This document shows, in pieces, positions 1 through 63,925 of a stretch of 63,925 bases of DNA. Source of the DNA: an uncultured Opitutaceae bacterium. GTDB taxonomy: Bacteria > Verrucomicrobiota > Verrucomicrobiia > Opitutales > Opitutaceae. Numbering within the stretch: the stretch's first letter is position 1; the number at the start of each line of letters is the position of its first letter. Location: the NCBI GenBank assembly GCA_964429385.1, contig CAYSBR010000022.1, positions 1-63,925 of the forward strand, read 5' to 3'. The notes beneath the pieces were generated by a model. It saw only the letters and a list, made by a program, of their open reading frames with translations. It searched no databases and was not told the DNA's origin. The translations under genes and the position numbers were made by a program.

Positions 1-272
1 GCTTCTTCCAGATCGGCGGCGGCATTGCGGGCGACTTCCCCATCTGCGTCGTGCCGATGCTCCGGCTGGATCTCGGCTACGAGCGCACGCCGCTCTGGGG
101 GTATCACTGCCAGATCAGCGATTCCACCACGAGCTACGGCAGCTATTCCGGGGCCGTGCCGAACGAAAAGATCTCCTGGGGCAAACTGGGCGCCACCACG
201 CCGCGGTTCGTGATCGAGAGCGACGCCACTCTCGTGGCGCCGCTGGTTTTCTCCTGGGTGCTGGGCGATTGA
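1..272 (+). CDS. 3' end of a gene encoding a hypothetical (possibly outer-membrane/beta-barrel-like) protein; C-terminus ...LVAPLVFSWVLGD
   Basis: Open frame running from window start to TGA at 270-272; aromatic-rich C-terminus; no recognisable catalytic motif. Confidence 0.35.
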   Translation, partial: FFQIGGGIAGDFPICVVPMLRLDLGYERTPLWGYHCQISDSTTSYGSYSGAVPNEKISWGKLGATTPRFVIESDATLVAPLVFSWVLGD

Positions 273-347
273 ACCTCCTCCTGTCATGGGCGGAGATTCT
301 GTTTGCTCCCCCGGGGCGCGATCCGCTTGTCTGCCCCTTACGTCATC

Positions 348-2135
348 ATGAAGCGCACCCACCACTGTGCCCAACTCACCTCCGCCGATCTCGGGACTTC
401 CGTCTCGCTGCTCGGCTGGGTGGATTCCGTTCGCGACCACGGCGGCATCATCTTCATCGACCTGCGTGACCGCAAAGGCATCACGCAGGTGAAGTTCGAT
501 CCGCAGGATGACGCGAATCTGGGCGCGCAGGCCGCGCAACTGAAGCCGGAGTCGGTGATCGAGATCGCCGGCAAGGTGGTCGCGCGCCCGGCCGGCACGG
601 TCAATGCCACGCTCCCGACGGGTGAGGTGGAGGTCAACGCGAGCGGTCTCGTGGTCCACAATATTGCCGACACGCCGCCGTTCCCGCTCGACGACGCGGG
701 CGGCGACAAGGTCAACGAGGACCTGCGCCTGACCTACCGTTACCTCGACCTGCGCCGGCCGAAGATGCGCCGGAACCTGCAGGTGCGGCACCGCGTGGCG
801 AAGTCCATCCGCGACTATTTCGACGGCCAGGAATTCATCGAGGTGGAGACGCCGGCGCTCTTCAAGAGCACGCCCGAGGGCGCGCGCGAATACCTCGTGC
901 CCTCGCGCATCCACCCGGGGCAGTTTTACGCGCTTTCGCAGTCGCCGCAGCAGTTCAAGCAGATCCTGATGGTTGCGGGCGTGGAGAAGTATTTCCAGAT
1001 CGCGCGCTGCTTTCGCGACGAGGACTTGCGCGCCGACCGCCAGATGGAGTTCACCCAGGTGGACGTCGAGGCGTCGTTCATTGATCGCGAGGGCATCTAC
1101 GCGCTGTTCGAGGGCATGCTGAAGAAGGTGTGGAAGGACGTGCTCGACCACGACCTGCCGACCCCGTTCCCGCGCCTGGCCTACAAGGATGCGATGAACC
1201 GCTATGGCGTGGACAAGCCCGACGTGCGCTTCGGCCTGGAGCTGCAGGACTTCACCGAGCTGTTCAAGACCTCGGCCTTCAAGGTCTTCGCGGCCACCGC
1301 CACCGGCGGCGGCGCGGTGAAGGCGGTCAACGCCAAGGGTCTCGCCGATATCACGCAGGGTGAACTCAAGACGCTGGAAGACGCGGCCAAGTCGCTCGGC
1401 GCGAAGGGCCTCGCGTTCATCAAGGTCGAGGGCGGCGAGTGGAAATCGCCCATCGTGAAATTTTTCACCGACGTGGAAAAGGCCGAGCTCACCGCCCGTC
1501 TTGGTATCGAGGATGGAGACATCATCTTCTTTGCCGCCGCGCCGTGGGAGCAGGCCTGCGCCATTCTCGGCCGCGTCCGGCTCGATGCCGCGCAGCTGCT
1601 CGTGAAGCGAGGCAAGCTCACCCTGCGCCCCGATGACTGGAAGTTTCTCTGGGTCGTTGATTTCCCGCTCATGTCCTACGACGAGGAGCGCGGGGGCTAC
1701 GCGGCCACGCACCATCCGTTCACCGCACCGGTGCCGGAGGATGCGGCGCTGCTCGACACCGACCCGAAGGCCGTGCGCGGCCAGCACTATGATGTGGTGC
1801 TGAACGGCATGGAGCTAGGCGGCGGTTCGATCCGTATTCACCAGCCGGCGCTGCAGAAAAAAGTCTTCGAGGATGTGCTCAAGATTCCGGCCGACGTGGT
1901 CGAGAGCCGCTTCGGCTACATGCTCAAGGCCTTCACCTATGGCGCGCCGCCGCACGGCGGCATCGCCTTTGGTCTCGACCGCATGGCGGCGCTGCTCTGC
2001 GGCACGACGAGCATCCGCGATGTCATCGCTTTCCCGAAGACCCAGAAAGGCCAGTGCCTGATGACGCAGAGCCCGACGCCGGTGACGGAGAAGCAACTCA
2101 AGGAGCTGCACATCCAGACGGTGGTGCCGGAATAA
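348..2135 (+). CDS. aspS: Aspartyl-tRNA synthetase
   Basis: N-terminal OB-fold (SVRDHGGIIFIDLRDRKG), class II core motifs (FRDEDLRADRQ.EFTQVD, GGGSIRIH, GLDR), ~595 aa typical bacterial AspRS; ATG at 348 in frame of ORF 303..2135. Confidence 0.95.
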   Translation: MKRTHHCAQLTSADLGTSVSLLGWVDSVRDHGGIIFIDLRDRKGITQVKFDPQDDANLGAQAAQLKPESVIEIAGKVVARPAGTVNATLPTGEVEVNASGLVVHNIADTPPFPLDDAGGDKVNEDLRLTYRYLDLRRPKMRRNLQVRHRVAKSIRDYFDGQEFIEVETPALFKSTPEGAREYLVPSRIHPGQFYALSQSPQQFKQILMVAGVEKYFQIARCFRDEDLRADRQMEFTQVDVEASFIDREGIYALFEGMLKKVWKDVLDHDLPTPFPRLAYKDAMNRYGVDKPDVRFGLELQDFTELFKTSAFKVFAATATGGGAVKAVNAKGLADITQGELKTLEDAAKSLGAKGLAFIKVEGGEWKSPIVKFFTDVEKAELTARLGIEDGDIIFFAAAPWEQACAILGRVRLDAAQLLVKRGKLTLRPDDWKFLWVVDFPLMSYDEERGGYAATHHPFTAPVPEDAALLDTDPKAVRGQHYDVVLNGMELGGGSIRIHQPALQKKVFEDVLKIPADVVESRFGYMLKAFTYGAPPHGGIAFGLDRMAALLCGTTSIRDVIAFPKTQKGQCLMTQSPTPVTEKQLKELHIQTVVPE

Positions 2136-2145
2136 GCAGAGCTCC

Positions 2146-2195
2146 CGCCCCGGCCCTGCCTTGTGCCGGGCGGGGTGTGCGGGAGGTTTTATTAT
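2146..2195 (+). terminator. GC-rich hairpin (cccgccccgg...ccgggcgggg) followed by gttttatta, downstream of aspS
   Basis: Inverted repeat immediately after aspS stop, U-rich tail is weak. Confidence 0.35.
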
Positions 2196-2199
2196 CCTG

Positions 2200-2874
2200 A
2201 TGCCAACGGTTGTCACCCACGCGCCGGAATCCCCGGATGGCCCGGCCCTTTCCGAGGAGCTCGGCACGCTGTCGCAGCGCTACAGCGACCAGCCGGTGCC
2301 GCTGGGCGAGATTCTCGACACGCTCGGCGCGCGGGCTTCGGCGCTGCTGATGGTGATCTGCGCGCTGCCGTTTTCGACGCCGGTGAGCCTGCCCGGGCTC
2401 TCGACGCCGCTCGGGCTGGTGATCCTGTTCCTGTCGGTGCGCTATTTTCTTGGCCGGCCGCCCTGGCTGCCCGGCTGGTTGCGCAAGGTGGTGTTGCCGG
2501 CGTCCTTTTTTTCCAAGGTGCTGAAGGCGAGCAGCAAGCTCGTGGGCTGGCTGGAGCGGCGGCTGCGGCACCGGTTGCGCGTGCTCACCGACGCGGAGTG
2601 GAAGCTGCGGCTGCACACCGGCATCGTCATCCTCGCGGCCCTGCTGCTGATCCTGCCGCTGCCGCCGCTGCCACCGTTCACCAACACGCTGCCCGCGCTG
2701 GTCTCCGTGGTCATGACCTTCAGCGTGCTGAAGCGCGACGGCGCCGGCATCCTCGCCGGCTACGGCCTGTTCGCCTTCACCGTCGGCTATTTCATTTTCT
2801 GGGGCGCCGTGGTGGTGGAGATGTTCAACCGCTACGGAGGAAAGCTCGTCGGGCTGTTCGAACGTTTTTTCTGA
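2200..2874 (+). CDS. ExoD-family exopolysaccharide synthesis membrane protein
   Basis: ~225 aa, multi-TM, conserved ExoD-like blocks (LGEILDTLG..ALLMVICALPF, LKRDGAGILAGYGLF); GGGAGG RBS 14 nt upstream of ATG 2200. Confidence 0.65.
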   Translation: MPTVVTHAPESPDGPALSEELGTLSQRYSDQPVPLGEILDTLGARASALLMVICALPFSTPVSLPGLSTPLGLVILFLSVRYFLGRPPWLPGWLRKVVLPASFFSKVLKASSKLVGWLERRLRHRLRVLTDAEWKLRLHTGIVILAALLLILPLPPLPPFTNTLPALVSVVMTFSVLKRDGAGILAGYGLFAFTVGYFIFWGAVVVEMFNRYGGKLVGLFERFF

Positions 2875-2933
2875 GCTGAGCCGGACGGGATTTTTTGTTC
2901 GATTGCGGGAGCGGATTCCGCAAGGTGGCGCGC

Positions 2934-4295
2934 ATGCCGAAGGTGAACTTGAAATTCTGGCGCTGGCCGCTGGCCAACCAGATCCTGCTGGGCTTGGTGA
3001 TCGGTGTCATCGCCGGCCTCATCACCGGTGCGCTGGTGCAGACGGAAGCGGGCGGGGCGACGCTGCAGGCGTGGCTGACGCAGCTCATCCAGCCGCTGGG
3101 CCGGCTTTTCATCCGGATCATCTTCATGATCGTGATTCCGCTGATCTTCGCGGCGATCGTGCTCGGCGTGGCGGAGATGGGCGATGTGCGCAAGCTGGGG
3201 CGCGTCGGCCTGAAGGCGCTCAAGTTTACGCTGCTGCTGTCCGGCCTGAGCGTGGTCGTGGGTCTGACCCTCGTGAACGTCCTGAAGCCGGGCCAGCAGC
3301 TCTCCAGCGAGACCCGCGAGGAACTGTTGGTGAGCTACGGCGGCGATACCGCCAAGCGCGTCGTGGCGCAGGGTACGCGGGAATCCCCGCCGCTGGCGGA
3401 GACCCTGCTCAACCTGATCCCGCAGAATCCGCTGTTCGAGGCGGTCAACGCCTTCACGCCGAACTATACGGGCGGTGGGCTGATCTCGGTCATGGTCTTC
3501 AGCCTCTTCTTCGGCGTGGCGCTGGCGATGGTCCCGCGGGACAAGTCCGAAAGCCTGCTGACTGTGCTGCAAGGGGTCTTCGAGGTCTGCATGCGCGTGA
3601 TCGGCTTTGCGATGCGACTGGCCCCGATGGGCGTGGCCTGCCTCGGGTTCAGCCTGGCGGTGACCATGGGGGTGGATATGCTCAAGAGCCTGGGTTTCTA
3701 CGCCGGGGTGGTCATCCTCGGCCTGGCGTTCCAGCAGTTCGTCGTCTATTCGTTTTTTCTCCGGACCCTTGGCGGTTATTCGCCGCGGGATTTTTTCCGC
3801 CGGATCAGGGAGGTCATGATCACGGCCTTCAGCACTTCTTCCAGCAACGCGACTTTGCCGGTGGCGCTGCGGGTGGGCGAGGAGAACCTGGGGCTGCCGC
3901 GGCGGATCAGCCGTTTCGTACTCACGGTCGGCGCCAGCGCCAACCAGAACGGCACGGCGCTCTACGAGGGCGTCACCGTGCTGTTTCTCGCGCAGGTCTT
4001 CGGTGTGGACCTTTCAATCGGCCAGCAAATCGTGGTGGCGCTGATGTGCATCATGGCGGGACTGGGCACCGCCGGCGTGCCGGGCGGCTCTTTGCCATTG
4101 GTTGTGGGCGTGCTCGTGACCATCGGTGTGCCGGGTGAGAGCATCGCGATCATCCTCGGCATCGACCGTCTGCTCGACATGTGCCGCACCTGCCTGAACG
4201 TCACCGGCGACATGGTGTGCGCGGTGCTGGTGAGCAAGGGTGAGTCGGACGAGGCGCTGGACGCCGCCCCCGCCGGGGATGGTGCGCAAGGATGA
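2934..4295 (+). CDS. Dicarboxylate/amino acid:cation symporter (DAACS, GltP/DctA family)
   Basis: ~450 aa multi-TM; hallmark motifs of SDF family (TSSS..LP, NQNGTALYEGV, AGVPGGSL, GIDRLLDMCRT.LNVTGD). Confidence 0.85.
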   Translation: MPKVNLKFWRWPLANQILLGLVIGVIAGLITGALVQTEAGGATLQAWLTQLIQPLGRLFIRIIFMIVIPLIFAAIVLGVAEMGDVRKLGRVGLKALKFTLLLSGLSVVVGLTLVNVLKPGQQLSSETREELLVSYGGDTAKRVVAQGTRESPPLAETLLNLIPQNPLFEAVNAFTPNYTGGGLISVMVFSLFFGVALAMVPRDKSESLLTVLQGVFEVCMRVIGFAMRLAPMGVACLGFSLAVTMGVDMLKSLGFYAGVVILGLAFQQFVVYSFFLRTLGGYSPRDFFRRIREVMITAFSTSSSNATLPVALRVGEENLGLPRRISRFVLTVGASANQNGTALYEGVTVLFLAQVFGVDLSIGQQIVVALMCIMAGLGTAGVPGGSLPLVVGVLVTIGVPGESIAIILGIDRLLDMCRTCLNVTGDMVCAVLVSKGESDEALDAAPAGDGAQG

Positions 4296-4354
4296 TGCGG
4301 TTTCCTGAATAGGCTCGCCGGGCCGGCGACGGGCTGGCGAAGGTCATCAATCGC

Positions 4355-6184
4355 ATGAACCACGACCTGCTCACCGTTCTCATCCTGCTGGGCGCCTGCA
4401 TCGGGCTGTTCATGGCGAACAAGCCGCGGATGGATGTGGTGGCGCTGCTGGTCATCGTGGCGCTGCCGCTCTTCGGCATCCTGACGGTGCCGGAGGCGCT
4501 GGCGGGCTTTGGCGATCCGAGCGTGGTGATGATCGCCGCGCTGTTTGTGATCGGTGAAGGACTGGTGCGCACCGGCATCGCCTACCGGATGGGAGAGTGG
4601 CTGGTCCACCGGTCGGGCAACAGCGAGACGCGGCTGCTGGTGCTGCTCATGCTCTCGGTGGCGCTGCTCGGCTCGGTCATGAGCTCGACCGGGGTGGTGG
4701 CGATCTTCATCCCGGTGGTGCTGAGCATCGCCTCGCGTCTGCACGTGGCGCCGGGCCGGTTGATGATGCCGCTGAGTTTCGCGGGTCTCATCAGCGGCAT
4801 GCTCACCCTCGTGGCGACTCCGCCGAACCTGGTCATGGACAGCGCGCTGAAGCGGGAGGGCTTTGCCGGGTTTCAATTTTTCAGTTTCACCCCCATCGGA
4901 CTGGTGATCCTCGTCCTGGGCATCGGCTACATGCTCGTGGCGCGCCGCTGGCTGGCGGTGCGGACGGAGGATGCGCCCGCCGCCGGGGTGCGACGCACGT
5001 TCCAGCACCTGATCAGCGACTACAAATTGGCGGACCGCGCGCACCGCCTGCGCATCCGGCCCGGCTCGCCGTTGGTGGGCCGCACACTGCAGAACCTGAG
5101 CCTGCGCAGCGAATACCGCGCGAATGTCGTGGCGATCGAGCGTCCGGGGCGTTTCAGCCTGGATCTGCTGCCACCCAGCGCCACGGCCGAGCTGAAGTCC
5201 GGGGATGTTCTTTTGGTGGAGATATCCGGGGAAGGGACCGACCCCCAACCGCTCTGCCGCGACCTGGGGCTCGACCGGTTGGTTCTGGGCGACACCTATT
5301 TTGCGGATCAATCCCGAGCCATCGGCATGGCGGAGGTGGCGCTGCCGCCGGATTCCGGGTTGATCGCCAAGACTGTGCTGGAAACGGGTTTTCGCCGGAA
5401 GCACGGACTCAATGTCGTCGGTCTGCGCCGCGGGCGCAAAGCCCTGGAAGGCGCCATGCTGGAGGAGAAACTGCGGATGGGCGATACGTTGCTGGTGATC
5501 GGCCCGTGGAAGGCGGTTCGCCTGCTGCAATCGCAACCGCAGGATTTTCTCGTGCTGAGTCTGCCGGCGGAGGTGGATGAGGTGGCGCCCGTGCCCGGGC
5601 GGGCGCCGCATGCGTTGTTCAGCCTCGGGGTGATGGTCGTGCTGATGGTCACCGGCGTTGTGCCCAATGTCGTCGCCGTCCTGCTGGCCTGTCTGCTGAT
5701 GGGCGCTTTCCGCTGCATTGACCTGAGCAGCGCCTACAAGTCCATCCACTGGCAGAGTCTCGTGCTGATCGCGGGGATGATCCCGGTGGCCCTTTCGCTG
5801 GAGCGGACGGGAGGCGTCGAACTGGCGGTCGGCAGCCTGATGGAAACTTTCGGCGGCGCGGGCCCGCGGCTGTTGCTGGCCGGGTTGTTCCTGCTGACGG
5901 CGGTGACGGGCCTGTTCATTTCCAACACCGCGACGGCGGTGCTGATGGCGCCCATCGCGCTGAGCATCGCCCGGCATCTGGAGGCCTCGCCGCTGCCGTT
6001 TGCGATGACGGTCGCGCTGGCGGCCTCGGCGGCGTTCATGACGCCGGTGTCATCGCCGGTGAACACGCTGGTGCTCGGGCCGGGTCGCTACCGGTTCGGC
6101 GATTTCGTGAAGGTGGGCGTGCCGTTCGCGGCGCTGGTTTTAATCGTCACCGTGCTGCTGGTGCCGGTGCTGTTTCCGTTATAA
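4355..6184 (+). CDS. SLC13/DASS-family permease with two internal TrkA-C (RCK_C) domains
   Basis: 609 aa; N- and C-terminal TM-rich halves separated by two ~80-aa soluble RCK_C-like segments (LRIRPGSPLVGRTLQNL... and EVALPPDSGLIAKTV...GDTLLVIGP). Confidence 0.75.
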   Translation: MNHDLLTVLILLGACIGLFMANKPRMDVVALLVIVALPLFGILTVPEALAGFGDPSVVMIAALFVIGEGLVRTGIAYRMGEWLVHRSGNSETRLLVLLMLSVALLGSVMSSTGVVAIFIPVVLSIASRLHVAPGRLMMPLSFAGLISGMLTLVATPPNLVMDSALKREGFAGFQFFSFTPIGLVILVLGIGYMLVARRWLAVRTEDAPAAGVRRTFQHLISDYKLADRAHRLRIRPGSPLVGRTLQNLSLRSEYRANVVAIERPGRFSLDLLPPSATAELKSGDVLLVEISGEGTDPQPLCRDLGLDRLVLGDTYFADQSRAIGMAEVALPPDSGLIAKTVLETGFRRKHGLNVVGLRRGRKALEGAMLEEKLRMGDTLLVIGPWKAVRLLQSQPQDFLVLSLPAEVDEVAPVPGRAPHALFSLGVMVVLMVTGVVPNVVAVLLACLLMGAFRCIDLSSAYKSIHWQSLVLIAGMIPVALSLERTGGVELAVGSLMETFGGAGPRLLLAGLFLLTAVTGLFISNTATAVLMAPIALSIARHLEASPLPFAMTVALAASAAFMTPVSSPVNTLVLGPGRYRFGDFVKVGVPFAALVLIVTVLLVPVLFPL

Positions 6185-6246
6185 CCCGCCGCCAGGCCGC
6201 CGGTCGAATCGCGAAGGGGTTTCGCGCCTGCGCCTGCCCGGTTTGT

Positions 6247-6786
6247 TCAGTCGGCGTTGGGGGTTTGGGCTGACGGCCCAAGGGGTGGGCGGGGTGACCG
6301 GACGGGAAAGTTGCGGATGGCGGCGTAGCCGATGGCTCCGCCCAAGGCGCCGATGATGACGGCGCCGAGGTAGAGGGAAATCACGCTGTCACCGGAGAAG
6401 ACGGCGAGCGGGGTTTCATGGAGGTGCGCCCAGACGGTGGAGGGGGAGCGGCCGCGCACGAGTTCGCCCACGAAGTAGCAGGCGGGCAGCTGGACCGGCG
6501 CGGTCAGGGGCGAGGAAAGGAATTGCAGTGCGATGCACAGCAGGAGGTTGCCGCGCACGAAAAGTCCGGCGATCGTGGCGAAGACCGTCTGGAAGGGGAG
6601 GAACGGCACCATCGTGATGGGGAAACCCACCAGCCAGGCGCGCGCGACGGATTCGCGGGAGAACCGCCAGAGATCCTTGGCAAAGATCCGGTCGCCGAGC
6701 CGGTTGTGCAGCCAGCTGCCGCGCAGTTTTTGCCGCGACAGGTTGCGCTGGTGCAGCCAGCGCATGACCCAGAGGGGCAGTTTCAT
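6247..6786 (-). CDS. DUF2062-family membrane protein
   Basis: Start MKLPLWVMRWLHQRNLSRQKL..; ~180 aa with 3 TM, pattern typical of DUF2062; ATG at 6786. Confidence 0.45.
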   Translation of the reverse strand: MKLPLWVMRWLHQRNLSRQKLRGSWLHNRLGDRIFAKDLWRFSRESVARAWLVGFPITMVPFLPFQTVFATIAGLFVRGNLLLCIALQFLSSPLTAPVQLPACYFVGELVRGRSPSTVWAHLHETPLAVFSGDSVISLYLGAVIIGALGGAIGYAAIRNFPVRSPRPPLGPSAQTPNAD

Positions 6787-6939
6787 GCGTCGCCGCGCAG
6801 AGGGCGCGGAGAGGGAAGGCCGGAGAGACGAAGGACGGGACGCATGGGAAGGAAGACAGGTGCGGCCCGGCGCGAACCCTGTCAATGGCGGGCCGTTCCG
6901 CCCGGCTTTGTCGGGTCCGATTTCAAGCTCAGACCGGGT

Positions 6940-6955
6940 TGGCACAGGCTGTGCT
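6940..6955 (+). promoter_or_regulatory. Putative sigma-54 (-24/-12) promoter TGGCAC-aggct-GTGCT upstream of amt
   Basis: GG-N10-GC spacing correct; -12 element GTGC (3/4 of TTGC); ~70 bp upstream of amt ATG; amt-glnK are classic NtrC/sigma-54 targets. Confidence 0.55.
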
Positions 6956-7025
6956 AAATGGAGGGTACGGCCGCTTTGCCGACCGGAACTCATCCACTGC
7001 CTGTAAACCACCCAACCCACCTACC

Positions 7026-8825
<1,800 letters not shown>

Positions 8826-8862
8826 CGCGGCTCCAGTCACAGGCTACACCAAGCAACCACAA

Positions 8863-8906
8863 GCCGGCCCCACTGACCTGGGGCCGGCTTTGTTTTTGGG
8901 TTTTTC
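8863..8906 (+). terminator. Rho-independent terminator after glnK
   Basis: Perfect stem aagccggcccc/ggggccggctt followed by tttgtttttgggttttt. Confidence 0.85.
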
Positions 8907-9180
8907 AGGCCTGGCGGTCCGGCGGGCGCCGAGGATGGGAGGTACCAGCCCATCTGTTTTCAAAGTGAAGCACTCCCGTTCTGAGCGGGTGTTTTGTGCG
9001 AATCGCCGGATGCCTTTTAGGCTTCGGCTGATTATGCGGATGAGCCCAGGCAGGCGGCTGTTTAATCCGTGCCGATCCGTGTAGTCTGCGGCTGAAAATT
9101 TGGCGCCACCTATTCTGAAAACCCCAAAAAGGGGATGGGGCGTTCCGCCTGTGAGTTGGCGGAGTATTAAGGGGGCGGGT

Positions 9181-10002
9181 TTATTCGCGGGGATAAATCA
9201 TGGGATTCAGCGGCGTGGCCACCGGTTTGCCGATCTTGGCGCCGGGCATCCACGAGTCCCAATCCAACTGGTGGTTCTTGTGCTTCGGCGCGATGAGGCG
9301 GATGCCGTCCTCGATGTAGATGATGGTCATGACGGCGCGGGGACGGTCGGAGGTGTTGGGGCCGGCGCGGTGGAAGGTCCAGCCGTAGTGGAAGCTCACC
9401 TCGCCGAGATCGTAAGGGGTATCGAAGAGCGGGTAGTTGTGCTCTTTCATGGAGCGGCCGATCTCCTTTTCGCTTTGGTCGCTGATGCCGAGCTCGCGAC
9501 CGGCTTCAAATCTGTGACTGCCGACCGCAAAGGCGAGGGGCCCGAGTTCCATGGGCGTGGCCTGAAGGGGGATCCAGACGGTGACGGTGTTGGGGTTGCT
9601 GAGGGGCCAGTAGTATTGATCGGCGTGCCAGGGGGTGACGCCACCGCCGGGTTCCTTGTAGAGGGCCTGGTCGTGATACATGCGCACACCGGAGACCCCG
9701 AGCAGCTCGGCGGCCATGCGGGCGAGTTTTTGGCCGAAGCAGAATTCCTTCACCGTGTCGTTCTTGGTCCAGATGTTGATGACCTGAAGGAAGGCTTTGT
9801 TGTAGGTGTCGCGCTGTTCGATGGGCAGGTGCATCGTGTTCAGCCGGTGAACCTCGGCGGTGATGGTCCGGCCATAGTGGGCGAGGACTTCGGGCGAGAG
9901 CACTTGCTTGAGCTTGATGAAGCCATCGCGGCGAAACTGTGCGATCTGGTCCGCGGTGAGCGGGTGGTGCGAATCGATGTCGAGAGCGGTTGGGGTGGAC
10001 AT
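9181..10002 (-). CDS. Phytanoyl-CoA dioxygenase (PhyH) family Fe(II)/2-oxoglutarate oxygenase, paralog 1
   Basis: 273 aa; PhyH-like blocks (PWHADQYYWP, H..D facial triad, GEVSFHYGWTFHRAGPN). Confidence 0.75.
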   Translation of the reverse strand: MSTPTALDIDSHHPLTADQIAQFRRDGFIKLKQVLSPEVLAHYGRTITAEVHRLNTMHLPIEQRDTYNKAFLQVINIWTKNDTVKEFCFGQKLARMAAELLGVSGVRMYHDQALYKEPGGGVTPWHADQYYWPLSNPNTVTVWIPLQATPMELGPLAFAVGSHRFEAGRELGISDQSEKEIGRSMKEHNYPLFDTPYDLGEVSFHYGWTFHRAGPNTSDRPRAVMTIIYIEDGIRLIAPKHKNHQLDWDSWMPGAKIGKPVATPLNPMIYPRE

Positions 10003-10096
10003 GGGATGAAGACTGTCAGCATAGGGTTAAAGATCGGCTGCCGCCACGCCGCGTTTGACCAGGGCTGATACTTAATTAGCAACTTGTGGCGGAAAA

Positions 10097-10945
10097 ATGC
10101 GCGCACTGTTTGAAAAAGTAGCAATCGGGCCGGGGGAATCATTTGCCTGCCGGACCTATGCCCTGCCGCGGTTTGATTCTCCCTGGCACTTTCACCCGGA
10201 GTGTGAACTGACCCTGATTGAGTCCAGTCACGGGCTGCGCCTGGTGGGCGATAGCATCGAACGCTTTGAGCCGGGTGATCTTGTGCTGCTGGGGAGCAAC
10301 CTGCCTCATTGTTGGAGCAATCCGCCCGATTGGCGGGGCCGGGCGCGCTCGGTGGTGATCCAGTTCCAGGGCGGGGAGGTGAGCTGGCTGACCCCGCCGG
10401 AATTCACCGCGGTGCGGCGGTTGCTCGCCCGGGCGGAGCGTGGGCTGCATTTTTCAGGCCGGCCGGCGCGGCTGGCGGCGGCGCGTCTGCGGGCCATGAC
10501 GGGACTGGCGCCACTGCCCCGGTTGCTGGCCTTGCTGGAAGTGCTGCATGACCTGGCCCGCGTGGCCGCGGCGCGACCGCTGGCGAGCCCCGGGTTTGCG
10601 CCGCCCCTGAACACCGCGGACACCGGCCGGCTGGGCCGGGTGCTGGACTACGTCAACACCGCGGCCGCCGAAGGCGTGACCCAGCCGGAGGCGGCGCGGC
10701 GCGCAGGCTTGAGCCCGGCGGCCTTCAGCCGGTATTTCCGAAAAAAGATGGGCCGCACTTTCGAGGCCTTCGTCAACGAGGTGCGCGTGGGCCGCATCTG
10801 CCGGGCCTTGATCGAGGAGCCCGACCGCTCGGTCGCGGAGATCGCCTATGCCGCCGGCTACAACAACCTCGCCAATTTCAACCGCCAGTTCCTGCGGCGG
10901 ACGGGCCTGGCCCCGGTGGCTTACCGGACGCAGCACGGAAGTTGA
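10097..10945 (+). CDS. AraC-family transcriptional regulator (N-terminal cupin sensor + C-terminal HTH)
   Basis: N-term cupin (FDSPWHFHPECELTLI), C-term AraC HTH (AAEGVTQPEAARRAGLSPAAFSRYFRKKMG...IAYAAGYNNLANFNRQF). Confidence 0.85.
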   Translation: MRALFEKVAIGPGESFACRTYALPRFDSPWHFHPECELTLIESSHGLRLVGDSIERFEPGDLVLLGSNLPHCWSNPPDWRGRARSVVIQFQGGEVSWLTPPEFTAVRRLLARAERGLHFSGRPARLAAARLRAMTGLAPLPRLLALLEVLHDLARVAAARPLASPGFAPPLNTADTGRLGRVLDYVNTAAAEGVTQPEAARRAGLSPAAFSRYFRKKMGRTFEAFVNEVRVGRICRALIEEPDRSVAEIAYAAGYNNLANFNRQFLRRTGLAPVAYRTQHGS

Positions 10946-10964
10946 GCATTACGCTCTGCGGGGC

Positions 10965-11801
10965 TCACCGGGTCGAGTAGATCACCGGCGTCATTGGGCC
11001 GTTCATGATGCCGCCGACTTCGACGTCGGCGGCGAAGGCGGCGCGGTCGCCTTCGCGGTCCTTCGTCGTGGGTTCGATGAGGCGGATGTCCTCGTCCATG
11101 TAGATGATGGTCATGACGGCGCGGGGACGGTCGGAGGTGTTGGGGCCGGCACGGTGGAAGGTCCAGCCGTAGTGGAAGCTCACCTCGCCGAGATCGAAGG
11201 GGGTATCGTCGAGCGGGTAGTTATGGCTCTTCATGGAGCGGCCGATCTCCTTTTCGCTTTGGTCGCTGATGCCGAGTTCGCGACCGGCTTCAAACTTGTG
11301 GCTGCCCTTTGCAAAGGCGAGGGGCCCGAGTTCCATGGGCGTGGCCTGGAGGGGAATCCAGGCGGTGACGGTGTTGGGGTTGCTGAGGGGCCAGTAGTAT
11401 TGATCGGCGTGCCAGGGGGTGACGCCGCCACCGGGTTCCTTGTAGAGGGCCTGATCGTGATACATGCGCACGCCGGAAACGCCGAGCAACTCGGTGGCCA
11501 TGCGGGCGAGCCGCTGGCTCCAGCAGAGCTCTTTCACCGTGTCGTTCTTGGTCCAGATGTTGCCCACTTGAAGAAAGGCTTTGTGGTAGGTGTCACGCTG
11601 CTCGATGGGCAGGTGCATCGTGTTCAGCCGATGGACCTCGGAGGTGATGATGGGGCCGTAATGCGCGAGGACTTCAGGCGAGAGCACATGCTTGAGCTTG
11701 ATGTAGCCGTCGCGGCGGAACTGTGCGATCTGGTCGGCGGTGAGCGGATAAGGGGAATCGATGTCGAGGCTCATGGGGTTGCCGAGAGTCGTAGGCGGCA
11801 T
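10965..11801 (-). CDS. Phytanoyl-CoA dioxygenase (PhyH) family oxygenase, paralog 2 (near-identical to 9181..10002)
   Basis: ~85-90% aa identity and long stretches of nucleotide identity with paralog 1 (e.g. gatggtcatgacggcgcggggacggtcggaggtgttggggccggc); alternative start MSLDIDSPY at 11774. Confidence 0.75.
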   Translation of the reverse strand: MPPTTLGNPMSLDIDSPYPLTADQIAQFRRDGYIKLKHVLSPEVLAHYGPIITSEVHRLNTMHLPIEQRDTYHKAFLQVGNIWTKNDTVKELCWSQRLARMATELLGVSGVRMYHDQALYKEPGGGVTPWHADQYYWPLSNPNTVTAWIPLQATPMELGPLAFAKGSHKFEAGRELGISDQSEKEIGRSMKSHNYPLDDTPFDLGEVSFHYGWTFHRAGPNTSDRPRAVMTIIYMDEDIRLIEPTTKDREGDRAAFAADVEVGGIMNGPMTPVIYSTR

Positions 11802-11904
11802 TTGCAGTATCGCAAGTCCAAGGATGGCACTATTCTACGAGTAATTTACATTTTTTTAGCATGACGGCACTTGCCGGTCCCGCGAGCGCAAGAATGCTGA
11901 CACA

Positions 11905-12288
11905 GTGAACACGCGCCCGCGCCGCATCCTGATCGTGGATGATGAGGAATCCATCTGTGAGGTGACCAAACTCCTGGTCGAGATGGCGGGTCATACGGCC
12001 GTATGTGTCCACGACGGGCAGTCCGCGTTGCGGGAGCTGGATGCCGGGGGCTACGAGGTGATGATTGTGGACATGCTGATGCCGGAAATGGACGGGGTGG
12101 AGCTGATCAATGCCCTGCGCCGCCGCAGTTTCCCGGTGAGGCTCATTGCCATGTCGGGGGGCGGACACATTCCGAAGGAGAGTTATCTGAAGATCGCCCA
12201 GATGTCGGGCGCGCATGCGCTGCTGCCGAAGCCCTTCACGCGGGATCAACTGGTGCGCGCGCTCGAAGAGGCCCTCGCCGGCACCTAG
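11905..12288 (+). CDS. Single-domain response regulator (CheY-like receiver)
   Basis: 127 aa; ILIVDDEE, phospho-acceptor Asp in MIVDMLMP, conserved T/S and K (LLPKPF). Confidence 0.8.
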   Translation: MNTRPRRILIVDDEESICEVTKLLVEMAGHTAVCVHDGQSALRELDAGGYEVMIVDMLMPEMDGVELINALRRRSFPVRLIAMSGGGHIPKESYLKIAQMSGAHALLPKPFTRDQLVRALEEALAGT

Positions 12289-12388
12289 CGTGCGGAGGCT
12301 CCGGGCCGGTCTGGGTTCAATCCGCGATTTTCTTGCGGAATGGCCAGCCGGGCAGCGTCACGCAATGCGTGACACTGCGGGAGGGGGC

Positions 12389-13459
12389 TCACTTTGCGAA
12401 GAGGACGCAGACGGGCTGCGGCACGGTGGCGTCGCCGGCCACAGGTGAGAGTTGGCCGGTCTGCGGCTCCACCCGGAAGACGCGCAGCGAATCCGAATCC
12501 TGATGGGCGGAGACCAGCCAGGCGCCATCGGGGGAGAGGGCGAAGTTGCGCGGGTTGCGGCCTCCGCTCGGCGTGTGCCCGGCGGGGCTGAGCCGGCCGG
12601 TGGCGGAATCGAGGGCGAAAACCGCGATGCTGTCGTGGCCGCGGTTGGAACCGTAAACAAAGCGGCCGTTGGGATGCACCCGCACTTCAGCCGTGGTGCT
12701 CTCGCCGCTGAAACCGGCGGGCAGGGTGGGCTGGAGATCCACGAGGGTGAGCGCGCCGGTGGCGGTGGCGTAGCGATAGGAGGCGAGGGTGTTGGCGAGT
12801 TCGTTGATCACAAAGACGAACTGGCCGTCCGTGGAAAACGCGGCATGGCGCGGGCCGGCGCCGGGGGCGGTGGCGATCCACGGCGTGGCCGCGGGAGTGA
12901 GGCGCGCGGTGGCGGGATCGAGCGCGTAGGTGAAGATGCGATCGATCCCGAGGTCGCACACGATGACGAAACGGTTGTCGGGCGAGAGGGTCACCGAATG
13001 CACATGCGGCGCTTCCTGCCGCTGGGGATGCACCCCGCGGCCTTCGTGCCGGATGAGGCTGCCCGGAGCGCCGAGGGTGCCATCGGGGTTGATCGGCAGC
13101 GCCGCGACCACGCCGGAATGATAGTGCGCGAGGACGAGCGTCCGCCCGGTGCGGTCCACCACCAGATGGCAGGGGGCCTTGCCGCCGGCGTCCTGCGCTT
13201 GCAGCGGGGTCAGCCGGCCGGTCGCGGCCTCAACGGCGAAGGCGGCCGCCATCGTATCGCCTTCGCTCACGGCGTAGAGGTGGCGGTGATCGGGCGAGAG
13301 GGTGATGAAGGAGGGGTTGGCGGTGGTGGCAACGGGTTCGGGCGTGCCGAGTGCGCCGGTGCGCGCATCGAGCCGCACGGCGTAGATGCCTTTGCTCGTC
13401 GAGCGCGTGTAGGTGCCGAGGTAGAGAAGGTGTTCGGAGGTGGATTGGCTCATGGGCAT
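12389..13459 (-). CDS. Lactonase family 7-bladed beta-propeller protein (6-phosphogluconolactonase-like, Pgl/3-carboxymuconate cyclase family)
   Basis: 356 aa; repeated ...SPDG/PDNRF...beta-propeller blades, family-typical start LYLGTYT and HP.GRFVY motifs. Confidence 0.65.
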   Translation of the reverse strand: MPMSQSTSEHLLYLGTYTRSTSKGIYAVRLDARTGALGTPEPVATTANPSFITLSPDHRHLYAVSEGDTMAAAFAVEAATGRLTPLQAQDAGGKAPCHLVVDRTGRTLVLAHYHSGVVAALPINPDGTLGAPGSLIRHEGRGVHPQRQEAPHVHSVTLSPDNRFVIVCDLGIDRIFTYALDPATARLTPAATPWIATAPGAGPRHAAFSTDGQFVFVINELANTLASYRYATATGALTLVDLQPTLPAGFSGESTTAEVRVHPNGRFVYGSNRGHDSIAVFALDSATGRLSPAGHTPSGGRNPRNFALSPDGAWLVSAHQDSDSLRVFRVEPQTGQLSPVAGDATVPQPVCVLFAK

Positions 13460-13503
13460 GGGCGTTTCATGTCAGCTGCGGATGCGATGAAAAGGCAAGC
13501 GCG

Positions 13504-14085
13504 TCAGGCGGAGGCCAGCGCCTCCTTGTAGTGGCGCCGGCACATGGGCACGTAGCGTTCATTGCCACCGATCTCAACCTGCGCGCCTTCGCGGAGGGCC
13601 CGGCCGGCGGGATCGGTGCGCAGGTTCATCGTGGCCTTGCGCCCGCAGTGGCAGATGGTCTTCAGCTCGATCAGATCGTCGGCCAGGGCGAGCAGCGCGG
13701 CGCTGCCGGGGAAAAGCTTGCCCTGAAAGTCCGTGCGCAGCCCGTAGCAGAGCACGGGGATGTTCAGCGTGTCGGCGATGTCGGTGGCCTGCTCCACCTG
13801 CACGGGCGTGAGGAATTGCGCCTCATCCACCAGCACGCAGGCGACCGGGGCGAGGCCGTGCTCGCGCTGCGCGCGTTTGAAAAGATTGTCGGTGGCGGAC
13901 AGCACCTCGGCCTCCGCCTCCAGCCCGATGCGGGAGCGCACGCGGCCGAGCCCGGCCCGTGTGTCAATGGCCGGCGCGAAGACCAGGGTGCGCATGCCGC
14001 GCTCCTGATAGTTGTAGCTCGACTGGAGCAGCACGGTGGATTTGCCGGCGTTCATCGCCGAGTAGTAGAAATAGACCTTGGCCAT
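13504..14085 (-). CDS. tdk: Thymidine kinase
   Basis: 193 aa; P-loop [13 protein letters not shown], zinc-binding CxxC...C..H at C-terminus (CHCGRKAT...MCRRHY). Confidence 0.9.
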
Positions 14086-14216
14086 GCGGAGAAATGAGAA
14101 CCCTGAAGCGGGAACGGGGAAATCAGGAAAACAGGAAATCGGCCCGCGGGCGGGCCGCCCGCGCGACCTTGGGCCGACTTCCGGTTGGTCGGTTTTAGAC
14201 GCCTTCCGCGGCCGGG

Positions 14217-17200
14217 TCAGGCGAGGGCGGGTTCCGCGCCGAGGGTGCCCTGGAGTTCCTGGAGATAGGCGGGGTTCTCGACGTGGGCGAGGCGGCGGCG
14301 GGCGTTTTCCAGGCGTTGGGCGACGCCGAGGCGCGTGGCTTCGCCAGCGTAGTGATCGCGCTGGAGGAATTTTTCGAGATAGTCGCAGTGGCGCTGCCAC
14401 TGGGAGATGTCGATGGCCTGCTTGGCCTGCAGGCGGGCGCGATACCAGTCGCTCTTGATCACGCCTGCCGGTGCGAAGAGCGCGCGGAGGCCGGGATCGG
14501 CGAGGGTTTTGCCCTCGTAAACGCCGTCGCGCATGAGGTGGAGGAGAGCGCGGAGCGGCGGGCAGGCCTGGGCGATGCTGCCGTCGTTGAAGTAGTGCGC
14601 CGCGACACTGGCCTGGGTGGCGACGATGTTGTCGATGCCGTCGGCGAATTCATCGGGATCCTGCAATTCGGGCCGGAGCATCGCATCGGTGAAGACCACG
14701 TGGGGGTGGTTGAAGACGCGTCCGCAGAAATGCGTGATGAAGCGGCGGGTGATGCGGTAGCCGAGGCGGCTGGCGAGGACGGGTTTGCCGTCGTGGGTGA
14801 AATCCTCGCAGCGTTCGAGGTAGCCTTGCGCGATGAGGCTCTGCGGATCGCGTTCCTCGACGCCCATGCGGCACCAGACCTCGGGGATGAGCAGGCTGAT
14901 GTCGTGATCCACGCGCTCCTTCGGGCCGACGCAGCCGGCGGCGGAGATGAAACCGGCGTAGCCGGTGACGGCGTAGGAGACGAAGGCGGCGTTGAGATCG
15001 TAGATGGGCGGCAGCGCGTTGAAGGGGCCCTTGGTGAGCGCGCCCTCGGAGCCGGCGCCGGTGGTCGAGGGCGATTTGCCGGTGAGGCTGCAGATGAACT
15101 CCATGAAGAGTTCGGGCAGCTCCATGTAGTGCAGGGGATTGTGCACCGCGAGGGAGCGGATGCCTGCGGCGGCGTCGGCGGCGTTGTTGCGCCGCCCGGC
15201 GAGCACGGCGTTGACCGGGGTGGGGACGGGCTGCGTGGCGGGCACGCGGCGCATGAGGTGCAGGCCGATGCGGCCGAGGTAGCTGTCGCGCGGGTTGCGC
15301 AGGTTGGAGCGCACCTGGAGGTAGCGCGGGTTCTTGGAGGGTTTCCCGTCCACGATGCGCGGGTGCGCGGAGCAGACGAAATATTCGGGCCGGCCGTCGC
15401 AGGCGCGGCGGATGAGATCCTGCATCGGCGGGGTGAACTTGTCGAAGCCGATGGCATCCTCCAGCAATTCACGGGCCTGCGCGGCGGTCAGCGGCTCGTA
15501 GTTGGAGAAGAAGTTCCCGTCGCGGGCGAAGTCGCTCTCGGTCTGGTGGTCGTAGCCGCGGTGGATGGCGTCGTCGGGCCGCTGGAAGAGCCGGTATTCG
15601 CAATTGTGCACGAACTTCAGCGAGGGCTCGACCGCCGAGGCCCCGAGGCCCGTGAGCTGGTGCTTCGGCACGACGACGGAGGCGGTGATGTCGTCCTCCG
15701 TCTGGATCTTGAGCGCGGGGTGGAAATCCTTGCGCAGACCGAAGGTGCGCCAGGAGCCGTCGGCGCCGAAGCCGACGCGCAGGAAACTGGAATCAATGCG
15801 CTGGCCTTCAAAGCGCAGTTCGTTGGCCGGGGTGCCGTTGCGGACGTCCACGCCGAAGTGCGAGCGCCAGTCGTCGCCCCACTCCGCGCGGTGGAAGCGT
15901 TTCACGACGAAGACGAGTTCCTTGATGTGGGGCGGGATGGCGCCGAGCCAGGCGTTGTAGTCGTCGGAGTATTCGCTCTGCGAGGGGGTGAGCAGCTTGA
16001 TGACGGAGCCGAGCGAGCGATTGTCGCTCAGGATGGGGCGTTGGTCGGACCCGCGGCGCGCGGGATCGCGGAAACGCTGGCTGTGGTCGTGGGCGAGGAT
16101 GGCCGCGACCGCGTCGAAGTCGGTCTCGAAGCTGGCGACGAAGACCGGGCCGACGAGGATGGCGTCGGCGAGGCTCTTGGAGATTTCAGATTTGCCGCCG
16201 CCGGAGACGGTGCAGGGTTTGTGGGCGAGGGTGCACTCGGCGTGCGTGCCGACGAGGCGCCAGCTGCGGCTGCCGCGCGGTTTCTCCAGATGCACTTTGT
16301 AGCCGGAGGGCAGGATATAGGTGTGGTTGTGCCGGAGGGGATGCGTGACGGCGCGGCCGGCATGCGTCCAGCTGACGGTGGCGCCGGTGAGCTTGAAGTG
16401 CGCGTCGGCGGGCACGTAGAGGATGTCGGCATAGTTGCGGTCGGTCGCGCTGCCGTCGGGCTGCCGCTCGGCGTTGTCGCCGAGCAGGGCGAGCGCCTCG
16501 TCGAACGTATGCGGGTATTTGTGGGTGACGCGGGTCGAATCAAACTCCTCCGTGAGATCGTAGCGGGTGAAGAGCAGGGCGCCGCCGGCATGCTCCTCCT
16601 CGGCGAGGCCGTAGAGGTTGGTCGCATAGCTGATCTGCGTCTTCACCTCTTTTTTGCAGTAGCCGAAGTAGTTGTCGGAAATGAGCGTGACGATGACGCC
16701 GCGGGTGTCGCGGCTGGTGATCTTGAAGGCGCCGCCGTCGTTGTAGAGCTCGGCGGGGTCGCGCCAGCACATGCCGTCGCGCCGCTGGCGCTCGGTGGCG
16801 TCTTCCCAGCGGGGGAGGCCGAGCTCGCGCTTGGTCAGCGTTGTCAGGTGTGGGGCGAGGATGACGCAGCCGGTGTGGCCGCTCCAGTGCTCGGGATCGA
16901 GGGCGGCGTCGTTCTCGGGCAGGCGCGGGTCGCCGGCGTTGCCGAAGATGCTTTCCACGAAGTCGAGGTTGCTCACGAGACTGCCGGGCGCGAAGAAGCG
17001 GACTTCCATGCGCTTCTCCGCGGTGACGCCGGGCACACCGGGGCAGACCACGGGGCGAAGGAGGAGGGAGACAAAGCATTCGCCCGGCTCCGGCTGGGTG
17101 GAGAGGAAGGGCAGGCGTTTGAGCGCGGAGGGCGGCTGCAGCGCCCGGGCGAGCAGGCGGCCGAAAACGGCGGGGGGCACGGCTTTCTTGTCGTCGGGGA

Positions 17201-17675
17201 TGGGGAGGCCCTCCTCGGCCACGTGGAAAATGCCCTTGGTCGTGCGCCGGTCGCTGCGGGGGTTGTGCAGCACGCCCTGGCGCACGCGGTAGGAGGTGAT
17301 GATGTCGGACTCGAAGCGGTCCTGATCCGGCGGCAGCGAAAGCGTGCGGGCGAGTCCGTAGCGATCGAGCACGAAGCTGGTGGCGGGCAGGCGCGGGGCG
17401 TCGTGGCCGAGGACGGAGTCGAGGTAGTCCTGGATGCGCCGGTCCACCGGGCAGAGGTGGTGCGAGAGGAGGCGGTCTTTCTCGCGGCTGAGTGCGATGA
17501 GGCCGCTGGTGAGTTTGTCCAGCACGGCCGGTCCCTGGCGCAGCGGGAAGGTGGGCAGGCCGAGGTAGCGCAGCCGCAGATTGATGTAGAGCAACAGTTG
17601 GTGCTCTTCCTCGGCGGTGGGGCCGGAGGCAAGGCCGATGCGACTCAGTTGTTCGGAGGTGAGTGGGCCGGTCAT
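14217..17675 (-). CDS. Large (1153 aa) conserved hypothetical soluble protein, no recognised domain
   Basis: Uninterrupted frame with codon bias consistent with neighbours; start [10 protein letters not shown] at 17675; no TM or signal peptide; co-directional with tdk. Confidence 0.55.
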
Positions 17676-17711
17676 GAGGATCAAGGAAAAGTCGGATTCG
17701 GTAACGGGCAA

Positions 17712-17726
17712 GCATTGCCGGTGCCA
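17712..17726 (-). promoter_or_regulatory. Possible sigma-54 promoter (TGGCAC-cggca-ATGC on minus strand) upstream of the 1153-aa ORF
   Basis: Reverse complement of 17712..17726; correct GG/GC spacing, -12 ATGC (3/4); ~37 nt before ATG 17675. Confidence 0.35.
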
Positions 17727-17837
17727 AGGTTGGCCCGGCGGCGCATTTGGCTTCTCATGGCGGAACAAACCCGGCAAGAGGGTGCGCGAGTTTTCACCCC
17801 GTTCCCCCGCAATCGTCACCGGTTTGAGACCTTTGTC

Positions 17838-20120
17838 ATGCAACTGAGACTGTCCGCCCCGATCACTCTCTGGGATGAGGCCCTGCCTTTGGGCAACGGC
17901 CTCCAAGGCGCCCTGTTATGGGGCGAAGGCGGCACGCTCCGTTTTTCGCTCGACCGCGGCGATCTCTGGGACGAGCGCCCGGCGCCGGGCAATCCGCTCG
18001 CGGGTTTCACCTATGCGCGGATGGCGCGGATGGTCGCCGCGCAGGACAACGATGGCGTGGCCACCATCGTGGACGGGGCGTATTTTGCCGATCATCCGAC
18101 GAAGATCCCCGCCGGGCGCATCGAGCTCGATCTGACGGACGGTGCGCAGGTGCGGGCCTTTGTTCTCGATCTGCCCACGGCGACGGCGCGCGCGGATCTG
18201 ATGGCGGGCGGGGCGGTGGAGGCTTTTTTCAGCGCGACGGAGCCGGTCGCCCTGTTGCGTGTGCCCGGCGCCGCGCCGCGGTTGCGCCTGCTGGCGCCGG
18301 AGTCGGTCAGGAAACTCGGCTATGCGGAGCCGGCGCACGGGACGGATGACACGGCGCACTGGTTTGTGCAGACGACCGCCGAGGGCGCCGCCTACTGTCT
18401 CCTCGCACAGACGCGGGCGGTGGAAGGGGCCACGCTGATTGCGACGACGGTGGCCTATTCCGCGGGGGATGGCGCCGATGTGGTGGCGGCGGCGCGGGCG
18501 CGCACCGGGGCGGCGCTGGCGGCGGGCTATGCGGCGTTGCACGCGCGGCATGCCGCGTGGTGGCGCGAGTTCTGGGCGAAATCCTCGGTCAGCGTGCCCG
18601 ACGAGCAGGTGATGCTGCACTACCAGCTCGTGCAATATTTTCACGGCGCGGCTTCGCGGCGCGGCGCGCCGCCGATTCCGTTGCAGGGGGTGTGGACGGC
18701 CGATGCCGGTGAGCTGCCGCCGTGGAAGGGCGATTACCATCACGATCTCAACACGCAGATGACCTACATGGCCTATCAGGCGGCGGGGCACTTCGATGAA
18801 GGGCTGTCGTTCCTGGAGTTCATGCGGGAGCGACTGCCGGCCTTCCGGAAATTCGCGCGCGAGTTTCTTGAGGTTCCCGGTGCGGCGGTGCCGGCGGTCA
18901 TGACGTTTGCGGGCCAGGCGATCGGCGGATGGGCGCAATACAGCCTTTCGCCGGTGCACGGCGCATGGGTGGGGCACCTTTACTACCTGCATTGGCGGCA
19001 CACGCGCGATACGGCGTTTTTGCGCGCGGTGGCCTACCCTTGGTGCGCGGAGATCGGCGAGGCGTTGCGCGCGCTGCTCCGACCCGGCGCGGACGGCGTG
19101 TGGGTGATGCCGCTCTCGGCTTCGCCCGAGGCGTGGAATCGCGACCAGCGCGCGTGGGTGACGCCGAACTCGAATTACGACGTCATGTGTCTGCGCATGC
19201 TTTTCCTCGGCAATGCCGAGATGGCGGAGGTGTTGGGCGAACGCGACGCGGCGAAGGATTGGCGCCTGCTCGCCGACGGGCTCGGTCCGTATCACGTCAA
19301 CGCGGAGAAGCAGCTCAAGATTTCGCCGGATGAGGACCTGACGTTCAGCCACCGGCATCTTGCGACGGTCATGGCGATTTACCCGTTCAACTTGCTCACC
19401 ATCGAGGGCGCGCCGGCGGAGCGCGAAGTCATCCTAGCCTCGGTGCGCGAGCTTGACCGCCTGGGCGTGCTGGAATGGTGCGGCTACAGTTATACGTGGA
19501 TGGCGGCGCTGCGCGCCCGCATCGGTGAGCCCGAGTCGGCCTTGTGGTATCTGAAATCCTACCTGCGCGCCTTCATTCTGCCGAACGGCTTCCACGCCAA
19601 CGGCGATCAGACGAAGACCGGGTTTTCCTCGCTGCACTACCGGCCCTTCACGCTGGAGGGCAACTTCCTCGCCGCCGCCGCGGTGCACGAAATGCTGCTG
19701 CAGAGCTGGTCCGCGCAGCCCGGCACGGGCGGGTGGGGGGCGCTGCGGATTTTTCCGGCGATGCCGTGGGCGTGGTCCGGGGCGTCGTTCCGGGATCTGG
19801 TCGCCGAAGGCGGGCACCGGGTGTCGGCGCGGCGCGAGAATAATGCCACGACGTGGTTTCGCATCGTGGCGGGCGGCGCGGGCGAGCTGGGCATCCGCGA
19901 TAATTTCGAGGGCCGCGTCCCGCAGTGGAACCGGGCCGGTGTGACGAAGCGCGGTGACGACTATGTGTTGGCCGTGCAGCCAGGCGACGTGATCGAGGCG
20001 GCTTTGGAGAAGCCCGCCGCGCGGCCGCCGCGCCCGCCCGCGCCGCCGGCCCCGGCCGATCATTGGGAGGGCGGGGTGCCGCTCGCGCCAAAGCATCCGG
20101 GCTATCCGATGCATCCGTGA
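17838..20120 (+). CDS. Glycoside hydrolase family 95-like (alpha-L-fucosidase-type, six-hairpin) enzyme
   Basis: N-terminal LWDEALPLGNGLQGALLWGEGG and catalytic-region WKGDYHHDLNTQMTYMAYQ motif characteristic of GH95; 760 aa; only this 3' part of the giant ORF 14283..20120 is real. Confidence 0.7.
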   Translation: MQLRLSAPITLWDEALPLGNGLQGALLWGEGGTLRFSLDRGDLWDERPAPGNPLAGFTYARMARMVAAQDNDGVATIVDGAYFADHPTKIPAGRIELDLTDGAQVRAFVLDLPTATARADLMAGGAVEAFFSATEPVALLRVPGAAPRLRLLAPESVRKLGYAEPAHGTDDTAHWFVQTTAEGAAYCLLAQTRAVEGATLIATTVAYSAGDGADVVAAARARTGAALAAGYAALHARHAAWWREFWAKSSVSVPDEQVMLHYQLVQYFHGAASRRGAPPIPLQGVWTADAGELPPWKGDYHHDLNTQMTYMAYQAAGHFDEGLSFLEFMRERLPAFRKFAREFLEVPGAAVPAVMTFAGQAIGGWAQYSLSPVHGAWVGHLYYLHWRHTRDTAFLRAVAYPWCAEIGEALRALLRPGADGVWVMPLSASPEAWNRDQRAWVTPNSNYDVMCLRMLFLGNAEMAEVLGERDAAKDWRLLADGLGPYHVNAEKQLKISPDEDLTFSHRHLATVMAIYPFNLLTIEGAPAEREVILASVRELDRLGVLEWCGYSYTWMAALRARIGEPESALWYLKSYLRAFILPNGFHANGDQTKTGFSSLHYRPFTLEGNFLAAAAVHEMLLQSWSAQPGTGGWGALRIFPAMPWAWSGASFRDLVAEGGHRVSARRENNATTWFRIVAGGAGELGIRDNFEGRVPQWNRAGVTKRGDDYVLAVQPGDVIEAALEKPAARPPRPPAPPAPADHWEGGVPLAPKHPGYPMHP

Positions 20121-20354
20121 TTTTCGGCCGCGTCGCACCTCTCAGGTCGTCCCACAACGGCGGCCGCGGGTGTGGCCGCGGATAATTCAGGCGGGGTCTT
20201 CTTTGATGACACAAATCCGCCCGAATGGAAAATCCGGATCAGGGGAGCGTGAAGAGGTCGCCTCGGGCTTGGCGAGAGTGTCGGAACGATACGTTGGTTT
20301 CCGCTGTTCATTCGTGTCTCTTCGTGTCCACTCGTGGTTCACTGAATTTCCCTC

Positions 20355-21161
20355 ATGCAATCCGTGGCTTTTCATTTCATCCGCAGTCTGCTGTTTTTCC
20401 TGGGCATGACTGCGACTCTCTCCGCCGGACAGCAGGATGGCGTCACCCAATCCGAGTGGCACGGCTACGAACGGCTCGACTTCGTGGTCGCCGGCCAGCC
20501 GGCGATCCTGATTGTGCCGAAGGAAGTCGCGCCGGGCCGGCCGTGGGTCTGGCGGGCCGAGTGGTTCGGCGACCGGCACGGGCCGCAGGTGGCGCTGGCG
20601 TTGCTGAAGCGCGGCTGGCATTACGCCTATATCAATGCGAGCGACCGCTACGGTTCGCCGGAGGCGATGCGACTCTTCGATGCGTTCTACCGGAAACTGA
20701 CGGCGGAGCAGGGGTTGGCCGCGAAAGTGGTGATCGAGGGCTTCAGTCGCGGCGGGCTGTATGCCTTCAATTTTGCGGCGGATTATCCGGAGCGGGTGGC
20801 GGCGCTCTATCTGGATGCGCCGGCACTGGATTTGAAAAGCTGGCCGGGCTACAAAACGGTGCGCTGGCCGGAAGTCGCGGCCCGCTACGGGCTCACGCTG
20901 GAAGAGCTGGAGACGGCGAAAGTGAGCCCGCTCGACCGTATCGGACCGGTGGTGCAGGCGAGGATTCCGATCATCGGGGTGAGCGGCGATGCGGATGTCA
21001 GTGTGCCACTTGAGGAAAATCTCGCGATCCTGGCGCAGCGCTATCGCGCGGCGGGTGGTTTGATCGAGGTCATCATCAAGCCTGGCGCGGGGCATTCTCC
21101 GCACAGTCTGGAGGATCCCGCGCCGATTGTGGATTTTCTGCTGCGGCATGCGGGGAGATAA
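20355..21161 (+). CDS. Secreted alpha/beta-hydrolase (esterase/peptidase S9-like)
   Basis: Signal peptide, nucleophile elbow GFSRGG, C-terminal D and H (GAGHSPH) of catalytic triad. Confidence 0.65.
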   Translation: MQSVAFHFIRSLLFFLGMTATLSAGQQDGVTQSEWHGYERLDFVVAGQPAILIVPKEVAPGRPWVWRAEWFGDRHGPQVALALLKRGWHYAYINASDRYGSPEAMRLFDAFYRKLTAEQGLAAKVVIEGFSRGGLYAFNFAADYPERVAALYLDAPALDLKSWPGYKTVRWPEVAARYGLTLEELETAKVSPLDRIGPVVQARIPIIGVSGDADVSVPLEENLAILAQRYRAAGGLIEVIIKPGAGHSPHSLEDPAPIVDFLLRHAGR

Positions 21162-21210
21162 AGCCGCCCTGCCTTCTTGCCAGTGGCGGGAGATGTGGCA
21201 GAAGCCCTGC

Positions 21211-22587
21211 ATGTCATCGGTGTTTCGTCTGTTTTGGGTCGTTGTGCTGCTGGGTGCGGTGGCCGTTGTCGCGGCTCCGGTCGGGGCGGATTTGATCGAG
21301 GCGGGGGATGTCCGGACCGACTACGGGGTGTTCTCCGTGGTGTTCTATTATGCGCCCGACCCGATGGCACCGACGCGGAAAACGGTGGCGGAGCTGAGAA
21401 AAGAACATCTGCCCGACGTGCCTTTGATTCGGAATGATGAAGAATCACAGGAACTGATGTTCCTCGGTTTGGCGGAGGAAGCGGCGCCCTTGGCGGAGTT
21501 TGTCCTGCCGTCGGATGATTACTTCACCCACTCGGGGCCGGGGATGACCCCGGCGGATGTGGCGGCCCTGCGGGCGACTTCGGTGGCGACCAATCTCGTC
21601 TTCGTCGTGCCGGTGGAGGAGGTGTGGATCAAGGCGCAGGCGTTCGAGACGCTGGTCCATGCGTTCGCGGAGGCGACCGGGGCCTACATCTGGGACAGCG
21701 CCACGCGGGAATGCTTCACGCGCGACGCCTGGCAGGCGATCCGGCTGCCGGGGGCGGCGACGGCGGTGCCGGACATCACCCGGCATATCACAATTCATTT
21801 TTACCAGCCGGAAGAGGAGAGCCCCCTGCTGCGGGCGGTCACGCTGGGCATGGAAAAGTTTGCGCTGCCCAATGTGGTGGTCGAGCGACTGCGTCCCGGC
21901 GAGAGCCAGGCGGTGGGCACGCTGATCAATCTCGTCTGCCAATCATTGGTCGAGCGTCCCTTCGTGCCACACCCGGCCCGCCATGTGGTCCGGATTGAGG
22001 ACATTGACAGCGAGGCTTTCCGGCAGGGGATCGGGCGTTTCCAGGGGGCCCATGCCACCGGGGAAATCACGCTGGTGTTGACCCGGGGCGGGCGCGACGA
22101 GGGCGATCCTGCGGGGCCCTTGATCGAGCTGGGATTTGGCGAGGCGCCCGGCGAGACTCTGGACGGGCGGCGGCAGGCCGCGCTGGCGGCATTGTTCGGA
22201 GCAACGGAGTCGTTGATCGCGATCGAACACGATGAAGGGTTGCTGGAGGCTTCGCGGCGGGCGCGGGAACGGCTGCCGGAGTTGCAGGCGATGTTTGGGC
22301 AAGGCCTCGGCCCGGGCGGGCGTCTGCTGGTCAAGGCGCCGTTTGCCACGGATGACGGCGAGGGCAATGAATGGATGTGGGTGGAGGTGACGCATTGGCC
22401 GGAGTCGGGGCCGCTCGTCGGGATTCTGCAGAATGATCCCGCGGCCATCGCGGAACTGTACGCGGGCATGCGGGTCGCGGTCGGGCTGGAGGATGTTTTT
22501 GACTACATCCTGCTTCGCCCGGACGGCTCGATGGAGGGGAACGAAACCGGGCGCATCCTGGAAGAGCGGGCGGCCGCGGTGGAGTGA
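21211..22587 (+). CDS. Secreted hypothetical protein with C-terminal DUF2314-like domain
   Basis: Signal peptide MSSVFRLFWVVVLLGAVAVVAAPV; C-terminal ...EWMWVEVTHWPESGPLVGILQNDP... resembles DUF2314. Confidence 0.5.
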   Translation: MSSVFRLFWVVVLLGAVAVVAAPVGADLIEAGDVRTDYGVFSVVFYYAPDPMAPTRKTVAELRKEHLPDVPLIRNDEESQELMFLGLAEEAAPLAEFVLPSDDYFTHSGPGMTPADVAALRATSVATNLVFVVPVEEVWIKAQAFETLVHAFAEATGAYIWDSATRECFTRDAWQAIRLPGAATAVPDITRHITIHFYQPEEESPLLRAVTLGMEKFALPNVVVERLRPGESQAVGTLINLVCQSLVERPFVPHPARHVVRIEDIDSEAFRQGIGRFQGAHATGEITLVLTRGGRDEGDPAGPLIELGFGEAPGETLDGRRQAALAALFGATESLIAIEHDEGLLEASRRARERLPELQAMFGQGLGPGGRLLVKAPFATDDGEGNEWMWVEVTHWPESGPLVGILQNDPAAIAELYAGMRVAVGLEDVFDYILLRPDGSMEGNETGRILEERAAAVE

Positions 22588-22814
22588 GTCGCGTGGGTTG
22601 ATTGCCGGCGCGTCGGGCTCCGTACCGAGGAAGGACGCAGGCGAGGGCCGGCGTTACAGGAGGTGACGAAGAAAACGGAGCGAAGCGGGACGAAGGCTCG
22701 AACGGTTCCAGGCCACCCTCATGGAGCCGCACGCGGGTAGGTGAACCGATTGAGGAATGCCAAAAGAGGAGACCGCCGGCGGGGTAGAGGGAGGGCCGAT
22801 CTCCGAGCGGCCCT

Positions 22815-22899
22815 CCACGGATGCGTTGCAGGTGCACAGGGGCTTGCTCGCCTTTGGCGAGTCGGGCCCTGCCTTCCGTCACTGCTTCGGGTAATTCTC
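22815..22899 (+). repeat. Repeat module B, copy 1 (85 bp; internal hairpin gctcgcc-ttt-ggcgagt)
   Basis: ~90% identical to 34810..34893. Confidence 0.8.
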
Positions 22900-22942
22900 C
22901 ATAAATGAACCCAATTTGGAAACGTTCGCGTAAGCAGAGTGG

Positions 22943-23021
22943 GGGTGGGCCGTGCGCTCCGCGCGCGGCAGGGATGGCGCTAACTCTTTCAAACCGCCGC
23001 GCGCGGAGCGCACGGCCCACC
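22943..23021. repeat. REP/MITE-like palindromic element, copy 1 (arms GGTGGGCCGTGCGCTCCGCGCGCGG / CCGCGCGCGGAGCGCACGGCCCACC, asymmetric loop ...TCTTTCAAACCGC); conserved tail to ~23090
   Basis: Five related copies in window, all between convergent genes. Confidence 0.85.
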
Positions 23022-23338
23022 TCGGCAAAGCCGACTGGAGCGGTTTAAGAAAAACCGCAGCCGGATGCAGTGATGAAAGCGTTGGCCCCAAAAAGGCCCA
23101 AAAAAGGTCGGGTTTTAGGTTCTGATTTTCACGCCTCTTTGCGCATGTGCGGGGACATGATTCACTACAAATTGCCCTATGAAAAATTCCTGGGGCGTTA
23201 GGCGCTGAAGGGTGACGCGAGGGGCCGCCCGCGGGCCGGCGGATAGGGGCGAGGCACGCATGTCCATGACCCAGCTTGGCCGTTTGCTTTTCGACGCTCT
23301 CTCGGGCTGAGATAAGTTTTGTCAGACGTAAGTGCTCC

Positions 23339-24334
23339 TTACGCCAGTTGCGTGCCTGGGATGAAAGGTTCGCCGCGCTGGCCATGCGCGATGTTTTCCA
23401 CGGTGACGCGGGCGATTTCACACAGGGCTTCGGCCGTGAGAAAGGCTTGGTGCGAGGTGATGAGCACGTTGGGAAAGGTCAGCAGCCGCGTGAGTTCATC
23501 ATCCTCCAGCACAGTGCCGGAGAGGTCCTCAAAAAATACGCCTTCCTCCTCTTCATAGACATCGAGCGCAACCCCGCCAAGATGGCGCGACTTTAGCGCG
23601 CCGATGAGCGCAGTGGTGTCCACGAGCTTGCCGCGGCTGGTGTTCACGAGGAAGGCTCCGGGCTTCATGTGCGCGAGGGTGTCCGCGTTGATGAGGTGAT
23701 GGGTCTCCGGCGTCAGCGGAGTGTGGAGTGAGACGATGTCGGCGGTCGCAAGAATTTCGCTCATCGGCGCATAGGTGATGCCGTGGGCGGCGGCCCAGGC
23801 GGCATCGGGTAGAGGATCGGTGGCGAGGACACGCGCGCCGAAGCCGCGGAAGATCTGCGCCGTGAGCCGGCCGATCTTGCCGGTGCCGATGATACCGACG
23901 GTTTTGCCGTACACATCGAAGCCCACGAGTCCGGCGAGGGAGAAGTTATGCTCGCGCACGCGGTTGTAGGCCCGGTGGATCCGGCGGTTGAGCGTCAGCA
24001 GCAGCGCGACGGTGTGCTCGGCCACGGCGTGCGGCGAATAGGCGGGCACGCGGGTGACCGCGAGGCCGAGGGCCTGGGCGGCGGCCAGGTCAATGTGGTT
24101 GAATCCGGCGCTGCGCAGGGCGATGTGGCGCACGCCGCCGGCGGCGAGTTTTTCGAGGCAGGCCCGGTCGAGCCGGTCGTTGACAAAGGCGCACACGGCG
24201 GTGGCGCCGTCCGCCGTCGTGACGGTGTCGGCCGTCAGGCGGAAATCATGAAAGCGCCATGTCTCGGTCGCGCCGGCGGCGGGGAAGTATTCCCGATCAT
24301 AAGGCTTGGTGTCGTAGAAGGCCACGGTGCTCAT
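23339..24334 (-). CDS. ldhA: D-lactate dehydrogenase / D-isomer-specific 2-hydroxyacid dehydrogenase
   Basis: 331 aa; NAD-binding GxGxxG (GIIGTGKIG), catalytic R/E/H, strong similarity pattern to fermentative LdhA. Confidence 0.85.
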   Translation of the reverse strand: MSTVAFYDTKPYDREYFPAAGATETWRFHDFRLTADTVTTADGATAVCAFVNDRLDRACLEKLAAGGVRHIALRSAGFNHIDLAAAQALGLAVTRVPAYSPHAVAEHTVALLLTLNRRIHRAYNRVREHNFSLAGLVGFDVYGKTVGIIGTGKIGRLTAQIFRGFGARVLATDPLPDAAWAAAHGITYAPMSEILATADIVSLHTPLTPETHHLINADTLAHMKPGAFLVNTSRGKLVDTTALIGALKSRHLGGVALDVYEEEEGVFFEDLSGTVLEDDELTRLLTFPNVLITSHQAFLTAEALCEIARVTVENIAHGQRGEPFIPGTQLA

Positions 24335-24518
24335 GCGGCCAGCGTGGCGGAAATCCGCGCGCGCGTCAGCGCAGGATTTGGCAAAACCTGTGCAAATGTG
24401 GCTGCCGCGGACGGGTTAATAAATCATCGCGAAGGACACGAAGAACGCAAAGCCGGGCCTGCCCTTTGTGCTTTTCGCGCCCTTCGCGGTTAAAGCCGAC
24501 CGAGCGGGAGAGAAACAC

Positions 24519-25091
24519 TTACCGCAGCCTGGCGCAGTCGGCGTGGCGGGGGCAGGAGACGAGGTGGTCGTTGACCATGCCGCTGGCCTGCATGAAGGCA
24601 TAGCAGATGGTGGAGCCGACGAATTTGAAGCCTCGCTTCAGCAGGTCCTTGCTCAAGGCATCGCTTTCCGGCGTGCGCGCCGGCACATCGGTGGGCGACC
24701 GGCGGCGGTTGACGATGGGTTGGCCGCCGACGAAGCCCCACAGATAACGGTCAAAGGAACCGAACTCCTTCCGCACCGCGAGATAGGCGCGGGCATTGCC
24801 GAGGGTGGCAGCGATCTTGAGACGATTGCGCACGATGCCGGGGTCGGCGAGAAGCGCGGCGACCTTCCGGTCATTGTAGCGGATGATCTTGCGCGCGTCG
24901 AAGCCATCGAAGGCCCGCCGGTAGTTTTCGCGCTTGTTGAGGATCGTGCTCCAGCTCAGTCCGGCCTGGGCGCCTTCGAGAATAAGCAGCTCGAAGAGAG
25001 CGCGGTCGTCATGCAACGGCACACCCCACTCGTGGTCGTGGTAGGCGATGTCGAGTTCGGTCTTGGGCCAGGGGCAGCGGGCGGATTTCAT
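24519..25091 (-). CDS. tag: DNA-3-methyladenine glycosylase I
   Basis: 190 aa; RCPW...YHDHEWGVP, zinc-binding C..H...H..C pattern typical of Tag. Confidence 0.9.
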   Translation of the reverse strand: MKSARCPWPKTELDIAYHDHEWGVPLHDDRALFELLILEGAQAGLSWSTILNKRENYRRAFDGFDARKIIRYNDRKVAALLADPGIVRNRLKIAATLGNARAYLAVRKEFGSFDRYLWGFVGGQPIVNRRRSPTDVPARTPESDALSKDLLKRGFKFVGSTICYAFMQASGMVNDHLVSCPRHADCARLR

Positions 25092-25309
25092 AAGGGTGAT
25101 ACTCTACCTGCCGACCTGACAGCCTCCTGTCAGGAGCCTTTTGCAATCTCTCTGAGCCTTGATGGGAGCGGGGAGCAAGGAGCTTGGGGCAAGGAGAGGG
25201 GGAATTGCAGACGGTTTTAACCGTGTTTTGAGCGATACGATATTCCGACAGGGATACGTAGGCGCACAAAGGGGAAAGCCTGGTTGGTCATGGGTAACCG
25301 CCTGAAAGG

Positions 25310-25383
25310 GGGACCGGGCGCTCCGCGCGCGGCAGGGCTGCGTTTATCTTTTCAAACCGCCGCGCGCGGAGCGCCCGGCCCAC
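25310..25383. repeat. REP/MITE-like palindromic element, copy 2 (with compensatory arm changes gggcgctc/gagcgccc); tail to ~25430
   Basis: Same arms/loop as copy 1. Confidence 0.8.
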
Positions 25384-25578
25384 CTTGGCAAAGTCACCGA
25401 ACGGATTCCGCGATGAAATCGTTGGCCACAAGCAGGCTCTAAAATGCATCAAAAGATCGGATCTTTAAGGACTTATTTTTTGTGCCTTTGGGCGCCTCTT
25501 TGTGGCCAAACTCAATTGGCATCGCGCTGGCGGTGTTGCGTGCGGCTCACTCCGGATTGATCCTGATCGTCCCAAATG

Positions 25579-26076
25579 TTAATCGCGGGCGGAGAGCAGG
25601 TCTTTGAGATCGAGCGGCCGGGTGTGCATGGCGAGTTCGCCGGCGGGTGTGCGGGGCCATTGTTCCGGCGGGCGGTCGCGGTAGAGTTCGACGCCGTTTT
25701 CATCGGGATCGCGCAGGTAGAGCGCCTCGCTGACGCCGTGGTCGGAAGCCCCGTCGAGAGGGATTTTTGCCGCGATCAGCCGGCGGAGGGCATCGGCCAG
25801 GGCGGCACGGGTCGGGTAGAGAATGGCGGTGTGATAAAGTCCGGTGTGGCCGGGCGGGGGCGGCGTGCCGCCGAGGCTTTCCCACGTGTTGAGCCCGAGG
25901 TGATGATGATAGCCGCCGGCGGAGATAAACGCCGCCTGATCGCCGTATTTCTGCATCAACTGAAAGCCGAGCACGTCGCAGTAAAACTCCAGCGCACGAT
26001 CAAGGTCGGCGACCTTCAGATGAACATGCCCGATCCGGGTGCCGGGATGAAGGGAGGGTGAAGCGGACATGTCCAC
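25579..26076 (-). CDS. VOC-family (glyoxalase/extradiol dioxygenase fold) protein
   Basis: IGHVHLKVADLDRALEFYCDVLGF, metal ligands H/H/E pattern; ~160 aa. Confidence 0.7.
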   Translation of the reverse strand: MDMSASPSLHPGTRIGHVHLKVADLDRALEFYCDVLGFQLMQKYGDQAAFISAGGYHHHLGLNTWESLGGTPPPPGHTGLYHTAILYPTRAALADALRRLIAAKIPLDGASDHGVSEALYLRDPDENGVELYRDRPPEQWPRTPAGELAMHTRPLDLKDLLSARD

Positions 26077-26131
26077 AGCATGCGCCGAACGGCTGGAAAT
26101 GCAAAACCAGCCGTCGGTGGAAATGATGGCG

Positions 26132-27355
26132 CTACTTCGCCGCGTGCTCCGCTACGGTGCGGATGGCGCGGGCGACTTTTTCGATGTAGGCGTCGGACAT
26201 GGCTTCGTTGATCGGGAGGGTGACGCCGTCGGCGAGGATGGCTTCGGCGACGGGGCAGCTGACCCGGGTGTAGTCCATGGTGGTGAGGCCGAAGTCGCGG
26301 ACGGGCCAGGTGCCGCCGAAGAAGTTGTGGTTTTGGAACACCTTGTAGCGATACACGGGCATGGGAATGTAGCCGGCGTTGGCGGCGACGCCCTGGGCCT
26401 TGAGCGCGGCCACGAAGTCGGCGCGCGTGGTCTTGAGGACGGAGAGGTCGAGCCGCAGGAAGTAGAACCAGTAGCTGTGATAATCGCCCTCGCGGGTGAC
26501 GGGCGGGAGCACGCCGGGGAGGTTCTGGAGGCGTTCGGTGAGGAGCGAGCCGGCGCGGTGGCGACGGCTGACGATGTCTTCCAGTTTGCCGAGCTGGGCG
26601 GTGGCGACGGCGGACTGGGGCTCGCTCATGCGGTAGTTGGCGGCGAGTTCGTCGGGATCGCGTGAGCCGGTGACGCGGTCGTAGCATTTGTCGCCCCACT
26701 TGGAGAGGCCGGCGCCGAGGTCGTCGCGATTGGTGCCGACGAGGCCGCCGTCGCCGCAGGCGATGTGCTTGAAGTCGTTCAGGGAATAGCAGCCGAAATC
26801 ACCCATGAGGCCGACGGGGGTGCCGCGGTGCTTCGCGCCCCAGGCCTGCGCGCAGTCTTCGATGACGGCGAGGCCGTGCTCGCGGGCGAGGGCGGTGATC
26901 GCGGTCAGGTCGCAGGGGTTGCCGGTGAGGTGCACGACCATGATGGCGCGGGTCTTCGGCGTGAGGGCGCGGCGGATGGCGGCGGGATCGGAATTGTAGG
27001 TGCGCGGGTCGAGGTCGGTGAAGACGGGGACGCCCTGCTGGAAAAGAATGCCGATGACGGAGCCCATGTCGGTGATGGGCGAGACGATCACTTCCTCGCC
27101 GGGCTTGAGCCGCAGCGCGGCGACGGCGACGTGCAGCGCGGCGGAGCCGGAGGAGGTGGGGAAGAGGTGCTTGAGCGGATAGTGCCGGCGGAAGTCGGTG
27201 AGCAGCGCATTGGTCTGCGGTCCGTTCCAGTAAAACAGGGATTTTTGCCGGACCATCTCGATGAGCCGGGCGAGTTCGGCGTCGCCCCAGCGCACGGGCT
27301 GGGGAACGGGTTCATCAACGATGGGGCTCAGGACGGGAGGAGTGGAGGTGGACAT
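26132..27355 (-). CDS. DegT/DnrJ/EryC1/StrS-family PLP-dependent aminotransferase
   Basis: 407 aa; PLP-lysine context (SLNDFKHIACGDGGLV), family-wide N-terminal and ...EDCAQAWGA... blocks. Confidence 0.85.
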   Translation of the reverse strand: MSTSTPPVLSPIVDEPVPQPVRWGDAELARLIEMVRQKSLFYWNGPQTNALLTDFRRHYPLKHLFPTSSGSAALHVAVAALRLKPGEEVIVSPITDMGSVIGILFQQGVPVFTDLDPRTYNSDPAAIRRALTPKTRAIMVVHLTGNPCDLTAITALAREHGLAVIEDCAQAWGAKHRGTPVGLMGDFGCYSLNDFKHIACGDGGLVGTNRDDLGAGLSKWGDKCYDRVTGSRDPDELAANYRMSEPQSAVATAQLGKLEDIVSRRHRAGSLLTERLQNLPGVLPPVTREGDYHSYWFYFLRLDLSVLKTTRADFVAALKAQGVAANAGYIPMPVYRYKVFQNHNFFGGTWPVRDFGLTTMDYTRVSCPVAEAILADGVTLPINEAMSDAYIEKVARAIRTVAEHAAK

Positions 27356-27475
27356 GAGTGAAAAAGGTTTTTAGCCACAGAGGGCACGGATAATCGCAGA
27401 TGAGATAACAGCGGTGAGGCGGCGAAAGCGCAGGGCTAATCTGGGTCCTTTGTGCCCAGCTGTGGCTGAGTCTGA

Positions 27476-28231
27476 TTAGAGATTGAAGAAGCGGCGGGCG
27501 TTTTCCGCGCCGATCAGGGTTTTGGTTTTGGCGGGGATGGGCGCGAGGCGGAGTTTGTCGGCCTGGGCGCGGGTGGAAAGGAGGGGCGTATTGGTGCCGA
27601 GCATGAGGCGGCGGGCGGGTATCACGGTGAGCAGGTCGTTCACAGTGTCGGCCCACTCGCAAAAGGCGATGTCGGCGGAGAAGTTGGCGTGCTCGGCGGC
27701 GAGGGCCTTCAGGTCGGGGCGATACAAACCGGTGAGAAGAACGGAATGATCGGGGAAGCGGGCGAGGAAGCGGGCAATGTCGGGATTGGGCACGCCTTTG
27801 ATCCGCAGAGCGAAGTAGCGGTGGCGTTCGTCCTGCAGGCGGACGTTGACGATGAGCTTGAGGCCGGCCTGGGCGAGCGCGCTCATGAAGGGATCGAGGG
27901 CGCGCGCGGTGAGCCGGTAGTTGTGGTAGTTGGGGAAAATTTTGACGGCGCGGAGGGGAGCGGCGGCCTGGCAGGCGGCGAGTTGTTCCGCCCAGTTGGG
28001 CAGCGCGGGGTTGAGGACCGGGACGGGCAGGAGCGCGGGGGTGCGGCGGACCGCGGCGAAGAGCGCGATGTTGGCCGGCATGGGATCGGGCAGAAAAACC
28101 GCGCCGAGGGGCGAGACGAGCGCGCGGCGAATGCCGCTGGCCGCGAGGTGGGTGGCGAGGGCGGGGGCGGTGCGCGCCGGCAGCGGGGCGAAAGGCCAGG
28201 GGCCCAAGTGTGCGTTGGTGTCAATGAGCAT
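27476..28231 (-). CDS. Amidohydrolase-2 (TIM-barrel metal-dependent hydrolase) family protein
   Basis: MLIDTNAHLGPW... start typical of Amidohydro_2; 251 aa. Confidence 0.6.
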   Translation of the reverse strand: MLIDTNAHLGPWPFAPLPARTAPALATHLAASGIRRALVSPLGAVFLPDPMPANIALFAAVRRTPALLPVPVLNPALPNWAEQLAACQAAAPLRAVKIFPNYHNYRLTARALDPFMSALAQAGLKLIVNVRLQDERHRYFALRIKGVPNPDIARFLARFPDHSVLLTGLYRPDLKALAAEHANFSADIAFCEWADTVNDLLTVIPARRLMLGTNTPLLSTRAQADKLRLAPIPAKTKTLIGAENARRFFNL

Positions 28232-28239
28232 GGCGCGGT

Positions 28240-29016
28240 TCAGGCAAGCGGGAGGTTCAGGAGCCGGGCGGTGTTGGCGAAGAGGATTTTTTGCCGCACC
28301 GCGGCCGGGATGCCGGCGCCGAGGATACGGCCGATGGTCACGCTGTTTTCGCGGATGGGGAGATCGGAGCCGTAGAGGAGCCGGTCGGGGCCGAGGTGTT
28401 CGACGGCGTATTCGACGAGGCCTTCCTCCGGATAACCGCCGGAGGTGTCCACATAGAGATTGGGCAGGGCCTTGGCCTCCAGCACACCGCGGAAACCGAT
28501 GCCGGTGAGGTGGGCCATGATGATTTTCACATCGGGATGGCGGCGGGCGAAGCCTGCGGTGTCGGCGGGGTCGCTCTGCCGCCGCCGGTCGCGGATGACC
28601 GTGGTGCTCCAGCTGTGCTGGAGGACGACGAGGTTGAAGGCGCGCGCGGCCTTGGCGATGTGGCGCATGCAGGGGTGGGCGGCATTGTTGGCGATCTCGA
28701 GTTTGATGCCGCGGAAGCCGGGCAGGGCGGCGCAGCGTTCGGCCTCGGCCATGACCGCGCGTTCGCCGAGCAGGGGATTGAGATAGACGAAGGCGGTGAA
28801 GTAGTCCGGATGCTCGCGGGCGAGCCGGGCGTTTTCGTCGTTGAGGATGCGCAGCTGCGCGGCATCGGGCGCGTCGCCGTAGCGCAGGACGTCGCCGAGC
28901 GCGATCATGTGCTCGATGCCGAGGCGGCGGCCGGAGGCGATGAGGCGGCGGACTTCGCCGGGCTGACGGCCCGCTTCGAAAAACACGGGGTGGGTGTGGA
29001 CATCAATGATGCGCAT
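28240..29016 (-). CDS. Amidohydrolase-2 family protein (second paralog)
   Basis: MRIIDVHTHP... start, DTSGG/HxH metal-ligand pattern; ATG at 29016 preferred over upstream TTG at 29043. Confidence 0.65.
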   Translation of the reverse strand: MRIIDVHTHPVFFEAGRQPGEVRRLIASGRRLGIEHMIALGDVLRYGDAPDAAQLRILNDENARLAREHPDYFTAFVYLNPLLGERAVMAEAERCAALPGFRGIKLEIANNAAHPCMRHIAKAARAFNLVVLQHSWSTTVIRDRRRQSDPADTAGFARRHPDVKIIMAHLTGIGFRGVLEAKALPNLYVDTSGGYPEEGLVEYAVEHLGPDRLLYGSDLPIRENSVTIGRILGAGIPAAVRQKILFANTARLLNLPLA

Positions 29017-29081
29017 GGGGCGGGAAATCCGGAGTAGGCTCAAGGGAACGGAGTGACAAGCGCGGGGAATGCGCCTAACGG

Positions 29082-29729
29082 GTGGAGGCGATGGCCAAGA
29101 AGACCGCGAAAGCCCCCGTCCCGCGCCTCCCCGCGCGCGACCGTCTGTTGCGCGCGGCGATGACGCGCTTTGCGCGGGCCGGCTACGATGGCACGACGGT
29201 GGACGAGATCGTGGCGGCGGCGCGGGTCAACAAGCGCATGGTCTATCACTATTTTGGCGACAAGGAGCGGCTGTATCATGCGGTGCTGGCCGAGGCCTAC
29301 CGTTCGCTGGAGCTGGTGGAGATCGATGCGCTCGCGCACACGGCGGGCATTGATGCGCTGACCGCCGAGATCGTGCGTACGTATTTCGATTTCCTGGAGA
29401 ACCATCCCGAGTTCGTGCGGCTGCTGCTGTGGGAAAACCTCAACGACGGGCGGGGGCTGGCGAAGGCCGATTTCCGACTGAGCAAGGATCCGATGCTGAC
29501 GGCGCTCAACCGGTTGTTGCGCGACGGGATCGCGGCGGGGCAGATCCGCGCCGACATGGATGCGCGCTACCTGCTGATCAGCCTCATCGGGCTGTGTCTG
29601 GTTTACAGTTCCAACCGCTTCACGCTCTCGCAGTCGCTGCGGCTGGACCTCGGCTCCGCCGCGGTGCGCGCGACCGGCATCGCGCATATCACGCGTCTGC
29701 TGCTCGACGGGATCAAGGCGCGGCCCTGA
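29082..29729 (+). CDS. TetR/AcrR-family transcriptional regulator
   Basis: N-terminal HTH (RLLRAAMTRFARAGYDGTTVDEIVAAARVNKRMVYHYFGDKERLY). Confidence 0.85.
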   Translation: MEAMAKKTAKAPVPRLPARDRLLRAAMTRFARAGYDGTTVDEIVAAARVNKRMVYHYFGDKERLYHAVLAEAYRSLELVEIDALAHTAGIDALTAEIVRTYFDFLENHPEFVRLLLWENLNDGRGLAKADFRLSKDPMLTALNRLLRDGIAAGQIRADMDARYLLISLIGLCLVYSSNRFTLSQSLRLDLGSAAVRATGIAHITRLLLDGIKARP

Positions 29730-29911
29730 GCGGGCGGCGCGGAGCCGTCGCGGGCCGGGGGAAACGGGAGCTGCCGGGGTTGCCGCCACGCGGGGAATCC
29801 TGCGGCTGTCCGGAGGATGAAGCGAGCCGAAAGTAACTAAAGGGTTACTTGGGGTTTGACCTTGGGCCCGGCCCGGCCTGTATGCAGGGCAGGCCCGGCG
29901 CGGCCCCTCTT

Positions 29912-30955
29912 ATGAATCCCCTGCCTCCCCCCCAGACCGATCACGAGATTGAGACCCTGCTTTCGCAGCCCACGCCGGGCGCGATCGCGACCGCGCAACG
30001 TCTGGAGGGCGACTGCATGGTGCTGGGCGTGGGCGGCAAGATGGGCACGTCACTGGCGGTGATGCTGCGGCGCGCGCTGGATGCGGCGGGGAAGGGCGGC
30101 GTGAAGGTTTACGGGGTGTCGCGTTTCAGCCGGCCGTCGGCCAAGACCGAGCTGGAGAAATTCGGCATCACGCCGATCGCCTGCGATCTGGCCGATCCCG
30201 ATCAGGTGGCGCAACTGCCCGAGGTGCCCAATGTCGAATACCTCGCGGGGCAGAAGTTCGGCACCGATGGCGCGCCGGACGAGACCTGGATCCAGAACAC
30301 CGTGGTGCCCTCGCTGGTCGCGCGGAAGTTCCGCGCGTCGCGCATCGTCGTCTTTTCCACCGGGTGCGTCTATCCCTTCATGCCGACGGCGGGCGTCCAT
30401 CGCGGGGCGACGGAGCAGACGCCGGTGACCTTTCTTGGCGAATACGCCAGCACCTGCGTGGGGCGCGAGCGCGTCTTCACGCACTATGCGCGCAAATACG
30501 GCACCCCGCAGCTGATCTACCGGCTCAACTATTCGGTCGAGCTGCGCTATGGCGTGCTGGTGGACATCGCGACGCGCATCCTCGCGGGGGAGCCGGTGGA
30601 TGTGACCATGGGTTACTTTAACCTCATCTGGCAGGGCGATGCCTGCGCGCGTGCCATCCAGTGCCTTGAGCACACGGCGAATCCGCCAAAAATTCTGAAC
30701 ATCACCGGGCCGGAAAAACTTTCCATCCGCATGATCGCGGAGAATTTCGGCCGCCTGCTCGACCGGCCGGTGACGCTCACGGGGCAGGAGGCCGAGGCGG
30801 CCTGGATCGCCGATGCCAGCGAGTCGATCCGCCTGTTTGGTCCGGTGACCGTGTCGCTGGAGGCCATGATGCGGATGGTGGCCGGTTATCTGCAGGCCGG
30901 CGGCAAGCTGCTCGGCAAACCCACTCATTTCGAAACCCGCGACGGCAAATTCTGA
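29912..30955 (+). CDS. NAD-dependent epimerase/dehydratase (SDR-extended) family protein
   Basis: Rossmann GVGGKMG, extended-SDR layout, ~345 aa. Confidence 0.65.
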   Translation: MNPLPPPQTDHEIETLLSQPTPGAIATAQRLEGDCMVLGVGGKMGTSLAVMLRRALDAAGKGGVKVYGVSRFSRPSAKTELEKFGITPIACDLADPDQVAQLPEVPNVEYLAGQKFGTDGAPDETWIQNTVVPSLVARKFRASRIVVFSTGCVYPFMPTAGVHRGATEQTPVTFLGEYASTCVGRERVFTHYARKYGTPQLIYRLNYSVELRYGVLVDIATRILAGEPVDVTMGYFNLIWQGDACARAIQCLEHTANPPKILNITGPEKLSIRMIAENFGRLLDRPVTLTGQEAEAAWIADASESIRLFGPVTVSLEAMMRMVAGYLQAGGKLLGKPTHFETRDGKF

Positions 30956-30957
30956 CC

Positions 30958-32004
30958 ATGGACCTCCGCTCCCACCTCCACGCCGGCCACGTCATCCCCG
31001 CCCAGCCGCTCGCGCTGGACGCCCGGCGCACGTTCTCCGAGCGCCATCAACGCGCCATCACGCGCTACTACCTCGACGCCGGGGTGGGCGGGCTGGCGGT
31101 GGGGGTGCACTCCACGCAGTTCGAGATCCGCGAGCCGCGGCACGGTCTGTTCAAGCCGGTGCTTGAGCTGGCCGCGCGCACCATTGACGAGGAGCTGGCG
31201 CGGCGGCCGCGCCCCTTCATCAAGATCGCCGGCATCTGCGGCCCCACCGCGCAGGCGCTGCAGGAGGCGGAGACGGCGCTCGGTTACGGTTATCAGGCCG
31301 GTCTGCTTAGCCTGTCGGCGTTCAAGAACGACACCGAAGAGGCGATGATCGCGCATTGCCGCCGCGTGGCGGAGGTGATTCCGGTGATCGGCTTTTATCT
31401 GCAACCCGCGGCGGGCGGGCGCCTGCTCGGCTATTCCTTCTGGCGGCGCTTCGCCGAGATTCCGAACGTCATTGCGATCAAGCTCGCGCCCTTCAACCGC
31501 TACCAGACGATTGATGTGGTGCGCGCGGTGGCCGAGGCGGGGCGGGATGACATCATCCTCTACACGGGCAACGACGACAGCATCGTCGTGGATCTCTTCA
31601 CGCCGTTCACCTTCGATGTGGGCGGCAAAAAAGTCACGCGGCGCATCGCCGGCGGCCTGCTCGGCCACTGGGGTGTATGGACGCGCGCGGCGGTGCGGTT
31701 GCTCGATGAGATCAAGACCGCGCGGCAGAGTGCGCAACTCGACGCGCGGTGGCTCGACACGGCGATCGCCGTGACCGACATGAACGCGGCGCTGTTCGAT
31801 GCGGCGAACAAGTTTGCCGGCTGCATCCCCGGGATTCTGGAAATCCTGCGCCGGCAGGGGCTGGTGCCCTCCGTCCATTGTCTGAACCCGCACGAAGTGC
31901 TGTCACCGGGGCAGGCGGAGGAGCTCGACCGGGTGTGCCGGGCCTATCCGCATCTGATTGACGATGATTTCGTGGCGGCCAACCGCGACAAGTGGCTGAA
32001 TTAA
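30958..32004 (+). CDS. DHDPS/NanA-family (class I aldolase) protein
   Basis: 348 aa; (beta/alpha)8 pattern, candidate Schiff-base Lys in VIAIKLAPF; start overlaps the previous stop by 1 nt spacing. Confidence 0.55.
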   Translation: MDLRSHLHAGHVIPAQPLALDARRTFSERHQRAITRYYLDAGVGGLAVGVHSTQFEIREPRHGLFKPVLELAARTIDEELARRPRPFIKIAGICGPTAQALQEAETALGYGYQAGLLSLSAFKNDTEEAMIAHCRRVAEVIPVIGFYLQPAAGGRLLGYSFWRRFAEIPNVIAIKLAPFNRYQTIDVVRAVAEAGRDDIILYTGNDDSIVVDLFTPFTFDVGGKKVTRRIAGGLLGHWGVWTRAAVRLLDEIKTARQSAQLDARWLDTAIAVTDMNAALFDAANKFAGCIPGILEILRRQGLVPSVHCLNPHEVLSPGQAEELDRVCRAYPHLIDDDFVAANRDKWLN

Positions 32005-32080
32005 GCCATGAGTCTTATAATCGGCCATTCCGATCGGGGCGAAACTGCTGAACTGCAGGCGGCTGGATTCGAACTGGTAG

Positions 32081-32146
32081 GGCCCGACCTCCGGGCGGGC
32101 CGATCATGGGTGCGTTGCGTTTTCCGGTCCGCCCGGAGGTCGGACC
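32081..32146. other. Long near-perfect inverted repeat (21-bp arms ggcccgacctccgggcgggcc / ggtccgcccggaggtcggacc, 24-nt loop) in intergenic region
   Basis: Seen directly; between DHDPS-like and M20 genes; possible terminator/attenuator or REP. Confidence 0.6.
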
Positions 32147-32208
32147 TTACCCAAAACGGTTTTGGAGCGTTCCGGTGACGCTGTAATTCAAAATCATCTT
32201 AGCCTCGA

Positions 32209-33363
32209 ATGACAGCCGCCCATAATTTCCCCGCGCCAACCTCCTGCGAGGAGTTGCTCACGCAGATGGTGGCGCACGACACGGTGAACCCGCTGTTCGG
32301 CGGCCCAGCCGGCGGTGAGGCGGCCTTGGTCGCGCATCTGGAAAAACTCGCGCTGGGCTGGGGCTTGCAGGCGCGCCGCTGCCCCGTGCCGGCGGGCGGG
32401 GAGAACCTGCTCATCACCTGCGCGGTGTCGGCGTCGGCGCCCTGGCTGATCTTTGAGAGCCACCTCGATACGGTGAGCGTGGCCGGAATGACGGTGGATC
32501 CGTTCCGCGCGACCATGGCGGAAGGCCGCCTCCACGGTCGCGGCACCTGCGATACCAAGGGCTCGGGCGCGGCGATGTTCTGGGCCTTGCGGGAATACGC
32601 GCGCGGCGCGGCGCGTCCGCACAATGTCGGGTTGCTGTTCGCCCTGGATGAGGAGGCCCGGATGACGGGCGCGCAGGCCTTTGCCGCGCGGGAGCTGAAG
32701 GAGTTTCTGCCGCGGTTGCGCGGCCTGATCGTGGGCGAGCCGACGATGCTCCGGCCGGTGACCGCTTCCAACGGAGTCATCCGCTGGAAAACCATCACGC
32801 GCGGCCGGGCGGCCCATTCATCCGTCCCCGCCAACGGGCAGTCCGCCCTCTCGGCGATGCTGCGGGTGGTGTCGGCGCTGGAGTCTCGCTATGTGCCGAC
32901 GGTCACGAAGAGTCATCCGATGACCGGGCGCGCGGCGATGAGTGTGAATGTCATCCGCGGTGGCGCGCAGGTGAACATCATCCCCGATTATTGCGAGATC
33001 GAGTGCGACCGGCGCACGGTGCCGGGTGAGACGACGGCGCAGGTGCTGGCGGAGCGCGATGCCGTGCTGGCGGGGCTGACGGTCGAGCACAGCGACCTGT
33101 ATGTGGCCCCGGCGATGGGGGACGAACTTTCCCGCGGGGTGCTGGCCCGTTTGCAACAGGTGTTGCAGGCGCACGGACTCGACGGCACCGCGCAAGGGGC
33201 GCCCTATGTCACCGATGCGAGCCACTACGGCGCGGCGGGCGCGCCGACCATTGTGCTCGGCCCCGGCGACATCGCGCAGGCCCACACGAAGGACGAGTGG
33301 GTGGCGTGCGAACAGCTGGCGCTGGCGGTTGCCGTTTATGGCGGGCTGATGCGCGCGGAATGA
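32209..33363 (+). CDS. M20-family metallopeptidase / deacylase (ArgE/DapE-like)
   Basis: 384 aa; HLDTV, GTCDTKG, EE...GEPT metal-binding blocks of M20/ArgE. Confidence 0.8.
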   Translation: MTAAHNFPAPTSCEELLTQMVAHDTVNPLFGGPAGGEAALVAHLEKLALGWGLQARRCPVPAGGENLLITCAVSASAPWLIFESHLDTVSVAGMTVDPFRATMAEGRLHGRGTCDTKGSGAAMFWALREYARGAARPHNVGLLFALDEEARMTGAQAFAARELKEFLPRLRGLIVGEPTMLRPVTASNGVIRWKTITRGRAAHSSVPANGQSALSAMLRVVSALESRYVPTVTKSHPMTGRAAMSVNVIRGGAQVNIIPDYCEIECDRRTVPGETTAQVLAERDAVLAGLTVEHSDLYVAPAMGDELSRGVLARLQQVLQAHGLDGTAQGAPYVTDASHYGAAGAPTIVLGPGDIAQAHTKDEWVACEQLALAVAVYGGLMRAE

Positions 33364-33367
33364 GCGG

Positions 33368-34618
33368 GTGTCGTGGCCGATGAATCCCGCCGTCTCCGCC
33401 CAACGCGATCTGGATACCGCCCTGGCGGCTTTGCGCGTTGGAGAAAAGGGTGACCTGGCCGCCTGGTTGCGCGCGCATCTTTTCGGTCATGTGCTGCCTT
33501 TCTGGGAGCGGCATGCCTTCGATCCGCAGGGCGGACTCTGCACCTGCATCAGCGATGCCGGGGAAATTCTGAGCCACGACAAGTGGCTCTGGAGCCAGTG
33601 GCGGGCGGTGTGGGTTTTTGCCCGCATCTACAATACGCTGGACCGCAATCCCGTCTGGCTGGAGCGCGCCCGGGGGCTGGCGGAATTCTGTCTGCGTCAT
33701 GGCTGGGATGAGGACGCGCAGGCCTGGTCGCTCCTGCTGGCGCGCGACGGTCGCGTGCTGCGCGGCTGCGAGAGCATCTATGTGGACGCCTTTGCGGTGT
33801 ATGGCCTCGGCGAACTTTATCGCGCGACCGGGGAGCCCGCCTTCCGGCAGTGGGCGGTGCGCACGGCGGATGCGGTGTACACGCGGCTTGGGCAGCCTTA
33901 CGACCGGTTGCCGCATTTTCCCTATCCGATCCCCGCGGGAGCCAAGCCGCAGGGCATCCCGATGATGTGGTCGCTGAAGTTTGCCGAACTCGGGACGATC
34001 CTTGGCGAGGCGCGCTACCTGGAGGCGGCGCGGCGGCTGGCGGACGAGATCTTTACGCATCACTACGATCCCGGGGCGGATCTGGTGCGGGAATTCGTGC
34101 GGCAGGAGGGCGGGCGTTACGCCGGACCGGAAGGCAAGGTCGTGGTGCCGGGGCATGTCATCGAGAACATGTGGTTTCAGCTCGATGTGCTGGCGCAGGC
34201 GGGTGGTGATCCGGCGCGGGGCGCGGCCGCGCACCGGCTGACGCTGCGTCATCTCGACCTCGGCTGGGACCACGCGCACGGCGGCCTGCGGCTGGCGGTA
34301 AACGACGATGGCAGCGAGCCGGTGGCGTGGAACTTCGCCGACACGAAACTCTGGTGGCCGCACACGGAGATTCTCATTTCCGTCCTGCGCGGCTGGAAGG
34401 ACACCGGGCGCGCGGAGTTTCTGGGCTGGTATGAAAAGGTGTGGCGGCTCTGTCTCGGGCATTACGTGGACTGGACGCACGGCGAGTGGCGGCAAAAACT
34501 GAACCGCGATCTCACGCCGATGAGCGGCGTCGTGGCGCTGCCGGTGAAAGATCCTTTCCACCTGCCGCGCAGCCTCATCCTGCAGATCGAGCTGCTGGAG
34601 CGTCGACCCCCGGCCTGA
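33368..34618 (+). CDS. N-acylglucosamine 2-epimerase (AGE)-family (alpha/alpha)6 isomerase
   Basis: 416 aa; AGE-family blocks (LWSQWRAVWVFARIY, HVIENMWFQLD, WWPHTE). Confidence 0.75.
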   Translation: MSWPMNPAVSAQRDLDTALAALRVGEKGDLAAWLRAHLFGHVLPFWERHAFDPQGGLCTCISDAGEILSHDKWLWSQWRAVWVFARIYNTLDRNPVWLERARGLAEFCLRHGWDEDAQAWSLLLARDGRVLRGCESIYVDAFAVYGLGELYRATGEPAFRQWAVRTADAVYTRLGQPYDRLPHFPYPIPAGAKPQGIPMMWSLKFAELGTILGEARYLEAARRLADEIFTHHYDPGADLVREFVRQEGGRYAGPEGKVVVPGHVIENMWFQLDVLAQAGGDPARGAAAHRLTLRHLDLGWDHAHGGLRLAVNDDGSEPVAWNFADTKLWWPHTEILISVLRGWKDTGRAEFLGWYEKVWRLCLGHYVDWTHGEWRQKLNRDLTPMSGVVALPVKDPFHLPRSLILQIELLERRPPA

Positions 34619-34682
34619 GCAAAGGGCTGTCCTCCCGTTCTTCCTGTTGGATGGAGTGAGTCAAAAACAGAATGAAGAACAA

Positions 34683-34760
34683 GGTGGGCCGTGCGCTCCG
34701 CGCGCGGCAGGGAGGTGGTCCCCTCTTTCAAACCGCCGCGCGCGGAGCGCACGGCCCACC
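34683..34760. repeat. REP/MITE-like palindromic element, copy 3
   Basis: Same arms/loop as copies 1, 2, 5. Confidence 0.85.
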
Positions 34761-34809
34761 CTGAAAAGCGTTTCATGCCGATGGCCCGATTTAGCCACCG
34801 ATCGCTCCG

Positions 34810-34893
34810 CCACGGATGCGCCGCGGTGCACAGGGGCTTGCTCGCCTTTGGCGAGTCGGGCCCTGCCTTCCGTCACTGCTTCGGGTGATTCTC
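34810..34893 (+). repeat. Repeat module B, copy 2
   Basis: ~90% identical to 22815..22899. Confidence 0.8.
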
Positions 34894-35010
34894 AATAATC
34901 CGTGCCTAGCGGTGTAATCCGCGGCAGAAAATTCAGCGCCTCCTGTCCACGCGGTTTCAATCCCAAGCGGGGGCGGCCTCGGAGAATTCAAACTGTCGCC
35001 GACGGCAGGA

Positions 35011-36309
35011 TCAGTCGCGGGGGTAGTCGGGCCAGATGTCGCGGAGGATGTCCACGCGCTGGGCGAAATTGACCATCACGCTGGAGGGGGCGCGGACGAT
35101 TTTGCCGGTGTCGAAGGAGACGGTGCCGATGATGTTGCCCGCGTTGAGGATAGCGACGATCTCTCCCTTGGCGTTGAAGATGGGGCTGCCGCTGGCGCCG
35201 CCGGTGGCGCCCAGGCTGTGCTGCACGAGCAGGCGTTTTTCGTAGGAGGCCTGGGCCAGCCAGAAGTCGGTGGCGGAGGTGACGATGCCGGACTGCATCG
35301 TGGCGACGGGGCTGCGCACTTCCACGCCGCCGCCGGCCATGCCTTCCATCGGGAAGCCGAGGTAGCCGATGCGATAGCCTGAATCGAGCTTCTCCAGTTC
35401 GGCGCGTTTCGCGACCTTGAAGATCCGGGGCGCGCTTTCATCCGTGTGCAGCAGGCCGACATCGTAGGCTGCGACGGCGGGCTGCTTGCCCTCGAAGTTC
35501 AGCTCCGTCTTTTCATAACGCGGATGCACGACCGCCCGGGTGATGCGGATTTTTTTGTCGGGGTTGCGGTTGATGACGATGTAGGCGGAGCCGCCGTTCT
35601 GGATCACCTCAAGGACCGGTTTGGAGACGTGGGAATTGGTGGCGAAGACGCGCGGCCCCACGGCCCAGGCGGTGGCCATCGGCGTGGGCTGGCCGTTGGA
35701 GATATTGGGATGCACGATGACGACCAGGCCGACGGCGTCGGAGTAATCCTGCGCGACCTGGGCGAGGGCTTTTTCAGGCGCGGGTTGGAGGAAGCTGAGT
35801 TTGTCGCGGAAGAACCAGCCGGCGGCGGCGAGCAGCACGACGAGCACGGCGACGATGGCGATCACCGGGCCGGCTCCGCCGGACTTCGGGGCGGGGGCCG
35901 CGGGTGATTCCACGGGTGCGGGGGCGGGCTGGGCGGCGACGGGAGGAGGCGCGGCCCGGGTGGCGGCCGGGGCGGGGGTGGCCGTCGCGACGGGCGCGGC
36001 GGGGCCCGCAAAATCCACCCGGACCTTCGGGCCGCCGCGGCCCAGCTCCAGCACGGCGCCGGGGGCGAGTTTTTCCTGCGCGACCTTGCGGTCAGCAATG
36101 AAGAGGCCGGCCTTGCTCTGGTCCTTGATCCACCAGGCGCCGCCGCGGTGCTCCATCACGAGATGCCGGCCGGACACGGTCTTGTCCCACGTGGCGTCGA
36201 AGCGCAGGTCGCAGCCGGCTTCGGTGCCGAGCGCGATGCTGTCCTGATCGAGGGTGAGCGTCTTGTTGCGGTCGAAACCGGTGAGGCGGGTCAGGGTGAT
36301 GGAGGGCAT
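35011..36309 (-). CDS. FHA domain - single TM - trypsin-like (S1/DegP-type) serine protease fusion protein
   Basis: N-terminal FHA (IALGTEAGCDLRF...VSGRHLVMEHRGGAWWIKDQSKAGLF), Pro/Ala-rich linker, TM (VIAIVAVLVVLLAAAGWFF), protease domain with His (TNSHV), Asp (DVGLL) and Ser (GASGSPIF); ATG 36309. Confidence 0.75.
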   Translation of the reverse strand: MPSITLTRLTGFDRNKTLTLDQDSIALGTEAGCDLRFDATWDKTVSGRHLVMEHRGGAWWIKDQSKAGLFIADRKVAQEKLAPGAVLELGRGGPKVRVDFAGPAAPVATATPAPAATRAAPPPVAAQPAPAPVESPAAPAPKSGGAGPVIAIVAVLVVLLAAAGWFFRDKLSFLQPAPEKALAQVAQDYSDAVGLVVIVHPNISNGQPTPMATAWAVGPRVFATNSHVSKPVLEVIQNGGSAYIVINRNPDKKIRITRAVVHPRYEKTELNFEGKQPAVAAYDVGLLHTDESAPRIFKVAKRAELEKLDSGYRIGYLGFPMEGMAGGGVEVRSPVATMQSGIVTSATDFWLAQASYEKRLLVQHSLGATGGASGSPIFNAKGEIVAILNAGNIIGTVSFDTGKIVRAPSSVMVNFAQRVDILRDIWPDYPRD

Positions 36310-36335
36310 AAGGAAAAGATGGACTCCGATTGTCG

Positions 36336-36350
36336 GCAGGATACGTGCCA
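36336..36350 (-). promoter_or_regulatory. Putative sigma-54 promoter (TGGCAC-gtatc-CTGC, minus strand) for the FHA-protease gene
   Basis: Reverse complement of 36336..36350; correct spacing; -12 CTGC (3/4); ~27 nt before ATG 36309. Confidence 0.45.
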
Positions 36351-36413
36351 GAAGCAAATTGGGCACGCAAGTCTCTTGCCCTCGGAATGTAGCGCAGAGA
36401 ATAGCCTTTTCGC

Positions 36414-36428
36414 TGGCACGAGATTTGC
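36414..36428 (+). promoter_or_regulatory. Sigma-54 promoter, perfect consensus TGGCAC-gagat-TTGC(CA), 50 bp upstream of STK1
   Basis: Exact match to -24/-12 consensus. Confidence 0.75.
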
Positions 36429-36477
36429 CACAACGAAGGCAGCCAGTGGTACTGTCCCAGCTTTCATTTCTTTCCGC

Positions 36478-38322
36478 ATGAACGATCTCGATTTTGGTGA
36501 AACCCTCAAAGGCTTCAGCCCCGGCCAGAAAGCTTTCAATCGCTACACGCTGAAGAAAATCCTGGGTCGCGGCGGGATGGGGATCGTGTGGCTGGGGCGG
36601 GACGAGGAGTTGGAGCGCGACGTGGCGCTGAAGTTCCTGCCGGAAGTGGTGGCCTTGGACAAAGAGGCGATCCGCGACCTCAAGCGAGAGACGCGGCGCT
36701 CGCTGGAGCTGACACACCCGCACATCGTGCGGATCTACGACTTTGTGCAGGATGCCCGCATGGCGGCGATCTCGATGGAATACGTGGCCGGGGATACCTT
36801 GGCCTCGCGGAAGGTGGATCACCCGGAAGGCCGGTTTGAAGTGGAGGAGCTGAAAGCATGGACGGGGCAGTTGCTGGAAGCGCTGGCCTACGCGCACGGG
36901 AAGGCGGAAGTGGTGCACCGGGACCTGAAACCGGCGAACCTGATGGTGGACGCACGGGGCGACCTTAAAGTGGCGGACTTCGGGATCGCGGCGAGTGTGA
37001 GCGACTCGGCCTCACGGGTCTCGGCGCAGGCGGGGACGAGCGGGACGCCGGTGTATATGAGCCCGCAGCAGATGATGGGGGAGAAACCGGCGGTGACGGA
37101 TGACATTTATGCGCTGGGGGCGACACTCTACGACCTGCTGACGGGGAAGCCGCCGTTCCACGCGGGAAATATCATTTTGCAGGTGCAGAACAAAGTGCCG
37201 CCGACGCTCACGGAGCGGCGGGCGGAGCTAGGGGTGAAGGCGGGAGCGATTCCGGCGGAGTGGGAAGAGACAATCGTGGCGTGCCTAGCAAAGGAGCCGG
37301 GCGCCCGCCCGCAGAGCGCGGCCGAAATGGCGGAGCGATTGGGGTTAACCACGAAGGATACAAAGAGCGCGAAGCGCATACAAGTTGAAGCAGGAGAATC
37401 GGGGGCCGAAGGCAGGGCGAAGCCGCCGGCTGAGCCGGTTCCCCAAGCCAAAATCGAAAAGCCAAAATCGAAGATTTCACCGCTGGCGCTCGCTGCCGGC
37501 GTGCTGCTGCTTGCGGGGGCGGGCTATTACTTCGGTTATTATGCACCCGCGCAGAAGCGTCAGACTCCGGAGGTGATTGAGCGGGAGAAAATGGAGGTGA
37601 GCGGTGGTCGTGCGGCCTACGATGTGACGCCTGATTTGATCAAGGGCCTCGGCCCCGGCGATGACATCACGCCCGTGCCAGTGGACGAGCGTCATGCGAC
37701 GGATGATGGCGGTCTTTATTATGCCGTGGCCATCAACGACCGCGCGCTCATGGCCCAGCGGCTGGCCGCCGGGGCCAACCCGCTGGAGGGCGGATTCATT
37801 AGCTCCATTTACGGCATCGGCATCGGTGCTCCGCTGCAAGCGGCCTTGCGGGATGGTCGCTTCCTGCTCGTCCGCGAATTGCTGCGGCGCAGCCCCAAGC
37901 CTGACCCGCAGGAGTGGAGGACGGTGGATGGGTACCGGATGAGCTTTGCGACGGCCTGCGGCACCGGCAACTGGGATATGATCCAGTTGTTCCTTGATTT
38001 TCACCCGGTCGAGTGGGAACTCGATGCCTGGCTTGGGCTGCTTGAGACCAAGAAGCCGGAACTGCTTGAGCGCGCTGTGAGGGCAGGCGCCGATCCTAAT
38101 TACCGTGACAATCGTTCAGGTGCGACGCCCCTGCATAAAGCAGCGGCGGATGGGTTTAATGATGCGGCCATGCTTCGCGCATTCATAAACTTGGGCGCGG
38201 ATATTAAAGCGAAAGACAAGAGCGGCAAACTCCCGTTCGACTTGCTGAGCGCCGATGCTCCCGCCGAGATCCGGCGGCTGCTCACACCGGCCGGTGGTCA
38301 AACAATGGGGGCTGGCCGTTAA
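36478..38322 (+). CDS. Hanks-type Ser/Thr protein kinase with TM segment and C-terminal ankyrin repeats (STK1)
   Basis: Kinase subdomains: GRGGMGIVW, VALKFLP, HRDLKPANLM, DFGIA, SPQQ(APE-like); TM ISPLALAAGVLLLAGAGYYF; C-term ANK (GATPLHKAAADGFNDAAMLRAFINLGADIKAKDKSGKLP). Confidence 0.9.
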   Translation: MNDLDFGETLKGFSPGQKAFNRYTLKKILGRGGMGIVWLGRDEELERDVALKFLPEVVALDKEAIRDLKRETRRSLELTHPHIVRIYDFVQDARMAAISMEYVAGDTLASRKVDHPEGRFEVEELKAWTGQLLEALAYAHGKAEVVHRDLKPANLMVDARGDLKVADFGIAASVSDSASRVSAQAGTSGTPVYMSPQQMMGEKPAVTDDIYALGATLYDLLTGKPPFHAGNIILQVQNKVPPTLTERRAELGVKAGAIPAEWEETIVACLAKEPGARPQSAAEMAERLGLTTKDTKSAKRIQVEAGESGAEGRAKPPAEPVPQAKIEKPKSKISPLALAAGVLLLAGAGYYFGYYAPAQKRQTPEVIEREKMEVSGGRAAYDVTPDLIKGLGPGDDITPVPVDERHATDDGGLYYAVAINDRALMAQRLAAGANPLEGGFISSIYGIGIGAPLQAALRDGRFLLVRELLRRSPKPDPQEWRTVDGYRMSFATACGTGNWDMIQLFLDFHPVEWELDAWLGLLETKKPELLERAVRAGADPNYRDNRSGATPLHKAAADGFNDAAMLRAFINLGADIKAKDKSGKLPFDLLSADAPAEIRRLLTPAGGQTMGAGR

Positions 38323-38339
38323 TGCTAGTTTGGATGAAG

Positions 38340-38386
38340 CGCCCGGAATGCCCTTCATCTTCTCCAACCGCCACGCGCGGAGCGCA
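38340..38386. repeat. Truncated copy (loop + right arm only) of the REP/MITE-like element, copy 4
   Basis: cttcatcttctccaaccgccacgcgcggagcgcacggtccac matches loop/right arm of copy 5. Confidence 0.6.
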
Positions 38387-38415
38387 CGGTCCACTTGTTG
38401 AGCAAGGAACAGGGG

Positions 38416-40059
38416 TTATGGTTCCAGCTTCACGCGCCAGGTGCGGGCGCCGAGGCGGAGTTGCTGGCCGGTGGCGAGGGGGGCGATCTCGCCGGGGCGG
38501 AGGGTGAGGCGATCCACTTGCACGGCACTGTTGGCGACAAGGGTCTCGATCCAGAAACAGCCGCGGTAGTGGTGGAAGCGGCCCTGGACTTCGGCCAGGG
38601 TCGGGTCGGAGGTCATTACAATGGCGTTGGAGCGGCTGGTGCCGAAGGTGCCGTCGGTGTGCAGCCAGACGGCGTTGAGCGGCTGGGCCTCCGGGGGGAC
38701 GACCTCGAAGCGCACGGCGCCGCGCAAGAGCGGGGGCGTCGCGGGCGGGCCGGCCCATTGCCGGGCGTTGCTGATCACGGGGTCGCTTTCCACGCCGGGG
38801 GGCACGCGGTCGAAATCCACCTCGATGGCGCCGGCGAGCAGCAGCCGCCCCTGGCGCGGCAGCTGGGTGCCGTTTTCATCGAGCGGCACGCCGTCGAAGA
38901 GGCTGCCGTTGGCGCTGGCGTTGTCGCGGAGGAGGATGCCGTCGGGGGTGATCTCGGCGATGGCGTGGACTTTGCTCACGCGTTTGGTCTTGTCGTCGTT
39001 GGCCGGGTTGCGCGGGAGCAGCCAGGAGACGAAGTCGGCCTCGGCCCGGCCGCGGCCGAGGCTGAAGCGGGGCCGGGCGACGAGGCGGAAGGGCAGCGGA
39101 GAGACGTAGGCGCCGACCGCCTCCAGCGTGCAAAGCCCGGCGGGCTGCACGGTGGCGAGCAGGGCGGAAGGCAGGTGCAGGCTGGAGGCGTGCGTGGCGG
39201 CGCGGAAACCGGAGTCGTGGCGGCTCACCTCGTAGTCGAGATCGAGGGCGATGCGCTGGAAATTCTCCGGCAGGTCGAGGTCGAGCAGGTCGTTGACGGA
39301 CTTGATCGCACCCTTGGCGATGAGATTGCTGATCTGCACATCGCCGTATTCCGCGCCGAGGGCCTGGTTGGCGCCGCCGCCGGTGTTGCTCTGAATATCG
39401 CTGATGTTGATGACGATGTTGGAATTGTCGGGCGCCTTGTAGAGGCGGAGCGGGTGCTGGCCGCGGTAGGCCAGTCGCTGGCCAGCCTGGTCCCAGGCGG
39501 CGGCGATCTGGATGACAAAATGACCGGCGCGCGCAGCCTCGACTTCGAGGAGGAGATCGGTGCGGCTGCCGGCGCCGAGCCGGCGGACGCGGGAGAGGGC
39601 TTCGCCGGCCAGTCCGCGCGAGCTGACATACAGCTCCAGGTTTTCGATGGCGGCGGCGGATTCGTTTTCCGCGCGGAAGACGAGGGTGCCGGCGTGGCCG
39701 GCCACGAGGGCGTGCGGGAGGTTGAGTTCCAGCACGAGCGGGCTCGGGTCGTCGTTGCCGGTTGGTTGCGACGGCGCAGACGCAGGGGGGCGGACGATGG
39801 GCGGCGGCGGAGCCGGGGGCGCTTCAGGGACCGCAGGAGTAGGCGGCGCCGGATGGGCCGGCGTGCTCAGGGTGGCGGGGGGCGGGTTGGCCTCCGCCTC
39901 CGTTTCAGAATGCGGCCGGCTGGAGCTGCGCGACACCGCAGTCGCCTGCAAGGGGGAGGTTTCCTCCACCGGGTCAACCGGGGTGGCGGTGCCGCAGGCC
40001 GGGCAGAAGCGGCTTTTGGGGGTGAGGGGAGTCTGGCAGGCGGGACAGAAGCGTGGCAT
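38416..40059 (-). CDS. Zinc-ribbon - Pro-rich linker - central domain - tandem FHA-domain protein
   Basis: N-term MPRFCPACQTPLTPKSRFCPACG (double Zn ribbon); C-terminal region with two FHA-like modules (FSLGRGRAEADFV...ITPDGILLRDNASANGSLFDGVPL and GTSRSNAIVMTSDP...GCFWIETLVANSAVQVD); alternative start 40083. Confidence 0.65.
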   Translation of the reverse strand: MPRFCPACQTPLTPKSRFCPACGTATPVDPVEETSPLQATAVSRSSSRPHSETEAEANPPPATLSTPAHPAPPTPAVPEAPPAPPPPIVRPPASAPSQPTGNDDPSPLVLELNLPHALVAGHAGTLVFRAENESAAAIENLELYVSSRGLAGEALSRVRRLGAGSRTDLLLEVEAARAGHFVIQIAAAWDQAGQRLAYRGQHPLRLYKAPDNSNIVINISDIQSNTGGGANQALGAEYGDVQISNLIAKGAIKSVNDLLDLDLPENFQRIALDLDYEVSRHDSGFRAATHASSLHLPSALLATVQPAGLCTLEAVGAYVSPLPFRLVARPRFSLGRGRAEADFVSWLLPRNPANDDKTKRVSKVHAIAEITPDGILLRDNASANGSLFDGVPLDENGTQLPRQGRLLLAGAIEVDFDRVPPGVESDPVISNARQWAGPPATPPLLRGAVRFEVVPPEAQPLNAVWLHTDGTFGTSRSNAIVMTSDPTLAEVQGRFHHYRGCFWIETLVANSAVQVDRLTLRPGEIAPLATGQQLRLGARTWRVKLEP

Positions 40060-40146
40060 GGCGGTCTCTCCGGCATAAGCCATACCAGTTGGGGAGAAAA
40101 TTCCAGCATCCTTTCCACCAATGATTTTTGGATTTCGGCTCGCGGT

Positions 40147-40161
40147 TGGCACAGCAATTGC
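40147..40161 (+). promoter_or_regulatory. Sigma-54 promoter, perfect TGGCAC-agcaa-TTGC, ending 12 nt before ATG 40174
   Basis: Exact consensus; implies a leaderless or near-leaderless transcript. Confidence 0.7.
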
Positions 40162-40173
40162 CGATATCCGCCC

Positions 40174-41019
40174 ATGATGATTCCAAATCGCTTTCTTACC
40201 TGCAAGCGGCTGGGGACGGCCGCCGTGGCCCTGTTTTTTTCCTGCCTGCTTGCCGCCCAGGGACCGGAGGATTCCCGCGAAGACCAGCAGGTGCGCGTGC
40301 AGATCACCGAGCTCGGCCTGCTCCGCACGCTCATCCTCATGGCGCCCGATTCGCAGGATCTCGCCGGGCAGGTGCGGCAACAGTTTGTGGACCGCGACTA
40401 TGAGGTTTACACCGACGCCCAGCGCATCTCGGGCCGCGTGACCTCGGCGCAGATGCGCGAGGCGGGCGAGTCGGAAAACGCCGACCTCGTCGTCTATGCG
40501 CGCATCGTCGGCGACCGCCGCCGCAGCAATGCCTCGGGGTTCAAGCTCTATGAGGCGACGGCGGGGGTGCAGGTCTTCAACCGGCTCACCGGCCGCGAGG
40601 TCGTGAGCAAGGAGGTGCGCGTGAGCGGCACCCGCCATCCCGATGAAATCGAGGCCCGGCGCTCGGCACGGGAGAAGGCGATGGAGCGGGCGACGCGCGA
40701 AGCCATCGAGGGCACGCTCGCCACGGCGCACAAGATCCTCGTGCACCATGCCGTCATCGTGAACGTCTTCAGCGAAAGCGGACTGCTCGCCCTCATGGAA
40801 TACATGGGGAAGATGGAAGGCGTCTATCACGTGAAGCGACTGGAGTTCGACCGGCAGACCAACGAGGCGCTCATCGAGATCATCGGCGAGCCGCGCTCGC
40901 AGACCTTCTGGCGCGCCTATCTGGAAAAGCTGCCCAAGACCAAGGTGAACGTGCAGGTGACGCCCAACGACAGCCTGCACAACAAGTATCCCGACTGGTT
41001 CCTGCCGCCCGCGCAGTGA
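40174..41019 (+). CDS. Secreted hypothetical protein (signal peptide MMIPNRFLTCKRLGTAAVALFFSCLLAAQG)
   Basis: In-frame ATG pair at 40174/40177 followed by a canonical signal peptide; 281 aa. Confidence 0.55.
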   Translation: MMIPNRFLTCKRLGTAAVALFFSCLLAAQGPEDSREDQQVRVQITELGLLRTLILMAPDSQDLAGQVRQQFVDRDYEVYTDAQRISGRVTSAQMREAGESENADLVVYARIVGDRRRSNASGFKLYEATAGVQVFNRLTGREVVSKEVRVSGTRHPDEIEARRSAREKAMERATREAIEGTLATAHKILVHHAVIVNVFSESGLLALMEYMGKMEGVYHVKRLEFDRQTNEALIEIIGEPRSQTFWRAYLEKLPKTKVNVQVTPNDSLHNKYPDWFLPPAQ

Positions 41020-41047
41020 ACTCCGTTTCCTTCCCCCTTCTTTCCAC

Positions 41048-41806
41048 ATGAAAACGCTCTTCATCCTTCTCGCCGCCCTGGCCGGTGCCGTTTCACTCGC
41101 CGCCCAATCCGCCACCACGCCCGCGCCCGCCGCCCCGCCGGTGGCCGTCACCCCGGCGCTCAAGCCCGTGGACTGGAAGGCCGATCCCACGATGACGGAA
41201 TACGCCAAGCAGGCGGGCACGCTCGCCATCCAGGAATGGGTGCAGGAATTCCTCGGCAAGCAATTCGACGCGAAGCGCTATGCGATCTTCCCCGTCGGCA
41301 GCGACCTCGACGACGGGTATTTCACGCTGCAAATCCGCAATCTTTTCGCCAGCGGCGCGCTGGGTTCGGACTACTCGCTCTACACGCGCGAGGATCCGGC
41401 CTGGGACGCCATTGTGGAAAAGGAGATGCGGATGGGCTTCGACCGCGAGGGCATGATGGACGAGGAAACCATCGCGCGGTGGGGTCGGGAGAACGGCGTG
41501 CAGGGCGCGATCCGCGGCCGCATCTCCGGCGTGTTCCTCGGCCAGGGCCCGGGCACGGGCGGCATCCGCATGGCGGACGACGCCCGCATCCTGCAGGTGC
41601 GCGTGCTGCTCCAGGTTTTTGAAATCGAGACCGGCCGCCTCCTGTGGGGGGCCGAGCGCGTGGCCGCCGTGCAATTGCCCGACGAGTCACTGATCATCCC
41701 CGGGACCAAGCGCCAGTGGATCCTCTATGGCGGGGCCGGCCTCCTCGGCCTGATCGTGATCATCTTCATCCTGCGCGCGCTCAAGTCGGCCAACCGTCCC
41801 CGCTGA
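41048..41806 (+). CDS. Exported hypothetical protein with signal peptide and C-terminal TM anchor
   Basis: MKTLFILLAALAGAVSLAAQ signal; C-terminal WILYGGAGLLGLIVIIFIL TM. Confidence 0.55.
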   Translation: MKTLFILLAALAGAVSLAAQSATTPAPAAPPVAVTPALKPVDWKADPTMTEYAKQAGTLAIQEWVQEFLGKQFDAKRYAIFPVGSDLDDGYFTLQIRNLFASGALGSDYSLYTREDPAWDAIVEKEMRMGFDREGMMDEETIARWGRENGVQGAIRGRISGVFLGQGPGTGGIRMADDARILQVRVLLQVFEIETGRLLWGAERVAAVQLPDESLIIPGTKRQWILYGGAGLLGLIVIIFILRALKSANRPR

Positions 41807-41843
41807 ACGCATGTTCCTCCGGTCCAAAGGACGGAAGCGCCCG

Positions 41844-42404
41844 ATGAAAATGGCGGCCATCCGCTTGCTGCTGGTTTTCGCTGTTAGCGGGCTGTCCGCC
41901 TCCGAAATTTTTGCCGCCCCGGTGACAGTGATGGCGCAGGCGCGGCAAGACCCCGCGGCGCTCGCGGAGTTAAATGCGGTGCTTTGGCAGCCCCTGGAAT
42001 CTGCCTTTGCCGCGGGCGATGCCGCGGCTTGGCGCGCTTTGTTCAAGCCCGGTGCACTGCTGGCCAGTGGCGATATGCCAACCCTCAACCTGGTTGAAAC
42101 GCAGGCTCTCGGCGTGGAACGCCGGTTCAAGCTTCGGCATGGCCGCGAGGGATTCGGCTTGGTGGTTCGATTTACGGAGCGTGCTGTGGCGGGAGGGCTG
42201 GCGTCGGAGCGCGGGATTATCGAGGAAACAAACTGGAGCGTGCGGGACCGCTGGGAAAAGGTTTACCGCGAATTCCATGCGTTTGCGCGCAAGGTGGACG
42301 GCGTGTGGCAGTTCGAGGTCTTTTACCAAAAAACGCTGTCGGGTGATTATGCGAGCCGGGCCTTTGCCGCGGCGTCGGCGATGGCGGATCTCAAACGGTT
42401 TTAA
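41844..42404 (+). CDS. Exported hypothetical protein (NTF2/SnoaL-like fold suspected)
   Basis: Signal peptide MKMAAIRLLLVFAVSGLSASEIFAAP; ~185 aa. Confidence 0.45.
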   Translation: MKMAAIRLLLVFAVSGLSASEIFAAPVTVMAQARQDPAALAELNAVLWQPLESAFAAGDAAAWRALFKPGALLASGDMPTLNLVETQALGVERRFKLRHGREGFGLVVRFTERAVAGGLASERGIIEETNWSVRDRWEKVYREFHAFARKVDGVWQFEVFYQKTLSGDYASRAFAAASAMADLKRF

Positions 42405-42434
42405 ACCATCACGACAACAAGCCGCACAGACTGC

Positions 42435-44273
42435 ATGGACGACCTCGACTTCGGCGCCACGATCAAGGGGTTTTCCCCGGGACAGAAGGTTTTCAACCGC
42501 TACACGCTGACGCGCATCTTGGGGCGCGGCGGCATGGGTGTCGTCTGGCTGGCGCGGGACGAGGAACTGGAGCGCAATGTCGCCCTGAAGTTTCTGCCCG
42601 AAGTAGTCGTGCTTGACCGCGAGGCGGTGGACGAACTCAAGCGCGAGACGCGGCGCAATCTGGAGCTGACGCATCCGCACATCGTGCGGATCTACGATTT
42701 TGTGTCGGATGGTCGCGCGGCGGCGATCTCGATGGAGTATGTGGAGGGAGCCTCGCTCTCGGCCCTGAAGGTGGAGCAGCCGGAGAAGGTCTTTCCGGTG
42801 GAGAAACTCCGTCGCTGGGTGGCGCAGGTGGGCGAGGCGCTGGAGTATGCGCACACGCGGGCCAAGGTGGTGCACCGCGACATCAAGCCAGCCAACCTGA
42901 TGATTGACGCGCAGGGCGACGTGAAGGTGACGGACTTCGGGATTGCGCGTTCGATTGCCGACAGCGTCAGCCGCGTCAGCGCGCAACTGGCGGGCAGCAG
43001 CGGGACGCCGGTGTATATGAGCCCGCAGCAGATGATGGGGGAGAACCCGGCGGTGGCGGACGATGTGTATGCCCTGGGGGCGACGCTGTATGAATTGCTG
43101 ACGGGGAAGCCGCCTTTCTACACGGGCAACGTGGTTTTGCAGGTGCAGCACAAGGTGCCGCCGACGCTGGCCGCGCGCCGCGAAGAGCTGGGCCTCAAGG
43201 CCGGGCCGGTGCCGGAGCATTGGGAGAAGACCATCGCCGCGTGTCTGGCGAAGGAGCCGGCGGAGCGGCCGAAAAGCATGGCGGAGGTGGTGCGGTTGCT
43301 TGACGGGCCGGGCCCCGGAGCGGACACGGCGAAGGATCCCTCCGCGCTATTCGAGGAGGTTTTTGGAAAGGCGCCTTTTACCAAGCTCTTTGATGAGGTT
43401 CCCGGATCATCACCAGTCGGCGGGTGTGAACGCGGGACCGATCTGCACAGTGAACTGAGCCTGACGGCGGACGAGCTGGCGAAGGGTGGTGAGCGCCACG
43501 TCCACTTTCCGCGGGCGGGTCAGACGGTCCGGCTCGTATTGACGATCCCCCCGCAATCGCGGGCAGGGCAGAAACTGCGCATCCGGGGACAGGGTGGGCC
43601 GGGGGTGAATGGTGGCGAGGCGGGGGATTTATATATCGTCCTGCAACTGGCCGCCGAGCCGGCGGTGCCGCCCTCTGGTCGGCGGGGGTTGGCTGCCTCT
43701 GTTCCGCGGTTGCTCGCCGCCTTGGTCGGCTCGGCGATCTTGCTGGGCGTGGCGATTCGCTGGCTTCTGGGGGTGTGGAGCAACGAATTGGCGTGGGACT
43801 GGCGTTGGTATGATTACTCCACCTTGCTGGGCTGGAGCATAATCACCGCGCTTTTCGGAGGCTGGGCAACCTCAGGCCGGCTGGGCCGGGGATGCTGGAC
43901 GATCTTTGCCGCGGGCGTGGGGCTGACGGGTATCCTGTATATGGAGACGGGGGAATTGCTTTTGTATGGCGGCTCGTATGATAGCGCGGCCCTGGCCTTC
44001 AATCTCACGGGCGCATCGGTGGCGGGCATGATCCTGGGCGGGGTGGGCGGTTTCGCTCTGAGCCGGGTCGCGGGCCTGCGGCCAAGGCTGGGGCTGGAAA
44101 TATTCTGGGGGATCGTGGGTGGAGTGATCGTAACCGCGGGCGCACTGGTCGCCCAGCCGCCCCGTTTTTCGGATTTTGATTTCAGCCTCTTCTCCTGGTG
44201 CGTGATCGGCGGGCTCGGCTGGCTGCAGGCCCTCCGCTTGATGCTCGTGCGCGCACCGGCTCCGTCCGCTTAA
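42435..44273 (+). CDS. Ser/Thr protein kinase with DnaJ C-terminal-domain-like segment and ~8-TM C-terminal region (STK2)
   Basis: Kinase head ~85% identical to STK1/3/4; middle GQKLRIRGQGGPGVNGGEAGDLYIVLQ resembles DnaJ CTD; C-terminus with Gly-rich TM helices. Confidence 0.9.
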   Translation: MDDLDFGATIKGFSPGQKVFNRYTLTRILGRGGMGVVWLARDEELERNVALKFLPEVVVLDREAVDELKRETRRNLELTHPHIVRIYDFVSDGRAAAISMEYVEGASLSALKVEQPEKVFPVEKLRRWVAQVGEALEYAHTRAKVVHRDIKPANLMIDAQGDVKVTDFGIARSIADSVSRVSAQLAGSSGTPVYMSPQQMMGENPAVADDVYALGATLYELLTGKPPFYTGNVVLQVQHKVPPTLAARREELGLKAGPVPEHWEKTIAACLAKEPAERPKSMAEVVRLLDGPGPGADTAKDPSALFEEVFGKAPFTKLFDEVPGSSPVGGCERGTDLHSELSLTADELAKGGERHVHFPRAGQTVRLVLTIPPQSRAGQKLRIRGQGGPGVNGGEAGDLYIVLQLAAEPAVPPSGRRGLAASVPRLLAALVGSAILLGVAIRWLLGVWSNELAWDWRWYDYSTLLGWSIITALFGGWATSGRLGRGCWTIFAAGVGLTGILYMETGELLLYGGSYDSAALAFNLTGASVAGMILGGVGGFALSRVAGLRPRLGLEIFWGIVGGVIVTAGALVAQPPRFSDFDFSLFSWCVIGGLGWLQALRLMLVRAPAPSA

Positions 44274-44324
44274 CCGGACCGGGGCGGATGAATCATAGAG
44301 GAGTCGTTGATCTTGCCGGTTGAA

Positions 44325-44404
44325 GGGTGGGCCGTGCGCTCCGCGCGCGGCCCGGATGTGCTTCATCTTCTCAAAACCGCCGTGCGCGGAGCGCCCGGCC
44401 CACC
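44325..44404. repeat. REP/MITE-like palindromic element, copy 5
   Basis: Between convergent STK2 and bEBP stops. Confidence 0.85.
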
Positions 44405-44479
44405 TATGAGCGGGGAGCGCGGAGATTGGGTTGCTCGGAGGGCGGCGGGCGCGAGTGCGCGCGAGACATTGGCGCTGAC

Positions 44480-46138
44480 TCACCGCAGAGCGGCTTTCAC
44501 GCTGGCGGCGGCGAGCACCGGGTCGTCGGTCTCCATGGCGAGGCGCTGGATGACGTTGCGGAGTTCGCGGACGTTGCCGGGCCAGCGGTGTTTTTGCAGG
44601 GCGGCGAGGGCGTCGGGGGCGAAGCGGATGGCGGCGAGTCCGTTCTCGGCGCAGAACTGGTCGAGGAAGTGGCGGGCGAGGAGGGGGATGTCGCCGGGGT
44701 GCTCGCGCAGCGGGGGCACGGCGACGGTGGCGACTTCGAGGCGGTAGAGCAGATCTTCGCGGAAGTTGCCGGCTTTCACCTCGGCGCGCAGGTCGCGGTT
44801 GGTGGCGGCGAGGATGCGCACGTCCACCTTGGTCACGCGTTCGCTGCCGAGACGTTCGACTTCGCCGGATTCAAGGGCGCGCAGGAGTTTGGACTGGACG
44901 GGGAGAGGCAGTTCGCCGACTTCGTCGAGAAAGAGCGTGCCGCCGTGCGCGAGCTGGAACTTGCCCTGATGGTCGCTCTTCGCGTCGGTGAACGCGCCTT
45001 TCACATGGCCGAAGAGTTCGCTCTCCATGAGCGGGGCGGGAATGGCGGCGCAGTTGACCTTCACGAAGCGTTGCTTCGCGCGCGGGCTGTGGTCGTGAAG
45101 GAACTGGGCGACGACTTCCTTGCCGCTGCCGGTCTCGCCGGTGATGAGGGCGGTGGCCTTGGTGCGGGCGATGCGTTCAAGGCGCGTGCGCAGCGCGGCG
45201 AGCACGGGGCTGTCGCCGAGGAGGCCGGAGGCCGCGGCGGTGCGCTTGCGCAGGGTGTCGTTTTCTCGGCGGAGGGTGGTGAGCTCGCGGTTGCGCTGGC
45301 GGCCGCGGGGCCAGAGGCGCAGTGCGGCGTTGAGGAGGAGGCGGTCGGCGGCGGAGAACTCCTCCCAGCCGGCGGCGCGCAGGAGGACGACGACGGCGGC
45401 GCCGTCGCCGGTCGCGGTGGGCAGGGGGCAGGCGAGGAAATGCCAGTCGCCGAGCTTTTGCTGGAAGCGCGCGAGGTCGCGGGCGGTGTAGGTGGCGGCT
45501 TCGGGGAGGTGCCGGAATTTGTCGAGCAGGTAGGGCGCGAACTTCGGCACGCCTTTCACCTTCTCGGCCGCGGCGCTGAACTGGAGCTGGTCGTCGGGGG
45601 AATAATACTGGGCGACGGCGGCGCGCACGCCTTCGAGGAGCAGGTCGAGCAGGAGCGGTTCGGCGTCCTCGACGGGCTCGCCCTCGGTCACGCGGAAGCA
45701 GAGGTGGTAGAGCGCGGCGAGGTGGCGTTCCTGCCGGGGGTCGGGCAGGGCGGGGCGGGCGTGCCGCGTTTCGAGCAGGGCCTTTTCATCGTCGGGCTCG
45801 GGGTGAAGTCCGGGGGTGACGGGGCGGACAAAGCCGGCGGCGAACTCCAGTTCGACGGTGCCGATCCGGATGCGGTCGCCGGGTTGCAGGACGGCTTCGC
45901 GTCGCGGGGCGCCGTTGACCTGCACGCCGTTGCGGCTGCGGAGGTCGCGCAGCAGGAAGCCGCTGTCGGCCGGCATGATCTCGGCGTGGCGGCGGGAGAC
46001 GGAGGGATCGTCGAGCACGATCGCGTTGTCGGAAGCGCGGCCGATGTCCGTGGCGGTGGCAGGGGCGAGGGCAAAGTTCGCGACCGGCCGGCCGTGGCGG
46101 AGCAATACCAGCGTGGGATTTTGCAGAGCGCGCAGCAT
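44480..46138 (-). CDS. Sigma-54-dependent transcriptional activator (bEBP) with N-terminal FHA domain in place of a receiver domain
   Basis: FHA ([34 protein letters not shown]...[10 protein letters not shown]), central AAA+ sigma54-interaction domain ([18 protein letters not shown]-like [15 protein letters not shown]), C-terminal Fis-type HTH ([14 protein letters not shown]). Confidence 0.9.
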
Positions 46139-46291
46139 GAGGGCAGATGTAGGCGTTCCGCGTGCCAAAACGGAAGGATTTTTCCCGGAGGCGGATGTTT
46201 TACGTGTTGCCCAATCCCATGGTGTGCACTGCATTGGCGCGCACAGCCCGTGACAGGTCGTCGGGAAGATAATGCAGAATTTCGGCGGACT

Positions 46292-46306
46292 TGGCACGGA
46301 CTTTGC
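46292..46306 (+). promoter_or_regulatory. Sigma-54 promoter, perfect TGGCAC-ggact-TTGC, ~60 bp upstream of the lipoprotein gene heading the 46366..55873 gene string
   Basis: Exact consensus; divergent from the FHA-bEBP gene. Confidence 0.8.
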
Positions 46307-46365
46307 CGGAATGGAGCCGACCACTTGTTCCGGTATCCTCTTCCTCCCTTCAACCCTCACTCTGC

Positions 46366-46899
46366 ATGAATATCCGAATCCTCACCCCGTTTGTGTTCGG
46401 CCTGGCGGCGCTGCTGCTGGCCGGCTGTGAAACCACCCAAGGCCCGTCGCCTGCGCTCAACAACCAGCCGGCCGTGCAGACGGGCAAGCGGCTCGACCCC
46501 GCGCCGGTGTCCCAGTCCTTTGCCGGCAAGAAGGATGTGTTCCAGGGAGCGGAATATGATCCCGGCGTGGGCGTGCCGCTCGATGGCGCGCGGCAGATCC
46601 GCCTGAGCCCGGGCCAGATCATGGAGGTTTACCGCGGCAGCTTCGCGCCCGGCGACGGGCAGCGCGAGATGGCTTTCTATTTGCCGGTCGAGGCGCGGTC
46701 GGTGGTGCAACTGGTCGTGGAGACCCGCGGGTTCACCAAGACCTATTTCCTGCGCGCGCTCGGCCCGGGCAACACCGTGGGCGGCGTGGTGGAGCGCCGC
46801 TGGCTCAACTCAGAAGGTTACGATCCACGCAACGCGGCGGACGAGGCGCGCATCCAGGCGGCCGTCCGCGCCGCTCCCTACCTGATCAACGTTTACTGA
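46366..46899 (+). CDS. Lipoprotein (lipobox LLAGC), hypothetical
   Basis: [21 protein letters not shown]... signal peptidase II motif. Confidence 0.6.
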
Positions 46900-46907
46900 T
46901 GTCCGCC

Positions 46908-47138
46908 ATGAAATCGCCGTTTTTTCCCCGTCTGCGCGCCGGCCTTGTCGCGGTGTGCGCCACCCTTTCCCTCACCGCGTGCTGGACGGTTGAAACCGGA
47001 CCGGGCGTGACGCCCGATCCCGATCAGCGCGGCACGGTTTACGGAGTCGAGCCGGAGCATGCGCCCATCCCGCAGAAAGAGGTGCCCGCCGGCGAGTCTT
47101 CCCTGCGCAAGCGGGGCCCGGACCAGCGGATCGACTGA
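46908..47138 (+). CDS. Small lipoprotein (lipobox LTAC), hypothetical
   Basis: MKSPFFPRLRAGLVAVCATLSLTAC; 76 aa; start could be 46899. Confidence 0.4.
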   Translation: MKSPFFPRLRAGLVAVCATLSLTACWTVETGPGVTPDPDQRGTVYGVEPEHAPIPQKEVPAGESSLRKRGPDQRID

Positions 47139-47174
47139 ACCGCGCGCACACCCCTCACCGAGGAGCATATCACC

Positions 47175-48731
47175 ATGGGATTCTACAACCAACGCTGCCC
47201 GAACTGCGGCAAGGCCGTCTCGAAGGAAGCCGAATTTTGCAATGGCTGCGGCTGCCCGACCGCCAGTGCCTGGTCCAGTTGCCACCGCTGCGGCTCGGCC
47301 GTCGGCGCGGAGTCGAAGTTCTGCTGGAAGTGCGGCACCGAGCAGGATCCCGCCAAGCGCCAGCAGTTTTATGGCGATCGCTGGCAGCGTTCGCCGGAGG
47401 ACTTCGCCGTGCGGGTGGAGCTGAAGACGCCCGCCGCCGTGCTGCACCGCGGCCTGCAGGTGGACGATGGCACGATCGCGCTGGTGTTTCAGAATGGAAA
47501 ATTCCAGGGCCTGCTGGAGGCCGGCTACCATTCCTTCGACAATTTCTTCTCGCGGCTGCTCGGCTTCGACAAGGGCAAGGAGGCGCATGCCGTGCTCATC
47601 GACACGCGCGCGGCCGAGGTGGATTTCATGCTGGAGGACATCCGGCTGAGGAACCAGATCCCGGTGGATGCGCGGTTGCGGCTGCTCTTCCAGGTGCGCG
47701 AGCCCCGGCTTTTCGCCGAGCGCGTGCTCGATGGCGCGGGCGACTTTCAGACCAGCGACCTGACCGGCCGTTTCCAGGGCGAGGTGCGCGCCGCGGTGCA
47801 GGCCGTGGCGCAGGAGCGCACGCTGGACGAGGTGCTGCTTGCCGCCACCGCCCGCGAATTGCTGGAGCGCGATCTCATGGCGCGGCTGGAGCCGGCGCTG
47901 GCGCCCTTCGGCCTCGTGATCGAGGGCGTGCGGCTGGCTGAGTTCGGCGGCCCGGCCGTGGCCGAGATGCGCGCCAAGCTCGGGGAGATCGACCGGCTCA
48001 ACCGTGAGCTGGAGGCGAACCGCCGCCTGCAGGATGCGGTGCGCGCCGGCAAGATCGACGCCTATCGCGACGAGCAGCAGCTCAAGGATGCCTATGACCG
48101 CGTCACGCATGAATACGGGTTGAACACCGTGGCCCGCGAGGAGGACCGGAAGCGCTTTGTGCAGGTGCTGGAGCAGCAGACACAGGTCGAGGGCCTGCGG
48201 CTGGACTACGAGGCGCGCCGGGCCGAGATTCTCAACCGGCTGGATGAGCAGAAGCTGCGGCACCAATCGGAAATCGCCGATGCGGTGCATGGCGTGGAGC
48301 TGCGCAAGGTCGAGTTTGCCGAGGACATGCGCCAGCAGCGCGAGCGGTTCGGCACCGGGCAGGAGCAGCAGGTGACGCAGGCGAAGACGGATCTTGAGGT
48401 CGCGCGGCAGGGCGTCGAGGCGCTGAAGCTGGTGAAGCAGGCGAAATTCGAGGCGAAGAAAACCGAGGATGAGCACGAACTGGCGATGGAGGCGCAGCGC
48501 CTGCAGCTGCGCGGCAGTGCCGACATCAAGGCGCTGCTTGCCACGCTCGACGGCGAGAAGGCCGACCGCATCCTCAAGCTCGCCGAGCTGGAGATGCGCA
48601 AGGGGCTGGATGTCGAGCAGGCGCTGGCTCTGGTCGTCGAGAAATCCCCCGAGATCGCCCCGGCCGTGGCCGAGGCGATGCGGGCACGCTATGCCCGGCA
48701 GGGTGAGGCGGGCAATCCGGGCGGCGCCTGA
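47175..48731 (+). CDS. Zinc-ribbon - SPFH/band-7 (flotillin-like) - long coiled-coil protein
   Basis: N-term multiple CxxC (CPNCGKAV...CNGCGC...CHRCGSAV...CWKCGTE); SPFH-like core (GTIALVFQNGKFQGLLEAGYHSF...); ~250-aa EA/Q-rich coiled coil like flotillin. Confidence 0.6.
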   Translation: MGFYNQRCPNCGKAVSKEAEFCNGCGCPTASAWSSCHRCGSAVGAESKFCWKCGTEQDPAKRQQFYGDRWQRSPEDFAVRVELKTPAAVLHRGLQVDDGTIALVFQNGKFQGLLEAGYHSFDNFFSRLLGFDKGKEAHAVLIDTRAAEVDFMLEDIRLRNQIPVDARLRLLFQVREPRLFAERVLDGAGDFQTSDLTGRFQGEVRAAVQAVAQERTLDEVLLAATARELLERDLMARLEPALAPFGLVIEGVRLAEFGGPAVAEMRAKLGEIDRLNRELEANRRLQDAVRAGKIDAYRDEQQLKDAYDRVTHEYGLNTVAREEDRKRFVQVLEQQTQVEGLRLDYEARRAEILNRLDEQKLRHQSEIADAVHGVELRKVEFAEDMRQQRERFGTGQEQQVTQAKTDLEVARQGVEALKLVKQAKFEAKKTEDEHELAMEAQRLQLRGSADIKALLATLDGEKADRILKLAELEMRKGLDVEQALALVVEKSPEIAPAVAEAMRARYARQGEAGNPGGA

Positions 48732-48742
48732 GGCGGAATTTC

Positions 48743-51364
48743 ATGGAAGATCTCGATCTAGGCGCGACGTTGCGGGGATTCACCCCCGGGCAAAAAGTAT
48801 TCAACCGCTACAAGCTGACGCGGATCCTGGGCCGCGGCGGCATGGGCGTCGTCTGGCTGGCGCGGGATGAGGAGCTGGAGCGCGACGTGGCGTTGAAATT
48901 CCTGCCGGAGATCGTGGCGCTCGACCCCGAGGCGCTGGCCGATCTCAAGCGGGAGACCCGGCGCAACCTGGAGCTGACACATCCGCACATCGTGCGGATC
49001 TACGATTTTGTGTCGGATGGCCGCACGGCGGCGATCTCGATGGAATACGTCAACGGCGCATCGCTGTCGGCGCTCAAGCTGGAGCGGCCGGGCCGGGTGT
49101 TTGATCCGGCCGAATTGAAGCCCTGGGTGGAGCAGCTGTGCACGGCGCTGACCTATGCGCATACGCGGGCGAAGATCGTGCACCGCGATCTGAAGCCGGC
49201 GAACCTCATGGTGACGACGGAGGGCGAGCTGAAGATCACCGATTTCGGCATCGCGCGCGGTATCTCCGACAGTGTCAGCCGCGTCAGCGCGCAGCTGACC
49301 GGCAGCAGCGGGACGCCGGTTTATATGAGCCCGCAGCAGATGATGGGGGACAAGCCGGCGGTGGCGGACGATGTGTATGCGGTGGGCGCGACGCTGTATG
49401 AACTGCTGACCGGAAAGCCGCCTTTTTACTCCGGCAACATCATCCTGCAGGTGCAGAACAAGGCCCCCGATCCCATCAATGCGCGTCGGGGCGAGCACGG
49501 CATCACGGGAGCGCCGGTGCCGCGCGCCTGGGAGGAAACCATCGCGGCCTGTCTGGCGAAGGAGCCGGGTGAACGGCCCGCGAGCATGCAGGAACTGGCC
49601 GCGCGCCTGATGGAGAAATCCGGGGCTACCGGTCCGGCGGTCTCCGTGGGGGCGCCGTCCGCGCCGGTCGCAGCTCCGCCGAAACTGGAGACGCCGCTTC
49701 CGCCGAAGACACAGGGAGGGGATGGTATTTCCGGCGTGCGCCGCTGGCTGCTGGCTCCGTTGCTGGCGTCGTTGTTGCCGGCGCTGGCCGGAGTGATGTT
49801 CCTGATCACATGGCGGGGCACGGGGGGCTATCTCCTGTATTGGCCGCAGCTGCTGCGCGAAGTGGGAGTGGTGTTTTTGGCGGGGGTTCTTTTCGCCTAT
49901 GCGGCGTTTGTGGCGGTGCTCGGCGTGCGGCGTCTTTTCCAGGGCCGGGTGCGGCCGTTTTTGGTGGGGGGCGGCGCCGTGCTGGGCGGGTTGAGCGCGG
50001 CGGGGTGGGTTTTCCTGCTCGCCGGCAATCGGGCGCAATGGCTGGCGGACACAGTCGGACACGTCCTGTTTCGGGAGGAAATCGTCCTGGGCGGGCTGTT
50101 CGGAATCCTGACCGGTGCGGTCAGCGGCTTAATTCTGAAGCGAGTGGCGTTTGGTGTGCCGGCCGGCCGGCCCTGGTTGCTGGCGGGCGGCATTGCCGGC
50201 GGGGTTTTCGCCGGCATGGCGGGCTTTGGTTTTCTGTTGCCGCACCAGTTCAATCGGACGCTGCAGGACGAAAGCAGCCGGCAGGTGCAGGCCTGGGAAG
50301 AGACCGAGCGGAGCACGCGCGAGGCGGCGGAGCTGGAGGAGAAGCGCCGGGCGCAGCAGCATGCGCTGGTGCTGGAGGCGGCCCGGCAGCAGACGGCGGC
50401 GCAGCGCGCCGTGCGCGAGCAGGAGGTGCTCGGGCTGATCCGCGAGGCGCACCGCATGGTCTTTGACCGGGCGCCCAGTCAGGAGGTCATCACTCATTTT
50501 ACCGGATTGATGCTGGAGGATCCCAGCTGGGATGCGGCGCGGCTGCGGCAGGAACTGCGGTCCACGCCGGCGGGGCGCGATGGCGGCCGGTTGCTGGTGC
50601 CCGAGGAATTCCCCACGATCTCCGCGGCGGTGGAGGCGGCCCTGCCGGGCAACGCGGTGCATGTCGCACCGGGCACTTACCGGGAGAAGATCCGCATCGA
50701 GCAGGCCATCCGCCTCATTGGCGCGGGCCGCGATCGCGTGACGGTCGAGGTGCCGGCCGATCGCAACGCCTTGCAGATTATAAAGGCCGATGGCGTGGTG
50801 GTGCGCGGTTTCACCTTCCGCCACACCTCCACGGCCGATACCGAGCGGCGTTCCTACCTGGTCAGCTTCGAGACGAGCCGGGTGGATTTCGAGGACAACG
50901 CCGTGCTCCAGGGCAACGGGGCGGGCATCGGGCTTGGCACGGATTCCAAGGTGAACATCCGGCGCACGCTCGTGCGCGGCCACCGCTGGGCGGCGATTTC
51001 GGTGCTGGAGAATGCCAGCGGCCTGATTGCCGACAGTGTGATTGAGAACAGCCAGCTCGGCCTTTCCGTGCGCCACACGGTGCGCGCGCTGGAAGTCACC
51101 GGCAGCCAGTTTTCCGGCAATCAATGGCAGGGCCTCTGGCTGGCGGAGGGGGACAATATCACGCTGACGGACAACCGTATCTCCGGCAACGGCACCCCGG
51201 GGTCGAACTACGGCGGCCTGGGGGTCGGCAAGGGCCGGCCGGTGCTGCAGGGCAACGTGTCCCGCGACAACATCGGTCCGGGCATCTGGTGGCAGGAAAC
51301 GGCTCAGCCGGTCATCCGCTCCGGCAACCTCAACGACGGCACGGCGCTGGCGGTGACGCAGTAG
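48743..51364 (+). CDS. Ser/Thr protein kinase with multi-TM region, coiled coil, DUF4214-like segment and C-terminal right-handed parallel beta-helix repeats (STK3)
   Basis: Kinase head as other STKs; 6+ TM helices (aa ~330-540); C-term repeats ...NAVLQGNGAGIGLGTDSKVNIRRTLVRGHRWAAISVLENASGLIADSVIENSQLGLSV... typical PbH1. Confidence 0.9.
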   Translation: MEDLDLGATLRGFTPGQKVFNRYKLTRILGRGGMGVVWLARDEELERDVALKFLPEIVALDPEALADLKRETRRNLELTHPHIVRIYDFVSDGRTAAISMEYVNGASLSALKLERPGRVFDPAELKPWVEQLCTALTYAHTRAKIVHRDLKPANLMVTTEGELKITDFGIARGISDSVSRVSAQLTGSSGTPVYMSPQQMMGDKPAVADDVYAVGATLYELLTGKPPFYSGNIILQVQNKAPDPINARRGEHGITGAPVPRAWEETIAACLAKEPGERPASMQELAARLMEKSGATGPAVSVGAPSAPVAAPPKLETPLPPKTQGGDGISGVRRWLLAPLLASLLPALAGVMFLITWRGTGGYLLYWPQLLREVGVVFLAGVLFAYAAFVAVLGVRRLFQGRVRPFLVGGGAVLGGLSAAGWVFLLAGNRAQWLADTVGHVLFREEIVLGGLFGILTGAVSGLILKRVAFGVPAGRPWLLAGGIAGGVFAGMAGFGFLLPHQFNRTLQDESSRQVQAWEETERSTREAAELEEKRRAQQHALVLEAARQQTAAQRAVREQEVLGLIREAHRMVFDRAPSQEVITHFTGLMLEDPSWDAARLRQELRSTPAGRDGGRLLVPEEFPTISAAVEAALPGNAVHVAPGTYREKIRIEQAIRLIGAGRDRVTVEVPADRNALQIIKADGVVVRGFTFRHTSTADTERRSYLVSFETSRVDFEDNAVLQGNGAGIGLGTDSKVNIRRTLVRGHRWAAISVLENASGLIADSVIENSQLGLSVRHTVRALEVTGSQFSGNQWQGLWLAEGDNITLTDNRISGNGTPGSNYGGLGVGKGRPVLQGNVSRDNIGPGIWWQETAQPVIRSGNLNDGTALAVTQ

Positions 51365-51420
51365 GCGCAGCATGATCACAGCGGCAAAAAATCCCCCGCG
51401 CGCAGGCGCGTAAAACTTCC

Positions 51421-52236
51421 ATGAATACGCCGGGTAGCACGCTTTTCGAATGGACCGCCTTTTCCGACCTGGGGAAGCGGCGCAAGAACAACGAGGATGC
51501 GTGGGCGGCGTGGGCGCTCGGGGAGATCGTGGCCTGGATGCCGGCCGCGCCGCAGGTCTGGCCTGCCGCCGGTTTTTTGCTGGTGGTGAGCGATGGCATG
51601 GGCGGCGCGCTGGCCGGCGAGGTGGCGAGTGCGTTCTGCGCCAGCCGGATTGCCCGGGATTTGCATGTCCGGCGGAAGGAGCCGGATCGGGAAAAGGCCA
51701 TGCGCGAAGCATTTCTGGCCACGCATGAGGCGCTGATCGCGGAGGCGAGTGCCGATCCCACCCAGCATGGCATGGGAGCGACTCTGACCGTCCTGTGGCT
51801 GCTGGCGGACGGCGAGCTGATCTTCGGCCATATCGGGGACAGTCGTCTCTATGCGCGGCAGGACGGGGCGTGGCGGCTTCTGAGCGAGGATCAAAACGTG
51901 GGCGCCGGCATGATCCGGCGGGGCGAGATGACGGCGGCGGAGGTCAACCGGTTGCGTTATCGCTCGATGCTGGAGCAGGTGATGGGCGGCACCGGCGTGC
52001 CGTTATCGCCGCAGATCGGCCGCGGACGCTGGCAGCCGGGGGCGGCCTTTGCCCTTTGCTCGGACGGGTTGCACGGTCCTTTGGAACAGGGGTTGGAGGC
52101 GCGCTGGGAAACGGCCTGCTCCCGTGAGTCGCTGGAGGCGGGCGCCCGCGGGCTGGTGGACGAGGCGAACGAGGTGGGCGGTCCCGATAATATCACCGTG
52201 TTGCTGGCACGCTTCATGCCGGAAGCCCGGTTATGA
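51421..52236 (+). CDS. PP2C-family Ser/Thr protein phosphatase
   Basis: SDLGKRRKNNEDAW, VSDGMGGALAGEVAS, GHIGDSRLY, DNITVLLARF motifs (PPM metal-binding Asp residues). Confidence 0.85.
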   Translation: MNTPGSTLFEWTAFSDLGKRRKNNEDAWAAWALGEIVAWMPAAPQVWPAAGFLLVVSDGMGGALAGEVASAFCASRIARDLHVRRKEPDREKAMREAFLATHEALIAEASADPTQHGMGATLTVLWLLADGELIFGHIGDSRLYARQDGAWRLLSEDQNVGAGMIRRGEMTAAEVNRLRYRSMLEQVMGGTGVPLSPQIGRGRWQPGAAFALCSDGLHGPLEQGLEARWETACSRESLEAGARGLVDEANEVGGPDNITVLLARFMPEARL

Positions 52237-52610
52237 AAAACGACACTCTGCCCCGCGAACATCCGGCCGGCTCCGACTGGGAGCGGTTCCTGCGCGAGCG
52301 CAGTGCGCTGGGGTTGCCGGAGCTTGATCTGGCGATGCTCGGTCCGGGCGACCGTCTCGTGGTCGAGACCCTGCACACGCGCTACGGTTTTGAATGGAGC
52401 GAAGCCGACCGGGTGGAATTGACGACGAACCGCGCCGACCGCCCGAGAGGGCCGGTGCGTATTCAAGGGTGCGCATTTGGCCGCTCCAGCAGCATCAAGC
52501 CGCGGCATCTTTTTTGTGGCGGCAACCTGGAGTATCTTTCCGACAACGGGCGCCTAGTCCACCGCACCACGGCCATCCTCTCTCTCGTCCTGCTGCGCCG
52601 CAGCCGATGA
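52233..52610 (+). CDS. Small hypothetical protein translationally coupled between PP2C and STK4
   Basis: ATGA overlaps at both ends (52233-52236 and 52607-52610); 125 aa; no known domain. Confidence 0.4.
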   Translation: MKNDTLPREHPAGSDWERFLRERSALGLPELDLAMLGPGDRLVVETLHTRYGFEWSEADRVELTTNRADRPRGPVRIQGCAFGRSSSIKPRHLFCGGNLEYLSDNGRLVHRTTAILSLVLLRRSR

Positions 52611-52642
52611 ACCGAGAAAAACCACCGCCTCTCATCCCGCAC

Positions 52643-55600
52643 ATGGACGATCTCGATCTCGGCGTCACCCTCAAGGGCTTCAGTCCCGGCCAGGTGGTTT
52701 TCAAACGCTTCACGCTTCAGCGCATTCTCGGTCGCGGGGGCATGGGCGTGGTGTGGCTGGCGCGGGATGAGGATCTGGAGCGCAACGTGGCGCTGAAGTT
52801 CCTGCCCGAGGTCGTGGCGCTCGATCGGGAGTCCGTGGCCGAGCTTAAACGCGAGACCCGGCGGAATCTCGACCTCACGCACCCGCACATCGTGCGCATT
52901 TACGATTTCATGCAGGATGCCGTCGCCGCGGCGATCTCAATGGAGTATGTCAACGGAGCTTCGCTCTCGGCATTGAAGGTGGATCAGGCCGCCGGCTTTT
53001 TTCCGCTGGCCGATGTGGTGCGGTGGGCGACCCAGCTCTGCGAGGCGCTGAGTTATGCGCATGGTTCGGCGAGGGTCGTGCATCGCGACCTCAAGCCCGC
53101 CAACCTCATGATTGATGCCGCCGGGGATCTGAAGGTCACGGATTTCGGCATTGCCTGCAGCATTGCGGACAGCGTCTCGCGGGTCTCGAAAGACATCGGC
53201 TCCTCCGGCACGCCGCTCTACATGTCGCCGCAGCAGATGATGGGCGAGCGCCCTACGCCGGCGGATGACATCTATTCACTGGGCGCCACGCTCTACGAAT
53301 TACTGGCGGGGAAACCGCCGTTCTACACGGGTAACATCATCCTGCAGGTGCAGAGCAAGACTCCGCCTTCGCTGGCCGAGCGTCGGCGGGAGTTGCAATT
53401 GCAAGCCGGGGAGGTGATCCCGGCCGAGTGGGAGATGGTGCTGGCCGCCTGTCTGGCCAAGGACCCGGCGGCGCGCCCGCCCTCCATCGCCGCGGTGGCG
53501 GCGCGCTTGAATCTGGCGGGCTCCTTTACGGCCTTTGTTCCCGCCGCGCCGGTGGCGTCTGCGGTCCCGCCCGAGCATCCGGTGGCGATCGCCGATGCGG
53601 CGCCGGTCAAGACGGCTGCGCCCGTGGCGGCGACGTCCGCACCGCGCCGGCCCAAGGGCGTGGTTTTCTGGGCCGGTCTGGCGGCGGGCATCCTCGTCGT
53701 TGCCGGGGCGGCCTACTGGCTCGGTGACGGCCCCAATCGTCTCAAGGCGGCGCAACGCATGAAGACGGCGCAGCAAGCGCTCTTCGCCGCGGATTGGCCC
53801 GCCGCCCTTATGGCCCTGCGCGATGCGGCATCACTGCGCCCGACGGATGCTGAATATCGCCGTGAGTTTGACGAGGCCCAGCGTCGTTGGGTCGAAATGG
53901 TGGAGCGGGAAATCCGCGACCTGGCGCCGCGGGCGGCGCATGACCGGCTGGTCAGCCGGGCCGAGGCCGCCATCGCTCTCGTCGAGCCGTACGCCGAAAC
54001 CTTTCGCCGGATGAGCACCCAGGCCGCGCACGCTGCGCGCGCCCTGGTGCAGAAGGCGGTGGACGAGGCGCGGGCATTGGGCGAGGAGTGGGAGCATGAC
54101 GCCGCCCTGGCGCGCCTGGACGAAGTGCGGGCTCATGCCGCCCTGCTGCCGGGTTTTGCCGATATTGAGCAGGGGTTGCGGCGGGATCGCGTGCGGGGTG
54201 GGATCGCCCAGGCGTGGGAGCAGGTGTATGAATGGAAATTTGCCGAGGCTTATGCGACGCTGGAGCCACTTCGCGCGGATGCCGCTCTCGCGGGGGATGA
54301 GTATGCCACCGTCTGGCAACAGGCCAGGGAGGTGGAGGTATTGGCCCGACTGGAAGAGGTGGAGCTGCTGGCCGGGTCACATCGCTACGGCGAGGCCCTG
54401 ATTGTGCTGACGCAGCTGCGGGCAGGAGATATTCTCCTGCACGAAGTGGAACGTAGCACGGCGTCGGTCAAGGCACTCGCCCAGGCTTTCAGTGTGGACC
54501 GGTTGTCGCGCGCCCTGATCGCGGGGCAGGCCGCCGAGGTGGAGGCGGCGTTGCAGGATTATGCGCGCTTCATCGAATCCCGTTTCGCGGTGACCGGGGC
54601 GGAGTTGACCGGCAGCCGGGATCTCCAGACTTTCCTGCGTTTCCTGGAAGAATTGCGCATGCGGCCGAAGGCCGGCGAGCCGCGGACGGATGGCCGGGAT
54701 ATCGCGCTGGTGTCGGCGGTGCGCGCGCGGTTTGCCGATGACGGAGCGGTGGCGCAATTTCTGCGCGAGGAGTTGTCCGGTTGGAGCCAAGTGGAGGAGC
54801 AGGCGGGCCGTCCGGGGCTGGCGCTTTATTTGCAAGCGGAGGCCGTTCGCGAAGGCGCCCCGGCGGATGCGGCGCGTGAAAACCGGTTGCGGGCGGCGCT
54901 CGCGGCCGATGTGGGCCTGCGGCTTTCCTGGGCGGCGGCCGACATCGAAGGCAAGGCCGCGGGTCCGTTGCGCACCGATGTCATCAAAGTCCTGCAGACA
55001 CGGGTGGAGCAGCGCCTCGCCCCGATCGCCCGGTTTGTATCCGCCAGCGACGGGCCGCGCACGTTGATGATCGCGACGGCGTTAAGCGGGCCGGCGGAGT
55101 CCGACAAACCCACGCGCCAACAGCGCACGGTGCGATACCAAAGCGGCACGCGGAATGTGACGAATCCCGATTATCAACAGCTTCAGGCGCAGTTGCGCTC
55201 CGCCGAGGACGAGGTGGCCCGGATGCAGAACGGCCTCGCGGCCGTGCGGGCGGAGGCCCAGCGGCAGGCGCAGCAGGCGGCGAACAGCGGCAATACCAAC
55301 TCGGCCATGGCGGCTTCGCTGTCGGGCGGCATTGGGATTACTCTGGCCCAGAACAATCTCAACCGGGCGGTCAACCACCGGAACGCGGTGCGCAATAATC
55401 TGCGCGACACCTCACGGACCCTGAGTGAGCCGACCTATGCCGACGAGCCTTACGATGTGGTCACCCATAATGTCACGTATTCCGCCGCGCTGACGGCCAT
55501 GCCGCAGGGCGCCCGCAGTCCCGCCCGGTGGACCGCGCAATTCGCGCACCAGACCACCGAGATCACAGGCAACGCCGCGCGCGGCGTTCCGGTGCAGGCG

Positions 55601-55873
55601 CCCGTGTATCCCGGCGCGGCGGAGATCAACCGGCGGCTGGCGGAACAACTGGTGGCACGCGTGGGCGATCTGGCGTCTTTGGAACGGAGCCTGGCGACGG
55701 CGGGCTTTGCCCTGATCAAGGAACAGGCGCCGTGGGGCAACGCGTCCGCTTTGGATCTGGCCGACGATCAGTGGGGGCTGCTCCTGCTTTGGCGCTCGCT
55801 CACGATTGAGCCGGGGGAAGCCGCCGAAATCGAGCAGGGGGTGAGGCTTGCGCTCGGGTTGCCGTCACGGTGA
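52643..55873 (+). CDS. Ser/Thr protein kinase with one TM and ~750-aa alpha-helical C-terminal region (STK4)
   Basis: Kinase head as other STKs (MDDLDLGVTLKGFSPGQ...); TM VVFWAGLAAGILVVAGAAYWL; alternative upstream start 52607 (MNREK...). Confidence 0.9.
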   Translation: MDDLDLGVTLKGFSPGQVVFKRFTLQRILGRGGMGVVWLARDEDLERNVALKFLPEVVALDRESVAELKRETRRNLDLTHPHIVRIYDFMQDAVAAAISMEYVNGASLSALKVDQAAGFFPLADVVRWATQLCEALSYAHGSARVVHRDLKPANLMIDAAGDLKVTDFGIACSIADSVSRVSKDIGSSGTPLYMSPQQMMGERPTPADDIYSLGATLYELLAGKPPFYTGNIILQVQSKTPPSLAERRRELQLQAGEVIPAEWEMVLAACLAKDPAARPPSIAAVAARLNLAGSFTAFVPAAPVASAVPPEHPVAIADAAPVKTAAPVAATSAPRRPKGVVFWAGLAAGILVVAGAAYWLGDGPNRLKAAQRMKTAQQALFAADWPAALMALRDAASLRPTDAEYRREFDEAQRRWVEMVEREIRDLAPRAAHDRLVSRAEAAIALVEPYAETFRRMSTQAAHAARALVQKAVDEARALGEEWEHDAALARLDEVRAHAALLPGFADIEQGLRRDRVRGGIAQAWEQVYEWKFAEAYATLEPLRADAALAGDEYATVWQQAREVEVLARLEEVELLAGSHRYGEALIVLTQLRAGDILLHEVERSTASVKALAQAFSVDRLSRALIAGQAAEVEAALQDYARFIESRFAVTGAELTGSRDLQTFLRFLEELRMRPKAGEPRTDGRDIALVSAVRARFADDGAVAQFLREELSGWSQVEEQAGRPGLALYLQAEAVREGAPADAARENRLRAALAADVGLRLSWAAADIEGKAAGPLRTDVIKVLQTRVEQRLAPIARFVSASDGPRTLMIATALSGPAESDKPTRQQRTVRYQSGTRNVTNPDYQQLQAQLRSAEDEVARMQNGLAAVRAEAQRQAQQAANSGNTNSAMAASLSGGIGITLAQNNLNRAVNHRNAVRNNLRDTSRTLSEPTYADEPYDVVTHNVTYSAALTAMPQGARSPARWTAQFAHQTTEITGNAARGVPVQAPVYPGAAEINRRLAEQLVARVGDLASLERSLATAGFALIKEQAPWGNASALDLADDQWGLLLLWRSLTIEPGEAAEIEQGVRLALGLPSR

Positions 55874-55999
55874 GCCTTGCGCCGCATTCCGTGCGAAGCT
55901 TCGGTGTTTCCCTTCGTGACTCCGGCGCAGTACGTGGAGCGCCGGCATTTTTCCGGCTGCGCGCTTGACGGCGGGGCGGATTGCGGGAGGCCTTGGCTC

Positions 56000-56242
56000 A
56001 TGGCCACGCCCACCGAGGAAAACTTCAAGGATTACAAGAAAGCCGAGCAGAAGGCGATTGAGCTGATGCGCGCGATGCAGGAGACGAGCGCGAGGAAGAC
56101 GGATATCGAGCTGGCGTTGCTCGTGGCCGTCTTCGAGCTGCACAAGGGTGTGGTGCCGCCCGAGACCGTGGGGGCGATCGTGCAGGGTCATCTGAAGCAG
56201 ATCATCCCGTTCTACACGGCGAAGATGTCGCCGGCGGGATGA
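56000..56242 (+). CDS. Small hypothetical protein
   Basis: MATPTEENFKDYKKAEQKAIELMRAM...; 80 aa; weak evidence. Confidence 0.3.
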   Translation: MATPTEENFKDYKKAEQKAIELMRAMQETSARKTDIELALLVAVFELHKGVVPPETVGAIVQGHLKQIIPFYTAKMSPAG

Positions 56243-56246
56243 ACCT

Positions 56247-58070
56247 TCATCCGGCCAGGGGATGGGGGAGGGTCAGGACAAAGCAGGCGCCGCCGCCGGG
56301 AGCGTCTTCGTAGCGGAGGTCGCCCCCCGTTTGCTGGGCGCAGCAGCGGGCGAGATAAAGCCCGAGGCCGTGGGCCGCCTCGCCGCCGGTGGGCGGTGTG
56401 CCGAGCGTGGTGAATTTTTCAAACATGCGGTCGCGCCGCGCGGGCGGGATGCCCGGGCCGGTGTCGGCGACCCGGAGTTCGACCCCGTCGGGAGTCGTTG
56501 CCGCCGCGAGGGTGATCCGCCCGCCCCGCGGGGTGTATTTCAATGCGTTGGAGAAAAGATTCTCGAAGGCGCGTTCGACGTAGAGCACGGGGCCCAGCCA
56601 GTCTTCGTTGCCGATGATGGGCGTGACTTCGACTTCGATGCCCTTCGCCGTCAGGGTGCTGGCATGGGTTTCCTGGGTGGAGGCAAAGAGAGCGGCGAAA
56701 TCCACATGTCCGGGCCGGGCCTGCAAGGTGCCGCTTTCGATGGCCTCCAGATCGAGAAGCGTGCGGGTGAGATCAAGCATCTGGCGTTGATTCACAATCA
56801 AGGCGCGGGTGCCCGCCGTGACGTTGTCGGCGTCCTGCGGGGCGGCGGCGATGTCCTCGATCAGGGCCAGCGCCGAGGAGAGGGGGGAGCGCAGATCGTG
56901 GGCGATGAGTCCGATGATGTCGGACTTTTCCTTGTTGAGGGCTTCCAGCCGGCGGTTCTGTTCCTGGATCCGGTTGGTGAAGGCTTCCGCTTCCTCGCGG
57001 CGCTGCCGTTCATGCAAGGCGTCGCGCCGGGCCTGCTCCGCCTCAAACACCACCTGCAGGCGTTCGATCCGCCGGCGGGATTCCTCCTTTTGCAGATCCT
57101 GGAGCAGGGTGGAGGAGCGTTTGAGTTCCTGATAAGCCTCGGCGTGCTGCCCGGCGGCGTGCCGGACTTGGGCGAGATACTCGCGCGCGCGGATTTCCAC
57201 CTCGGGCGCCTTGGTTTCAAGCGCGGCCGCCAGGGCGGATTCGAGTTCGGTCTGGGCGGCCGTCAGGTCCCGGGCGGAGTTGGCTTCGGCGGCCAGCCAC
57301 ATGCCGAGATTGAGCCGGTGGTAGAAACGCAGTTCGGGTGAAGGGTGCGCCTGGATGAGCGCGGCGATTTCATCCAGCGTCTGCCGGGCGGCTTCGAACT
57401 GGCCCAGATCGCGTTGCACGCCGGAAAGACTGCAGAGGCTGAGTGCGAGGCTCCAGCTGTCGCCCAACTGGCGCTTGCCCGCGGCGGCCTGGGTGAAGAG
57501 TTCGGCGCATTGCGGCAGGTCGCGGCCGAGATCCCAGCTGGTCTGGGCAAGATTGTGGCGGGTCTGGGCGAGGGCCTGGGCGTTGGTCTGGATGCCCGGG
57601 TGCGCGAGCACGTCGCGGTAGATTTTCAAGGCGCCCTCGCGATCGCCTTGCGAGTGCATGACCATGGCGAGATTCCCGCTGGCCCGGATCCGGCCGTCCT
57701 CGTCCCCCTGCGCTTCGGCCTGGCGGATCGAGGTGTGAAACTGCTCCAGGGCGGCGCGGTCATCGCCCAAGGCGTGATACTGCAGGCCGAGGAGATTGTG
57801 GCATTGGGTGACGATATTTTGGTGATCAGCGACCCGGGCGAGGGCGAGGCTGGCCTGGATATCCCGGATGCTGTCCCCGTGGCGGGAATCGCGTTGGGCG
57901 AGGGTGGCCCGGGAAAGCAGGGCCTGGGCGTGGGCGGCCGGCTCCGCGGACGTCACCTCGCCCAACACCTCCTCGACGAGCTTGCGGGCGGTCGCGGGGT
58001 CGCGGCGCACCAGCAGGTGGGCCTGCCGGGCGCGTTCCAGCAGCGGGGAGGAAGGGGGATTTGCGGACAT
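56247..58070 (-). CDS. Cytoplasmic sensor histidine kinase with N-terminal TPR repeats
   Basis: TPR-like repeats in N-terminal 330 aa, coiled coil, HisKA (IAHDLRSPL), HATPase_c (N-box NLFSNALKYT, G1 DTGPGI, G2 GLGLYLAR); no TM. Confidence 0.85.
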   Translation of the reverse strand: MSANPPSSPLLERARQAHLLVRRDPATARKLVEEVLGEVTSAEPAAHAQALLSRATLAQRDSRHGDSIRDIQASLALARVADHQNIVTQCHNLLGLQYHALGDDRAALEQFHTSIRQAEAQGDEDGRIRASGNLAMVMHSQGDREGALKIYRDVLAHPGIQTNAQALAQTRHNLAQTSWDLGRDLPQCAELFTQAAAGKRQLGDSWSLALSLCSLSGVQRDLGQFEAARQTLDEIAALIQAHPSPELRFYHRLNLGMWLAAEANSARDLTAAQTELESALAAALETKAPEVEIRAREYLAQVRHAAGQHAEAYQELKRSSTLLQDLQKEESRRRIERLQVVFEAEQARRDALHERQRREEAEAFTNRIQEQNRRLEALNKEKSDIIGLIAHDLRSPLSSALALIEDIAAAPQDADNVTAGTRALIVNQRQMLDLTRTLLDLEAIESGTLQARPGHVDFAALFASTQETHASTLTAKGIEVEVTPIIGNEDWLGPVLYVERAFENLFSNALKYTPRGGRITLAAATTPDGVELRVADTGPGIPPARRDRMFEKFTTLGTPPTGGEAAHGLGLYLARCCAQQTGGDLRYEDAPGGGACFVLTLPHPLAG

Positions 58071-58135
58071 GCGGGAACTCCTTCATTCAGGAGTTCCCGT
58101 CCCGGTTCAAGCGGGTCTTTGGCCGATCTGCTGAT

Positions 58136-58345
58136 TCAAGCCGGCACCCGGCCTCCGAGCAGCCGGGCGGGGAGGTAGAGCAGGGCCTTGACGAAGGCAA
58201 AAAGCGCGCCGAGGCACACGCCGGCCAGACGGAAGGGCAGGGCGAGGAGCCAGACCAGCGGGGCGAGGAGCAGAAAAAGCAGCGCCAGCGGCCAGCAGAG
58301 GACCAGGAGCAGACACCAGAGGAGAAAAACGCCGAAGGAATTCAT
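58136..58345 (-). CDS. Possible small hydrophobic membrane protein
   Basis: MNSFGVFLLWCLLLVLCWPLALLFLLLAPLVWLLALPF...; low complexity, weak. Confidence 0.25.
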   Translation of the reverse strand: MNSFGVFLLWCLLLVLCWPLALLFLLLAPLVWLLALPFRLAGVCLGALFAFVKALLYLPARLLGGRVPA

Positions 58346-58400
58346 GGTTATAATGCAATAACCCATCTCCGGCCGGAAAGTTACAGCGGCGCGCCCGCTT

Positions 58401-59801
58401 TTACCAATCAAGCACGGTTACCCCGAGGGCGAGGAAGCCGGCGCCGGCGGCGATCAGTTGCACCAGCAGCCAGCCGAGCCAGCGCAGCCAGCGGCCGAAG
58501 GGGATGCCGGCGATGCCGAGGATGCCCATGAGGATGCCGCTGGTGGGGGTCACGAAATTGCCGAGGCCGTCGCCCAGTTGGAAGGCCAGCACCGCGGTCT
58601 GCCGCGAGATGCCCAGCAGGTCGGAGAGCGGGGCCATGATCGGCATGGTGAGCGCCGCCTGGCCGCTGCCGCTGGGCACGAGAAAATTGAAACAGAACTG
58701 CACGGCGAACATGACCTGCACCGAGACGAAGGCCGGCAGATCGCCGGCCGCCTGGCTGAGGACGTGCAGCACGGTGTCCACGATGCCGCCCTGCTGCATG
58801 ACGAGGAGGATGCTCTTGCTCAGGGCGATGAGGACGGCGGCGCCGACCATCTCGCGCGTCCCGGCGGTGAAGGCGCGGGCGGTCTCGTTGGGCCGCAGGC
58901 CGCCGATGAGGGCGGCGGCGAAACCGAGGCCGATGAACAGCGCGGCGATTTCCTCGATATACCAGTCCCACTTGGTTACGCCGACGACCAGGGCGACCAA
59001 GCCGGCGATGAAAAGCGAGAGCACGCCGAGCCGCCGGCCGGTGAGTTCCTCCTGCGCGTGGCTGACGGCATCCGCGCCGGGGGCGGGCGTGTGGCCGGGC
59101 AGGAGACTGTGCGCGGGGTTGCGTTCCACCCGGGCGGCGTAGCGCATCACATAGAGAATGGCGATGAGCGTGAGGACGGCCCAGACGATCATGCGAAAGC
59201 CCCAGCCGCTGAAGATGGGCAGACCGCTGAGGCCCTGCGCGATGCCGACAGTGAAGGGATTGAAGGCCGCGCCGGTGAAGCCCACGCCCGCGCCGATCAA
59301 AGGGATGGCGACGCCGACAATCGCATCCCAGCCCAGGCGCCGGGCGAGCGGAAGGGTGATCATCAGGAACACCAGCACCTCCTCGCTCATGCCGAAGGTG
59401 TTTCCGCCGATGGAAAAGGCGGTCATCAACGCCGGGATGACGAAGCGCTTGCGGGCGGGGTTGTCGCCCACCGTCCGCACGACCCAGAACAGCAGCGCGG
59501 GGATGGCGCCGGTGGCGTTGATGACGGCGAAGACGCCGCCGATCAGCAGGACGAAGCCCATGATCAGCGCGGCGTGGTGATCGGTGAAACCCTTGAGCGG
59601 CGCGGTGAAGAAACCGTGCCACGGCACGGGCGTCGCCTCCACCGTCTGGTAGGTGCCGGGCACCACGACGGTGCGCGTGCCCTCCTGCCGCCGCTCGAAC
59701 TCACCCGCCGGGATGATCCAGGTGAGGACCACGGCCAGCAGCAGCACCGCGAGGATGATCAGCAGCGCATCGGGCGCGCGGGAGGCGGGCGTGGCGGTCA
59801 T
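58401..59801 (-). CDS. YfcC-family (C4-dicarboxylate anaerobic carrier-like) permease
   Basis: 466 aa, ~12 TM, YfcC-like blocks (GAIPALLFW, ALMTAFSIGGNTFGMSEE). Confidence 0.7.
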   Translation of the reverse strand: MTATPASRAPDALLIILAVLLLAVVLTWIIPAGEFERRQEGTRTVVVPGTYQTVEATPVPWHGFFTAPLKGFTDHHAALIMGFVLLIGGVFAVINATGAIPALLFWVVRTVGDNPARKRFVIPALMTAFSIGGNTFGMSEEVLVFLMITLPLARRLGWDAIVGVAIPLIGAGVGFTGAAFNPFTVGIAQGLSGLPIFSGWGFRMIVWAVLTLIAILYVMRYAARVERNPAHSLLPGHTPAPGADAVSHAQEELTGRRLGVLSLFIAGLVALVVGVTKWDWYIEEIAALFIGLGFAAALIGGLRPNETARAFTAGTREMVGAAVLIALSKSILLVMQQGGIVDTVLHVLSQAAGDLPAFVSVQVMFAVQFCFNFLVPSGSGQAALTMPIMAPLSDLLGISRQTAVLAFQLGDGLGNFVTPTSGILMGILGIAGIPFGRWLRWLGWLLVQLIAAGAGFLALGVTVLDW

Positions 59802-59809
59802 GACGAATC

Positions 59810-61444
59810 TCAGTCGGTGGCGAAGTGGACGCCCTTCAGCGGATGGATGTCGAGCAGGGTGTCGTGCCAGCCGCGCACGCGCGGATCGACGAGATTTTTC
59901 GACGTGTAATAGTAAATGGGCATCACGGGCATTTCCTCGGCGAGGATGGCGCCGAGCTGGTGGAAGAGGTCCACCCGCGTCGCCCGGTCGCCTTCGCGGG
60001 CGACGGCGGCGGCGATCTCATCGTAGCGGGCGTTGGCAAAGCCGGAGTTGTTGTTGCCCGCGTGGCTGAGCAGCAGGTTGGAGAAAACCGTGCCGTCGTT
60101 GTAGGAGGCGACCCAGCCGGCGCGGGCGATGTCGTAATTGCCCTGGCGGCGGTTGCCGAGATAGACCTGCCACTCCTGGTTCGCCAGGCGGATGTCCACG
60201 CCGAGGTGGGTGCGCCACATCTGCTGGATGGCCTCGGCGATGGCGCGGTGCGTCTCCAGGGTGTTGTAGAGAATCTCCAGGCGCGGGAAGCCGCGACCTT
60301 CCGGGAAACCCGCCTCGGCGAGCAGGCGGCGGGCCTCGGCGAGATCCTCTGTAAACCCGGGGGCGGGCCGGTCATCCAGCGTGCCGGGGTGCAGGAGGCT
60401 GAAAGCCGGGGTTTCGTTGGCCTGCGTGACGCTGCGCGCCAGCGCGGCGCGGTCGATCGCCATGCTCAGGGCGCGCCGCACGCGCGGGTCGTTGAGCGGG
60501 GGACGGTTGACGTTGAATTCGTAGTAATAGACCGCGAGGAACGGCGCGAGCCGCAGCTCGGGCGCGGCCGCCGCCTGCATGCGCGGGATGACGTGCGAGG
60601 GCACGGTGTTGGTGACGTGCAACTGGCCGCTGCGGAAGGCGCGTTCCTCGGTGTCGGCCGACTCGATGGGAAACCAGCGGATGGCATTCAGCTTCACGGC
60701 GGCGCGGTCCCAGTAGTGGGGGTTCGGCTCCATCTCGATGAGACTGTTGCTGCGCCATTGGGTGAGGATGAAGGGGCCGTTGCCCACGAGGTTGCCGGGG
60801 CGGGTCCAGGCGGTGCCGCGCTGGTCCATGGCGCCGTGCTTCTCGATGGTGGCGCGGTGGACGGGATTGAAGGTGTTGTGCGTCAGCAGGCCGGCCAGGT
60901 GCGGCACCGGATGGTCGAGCTCGATGCGAAAAGTGAAATCATCGAGGGCGCGGATGCCGACTTCCGACCACGGCTGGTCGCCGGCGTGGAAGGCGAGCGC
61001 GTGCCGGATCGGCTCGAAGAGATAGGTGTAGCGGTTGCCCAGGGCGGGGGAGAGCACGCGGCGCCAGCCGTATTCGAAGTCGTGGGCGGTGACCGGGTCG
61101 CCGTTGGACCAGCGCGCGTTGCGCCGGAGGAAAAAAGTGTAGGTCCGCCCGTCCTCGGAAACCTCCCAGCGCTCGGCCACACCGGGAGAAACCGCGAGAT
61201 CCTCGGGCGCGTAAACTGTCAGGCCCTCGAACAGCGCGCTGGTGAGCCGGTATTCCGGCATCCCTGTGGTAATATGCGGATCGAGATCCTCCGGCTCGGT
61301 GCCGTTGCCGATGAGCAGAATGCCGTCCCGCAGCGCCCGATCGGCAGGGGACTCCTTGCGCGAGCAGCCGGTGAACAAAAGCGCGGCGGTGAGCGCCGAC
61401 GTTAACAGGAAAAGAAAACGGGTCCGGCGCGGCAGGATTTGCAT
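59810..61444 (-). CDS. ABC transporter substrate-binding lipoprotein, family 5 (oligopeptide/dipeptide OppA/DppA-like)
   Basis: Lipobox LFTGC; SBP_bac_5 signature blocks (RWSNGDPVTAHDF, AVYYYEFNVNRPPLNDPRVRRAL). Confidence 0.85.
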   Translation of the reverse strand: MQILPRRTRFLFLLTSALTAALLFTGCSRKESPADRALRDGILLIGNGTEPEDLDPHITTGMPEYRLTSALFEGLTVYAPEDLAVSPGVAERWEVSEDGRTYTFFLRRNARWSNGDPVTAHDFEYGWRRVLSPALGNRYTYLFEPIRHALAFHAGDQPWSEVGIRALDDFTFRIELDHPVPHLAGLLTHNTFNPVHRATIEKHGAMDQRGTAWTRPGNLVGNGPFILTQWRSNSLIEMEPNPHYWDRAAVKLNAIRWFPIESADTEERAFRSGQLHVTNTVPSHVIPRMQAAAAPELRLAPFLAVYYYEFNVNRPPLNDPRVRRALSMAIDRAALARSVTQANETPAFSLLHPGTLDDRPAPGFTEDLAEARRLLAEAGFPEGRGFPRLEILYNTLETHRAIAEAIQQMWRTHLGVDIRLANQEWQVYLGNRRQGNYDIARAGWVASYNDGTVFSNLLLSHAGNNNSGFANARYDEIAAAVAREGDRATRVDLFHQLGAILAEEMPVMPIYYYTSKNLVDPRVRGWHDTLLDIHPLKGVHFATD

Positions 61445-61538
61445 GCCGCCAGTGGATTGGCCGGCGGCGTTGCTGGCAATCCGCAACGCGTGCAACCTGT
61501 CGCGCCCGGTGCCGTGGCGCGCTGGGCGAACCGTGAAT

Positions 61539-61805
61539 TCAGGTGGGAAAGCTCCGGTCAAAATCTCTGTGGCTGCCGATCCATACCCAAGTCCAATTGT
61601 CGCCATGGCGCAGGGCCACTGCGCGATAATTGAGCGTCACCCGTGCTGACCAGGCCCGGGGATCACCTCGCAGGCGTTCGAGATGAAGGCTGGGGTGGGC
61701 CGGGTTTTCACGAAACCGGGTGAAGGCCTTGCGGGCGGCGGTTTTGATTTCGGACGGCAGTCCGGCGTAGAGATTCCAGAATCGCTCGGTGCCCCGGGAG
61801 GTCAC
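61539..61805 (-). CDS. Type II toxin-antitoxin system toxin, RelE/ParE superfamily
   Basis: 88 aa; ...NPAHPSLHLERLRGDPRAWSARVTLNYRAVAL... typical RelE/ParE core; overlaps upstream small gene by ATGA. Confidence 0.55.
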   Translation of the reverse strand: MTSRGTERFWNLYAGLPSEIKTAARKAFTRFRENPAHPSLHLERLRGDPRAWSARVTLNYRAVALRHGDNWTWVWIGSHRDFDRSFPT

Positions 61806-62050
61806 GACCGGCGTTTAAACTCGTCGTCCGCGGTCTCAGGGTAAGCCGCCGGGTCCTCGGCTGCGGTGGCTTCGGCTTCATCCAGCAATTTTGAAAGTGC
61901 CGGCCGGGGCCGCGTATCCTGGATGAGTCGTTCCCAAGCCGCATCACCGTCGAATTCGGGAAAGAGCTGCGGCAAATCCATCGCCAGACGCCTCCGTTCA
62001 CCGGCGGGCAGCGCACGGATGGCAGCCTGAATCTGTTCGACCGTGGACAT
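61802..62050 (-). CDS. Putative cognate antitoxin (small acidic protein)
   Basis: 82 aa, acidic C-terminus, directly upstream and 4-nt overlapping with toxin gene. Confidence 0.45.
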   Translation of the reverse strand: MSTVEQIQAAIRALPAGERRRLAMDLPQLFPEFDGDAAWERLIQDTRPRPALSKLLDEAEATAAEDPAAYPETADDEFKRRS

Positions 62051-62089
62051 GCCGACACCCTGCGCAGAATCAAAGTCCGGTCAACCCAG

Positions 62090-63925
62090 TTACCCGACCC
62101 ACTCGCGGGCGTTGTAGAAGAGTTTCATCCACGGCGAATCCTCGCCCCATTCGCGAGGTGACCAGCTCATGCAGGCTGAACGGAAGACGCGCTCCGGGTG
62201 CGGCATCATGATGGTGACGCGGCCCGTGGTGGTGGTGAGGGCGGTCATGCCGAGGGGGGAGCCGTTCGGGTTGAGCGGATAGACTTCGGTTGGCTGGTGG
62301 TGGTTATCCACGTAGCGGGCGGAAACGAGGCCGGAGCCGCTGAAAGCCTGCGCGGCCGCGGCGTCGGGGAACTCGGCGTAGCCTTCGCCATGGGCGACGG
62401 CGATGGGGAGGACGGCGCCTTCCATGCCACGGAGGAGCACGCTCGGGCTCGACTCGATCTGCAGCGAGACGAAGCGGCCTTCGTAGCGTTCGGATTTGTT
62501 CTGCACGAAGCGCGGCCAGTGTTCCGCGCCGGGGATGATGGACTTGAGGTTGCTGACCATCTGGCAGCCGTTGCAGACGCCAAGGGCGAAGGCATCCTCG
62601 CGGGCGAAGAAGGCGGCGAACTCGGCGCGGGCGCGTTCGTTGAAGAGGATGCTCTTGGCCCAACCTTCGCCGGCGCCGAGGACGTCGCCGTAGCTGAAGC
62701 CGCCGCAGGCCGCGAGGCCGCGGAAATCCTGGAGGGAAACGCGCCCGGCGAGGATATCCGTCATGTGGACATCAACGGCGCGGAAGCCGGCCCGATCGAA
62801 GGCGGCGGCCATCTCGACTTCGCCGTTCACGCCCTGCTCGCGGAGGATCGCGACCTTGGGTCGCGAAGCTGAGCGTTGAGGGCTGGGCGTTGAGAGCTTG
62901 AACGTGAGCTTCGGCGTGATGCCGGGGTTATTCGGGTCGAGCCGGACTTGATGTTCCTGCGCGGCGCAGGCGGGATTGTCGCGCAGGGCGGCGATGCGGT
63001 GGGTGACATCGGACCAGATGGCGCGGAGGGCAAAGAGATCTTCCTCGATGAGGACCTGGCCGTTTTGGGTGACGCGGAAGGTGTGGCCGGGGTTGAGCGT
63101 GCCGAGCCGCGAGACGCAGGCCTTGAGGCCGTGGGAACGGAAGGCGAGCAACACGTCATCGAGGTCGGACGCCCGGATTTGGATGACGGCGCCAAGCTCC
63201 TCGTTGAAGAGGGCGGCGAAGGGCTCGTGCAGGTGGGGAATCTCGATGCTCACACCGGTGTGGCCGGCGAAGGCCATTTCGACCGCGGTGGCGAGCAGGC
63301 CGCCGTCCGAGCGGTCGTGGTAGGCGAGGAGTTTTTGTTCGCGGCCAAGCTGCTGGATGGCGTTCCAGAAATTCTTCAGGTCCGTGGCGCTGTCCACATC
63401 GGGCGTGGCTGCGCCCATCTGGGAGACGACCTGCGCGAGGATGGAGCCGCCGAGGCGGTTCTTCCCTCGGCCGAGGTCAATGAGGAGCAGGATTGTGTCT
63501 TGCTCCGGTTGAGCGTTGAGGGTTGAGGGCTGCGAGCCAGTCTGAAGCTGCGGCGTGAGCGTGAGCCGGATGTCGGTGACGGGTGAGAAGGCTGAAACGA
63601 TGAGTGAGATGGGGGCGGTGACGCGCTTCCGCCGGTCGCCGTCCTGCCAGACGGTGCTCATGCTCATGGAGTCCTTGCCGACGGGGATCGTGATGCCGAG
63701 GGCGGGGCAGAGTTCCAGGCCCACGGCCTGCACGGCGGCGTAGAGATCGGCGGCGTCACCGGGCACGGCGGGCGCGGCCATCCAGTTGGCGGAGAGGTTG
63801 ACCTTGCCGAGATCGCCGATCTGGGCGGCGGCCAGATTGGTGAGCGCCTCACCGACGGCGAGGCGGGCCGAAGCGGCGGCGTTGTTGACGGCGACGGGGG
63901 TGCGCTCGCCCATGGCCATGGCCTC
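62090..63925 (-). CDS. purL: Phosphoribosylformylglycinamidine synthase (large single-chain FGAM synthase), C-terminal two-thirds; 5' end beyond window
   Basis: C-terminal type-1 glutamine amidotransferase domain (GVCNGCQM catalytic Cys, HPERV), PurM-like domains upstream; frame open to window end. Confidence 0.9.

Follow-up and report, generated by a model that had tools for sequence, protein, structure and literature searches.

Receptor Ser/Thr kinases of the PknB/Stk1/StkP (Hanks) type are built in one order, with an N-terminal cytoplasmic kinase, a juxtamembrane linker, a transmembrane (TM) helix and a variable extracytoplasmic sensor. The actinobacterial cluster fhaA-fhaB-pstP-(rodA-pbpA)-pknA-pknB unites, at one locus, a single PP2C phosphatase with multiple FHA proteins and Hanks kinases. 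Myxococcus xanthus reportedly has FHA-domain enhancer-binding proteins and a Ser/Thr kinase network; in this organism, whose kinase repertoire is large, FHA and a sigma-54 AAA+ activator form one protein, a fusion that implies a Ser/Thr-kinase input into sigma-54 transcription. Polymorphic toxin and Rhs-type loci offer a formal parallel, as a conserved N-terminal module is joined to unrelated C-terminal modules in several copies per genome. Each of these arrangements shares some features with the window analysed here (63,925 nt from an uncultured Opitutaceae bacterium), where four kinase genes, STK1-STK4, belong to a conserved signalling island, apparently under sigma-54 control (Table 1).

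The four kinase genes described in a sequence-only reading of this DNA are real; all are Pkinase genes on the forward strand. Their common homology ends about 288 codons in, which agrees with the downstream divergence described in that reading; its description of the head proteins as near-identical was overstated, since the heads share 67-76% amino acid and 68-78% nucleotide identity. The 288-residue head consists of a conserved 22-residue N-terminal peptide (MDDLDLGATIKGF.PGQ), in which Thr9 is near-invariant, and a kinase domain with SPQQ replacing SPE/APE. The best PDB match of the head is PknB (E = 6e-43, residues 19-284 aligned), and S-P at the P+1 loop is common to both. In a family sample of 126 kinases from 25 genomes (the window's genome not counted), GxGxxG and DFG were present in every member and HRD in 122, and the kinase domain of the STK heads is predicted to be catalytically complete. 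SPQQ is a family hallmark, found in all four STKs and 120 of the 126 relatives; it had been called unusual, which holds for the E-to-Q change and not for the rest of the motif, M. tuberculosis PknB already having SPEQ. On sequence grounds, STK1-STK4 belong to a family of PknB-like, Hanks-type receptor Ser/Thr kinases that has expanded in the Opitutaceae (Verrucomicrobiota); no literature on this kinase family was found.

Table 1. Genes, promoter cores and shared tracts of the kinase island, in window coordinates.
Feature	Position	Strand	Remarks
FHA-protease	35011..36309	-	432 aa from ATG at 36309; FHA-like domain (Pfam Yop-YscD_cpl/FHA-like, residues 9-90), TM, trypsin-like protease (Trypsin_2, 212-387)
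Tentative -24/-12 element	36335..36350	-	TGGCACGTATCCTGCC, 2 mismatches; upstream of the FHA-protease gene; weak alone, backed only by analogy with homologues
Core P1	36414..36428	+	TGGCACGAGATTTGC; 49 nt before STK1 ATG
STK1	36478..38322	+	Head 36478-37341 (Pkinase 1.5e-46), family-type linker and TM to ~37570, ankyrin (Ank) ectodomain 37573-38319
Zn-ribbon-FHA protein	38416..40110	-	~564 aa; Pfam Zn_Ribbon_1 and FHA; canonical GR...SxxH...NG residues
Core P2	40147..40161	+	TGGCACAGCAATTGC; heads orf281-orf252-orf197-STK2
orf281	40174..41019	+	Secreted protein, signal-peptide-like N-terminus; conserved in 13 loci; no Pfam match
orf252	41048-41806	+	Precedes STK2; tblastn matches in 13 loci
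orf197	41811-42404	+	Precedes STK2; tblastn matches in 4 loci
STK2	42435..44273	+	Kinase head, DnaJ_C fragment, then ~5 hydrophobic segments
41-nt identical run	STK2 42672..42712 = STK3 48980-49020	+	On HPHIVRIYDF motif
Candidate conversion tract	STK2 42957..43097, STK3 49265-49405	+	~140 nt, activation loop to alpha-F
FHA-sigma-54 enhancer-binding protein	44480..46138	-	~552 aa from Met at 46138, ORF to 46360; Sigma54_activat 8.5e-68, AAA_lid_14, FHA 2e-19
Core P3	46292..46306	+	TGGCACGGACTTTGC; heads lipoprotein, Zn-ribbon-SPFH, STK3, PP2C, orf125, STK4, orf122
Lipoprotein	46366..46899	+	177 aa, LAGC lipobox; in 11 loci
Zn-ribbon-SPFH/Band 7 protein	47175..48731	+	74-87% identical in 10 loci
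STK3	48743..51364	+	Kinase head, ~5 hydrophobic segments, coiled region, right-handed beta-helix
PP2C-type Ser/Thr phosphatase	51421..52236	+	PP2C_2 3e-17; in 14 loci
orf125	52233..52610	+	Small gene in apparent 400-nt gap; codon-periodic conservation; 11 loci; no Pfam match
STK4	52643..55873	+	Kinase head, one TM, ~720-aa tail without Pfam match
orf122	55874..56242	+	Begins directly after STK4 stop codon; one homologue, in L029

The island contains three FHA proteins, among them a sigma-54 activator without a DNA-binding domain, and one PP2C phosphatase, and its gene order is kept in CALKAB and JAHCLN genomes. Canonical phosphothreonine-binding residues are present in the activator and in the Zn-ribbon-FHA protein, and tblastn matched the latter in 14 related loci, over 440-565 aa in the best alignments; a 947-aa ORF considered for its gene was rejected as an over-extension. 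The FHA-protease, whose FHA-like domain lacks the canonical Arg, matches the FhaB/FipA NCBIfam model weakly (E = 1e-5, 26 bits against a cut-off of 125); its gene is kept in at least 10 related loci, and the L006 and L011 homologues have exact sigma-54 cores upstream. The activator, conserved in 12 loci, ends at the lid with no C-terminal HTH, NCBIfam alignments stopping before the DNA-binding part, and carries GAFTDA in the GAFTGA position; with this composition its activity and targets are putative and unproven. Neither orf252 nor orf197 had a Pfam or NCBIfam match.

The exact core TGGCAC-N5-TTGC occurs three times in the window, where 0.21 occurrences are expected, and all three copies head STK operons. 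The arrangement seen at P1 was also found upstream of many family kinases, the orf281 homologues in L044, L046, L053 and L054 have the same core upstream, and the lipoprotein homologue is preceded by an exact core in nine other locus records (eight distinct genomic sites, as L001 and L003 overlap), with an identical 15-mer in seven. Related loci totalling 1.07 Mb contain 41 exact cores, of which 19 are found no more than 200 nt upstream of a family kinase; most of the others stand before a homologue of the lipoprotein, of orf281 or of the FHA-protease. With up to one mismatch allowed, a core was found upstream of 43 of 120 kinases; the control strand gave 5 of 120. Several cores are just 7-30 nt from the annotated ATG, so that either the leaders must be very short or the start codons are mis-set.

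The idea of one catalytic head with different C-terminal modules holds family-wide. Domains were recognized in 79 family tails, including PEGA (41), FGE-sulfatase (29), Beta_helix (8), Sel1, TonB_C, LysM, DnaJ_C and Ank, and family heads that are 91% identical are yet joined to unrelated tails. In the window, the tail domains previously proposed were recovered for STK1, for STK2 (with a multi-pass membrane region) and, as multi-pass region plus Beta_helix, for STK3. The DUF4214 assigned to STK3 had no Pfam match even at E<=1, and a hydropathy scan replaced the eight and six TM helices counted in STK2 and STK3 with about five segments each. The STK4 tail, described as helical, is all-helix in a low-confidence single-sequence model (pLDDT 46). 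The linker and TM of STK1 are homologous to those of family members, with divergence beginning after the TM, and its Ank module is nearest to the non-kinase proteins P0121 and P0122. STK1 is thus the sole member of the four in which a true ectodomain swap is demonstrable, with a breakpoint after the TM helix and not at the kinase boundary; as a name for the architecture, 'polymorphic tail' is fair. The tails of STK2, STK3 and STK4 were inherited along with their heads, from comparison with orthologues of STK2 (L001_10001, head 82.6%, tail 41%; and L053_8221), STK3 (L002_2791 and L003_7396, head 80%, tail 51%) and STK4 (L003_14268 and L002_12274, head 82-83%, tail 60%). dN/dS is 0.10-0.16 in heads and 0.27-0.45 in tails.

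The heads had been thought alike through recent duplication or gene conversion, and it is highly improbable that such duplication, or concerted evolution still acting over the full 800-bp repeat, keeps them so. Pairwise dS between window heads (0.66-1.31 by NG86; 1.9-12.7 by ML, with synonymous sites saturated) matches the values obtained when a head is compared with its orthologue from another genus (0.82-1.15). The closest orthologue is 79-83% identical to each head and any window paralogue at most 76.5%. In a phylogeny of the heads (NJ only, with orthologues from MAGs in genome collections that do not include the window's own genome), each head joined orthologues from other Opitutaceae with 87-100% bootstrap, and any grouping of window paralogues received 0%. 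Ortholog-grouping quartet sites (57-84) outnumber paralog-grouping sites (13-32) in four of the pairs, all but STK1-STK2 and STK2-STK3, and STK4 compares with the other three at the random-codon expectation. The saturated synonymous sites and the orthologue grouping therefore refute recent duplication and whole-head homogenization, and STK1-STK4 are evidently old family copies. Homogenization would nevertheless fit the codon identity among STK1, STK2 and STK3 (0.60-0.66 against 0.51 expected), the similar numbers of paralog-grouping (25-35) and ortholog-grouping (34-36) sites for STK2-STK3, and the clear 240-360-nt tracts of 100% identity in related genomes of the family, which also count in favour of conversion by tracts. 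It would also fit the 41-nt run and a 47-nt run (STK2 42999-43045 = STK1 37039-37085, within the STK2 side of the candidate tract), which exceed a codon-resampling null (P<=0.002; the 41-nt run has P = 0.002, and P = 0.016 by Sawyer-type permutation). What the sequences support is exchange on a smaller scale, as short-tract gene conversion (~40-140 nt) among STK1, STK2 and STK3, and not homogenization of the 800-bp heads.

That these runs arose with no conversion at all, from invariant peptide motifs and a strong GC3 codon preference, possibly with optimal-codon selection at critical residues, is unlikely, even though amino acid conservation and GC3-rich codon usage explain almost all of the nucleotide identity: with amino acids kept, codon resampling gave 0.68-0.72 against 0.68-0.78 observed. 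Two peptide motifs, HPHIVRIYDF and GTPVYMSPQQMMGE, are conserved above all others, and the long runs coincide exactly with them; both have many Met, Gln and Pro codons, which leave few synonymous alternatives. The Sawyer-type P values in the window (0.008 and 0.016, uncorrected for six pairs) are modest statistics that become borderline after Bonferroni correction. However, STK2 and STK3 diverge by 8.5% in the ~140-nt tract, the boundaries of which were picked after inspection, against 25.7% outside it and about 20-24% from their own orthologues. Within it STK2 shares with the STK3 clade a one-codon CTG insertion and two AGC Ser codons, whereas in STK2 orthologues the insertion is missing and the serines are encoded by TCG, and a change from TCG to AGC requires several substitutions; STK3 in turn has TAT/AGC/GGG, as do STK1 and STK2, where its orthologues have TAC/TCG/GGC. 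Both strings quoted in the sequence-only reading were found in the genes it named and not once in shuffles (a 38-mer exact in STK2 and STK3; a 41-mer exact in STK1 and STK2, with one mismatch in STK3), and no relative in the 65 loci examined matched either within one mismatch. There is very little probability that the array represents a diversifying system of defence or conflict, be it a set of antiphage kinases like PD-T4-6/Stk2 or a locus of the polymorphic-toxin kind with effector tails. Its tails are highly variable, and its heads match the PADLOC PD-T4-6 and mad6 models (E 1e-64 to 1e-72) and, weakly, NCBIfam MAD6 and PglW, but these matches span the generic kinase domain only and score far under the NCBIfam cut-offs (146 bits where 460 are required). 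Instead of toxins, the tails consist of envelope or periplasmic binding modules (PEGA, FGE-sulfatase, Sel1, LysM, TonB_C, beta-helix). Immunity-like and mobile-element genes are absent, and housekeeping genes surround the island, whose synteny extends across genera. The other island proteins have no defence-specific matches, the only hits being of the protease to RT-Protease and of the AAA+ protein to RtcR models.

The account that we consider probable is one of old Opitutaceae receptor-kinase paralogues with conserved heads, short-tract conversion, diverging tails and an FHA/PP2C/sigma-54 feedback circuit, and it builds on the observed gene content, orthology, selection pattern, conversion tracts, and promoter motifs with their family-wide enrichment. 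In this account strong purifying selection holds the heads alike, short-tract gene conversion between neighbouring copies occasionally patches them, and the region past the head evolves two to three times faster, the ectodomain sometimes being replaced outright, as in STK1. Gene content and motifs suggest who phosphorylates whom and that the activator serves these promoters. The tail of each kinase may sense a different envelope or periplasmic cue, upon which the near-equivalent heads of all copies would phosphorylate a common set of partners. The membrane FHA-protease, the Zn-ribbon-FHA protein and the FHA-sigma-54 activator would read the phosphothreonines, the single PP2C phosphatase would reset the system, and the activator would switch on the sigma-54 promoters in front of the kinase operons, closing a feedback loop.

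Compared with PknB-type kinases, the STKs lack a PASTA domain, stay at 217-234 bits under the 450-bit cut-off of NF033483, have Gln at the APE-equivalent Glu and carry the extra N-terminal peptide; at least 17 closely related members of their family have so far been found in a single genome, where PknB-type kinases number one or two. Unlike the actinobacterial cluster, the island has no cell-wall synthesis genes, its FHA partners are a protease, a Zn-ribbon protein and a sigma-54 activator, and it is arranged behind sigma-54 promoter cores. The conserved part of the STKs is an enzyme and not a trafficking domain as in polymorphic toxin or Rhs-type loci, the tails are sensor-type domains with no immunity genes, and the copies are old, with orthologues in other genera. 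In contrast to M. xanthus, the activator has no DNA-binding domain and a GAFTDA loop, the phylum is the Verrucomicrobiota, and the predicted sigma-54 targets are, family-wide, the kinase operons themselves.

The four kinase genes of the window (STK1-STK4; window GC content ~66%) each match Pkinase over the first ~288 codons (the head) at E = 1e-46 to 1e-49, with scores of 158-167 bits that all exceed the Pfam cut-off of 31.7, and their proteins cease to be alignable directly past kinase subdomain XI. Domain searches and protein alignment thus bear out an architecture of one conserved head followed by different tails, as proposed in an earlier sequence-only reading. The tail contents given there were largely recovered: the ankyrin, DnaJ_C and beta-helix modules were found, but DUF4214 had no Pfam match in STK3 even at E ≤ 1, and the transmembrane (TM) counts for STK2 and STK3 were not reproduced, each tail having ~5 hydrophobic segments. 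The 'helical' STK4 tail is backed by one source, a single-sequence AlphaFold model of low confidence (pLDDT 46).

Kinase genes, neighboring island genes and sigma-54 core motifs of the window
Feature	Position	Strand	Description
FHA-like-TM-trypsin protease	35011-36309	-	first gene of the island, adjoining STK1
Sigma-54 core	36414-36428	+	upstream of STK1
STK1	36478-38322	+	Pkinase in first ~288 codons; tail of ankyrin repeats
Zn-ribbon-FHA protein	38416 to ~40110	-	between STK1 and orf281, divergent from orf281
Sigma-54 core	40147-40161	+	heads orf281 through STK2
orf281	40174-41019	+	secreted; followed by orf252, orf197 and STK2
STK2	42435-44273	+	Pkinase head; tail of DnaJ_C fragment, then ~5 hydrophobic segments
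FHA-sigma-54 AAA+ activator	44480-46138	-	between STK2 and the lipoprotein gene
Island order after the activator			lipoprotein, Zn-ribbon-SPFH, STK3, PP2C, orf125, STK4, orf122
Sigma-54 core	46292-46306	+	heads lipoprotein through STK4
STK3	48743-51364	+	Pkinase head; tail of ~5 hydrophobic segments, then right-handed beta-helix
orf125	52233-52610	+	125 aa, in the seeming 400-nt gap between PP2C and STK4
STK4	52643-55873	+	Pkinase head; tail of one TM and a long stretch without Pfam match

The heads had also been described as near-identical, and attributed to recent duplication or gene conversion. Their actual identity is 67-76% in protein and 68-78% in DNA, and synonymous divergence between them is saturated (dS 0.66-1.31 by NG86 and 1.9-12.7 by ML). 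The nucleotide identity was compared with a null model in which the protein sequences were fixed and synonymous codons were drawn anew according to codon usage in the heads (GC3 0.84). The expectation was 0.68-0.72, against 0.68-0.78 observed; STK4 lay on the expectation when compared with the other three heads, and codon identity among STK1, STK2 and STK3 was modestly raised (0.60-0.66, with 0.51 expected). The two nucleotide strings that had been quoted for shared runs were found at the genes named and in none of the shuffles, and no other locus in the fetched related loci matches them within one mismatch. Only two identical runs exceeded the null (47 nt in STK1-STK2, P<0.001; 41 nt in STK2-STK3, P=0.002), and both fall on the two best-conserved peptide motifs, HPHIVRIYDF and GTPVYMSPQQMMGE, in which many codons have little synonymous freedom.

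When one genome per species was scanned, 302 relatives came up, and 65 loci were retrieved. Opitutaceae (Lacunisphaera, Opitutus, Didemnitutus) account for nearly all of them and other Verrucomicrobiota for the remaining few. The loci yielded 126 distinct family kinases, with up to 17 in one genome when only the retrieved fragments are counted; at least 1424 proteins of a 5.8-billion-protein database match at E ≤ 1e-60, all under generic names only. A literature search on kinase expansions in Opitutaceae or Verrucomicrobia found nothing relevant. Each window head is closer to a copy in another genome (best identity 78.8% for STK1, 82.6% for STK2, 80.6% for STK3 and 83.0% for STK4) than to its window paralogues (≤76.5%). 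In a neighbor-joining tree the four heads fall into four separate clades with their orthologues (bootstrap 97%, 87%, 96% and 100% for STK1 to STK4), and bootstrap for any pairing of window paralogues is 0%. dS between a window head and its own orthologue (0.82-1.15) is the same as among the window paralogues, and synonymous divergence on this scale is what the earlier reading itself had named as refuting recent conversion. The family is therefore ancient, and the window heads were neither duplicated recently nor homogenized over their whole length. Saturated dS, closer orthologues and the absence of bootstrap for paralogue pairings rule out both parts of the earlier explanation at the scale of whole heads.

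Gene conversion did receive support at a smaller scale. In quartets built with orthologues from two genomes, ortholog-grouping sites prevail for most STK pairs but not for STK2-STK3, with 25-35 paralog-grouping and 34-36 ortholog-grouping sites. Sliding identity between STK2 and STK3 reaches 93% near alignment nt 510-630, a stretch over which identity to the respective orthologue is only 76-82%. Within the tract at 42957-43097 (STK2) and 49265-49405 (STK3), paralogue divergence is 8.5%, compared with 25.7% outside, and the distance to the orthologues stays at 20-24% within the tract and beyond it (Fisher P 0.003 and 0.008, for tract borders that were set post hoc). The tract also holds a CTG codon insertion and two AGC Ser codons common to STK2 and the whole STK3 clade, whereas STK2's own orthologues have no CTG insertion and a TCG Ser codon. 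A few codons further on, STK3 has TAT/AGC/GGG, as do STK1 and STK2, where the STK3 orthologues have TAC/TCG/GGC. At STK2/STK3 there is therefore a bounded tract in which paralogues are less diverged than orthologues and rare changes are shared, as sought for short-tract conversion.

A Sawyer-type permutation gave P=0.008 for STK1-STK2 and 0.016 for STK2-STK3, values that are borderline once corrected for six pairs. Judged from the quartets, tract divergence and shared codons, mosaic conversion over short tracts of ~40-140 nt has evidently occurred between STK1, STK2 and STK3, and is neither recent nor extensive. Elsewhere in the family, two paralogue pairs carry clear, unmistakable recent gene conversions: L012:10001 and L015:10001 (the CAYWTK genome) are 100% identical over ~360 nt of a head that is otherwise 77-92% identical, and L059:2313 and L059:4815 (Lacunisphaera JAQSCO) over ~240 nt, the remainder of the heads ranging from 77% to 93% identity across the two pairs. 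STK1 was considered as a chimera produced by recombination between kinase heads, and its sliding identity had no clear switch point.

Homologous tails are present in the orthologues of STK2, STK3 and STK4 (41%, 51% and 60% identity, respectively), which implies that these tails were passed down together with their heads. They evolve faster, with dN/dS of 0.27-0.45 for tails and 0.10-0.16 for heads. Among 79 family tails, the domains found were PEGA (41), FGE-sulfatase (29), CarboxypepD_reg (29), DUF2846 (10) and Beta_helix (8), and more rarely Sel1 (5), TonB_C (5), LysM (3), DnaJ_C (3) and Ank (1). One JAYUGX pair illustrates how close heads can carry unrelated tails, with heads 91% identical and tails without similarity. 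FGE-sulfatase domains, which terminate 29 of the 79 tails, are often targets of diversity-generating retroelements.

The STK1 tail has a different history. Homology to PEGA/FGE-type members continues through its linker and TM (LGLTTKDTKS...GYYFGxYAPxQ) to ~75 residues beyond the head, and the ankyrin ectodomain that follows the TM is unique among the 126 kinases. Its nearest matches are non-kinase proteins of Candidatus Didemnitutus (47% identity), one of which (P0122) comprises a J-like N-terminus, a TM and an STK1-type Ank module. STK1 is thus a genuine ectodomain swap; as the linker and TM are of the family type and the Ank module is closest to non-kinase proteins, the exchange point lies past the TM helix and not at the kinase boundary. 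Chaperone-like pieces recur in the module pool, as the J-like N-terminus of P0122 and the DnaJ_C fragment of STK2 (43446-43661, residues 338-409), which is also present in the STK2 orthologues.

GRGGMG (the GxGxxG motif), VALK (beta3 Lys), E71 (alphaC Glu), HRDLKPAN and DFG are invariant across STK1-STK4, and all catalytic motifs are intact. The Glu of the APE motif at the end of the activation segment is absent, being replaced by Gln (SPQQ), a replacement shared by 120 of the 126 family relatives and by 117 of the 120 top-ranking matches in the 5.8-billion-protein database. By sequence, STK1-STK4 belong to the Hanks kinase superfamily and depart from it in a single defining motif. The closest solved structure is that of Mycobacterium tuberculosis PknB (E=6e-43), which has GTAQYLSPEQ where the family has GTPVYMSPQQ; since PknB already has SPEQ, only the Glu-to-Gln change is unusual. 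The APE Glu is normally salt-bridged to an Arg of subdomain XI (E208-R280 in PKA), and this Arg partner is kept in these heads (R278). A 22-residue N-terminal peptide is also conserved (consensus MDDLDLGATIKGFSPGQKVFNRY); 98% of members share its Thr9, and 97% share Gly7, Gly16 and Gln17.

Several established classes were considered for these kinases. For the Stk1/PknB PASTA kinases, NF033483 scored 217-234 bits against a cut-off of 450 in the two proteins scanned (STK2 and STK4), and domain searches found no PASTA repeats in any tail. For antiphage kinases of the PD-T4-6 or MADS type, the PADLOC matches were judged to be to the generic kinase domain, MAD6 scored 146 bits against a cut-off of 460, and the surroundings of the STKs are housekeeping and syntenic. 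One head with exchangeable tails might also suggest a polymorphic toxin; the tails consist of modules such as PEGA, FGE-sulfatase, beta-helix and Ank, with no toxin domain, and no immunity-like pattern of small ORFs was seen beside the STKs. On these grounds the STKs are not PASTA kinases, defence kinases or polymorphic toxins.

The kinases lie in a conserved island, and its non-kinase genes are again found next to family members in 10-14 of the loci retrieved, the remainder of the window being housekeeping genes. The ATG of orf125 overlaps the PP2C stop codon, and the gene is present in 11 related loci and has no Pfam match. Two long overlapping ORFs, at 38395-41019 (+, 874 aa) and 38416-41259 (-, 947 aa), were rejected as over-extensions of the Zn-ribbon-FHA gene and orf281, and T6SS TagH/Fha and GltG identities for the FHA-protease were discarded at scores far under the cut-off. 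In CALKAB and JAHCLN (loci L001 and L053) the FHA-protease gene is directly beside the Zn-ribbon-FHA gene, and in the window STK1 intervenes. On CALKAB contig 16 (L029), a lone STK1-like kinase, L029_10001, lies between the epimerase gene and the orf122/TPR-histidine-kinase genes, and the island is on a different contig; the corresponding window regions are 33368-38322 and 55874-58070. The CALKAB and JAHCLN islands also have an extra divergent kinase (~60% identical; L001:16735, L002:562), absent from the window, located between Zn-ribbon-SPFH and STK3 and retaining the canonical Glu (..PEQLLGE). Very long ORFs were seen on both strands at 14217-19358 (-; 1229 and 480 aa) and 14283-20120 (+; 1945 aa), and two minus-strand ORF candidates scanned within 14217-19358 had no Pfam match.

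The activator has a Sigma54_activat AAA+ domain (227.7 bits) with the loop GAFTDA and not GAFTGA, and an FHA domain with the canonical phospho-Thr-binding residues, separated by ~200 residues without a domain match. It has no C-terminal HTH: the protein ends at the AAA lid, and NCBIfam models of 463 positions align with it only as far as about position 381. The window contains three copies of the exact sigma-54 core TGGCAC-N5-TTGC, the -24 and -12 elements set 5 nt apart (0.21 expected; three were reached in 0 of 100 shuffles), just upstream of the first gene, and on the same strand, in every kinase-containing operon of the island. Sigma-54-dependent promoters are predicted at all three cores from pattern evidence only. 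Of the 41 exact cores in 1.07 Mb of related loci, 19 precede a family kinase by no more than 200 nt, and nearly all others precede homologues of the lipoprotein, orf281 or FHA-protease genes; some cores are very near the annotated ATG. With at most one mismatch, a core lies upstream of 43 of 120 kinases, compared with 5 of 120 on the control strand. In the window, the enrichment is limited to the exact core, as two mismatches gave 36 matches with 28.7 expected. A sigma-70 scan of the island found no promoters, with terminators at about background. A survey of sigma-54 regulons names the class containing Opitutaceae (there spelled Opitutia) for motility only.

At the level of sequence, the comparisons reveal a receptor-kinase family that is ancient and has expanded. 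Its heads are under strong purifying selection and sometimes patched by short conversion, and its tails diversify, in part through ectodomain replacement. The comparisons also reveal that FHA readers, an FHA-sigma-54 activator and a single PP2C phosphatase share a conserved island, in which sigma-54 cores head the kinase operons. The different tails may sense different envelope cues, and the equivalent heads would phosphorylate common targets that FHA domains read. The FHA activator would pass this signal back to the kinase operons by activating their sigma-54 transcription, which would close a feedback loop, and the PP2C phosphatase would reset the system.

A more speculative and, with all its parts taken jointly, rather unlikely proposal is that in Opitutaceae many sensors feed one output through a phospho-threonine hub. 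In this hub, dozens of receptor kinases would have heads kept interchangeable by purifying selection and conversion, so that all of them could address the same FHA readers. The main reader would be the FHA-sigma-54 activator lacking a DNA-binding domain, which would activate the kinases' own operons at sigma-54 promoters. SPQQ and the conserved Thr9 N-terminal peptide would be the family-specific docking and regulatory features. The outcome would be a self-amplifying, PP2C-resettable envelope-sensing regulon of a kind not known to have been described in any phylum.

Because recent duplication or conversion is wrong for the window, the plain reading of the genes as a kinase family is an ordinary one. 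The heads are nonetheless a clean example of how, in GC-rich genomes, invariant peptides together with codon bias can be the main source of long runs of identical nucleotides. The analysis also delimits a large, unnamed kinase family confined to Verrucomicrobiota, with the E-to-Q change in the APE motif and the conserved N-terminal peptide as its markers. Hanks kinases, FHA readers, PP2C and predicted sigma-54 promoters are joined in one conserved island of an under-studied phylum, so that a feedback circuit from kinase to sigma-54 can be tested directly in cultured Opitutaceae. Similar arrangements are the actinobacterial fha-pstP-pkn cluster and the FHA-activator concept of Myxococcus, from which the island differs in its partners, in an activator without HTH and in the family-wide predicted sigma-54 promoters.
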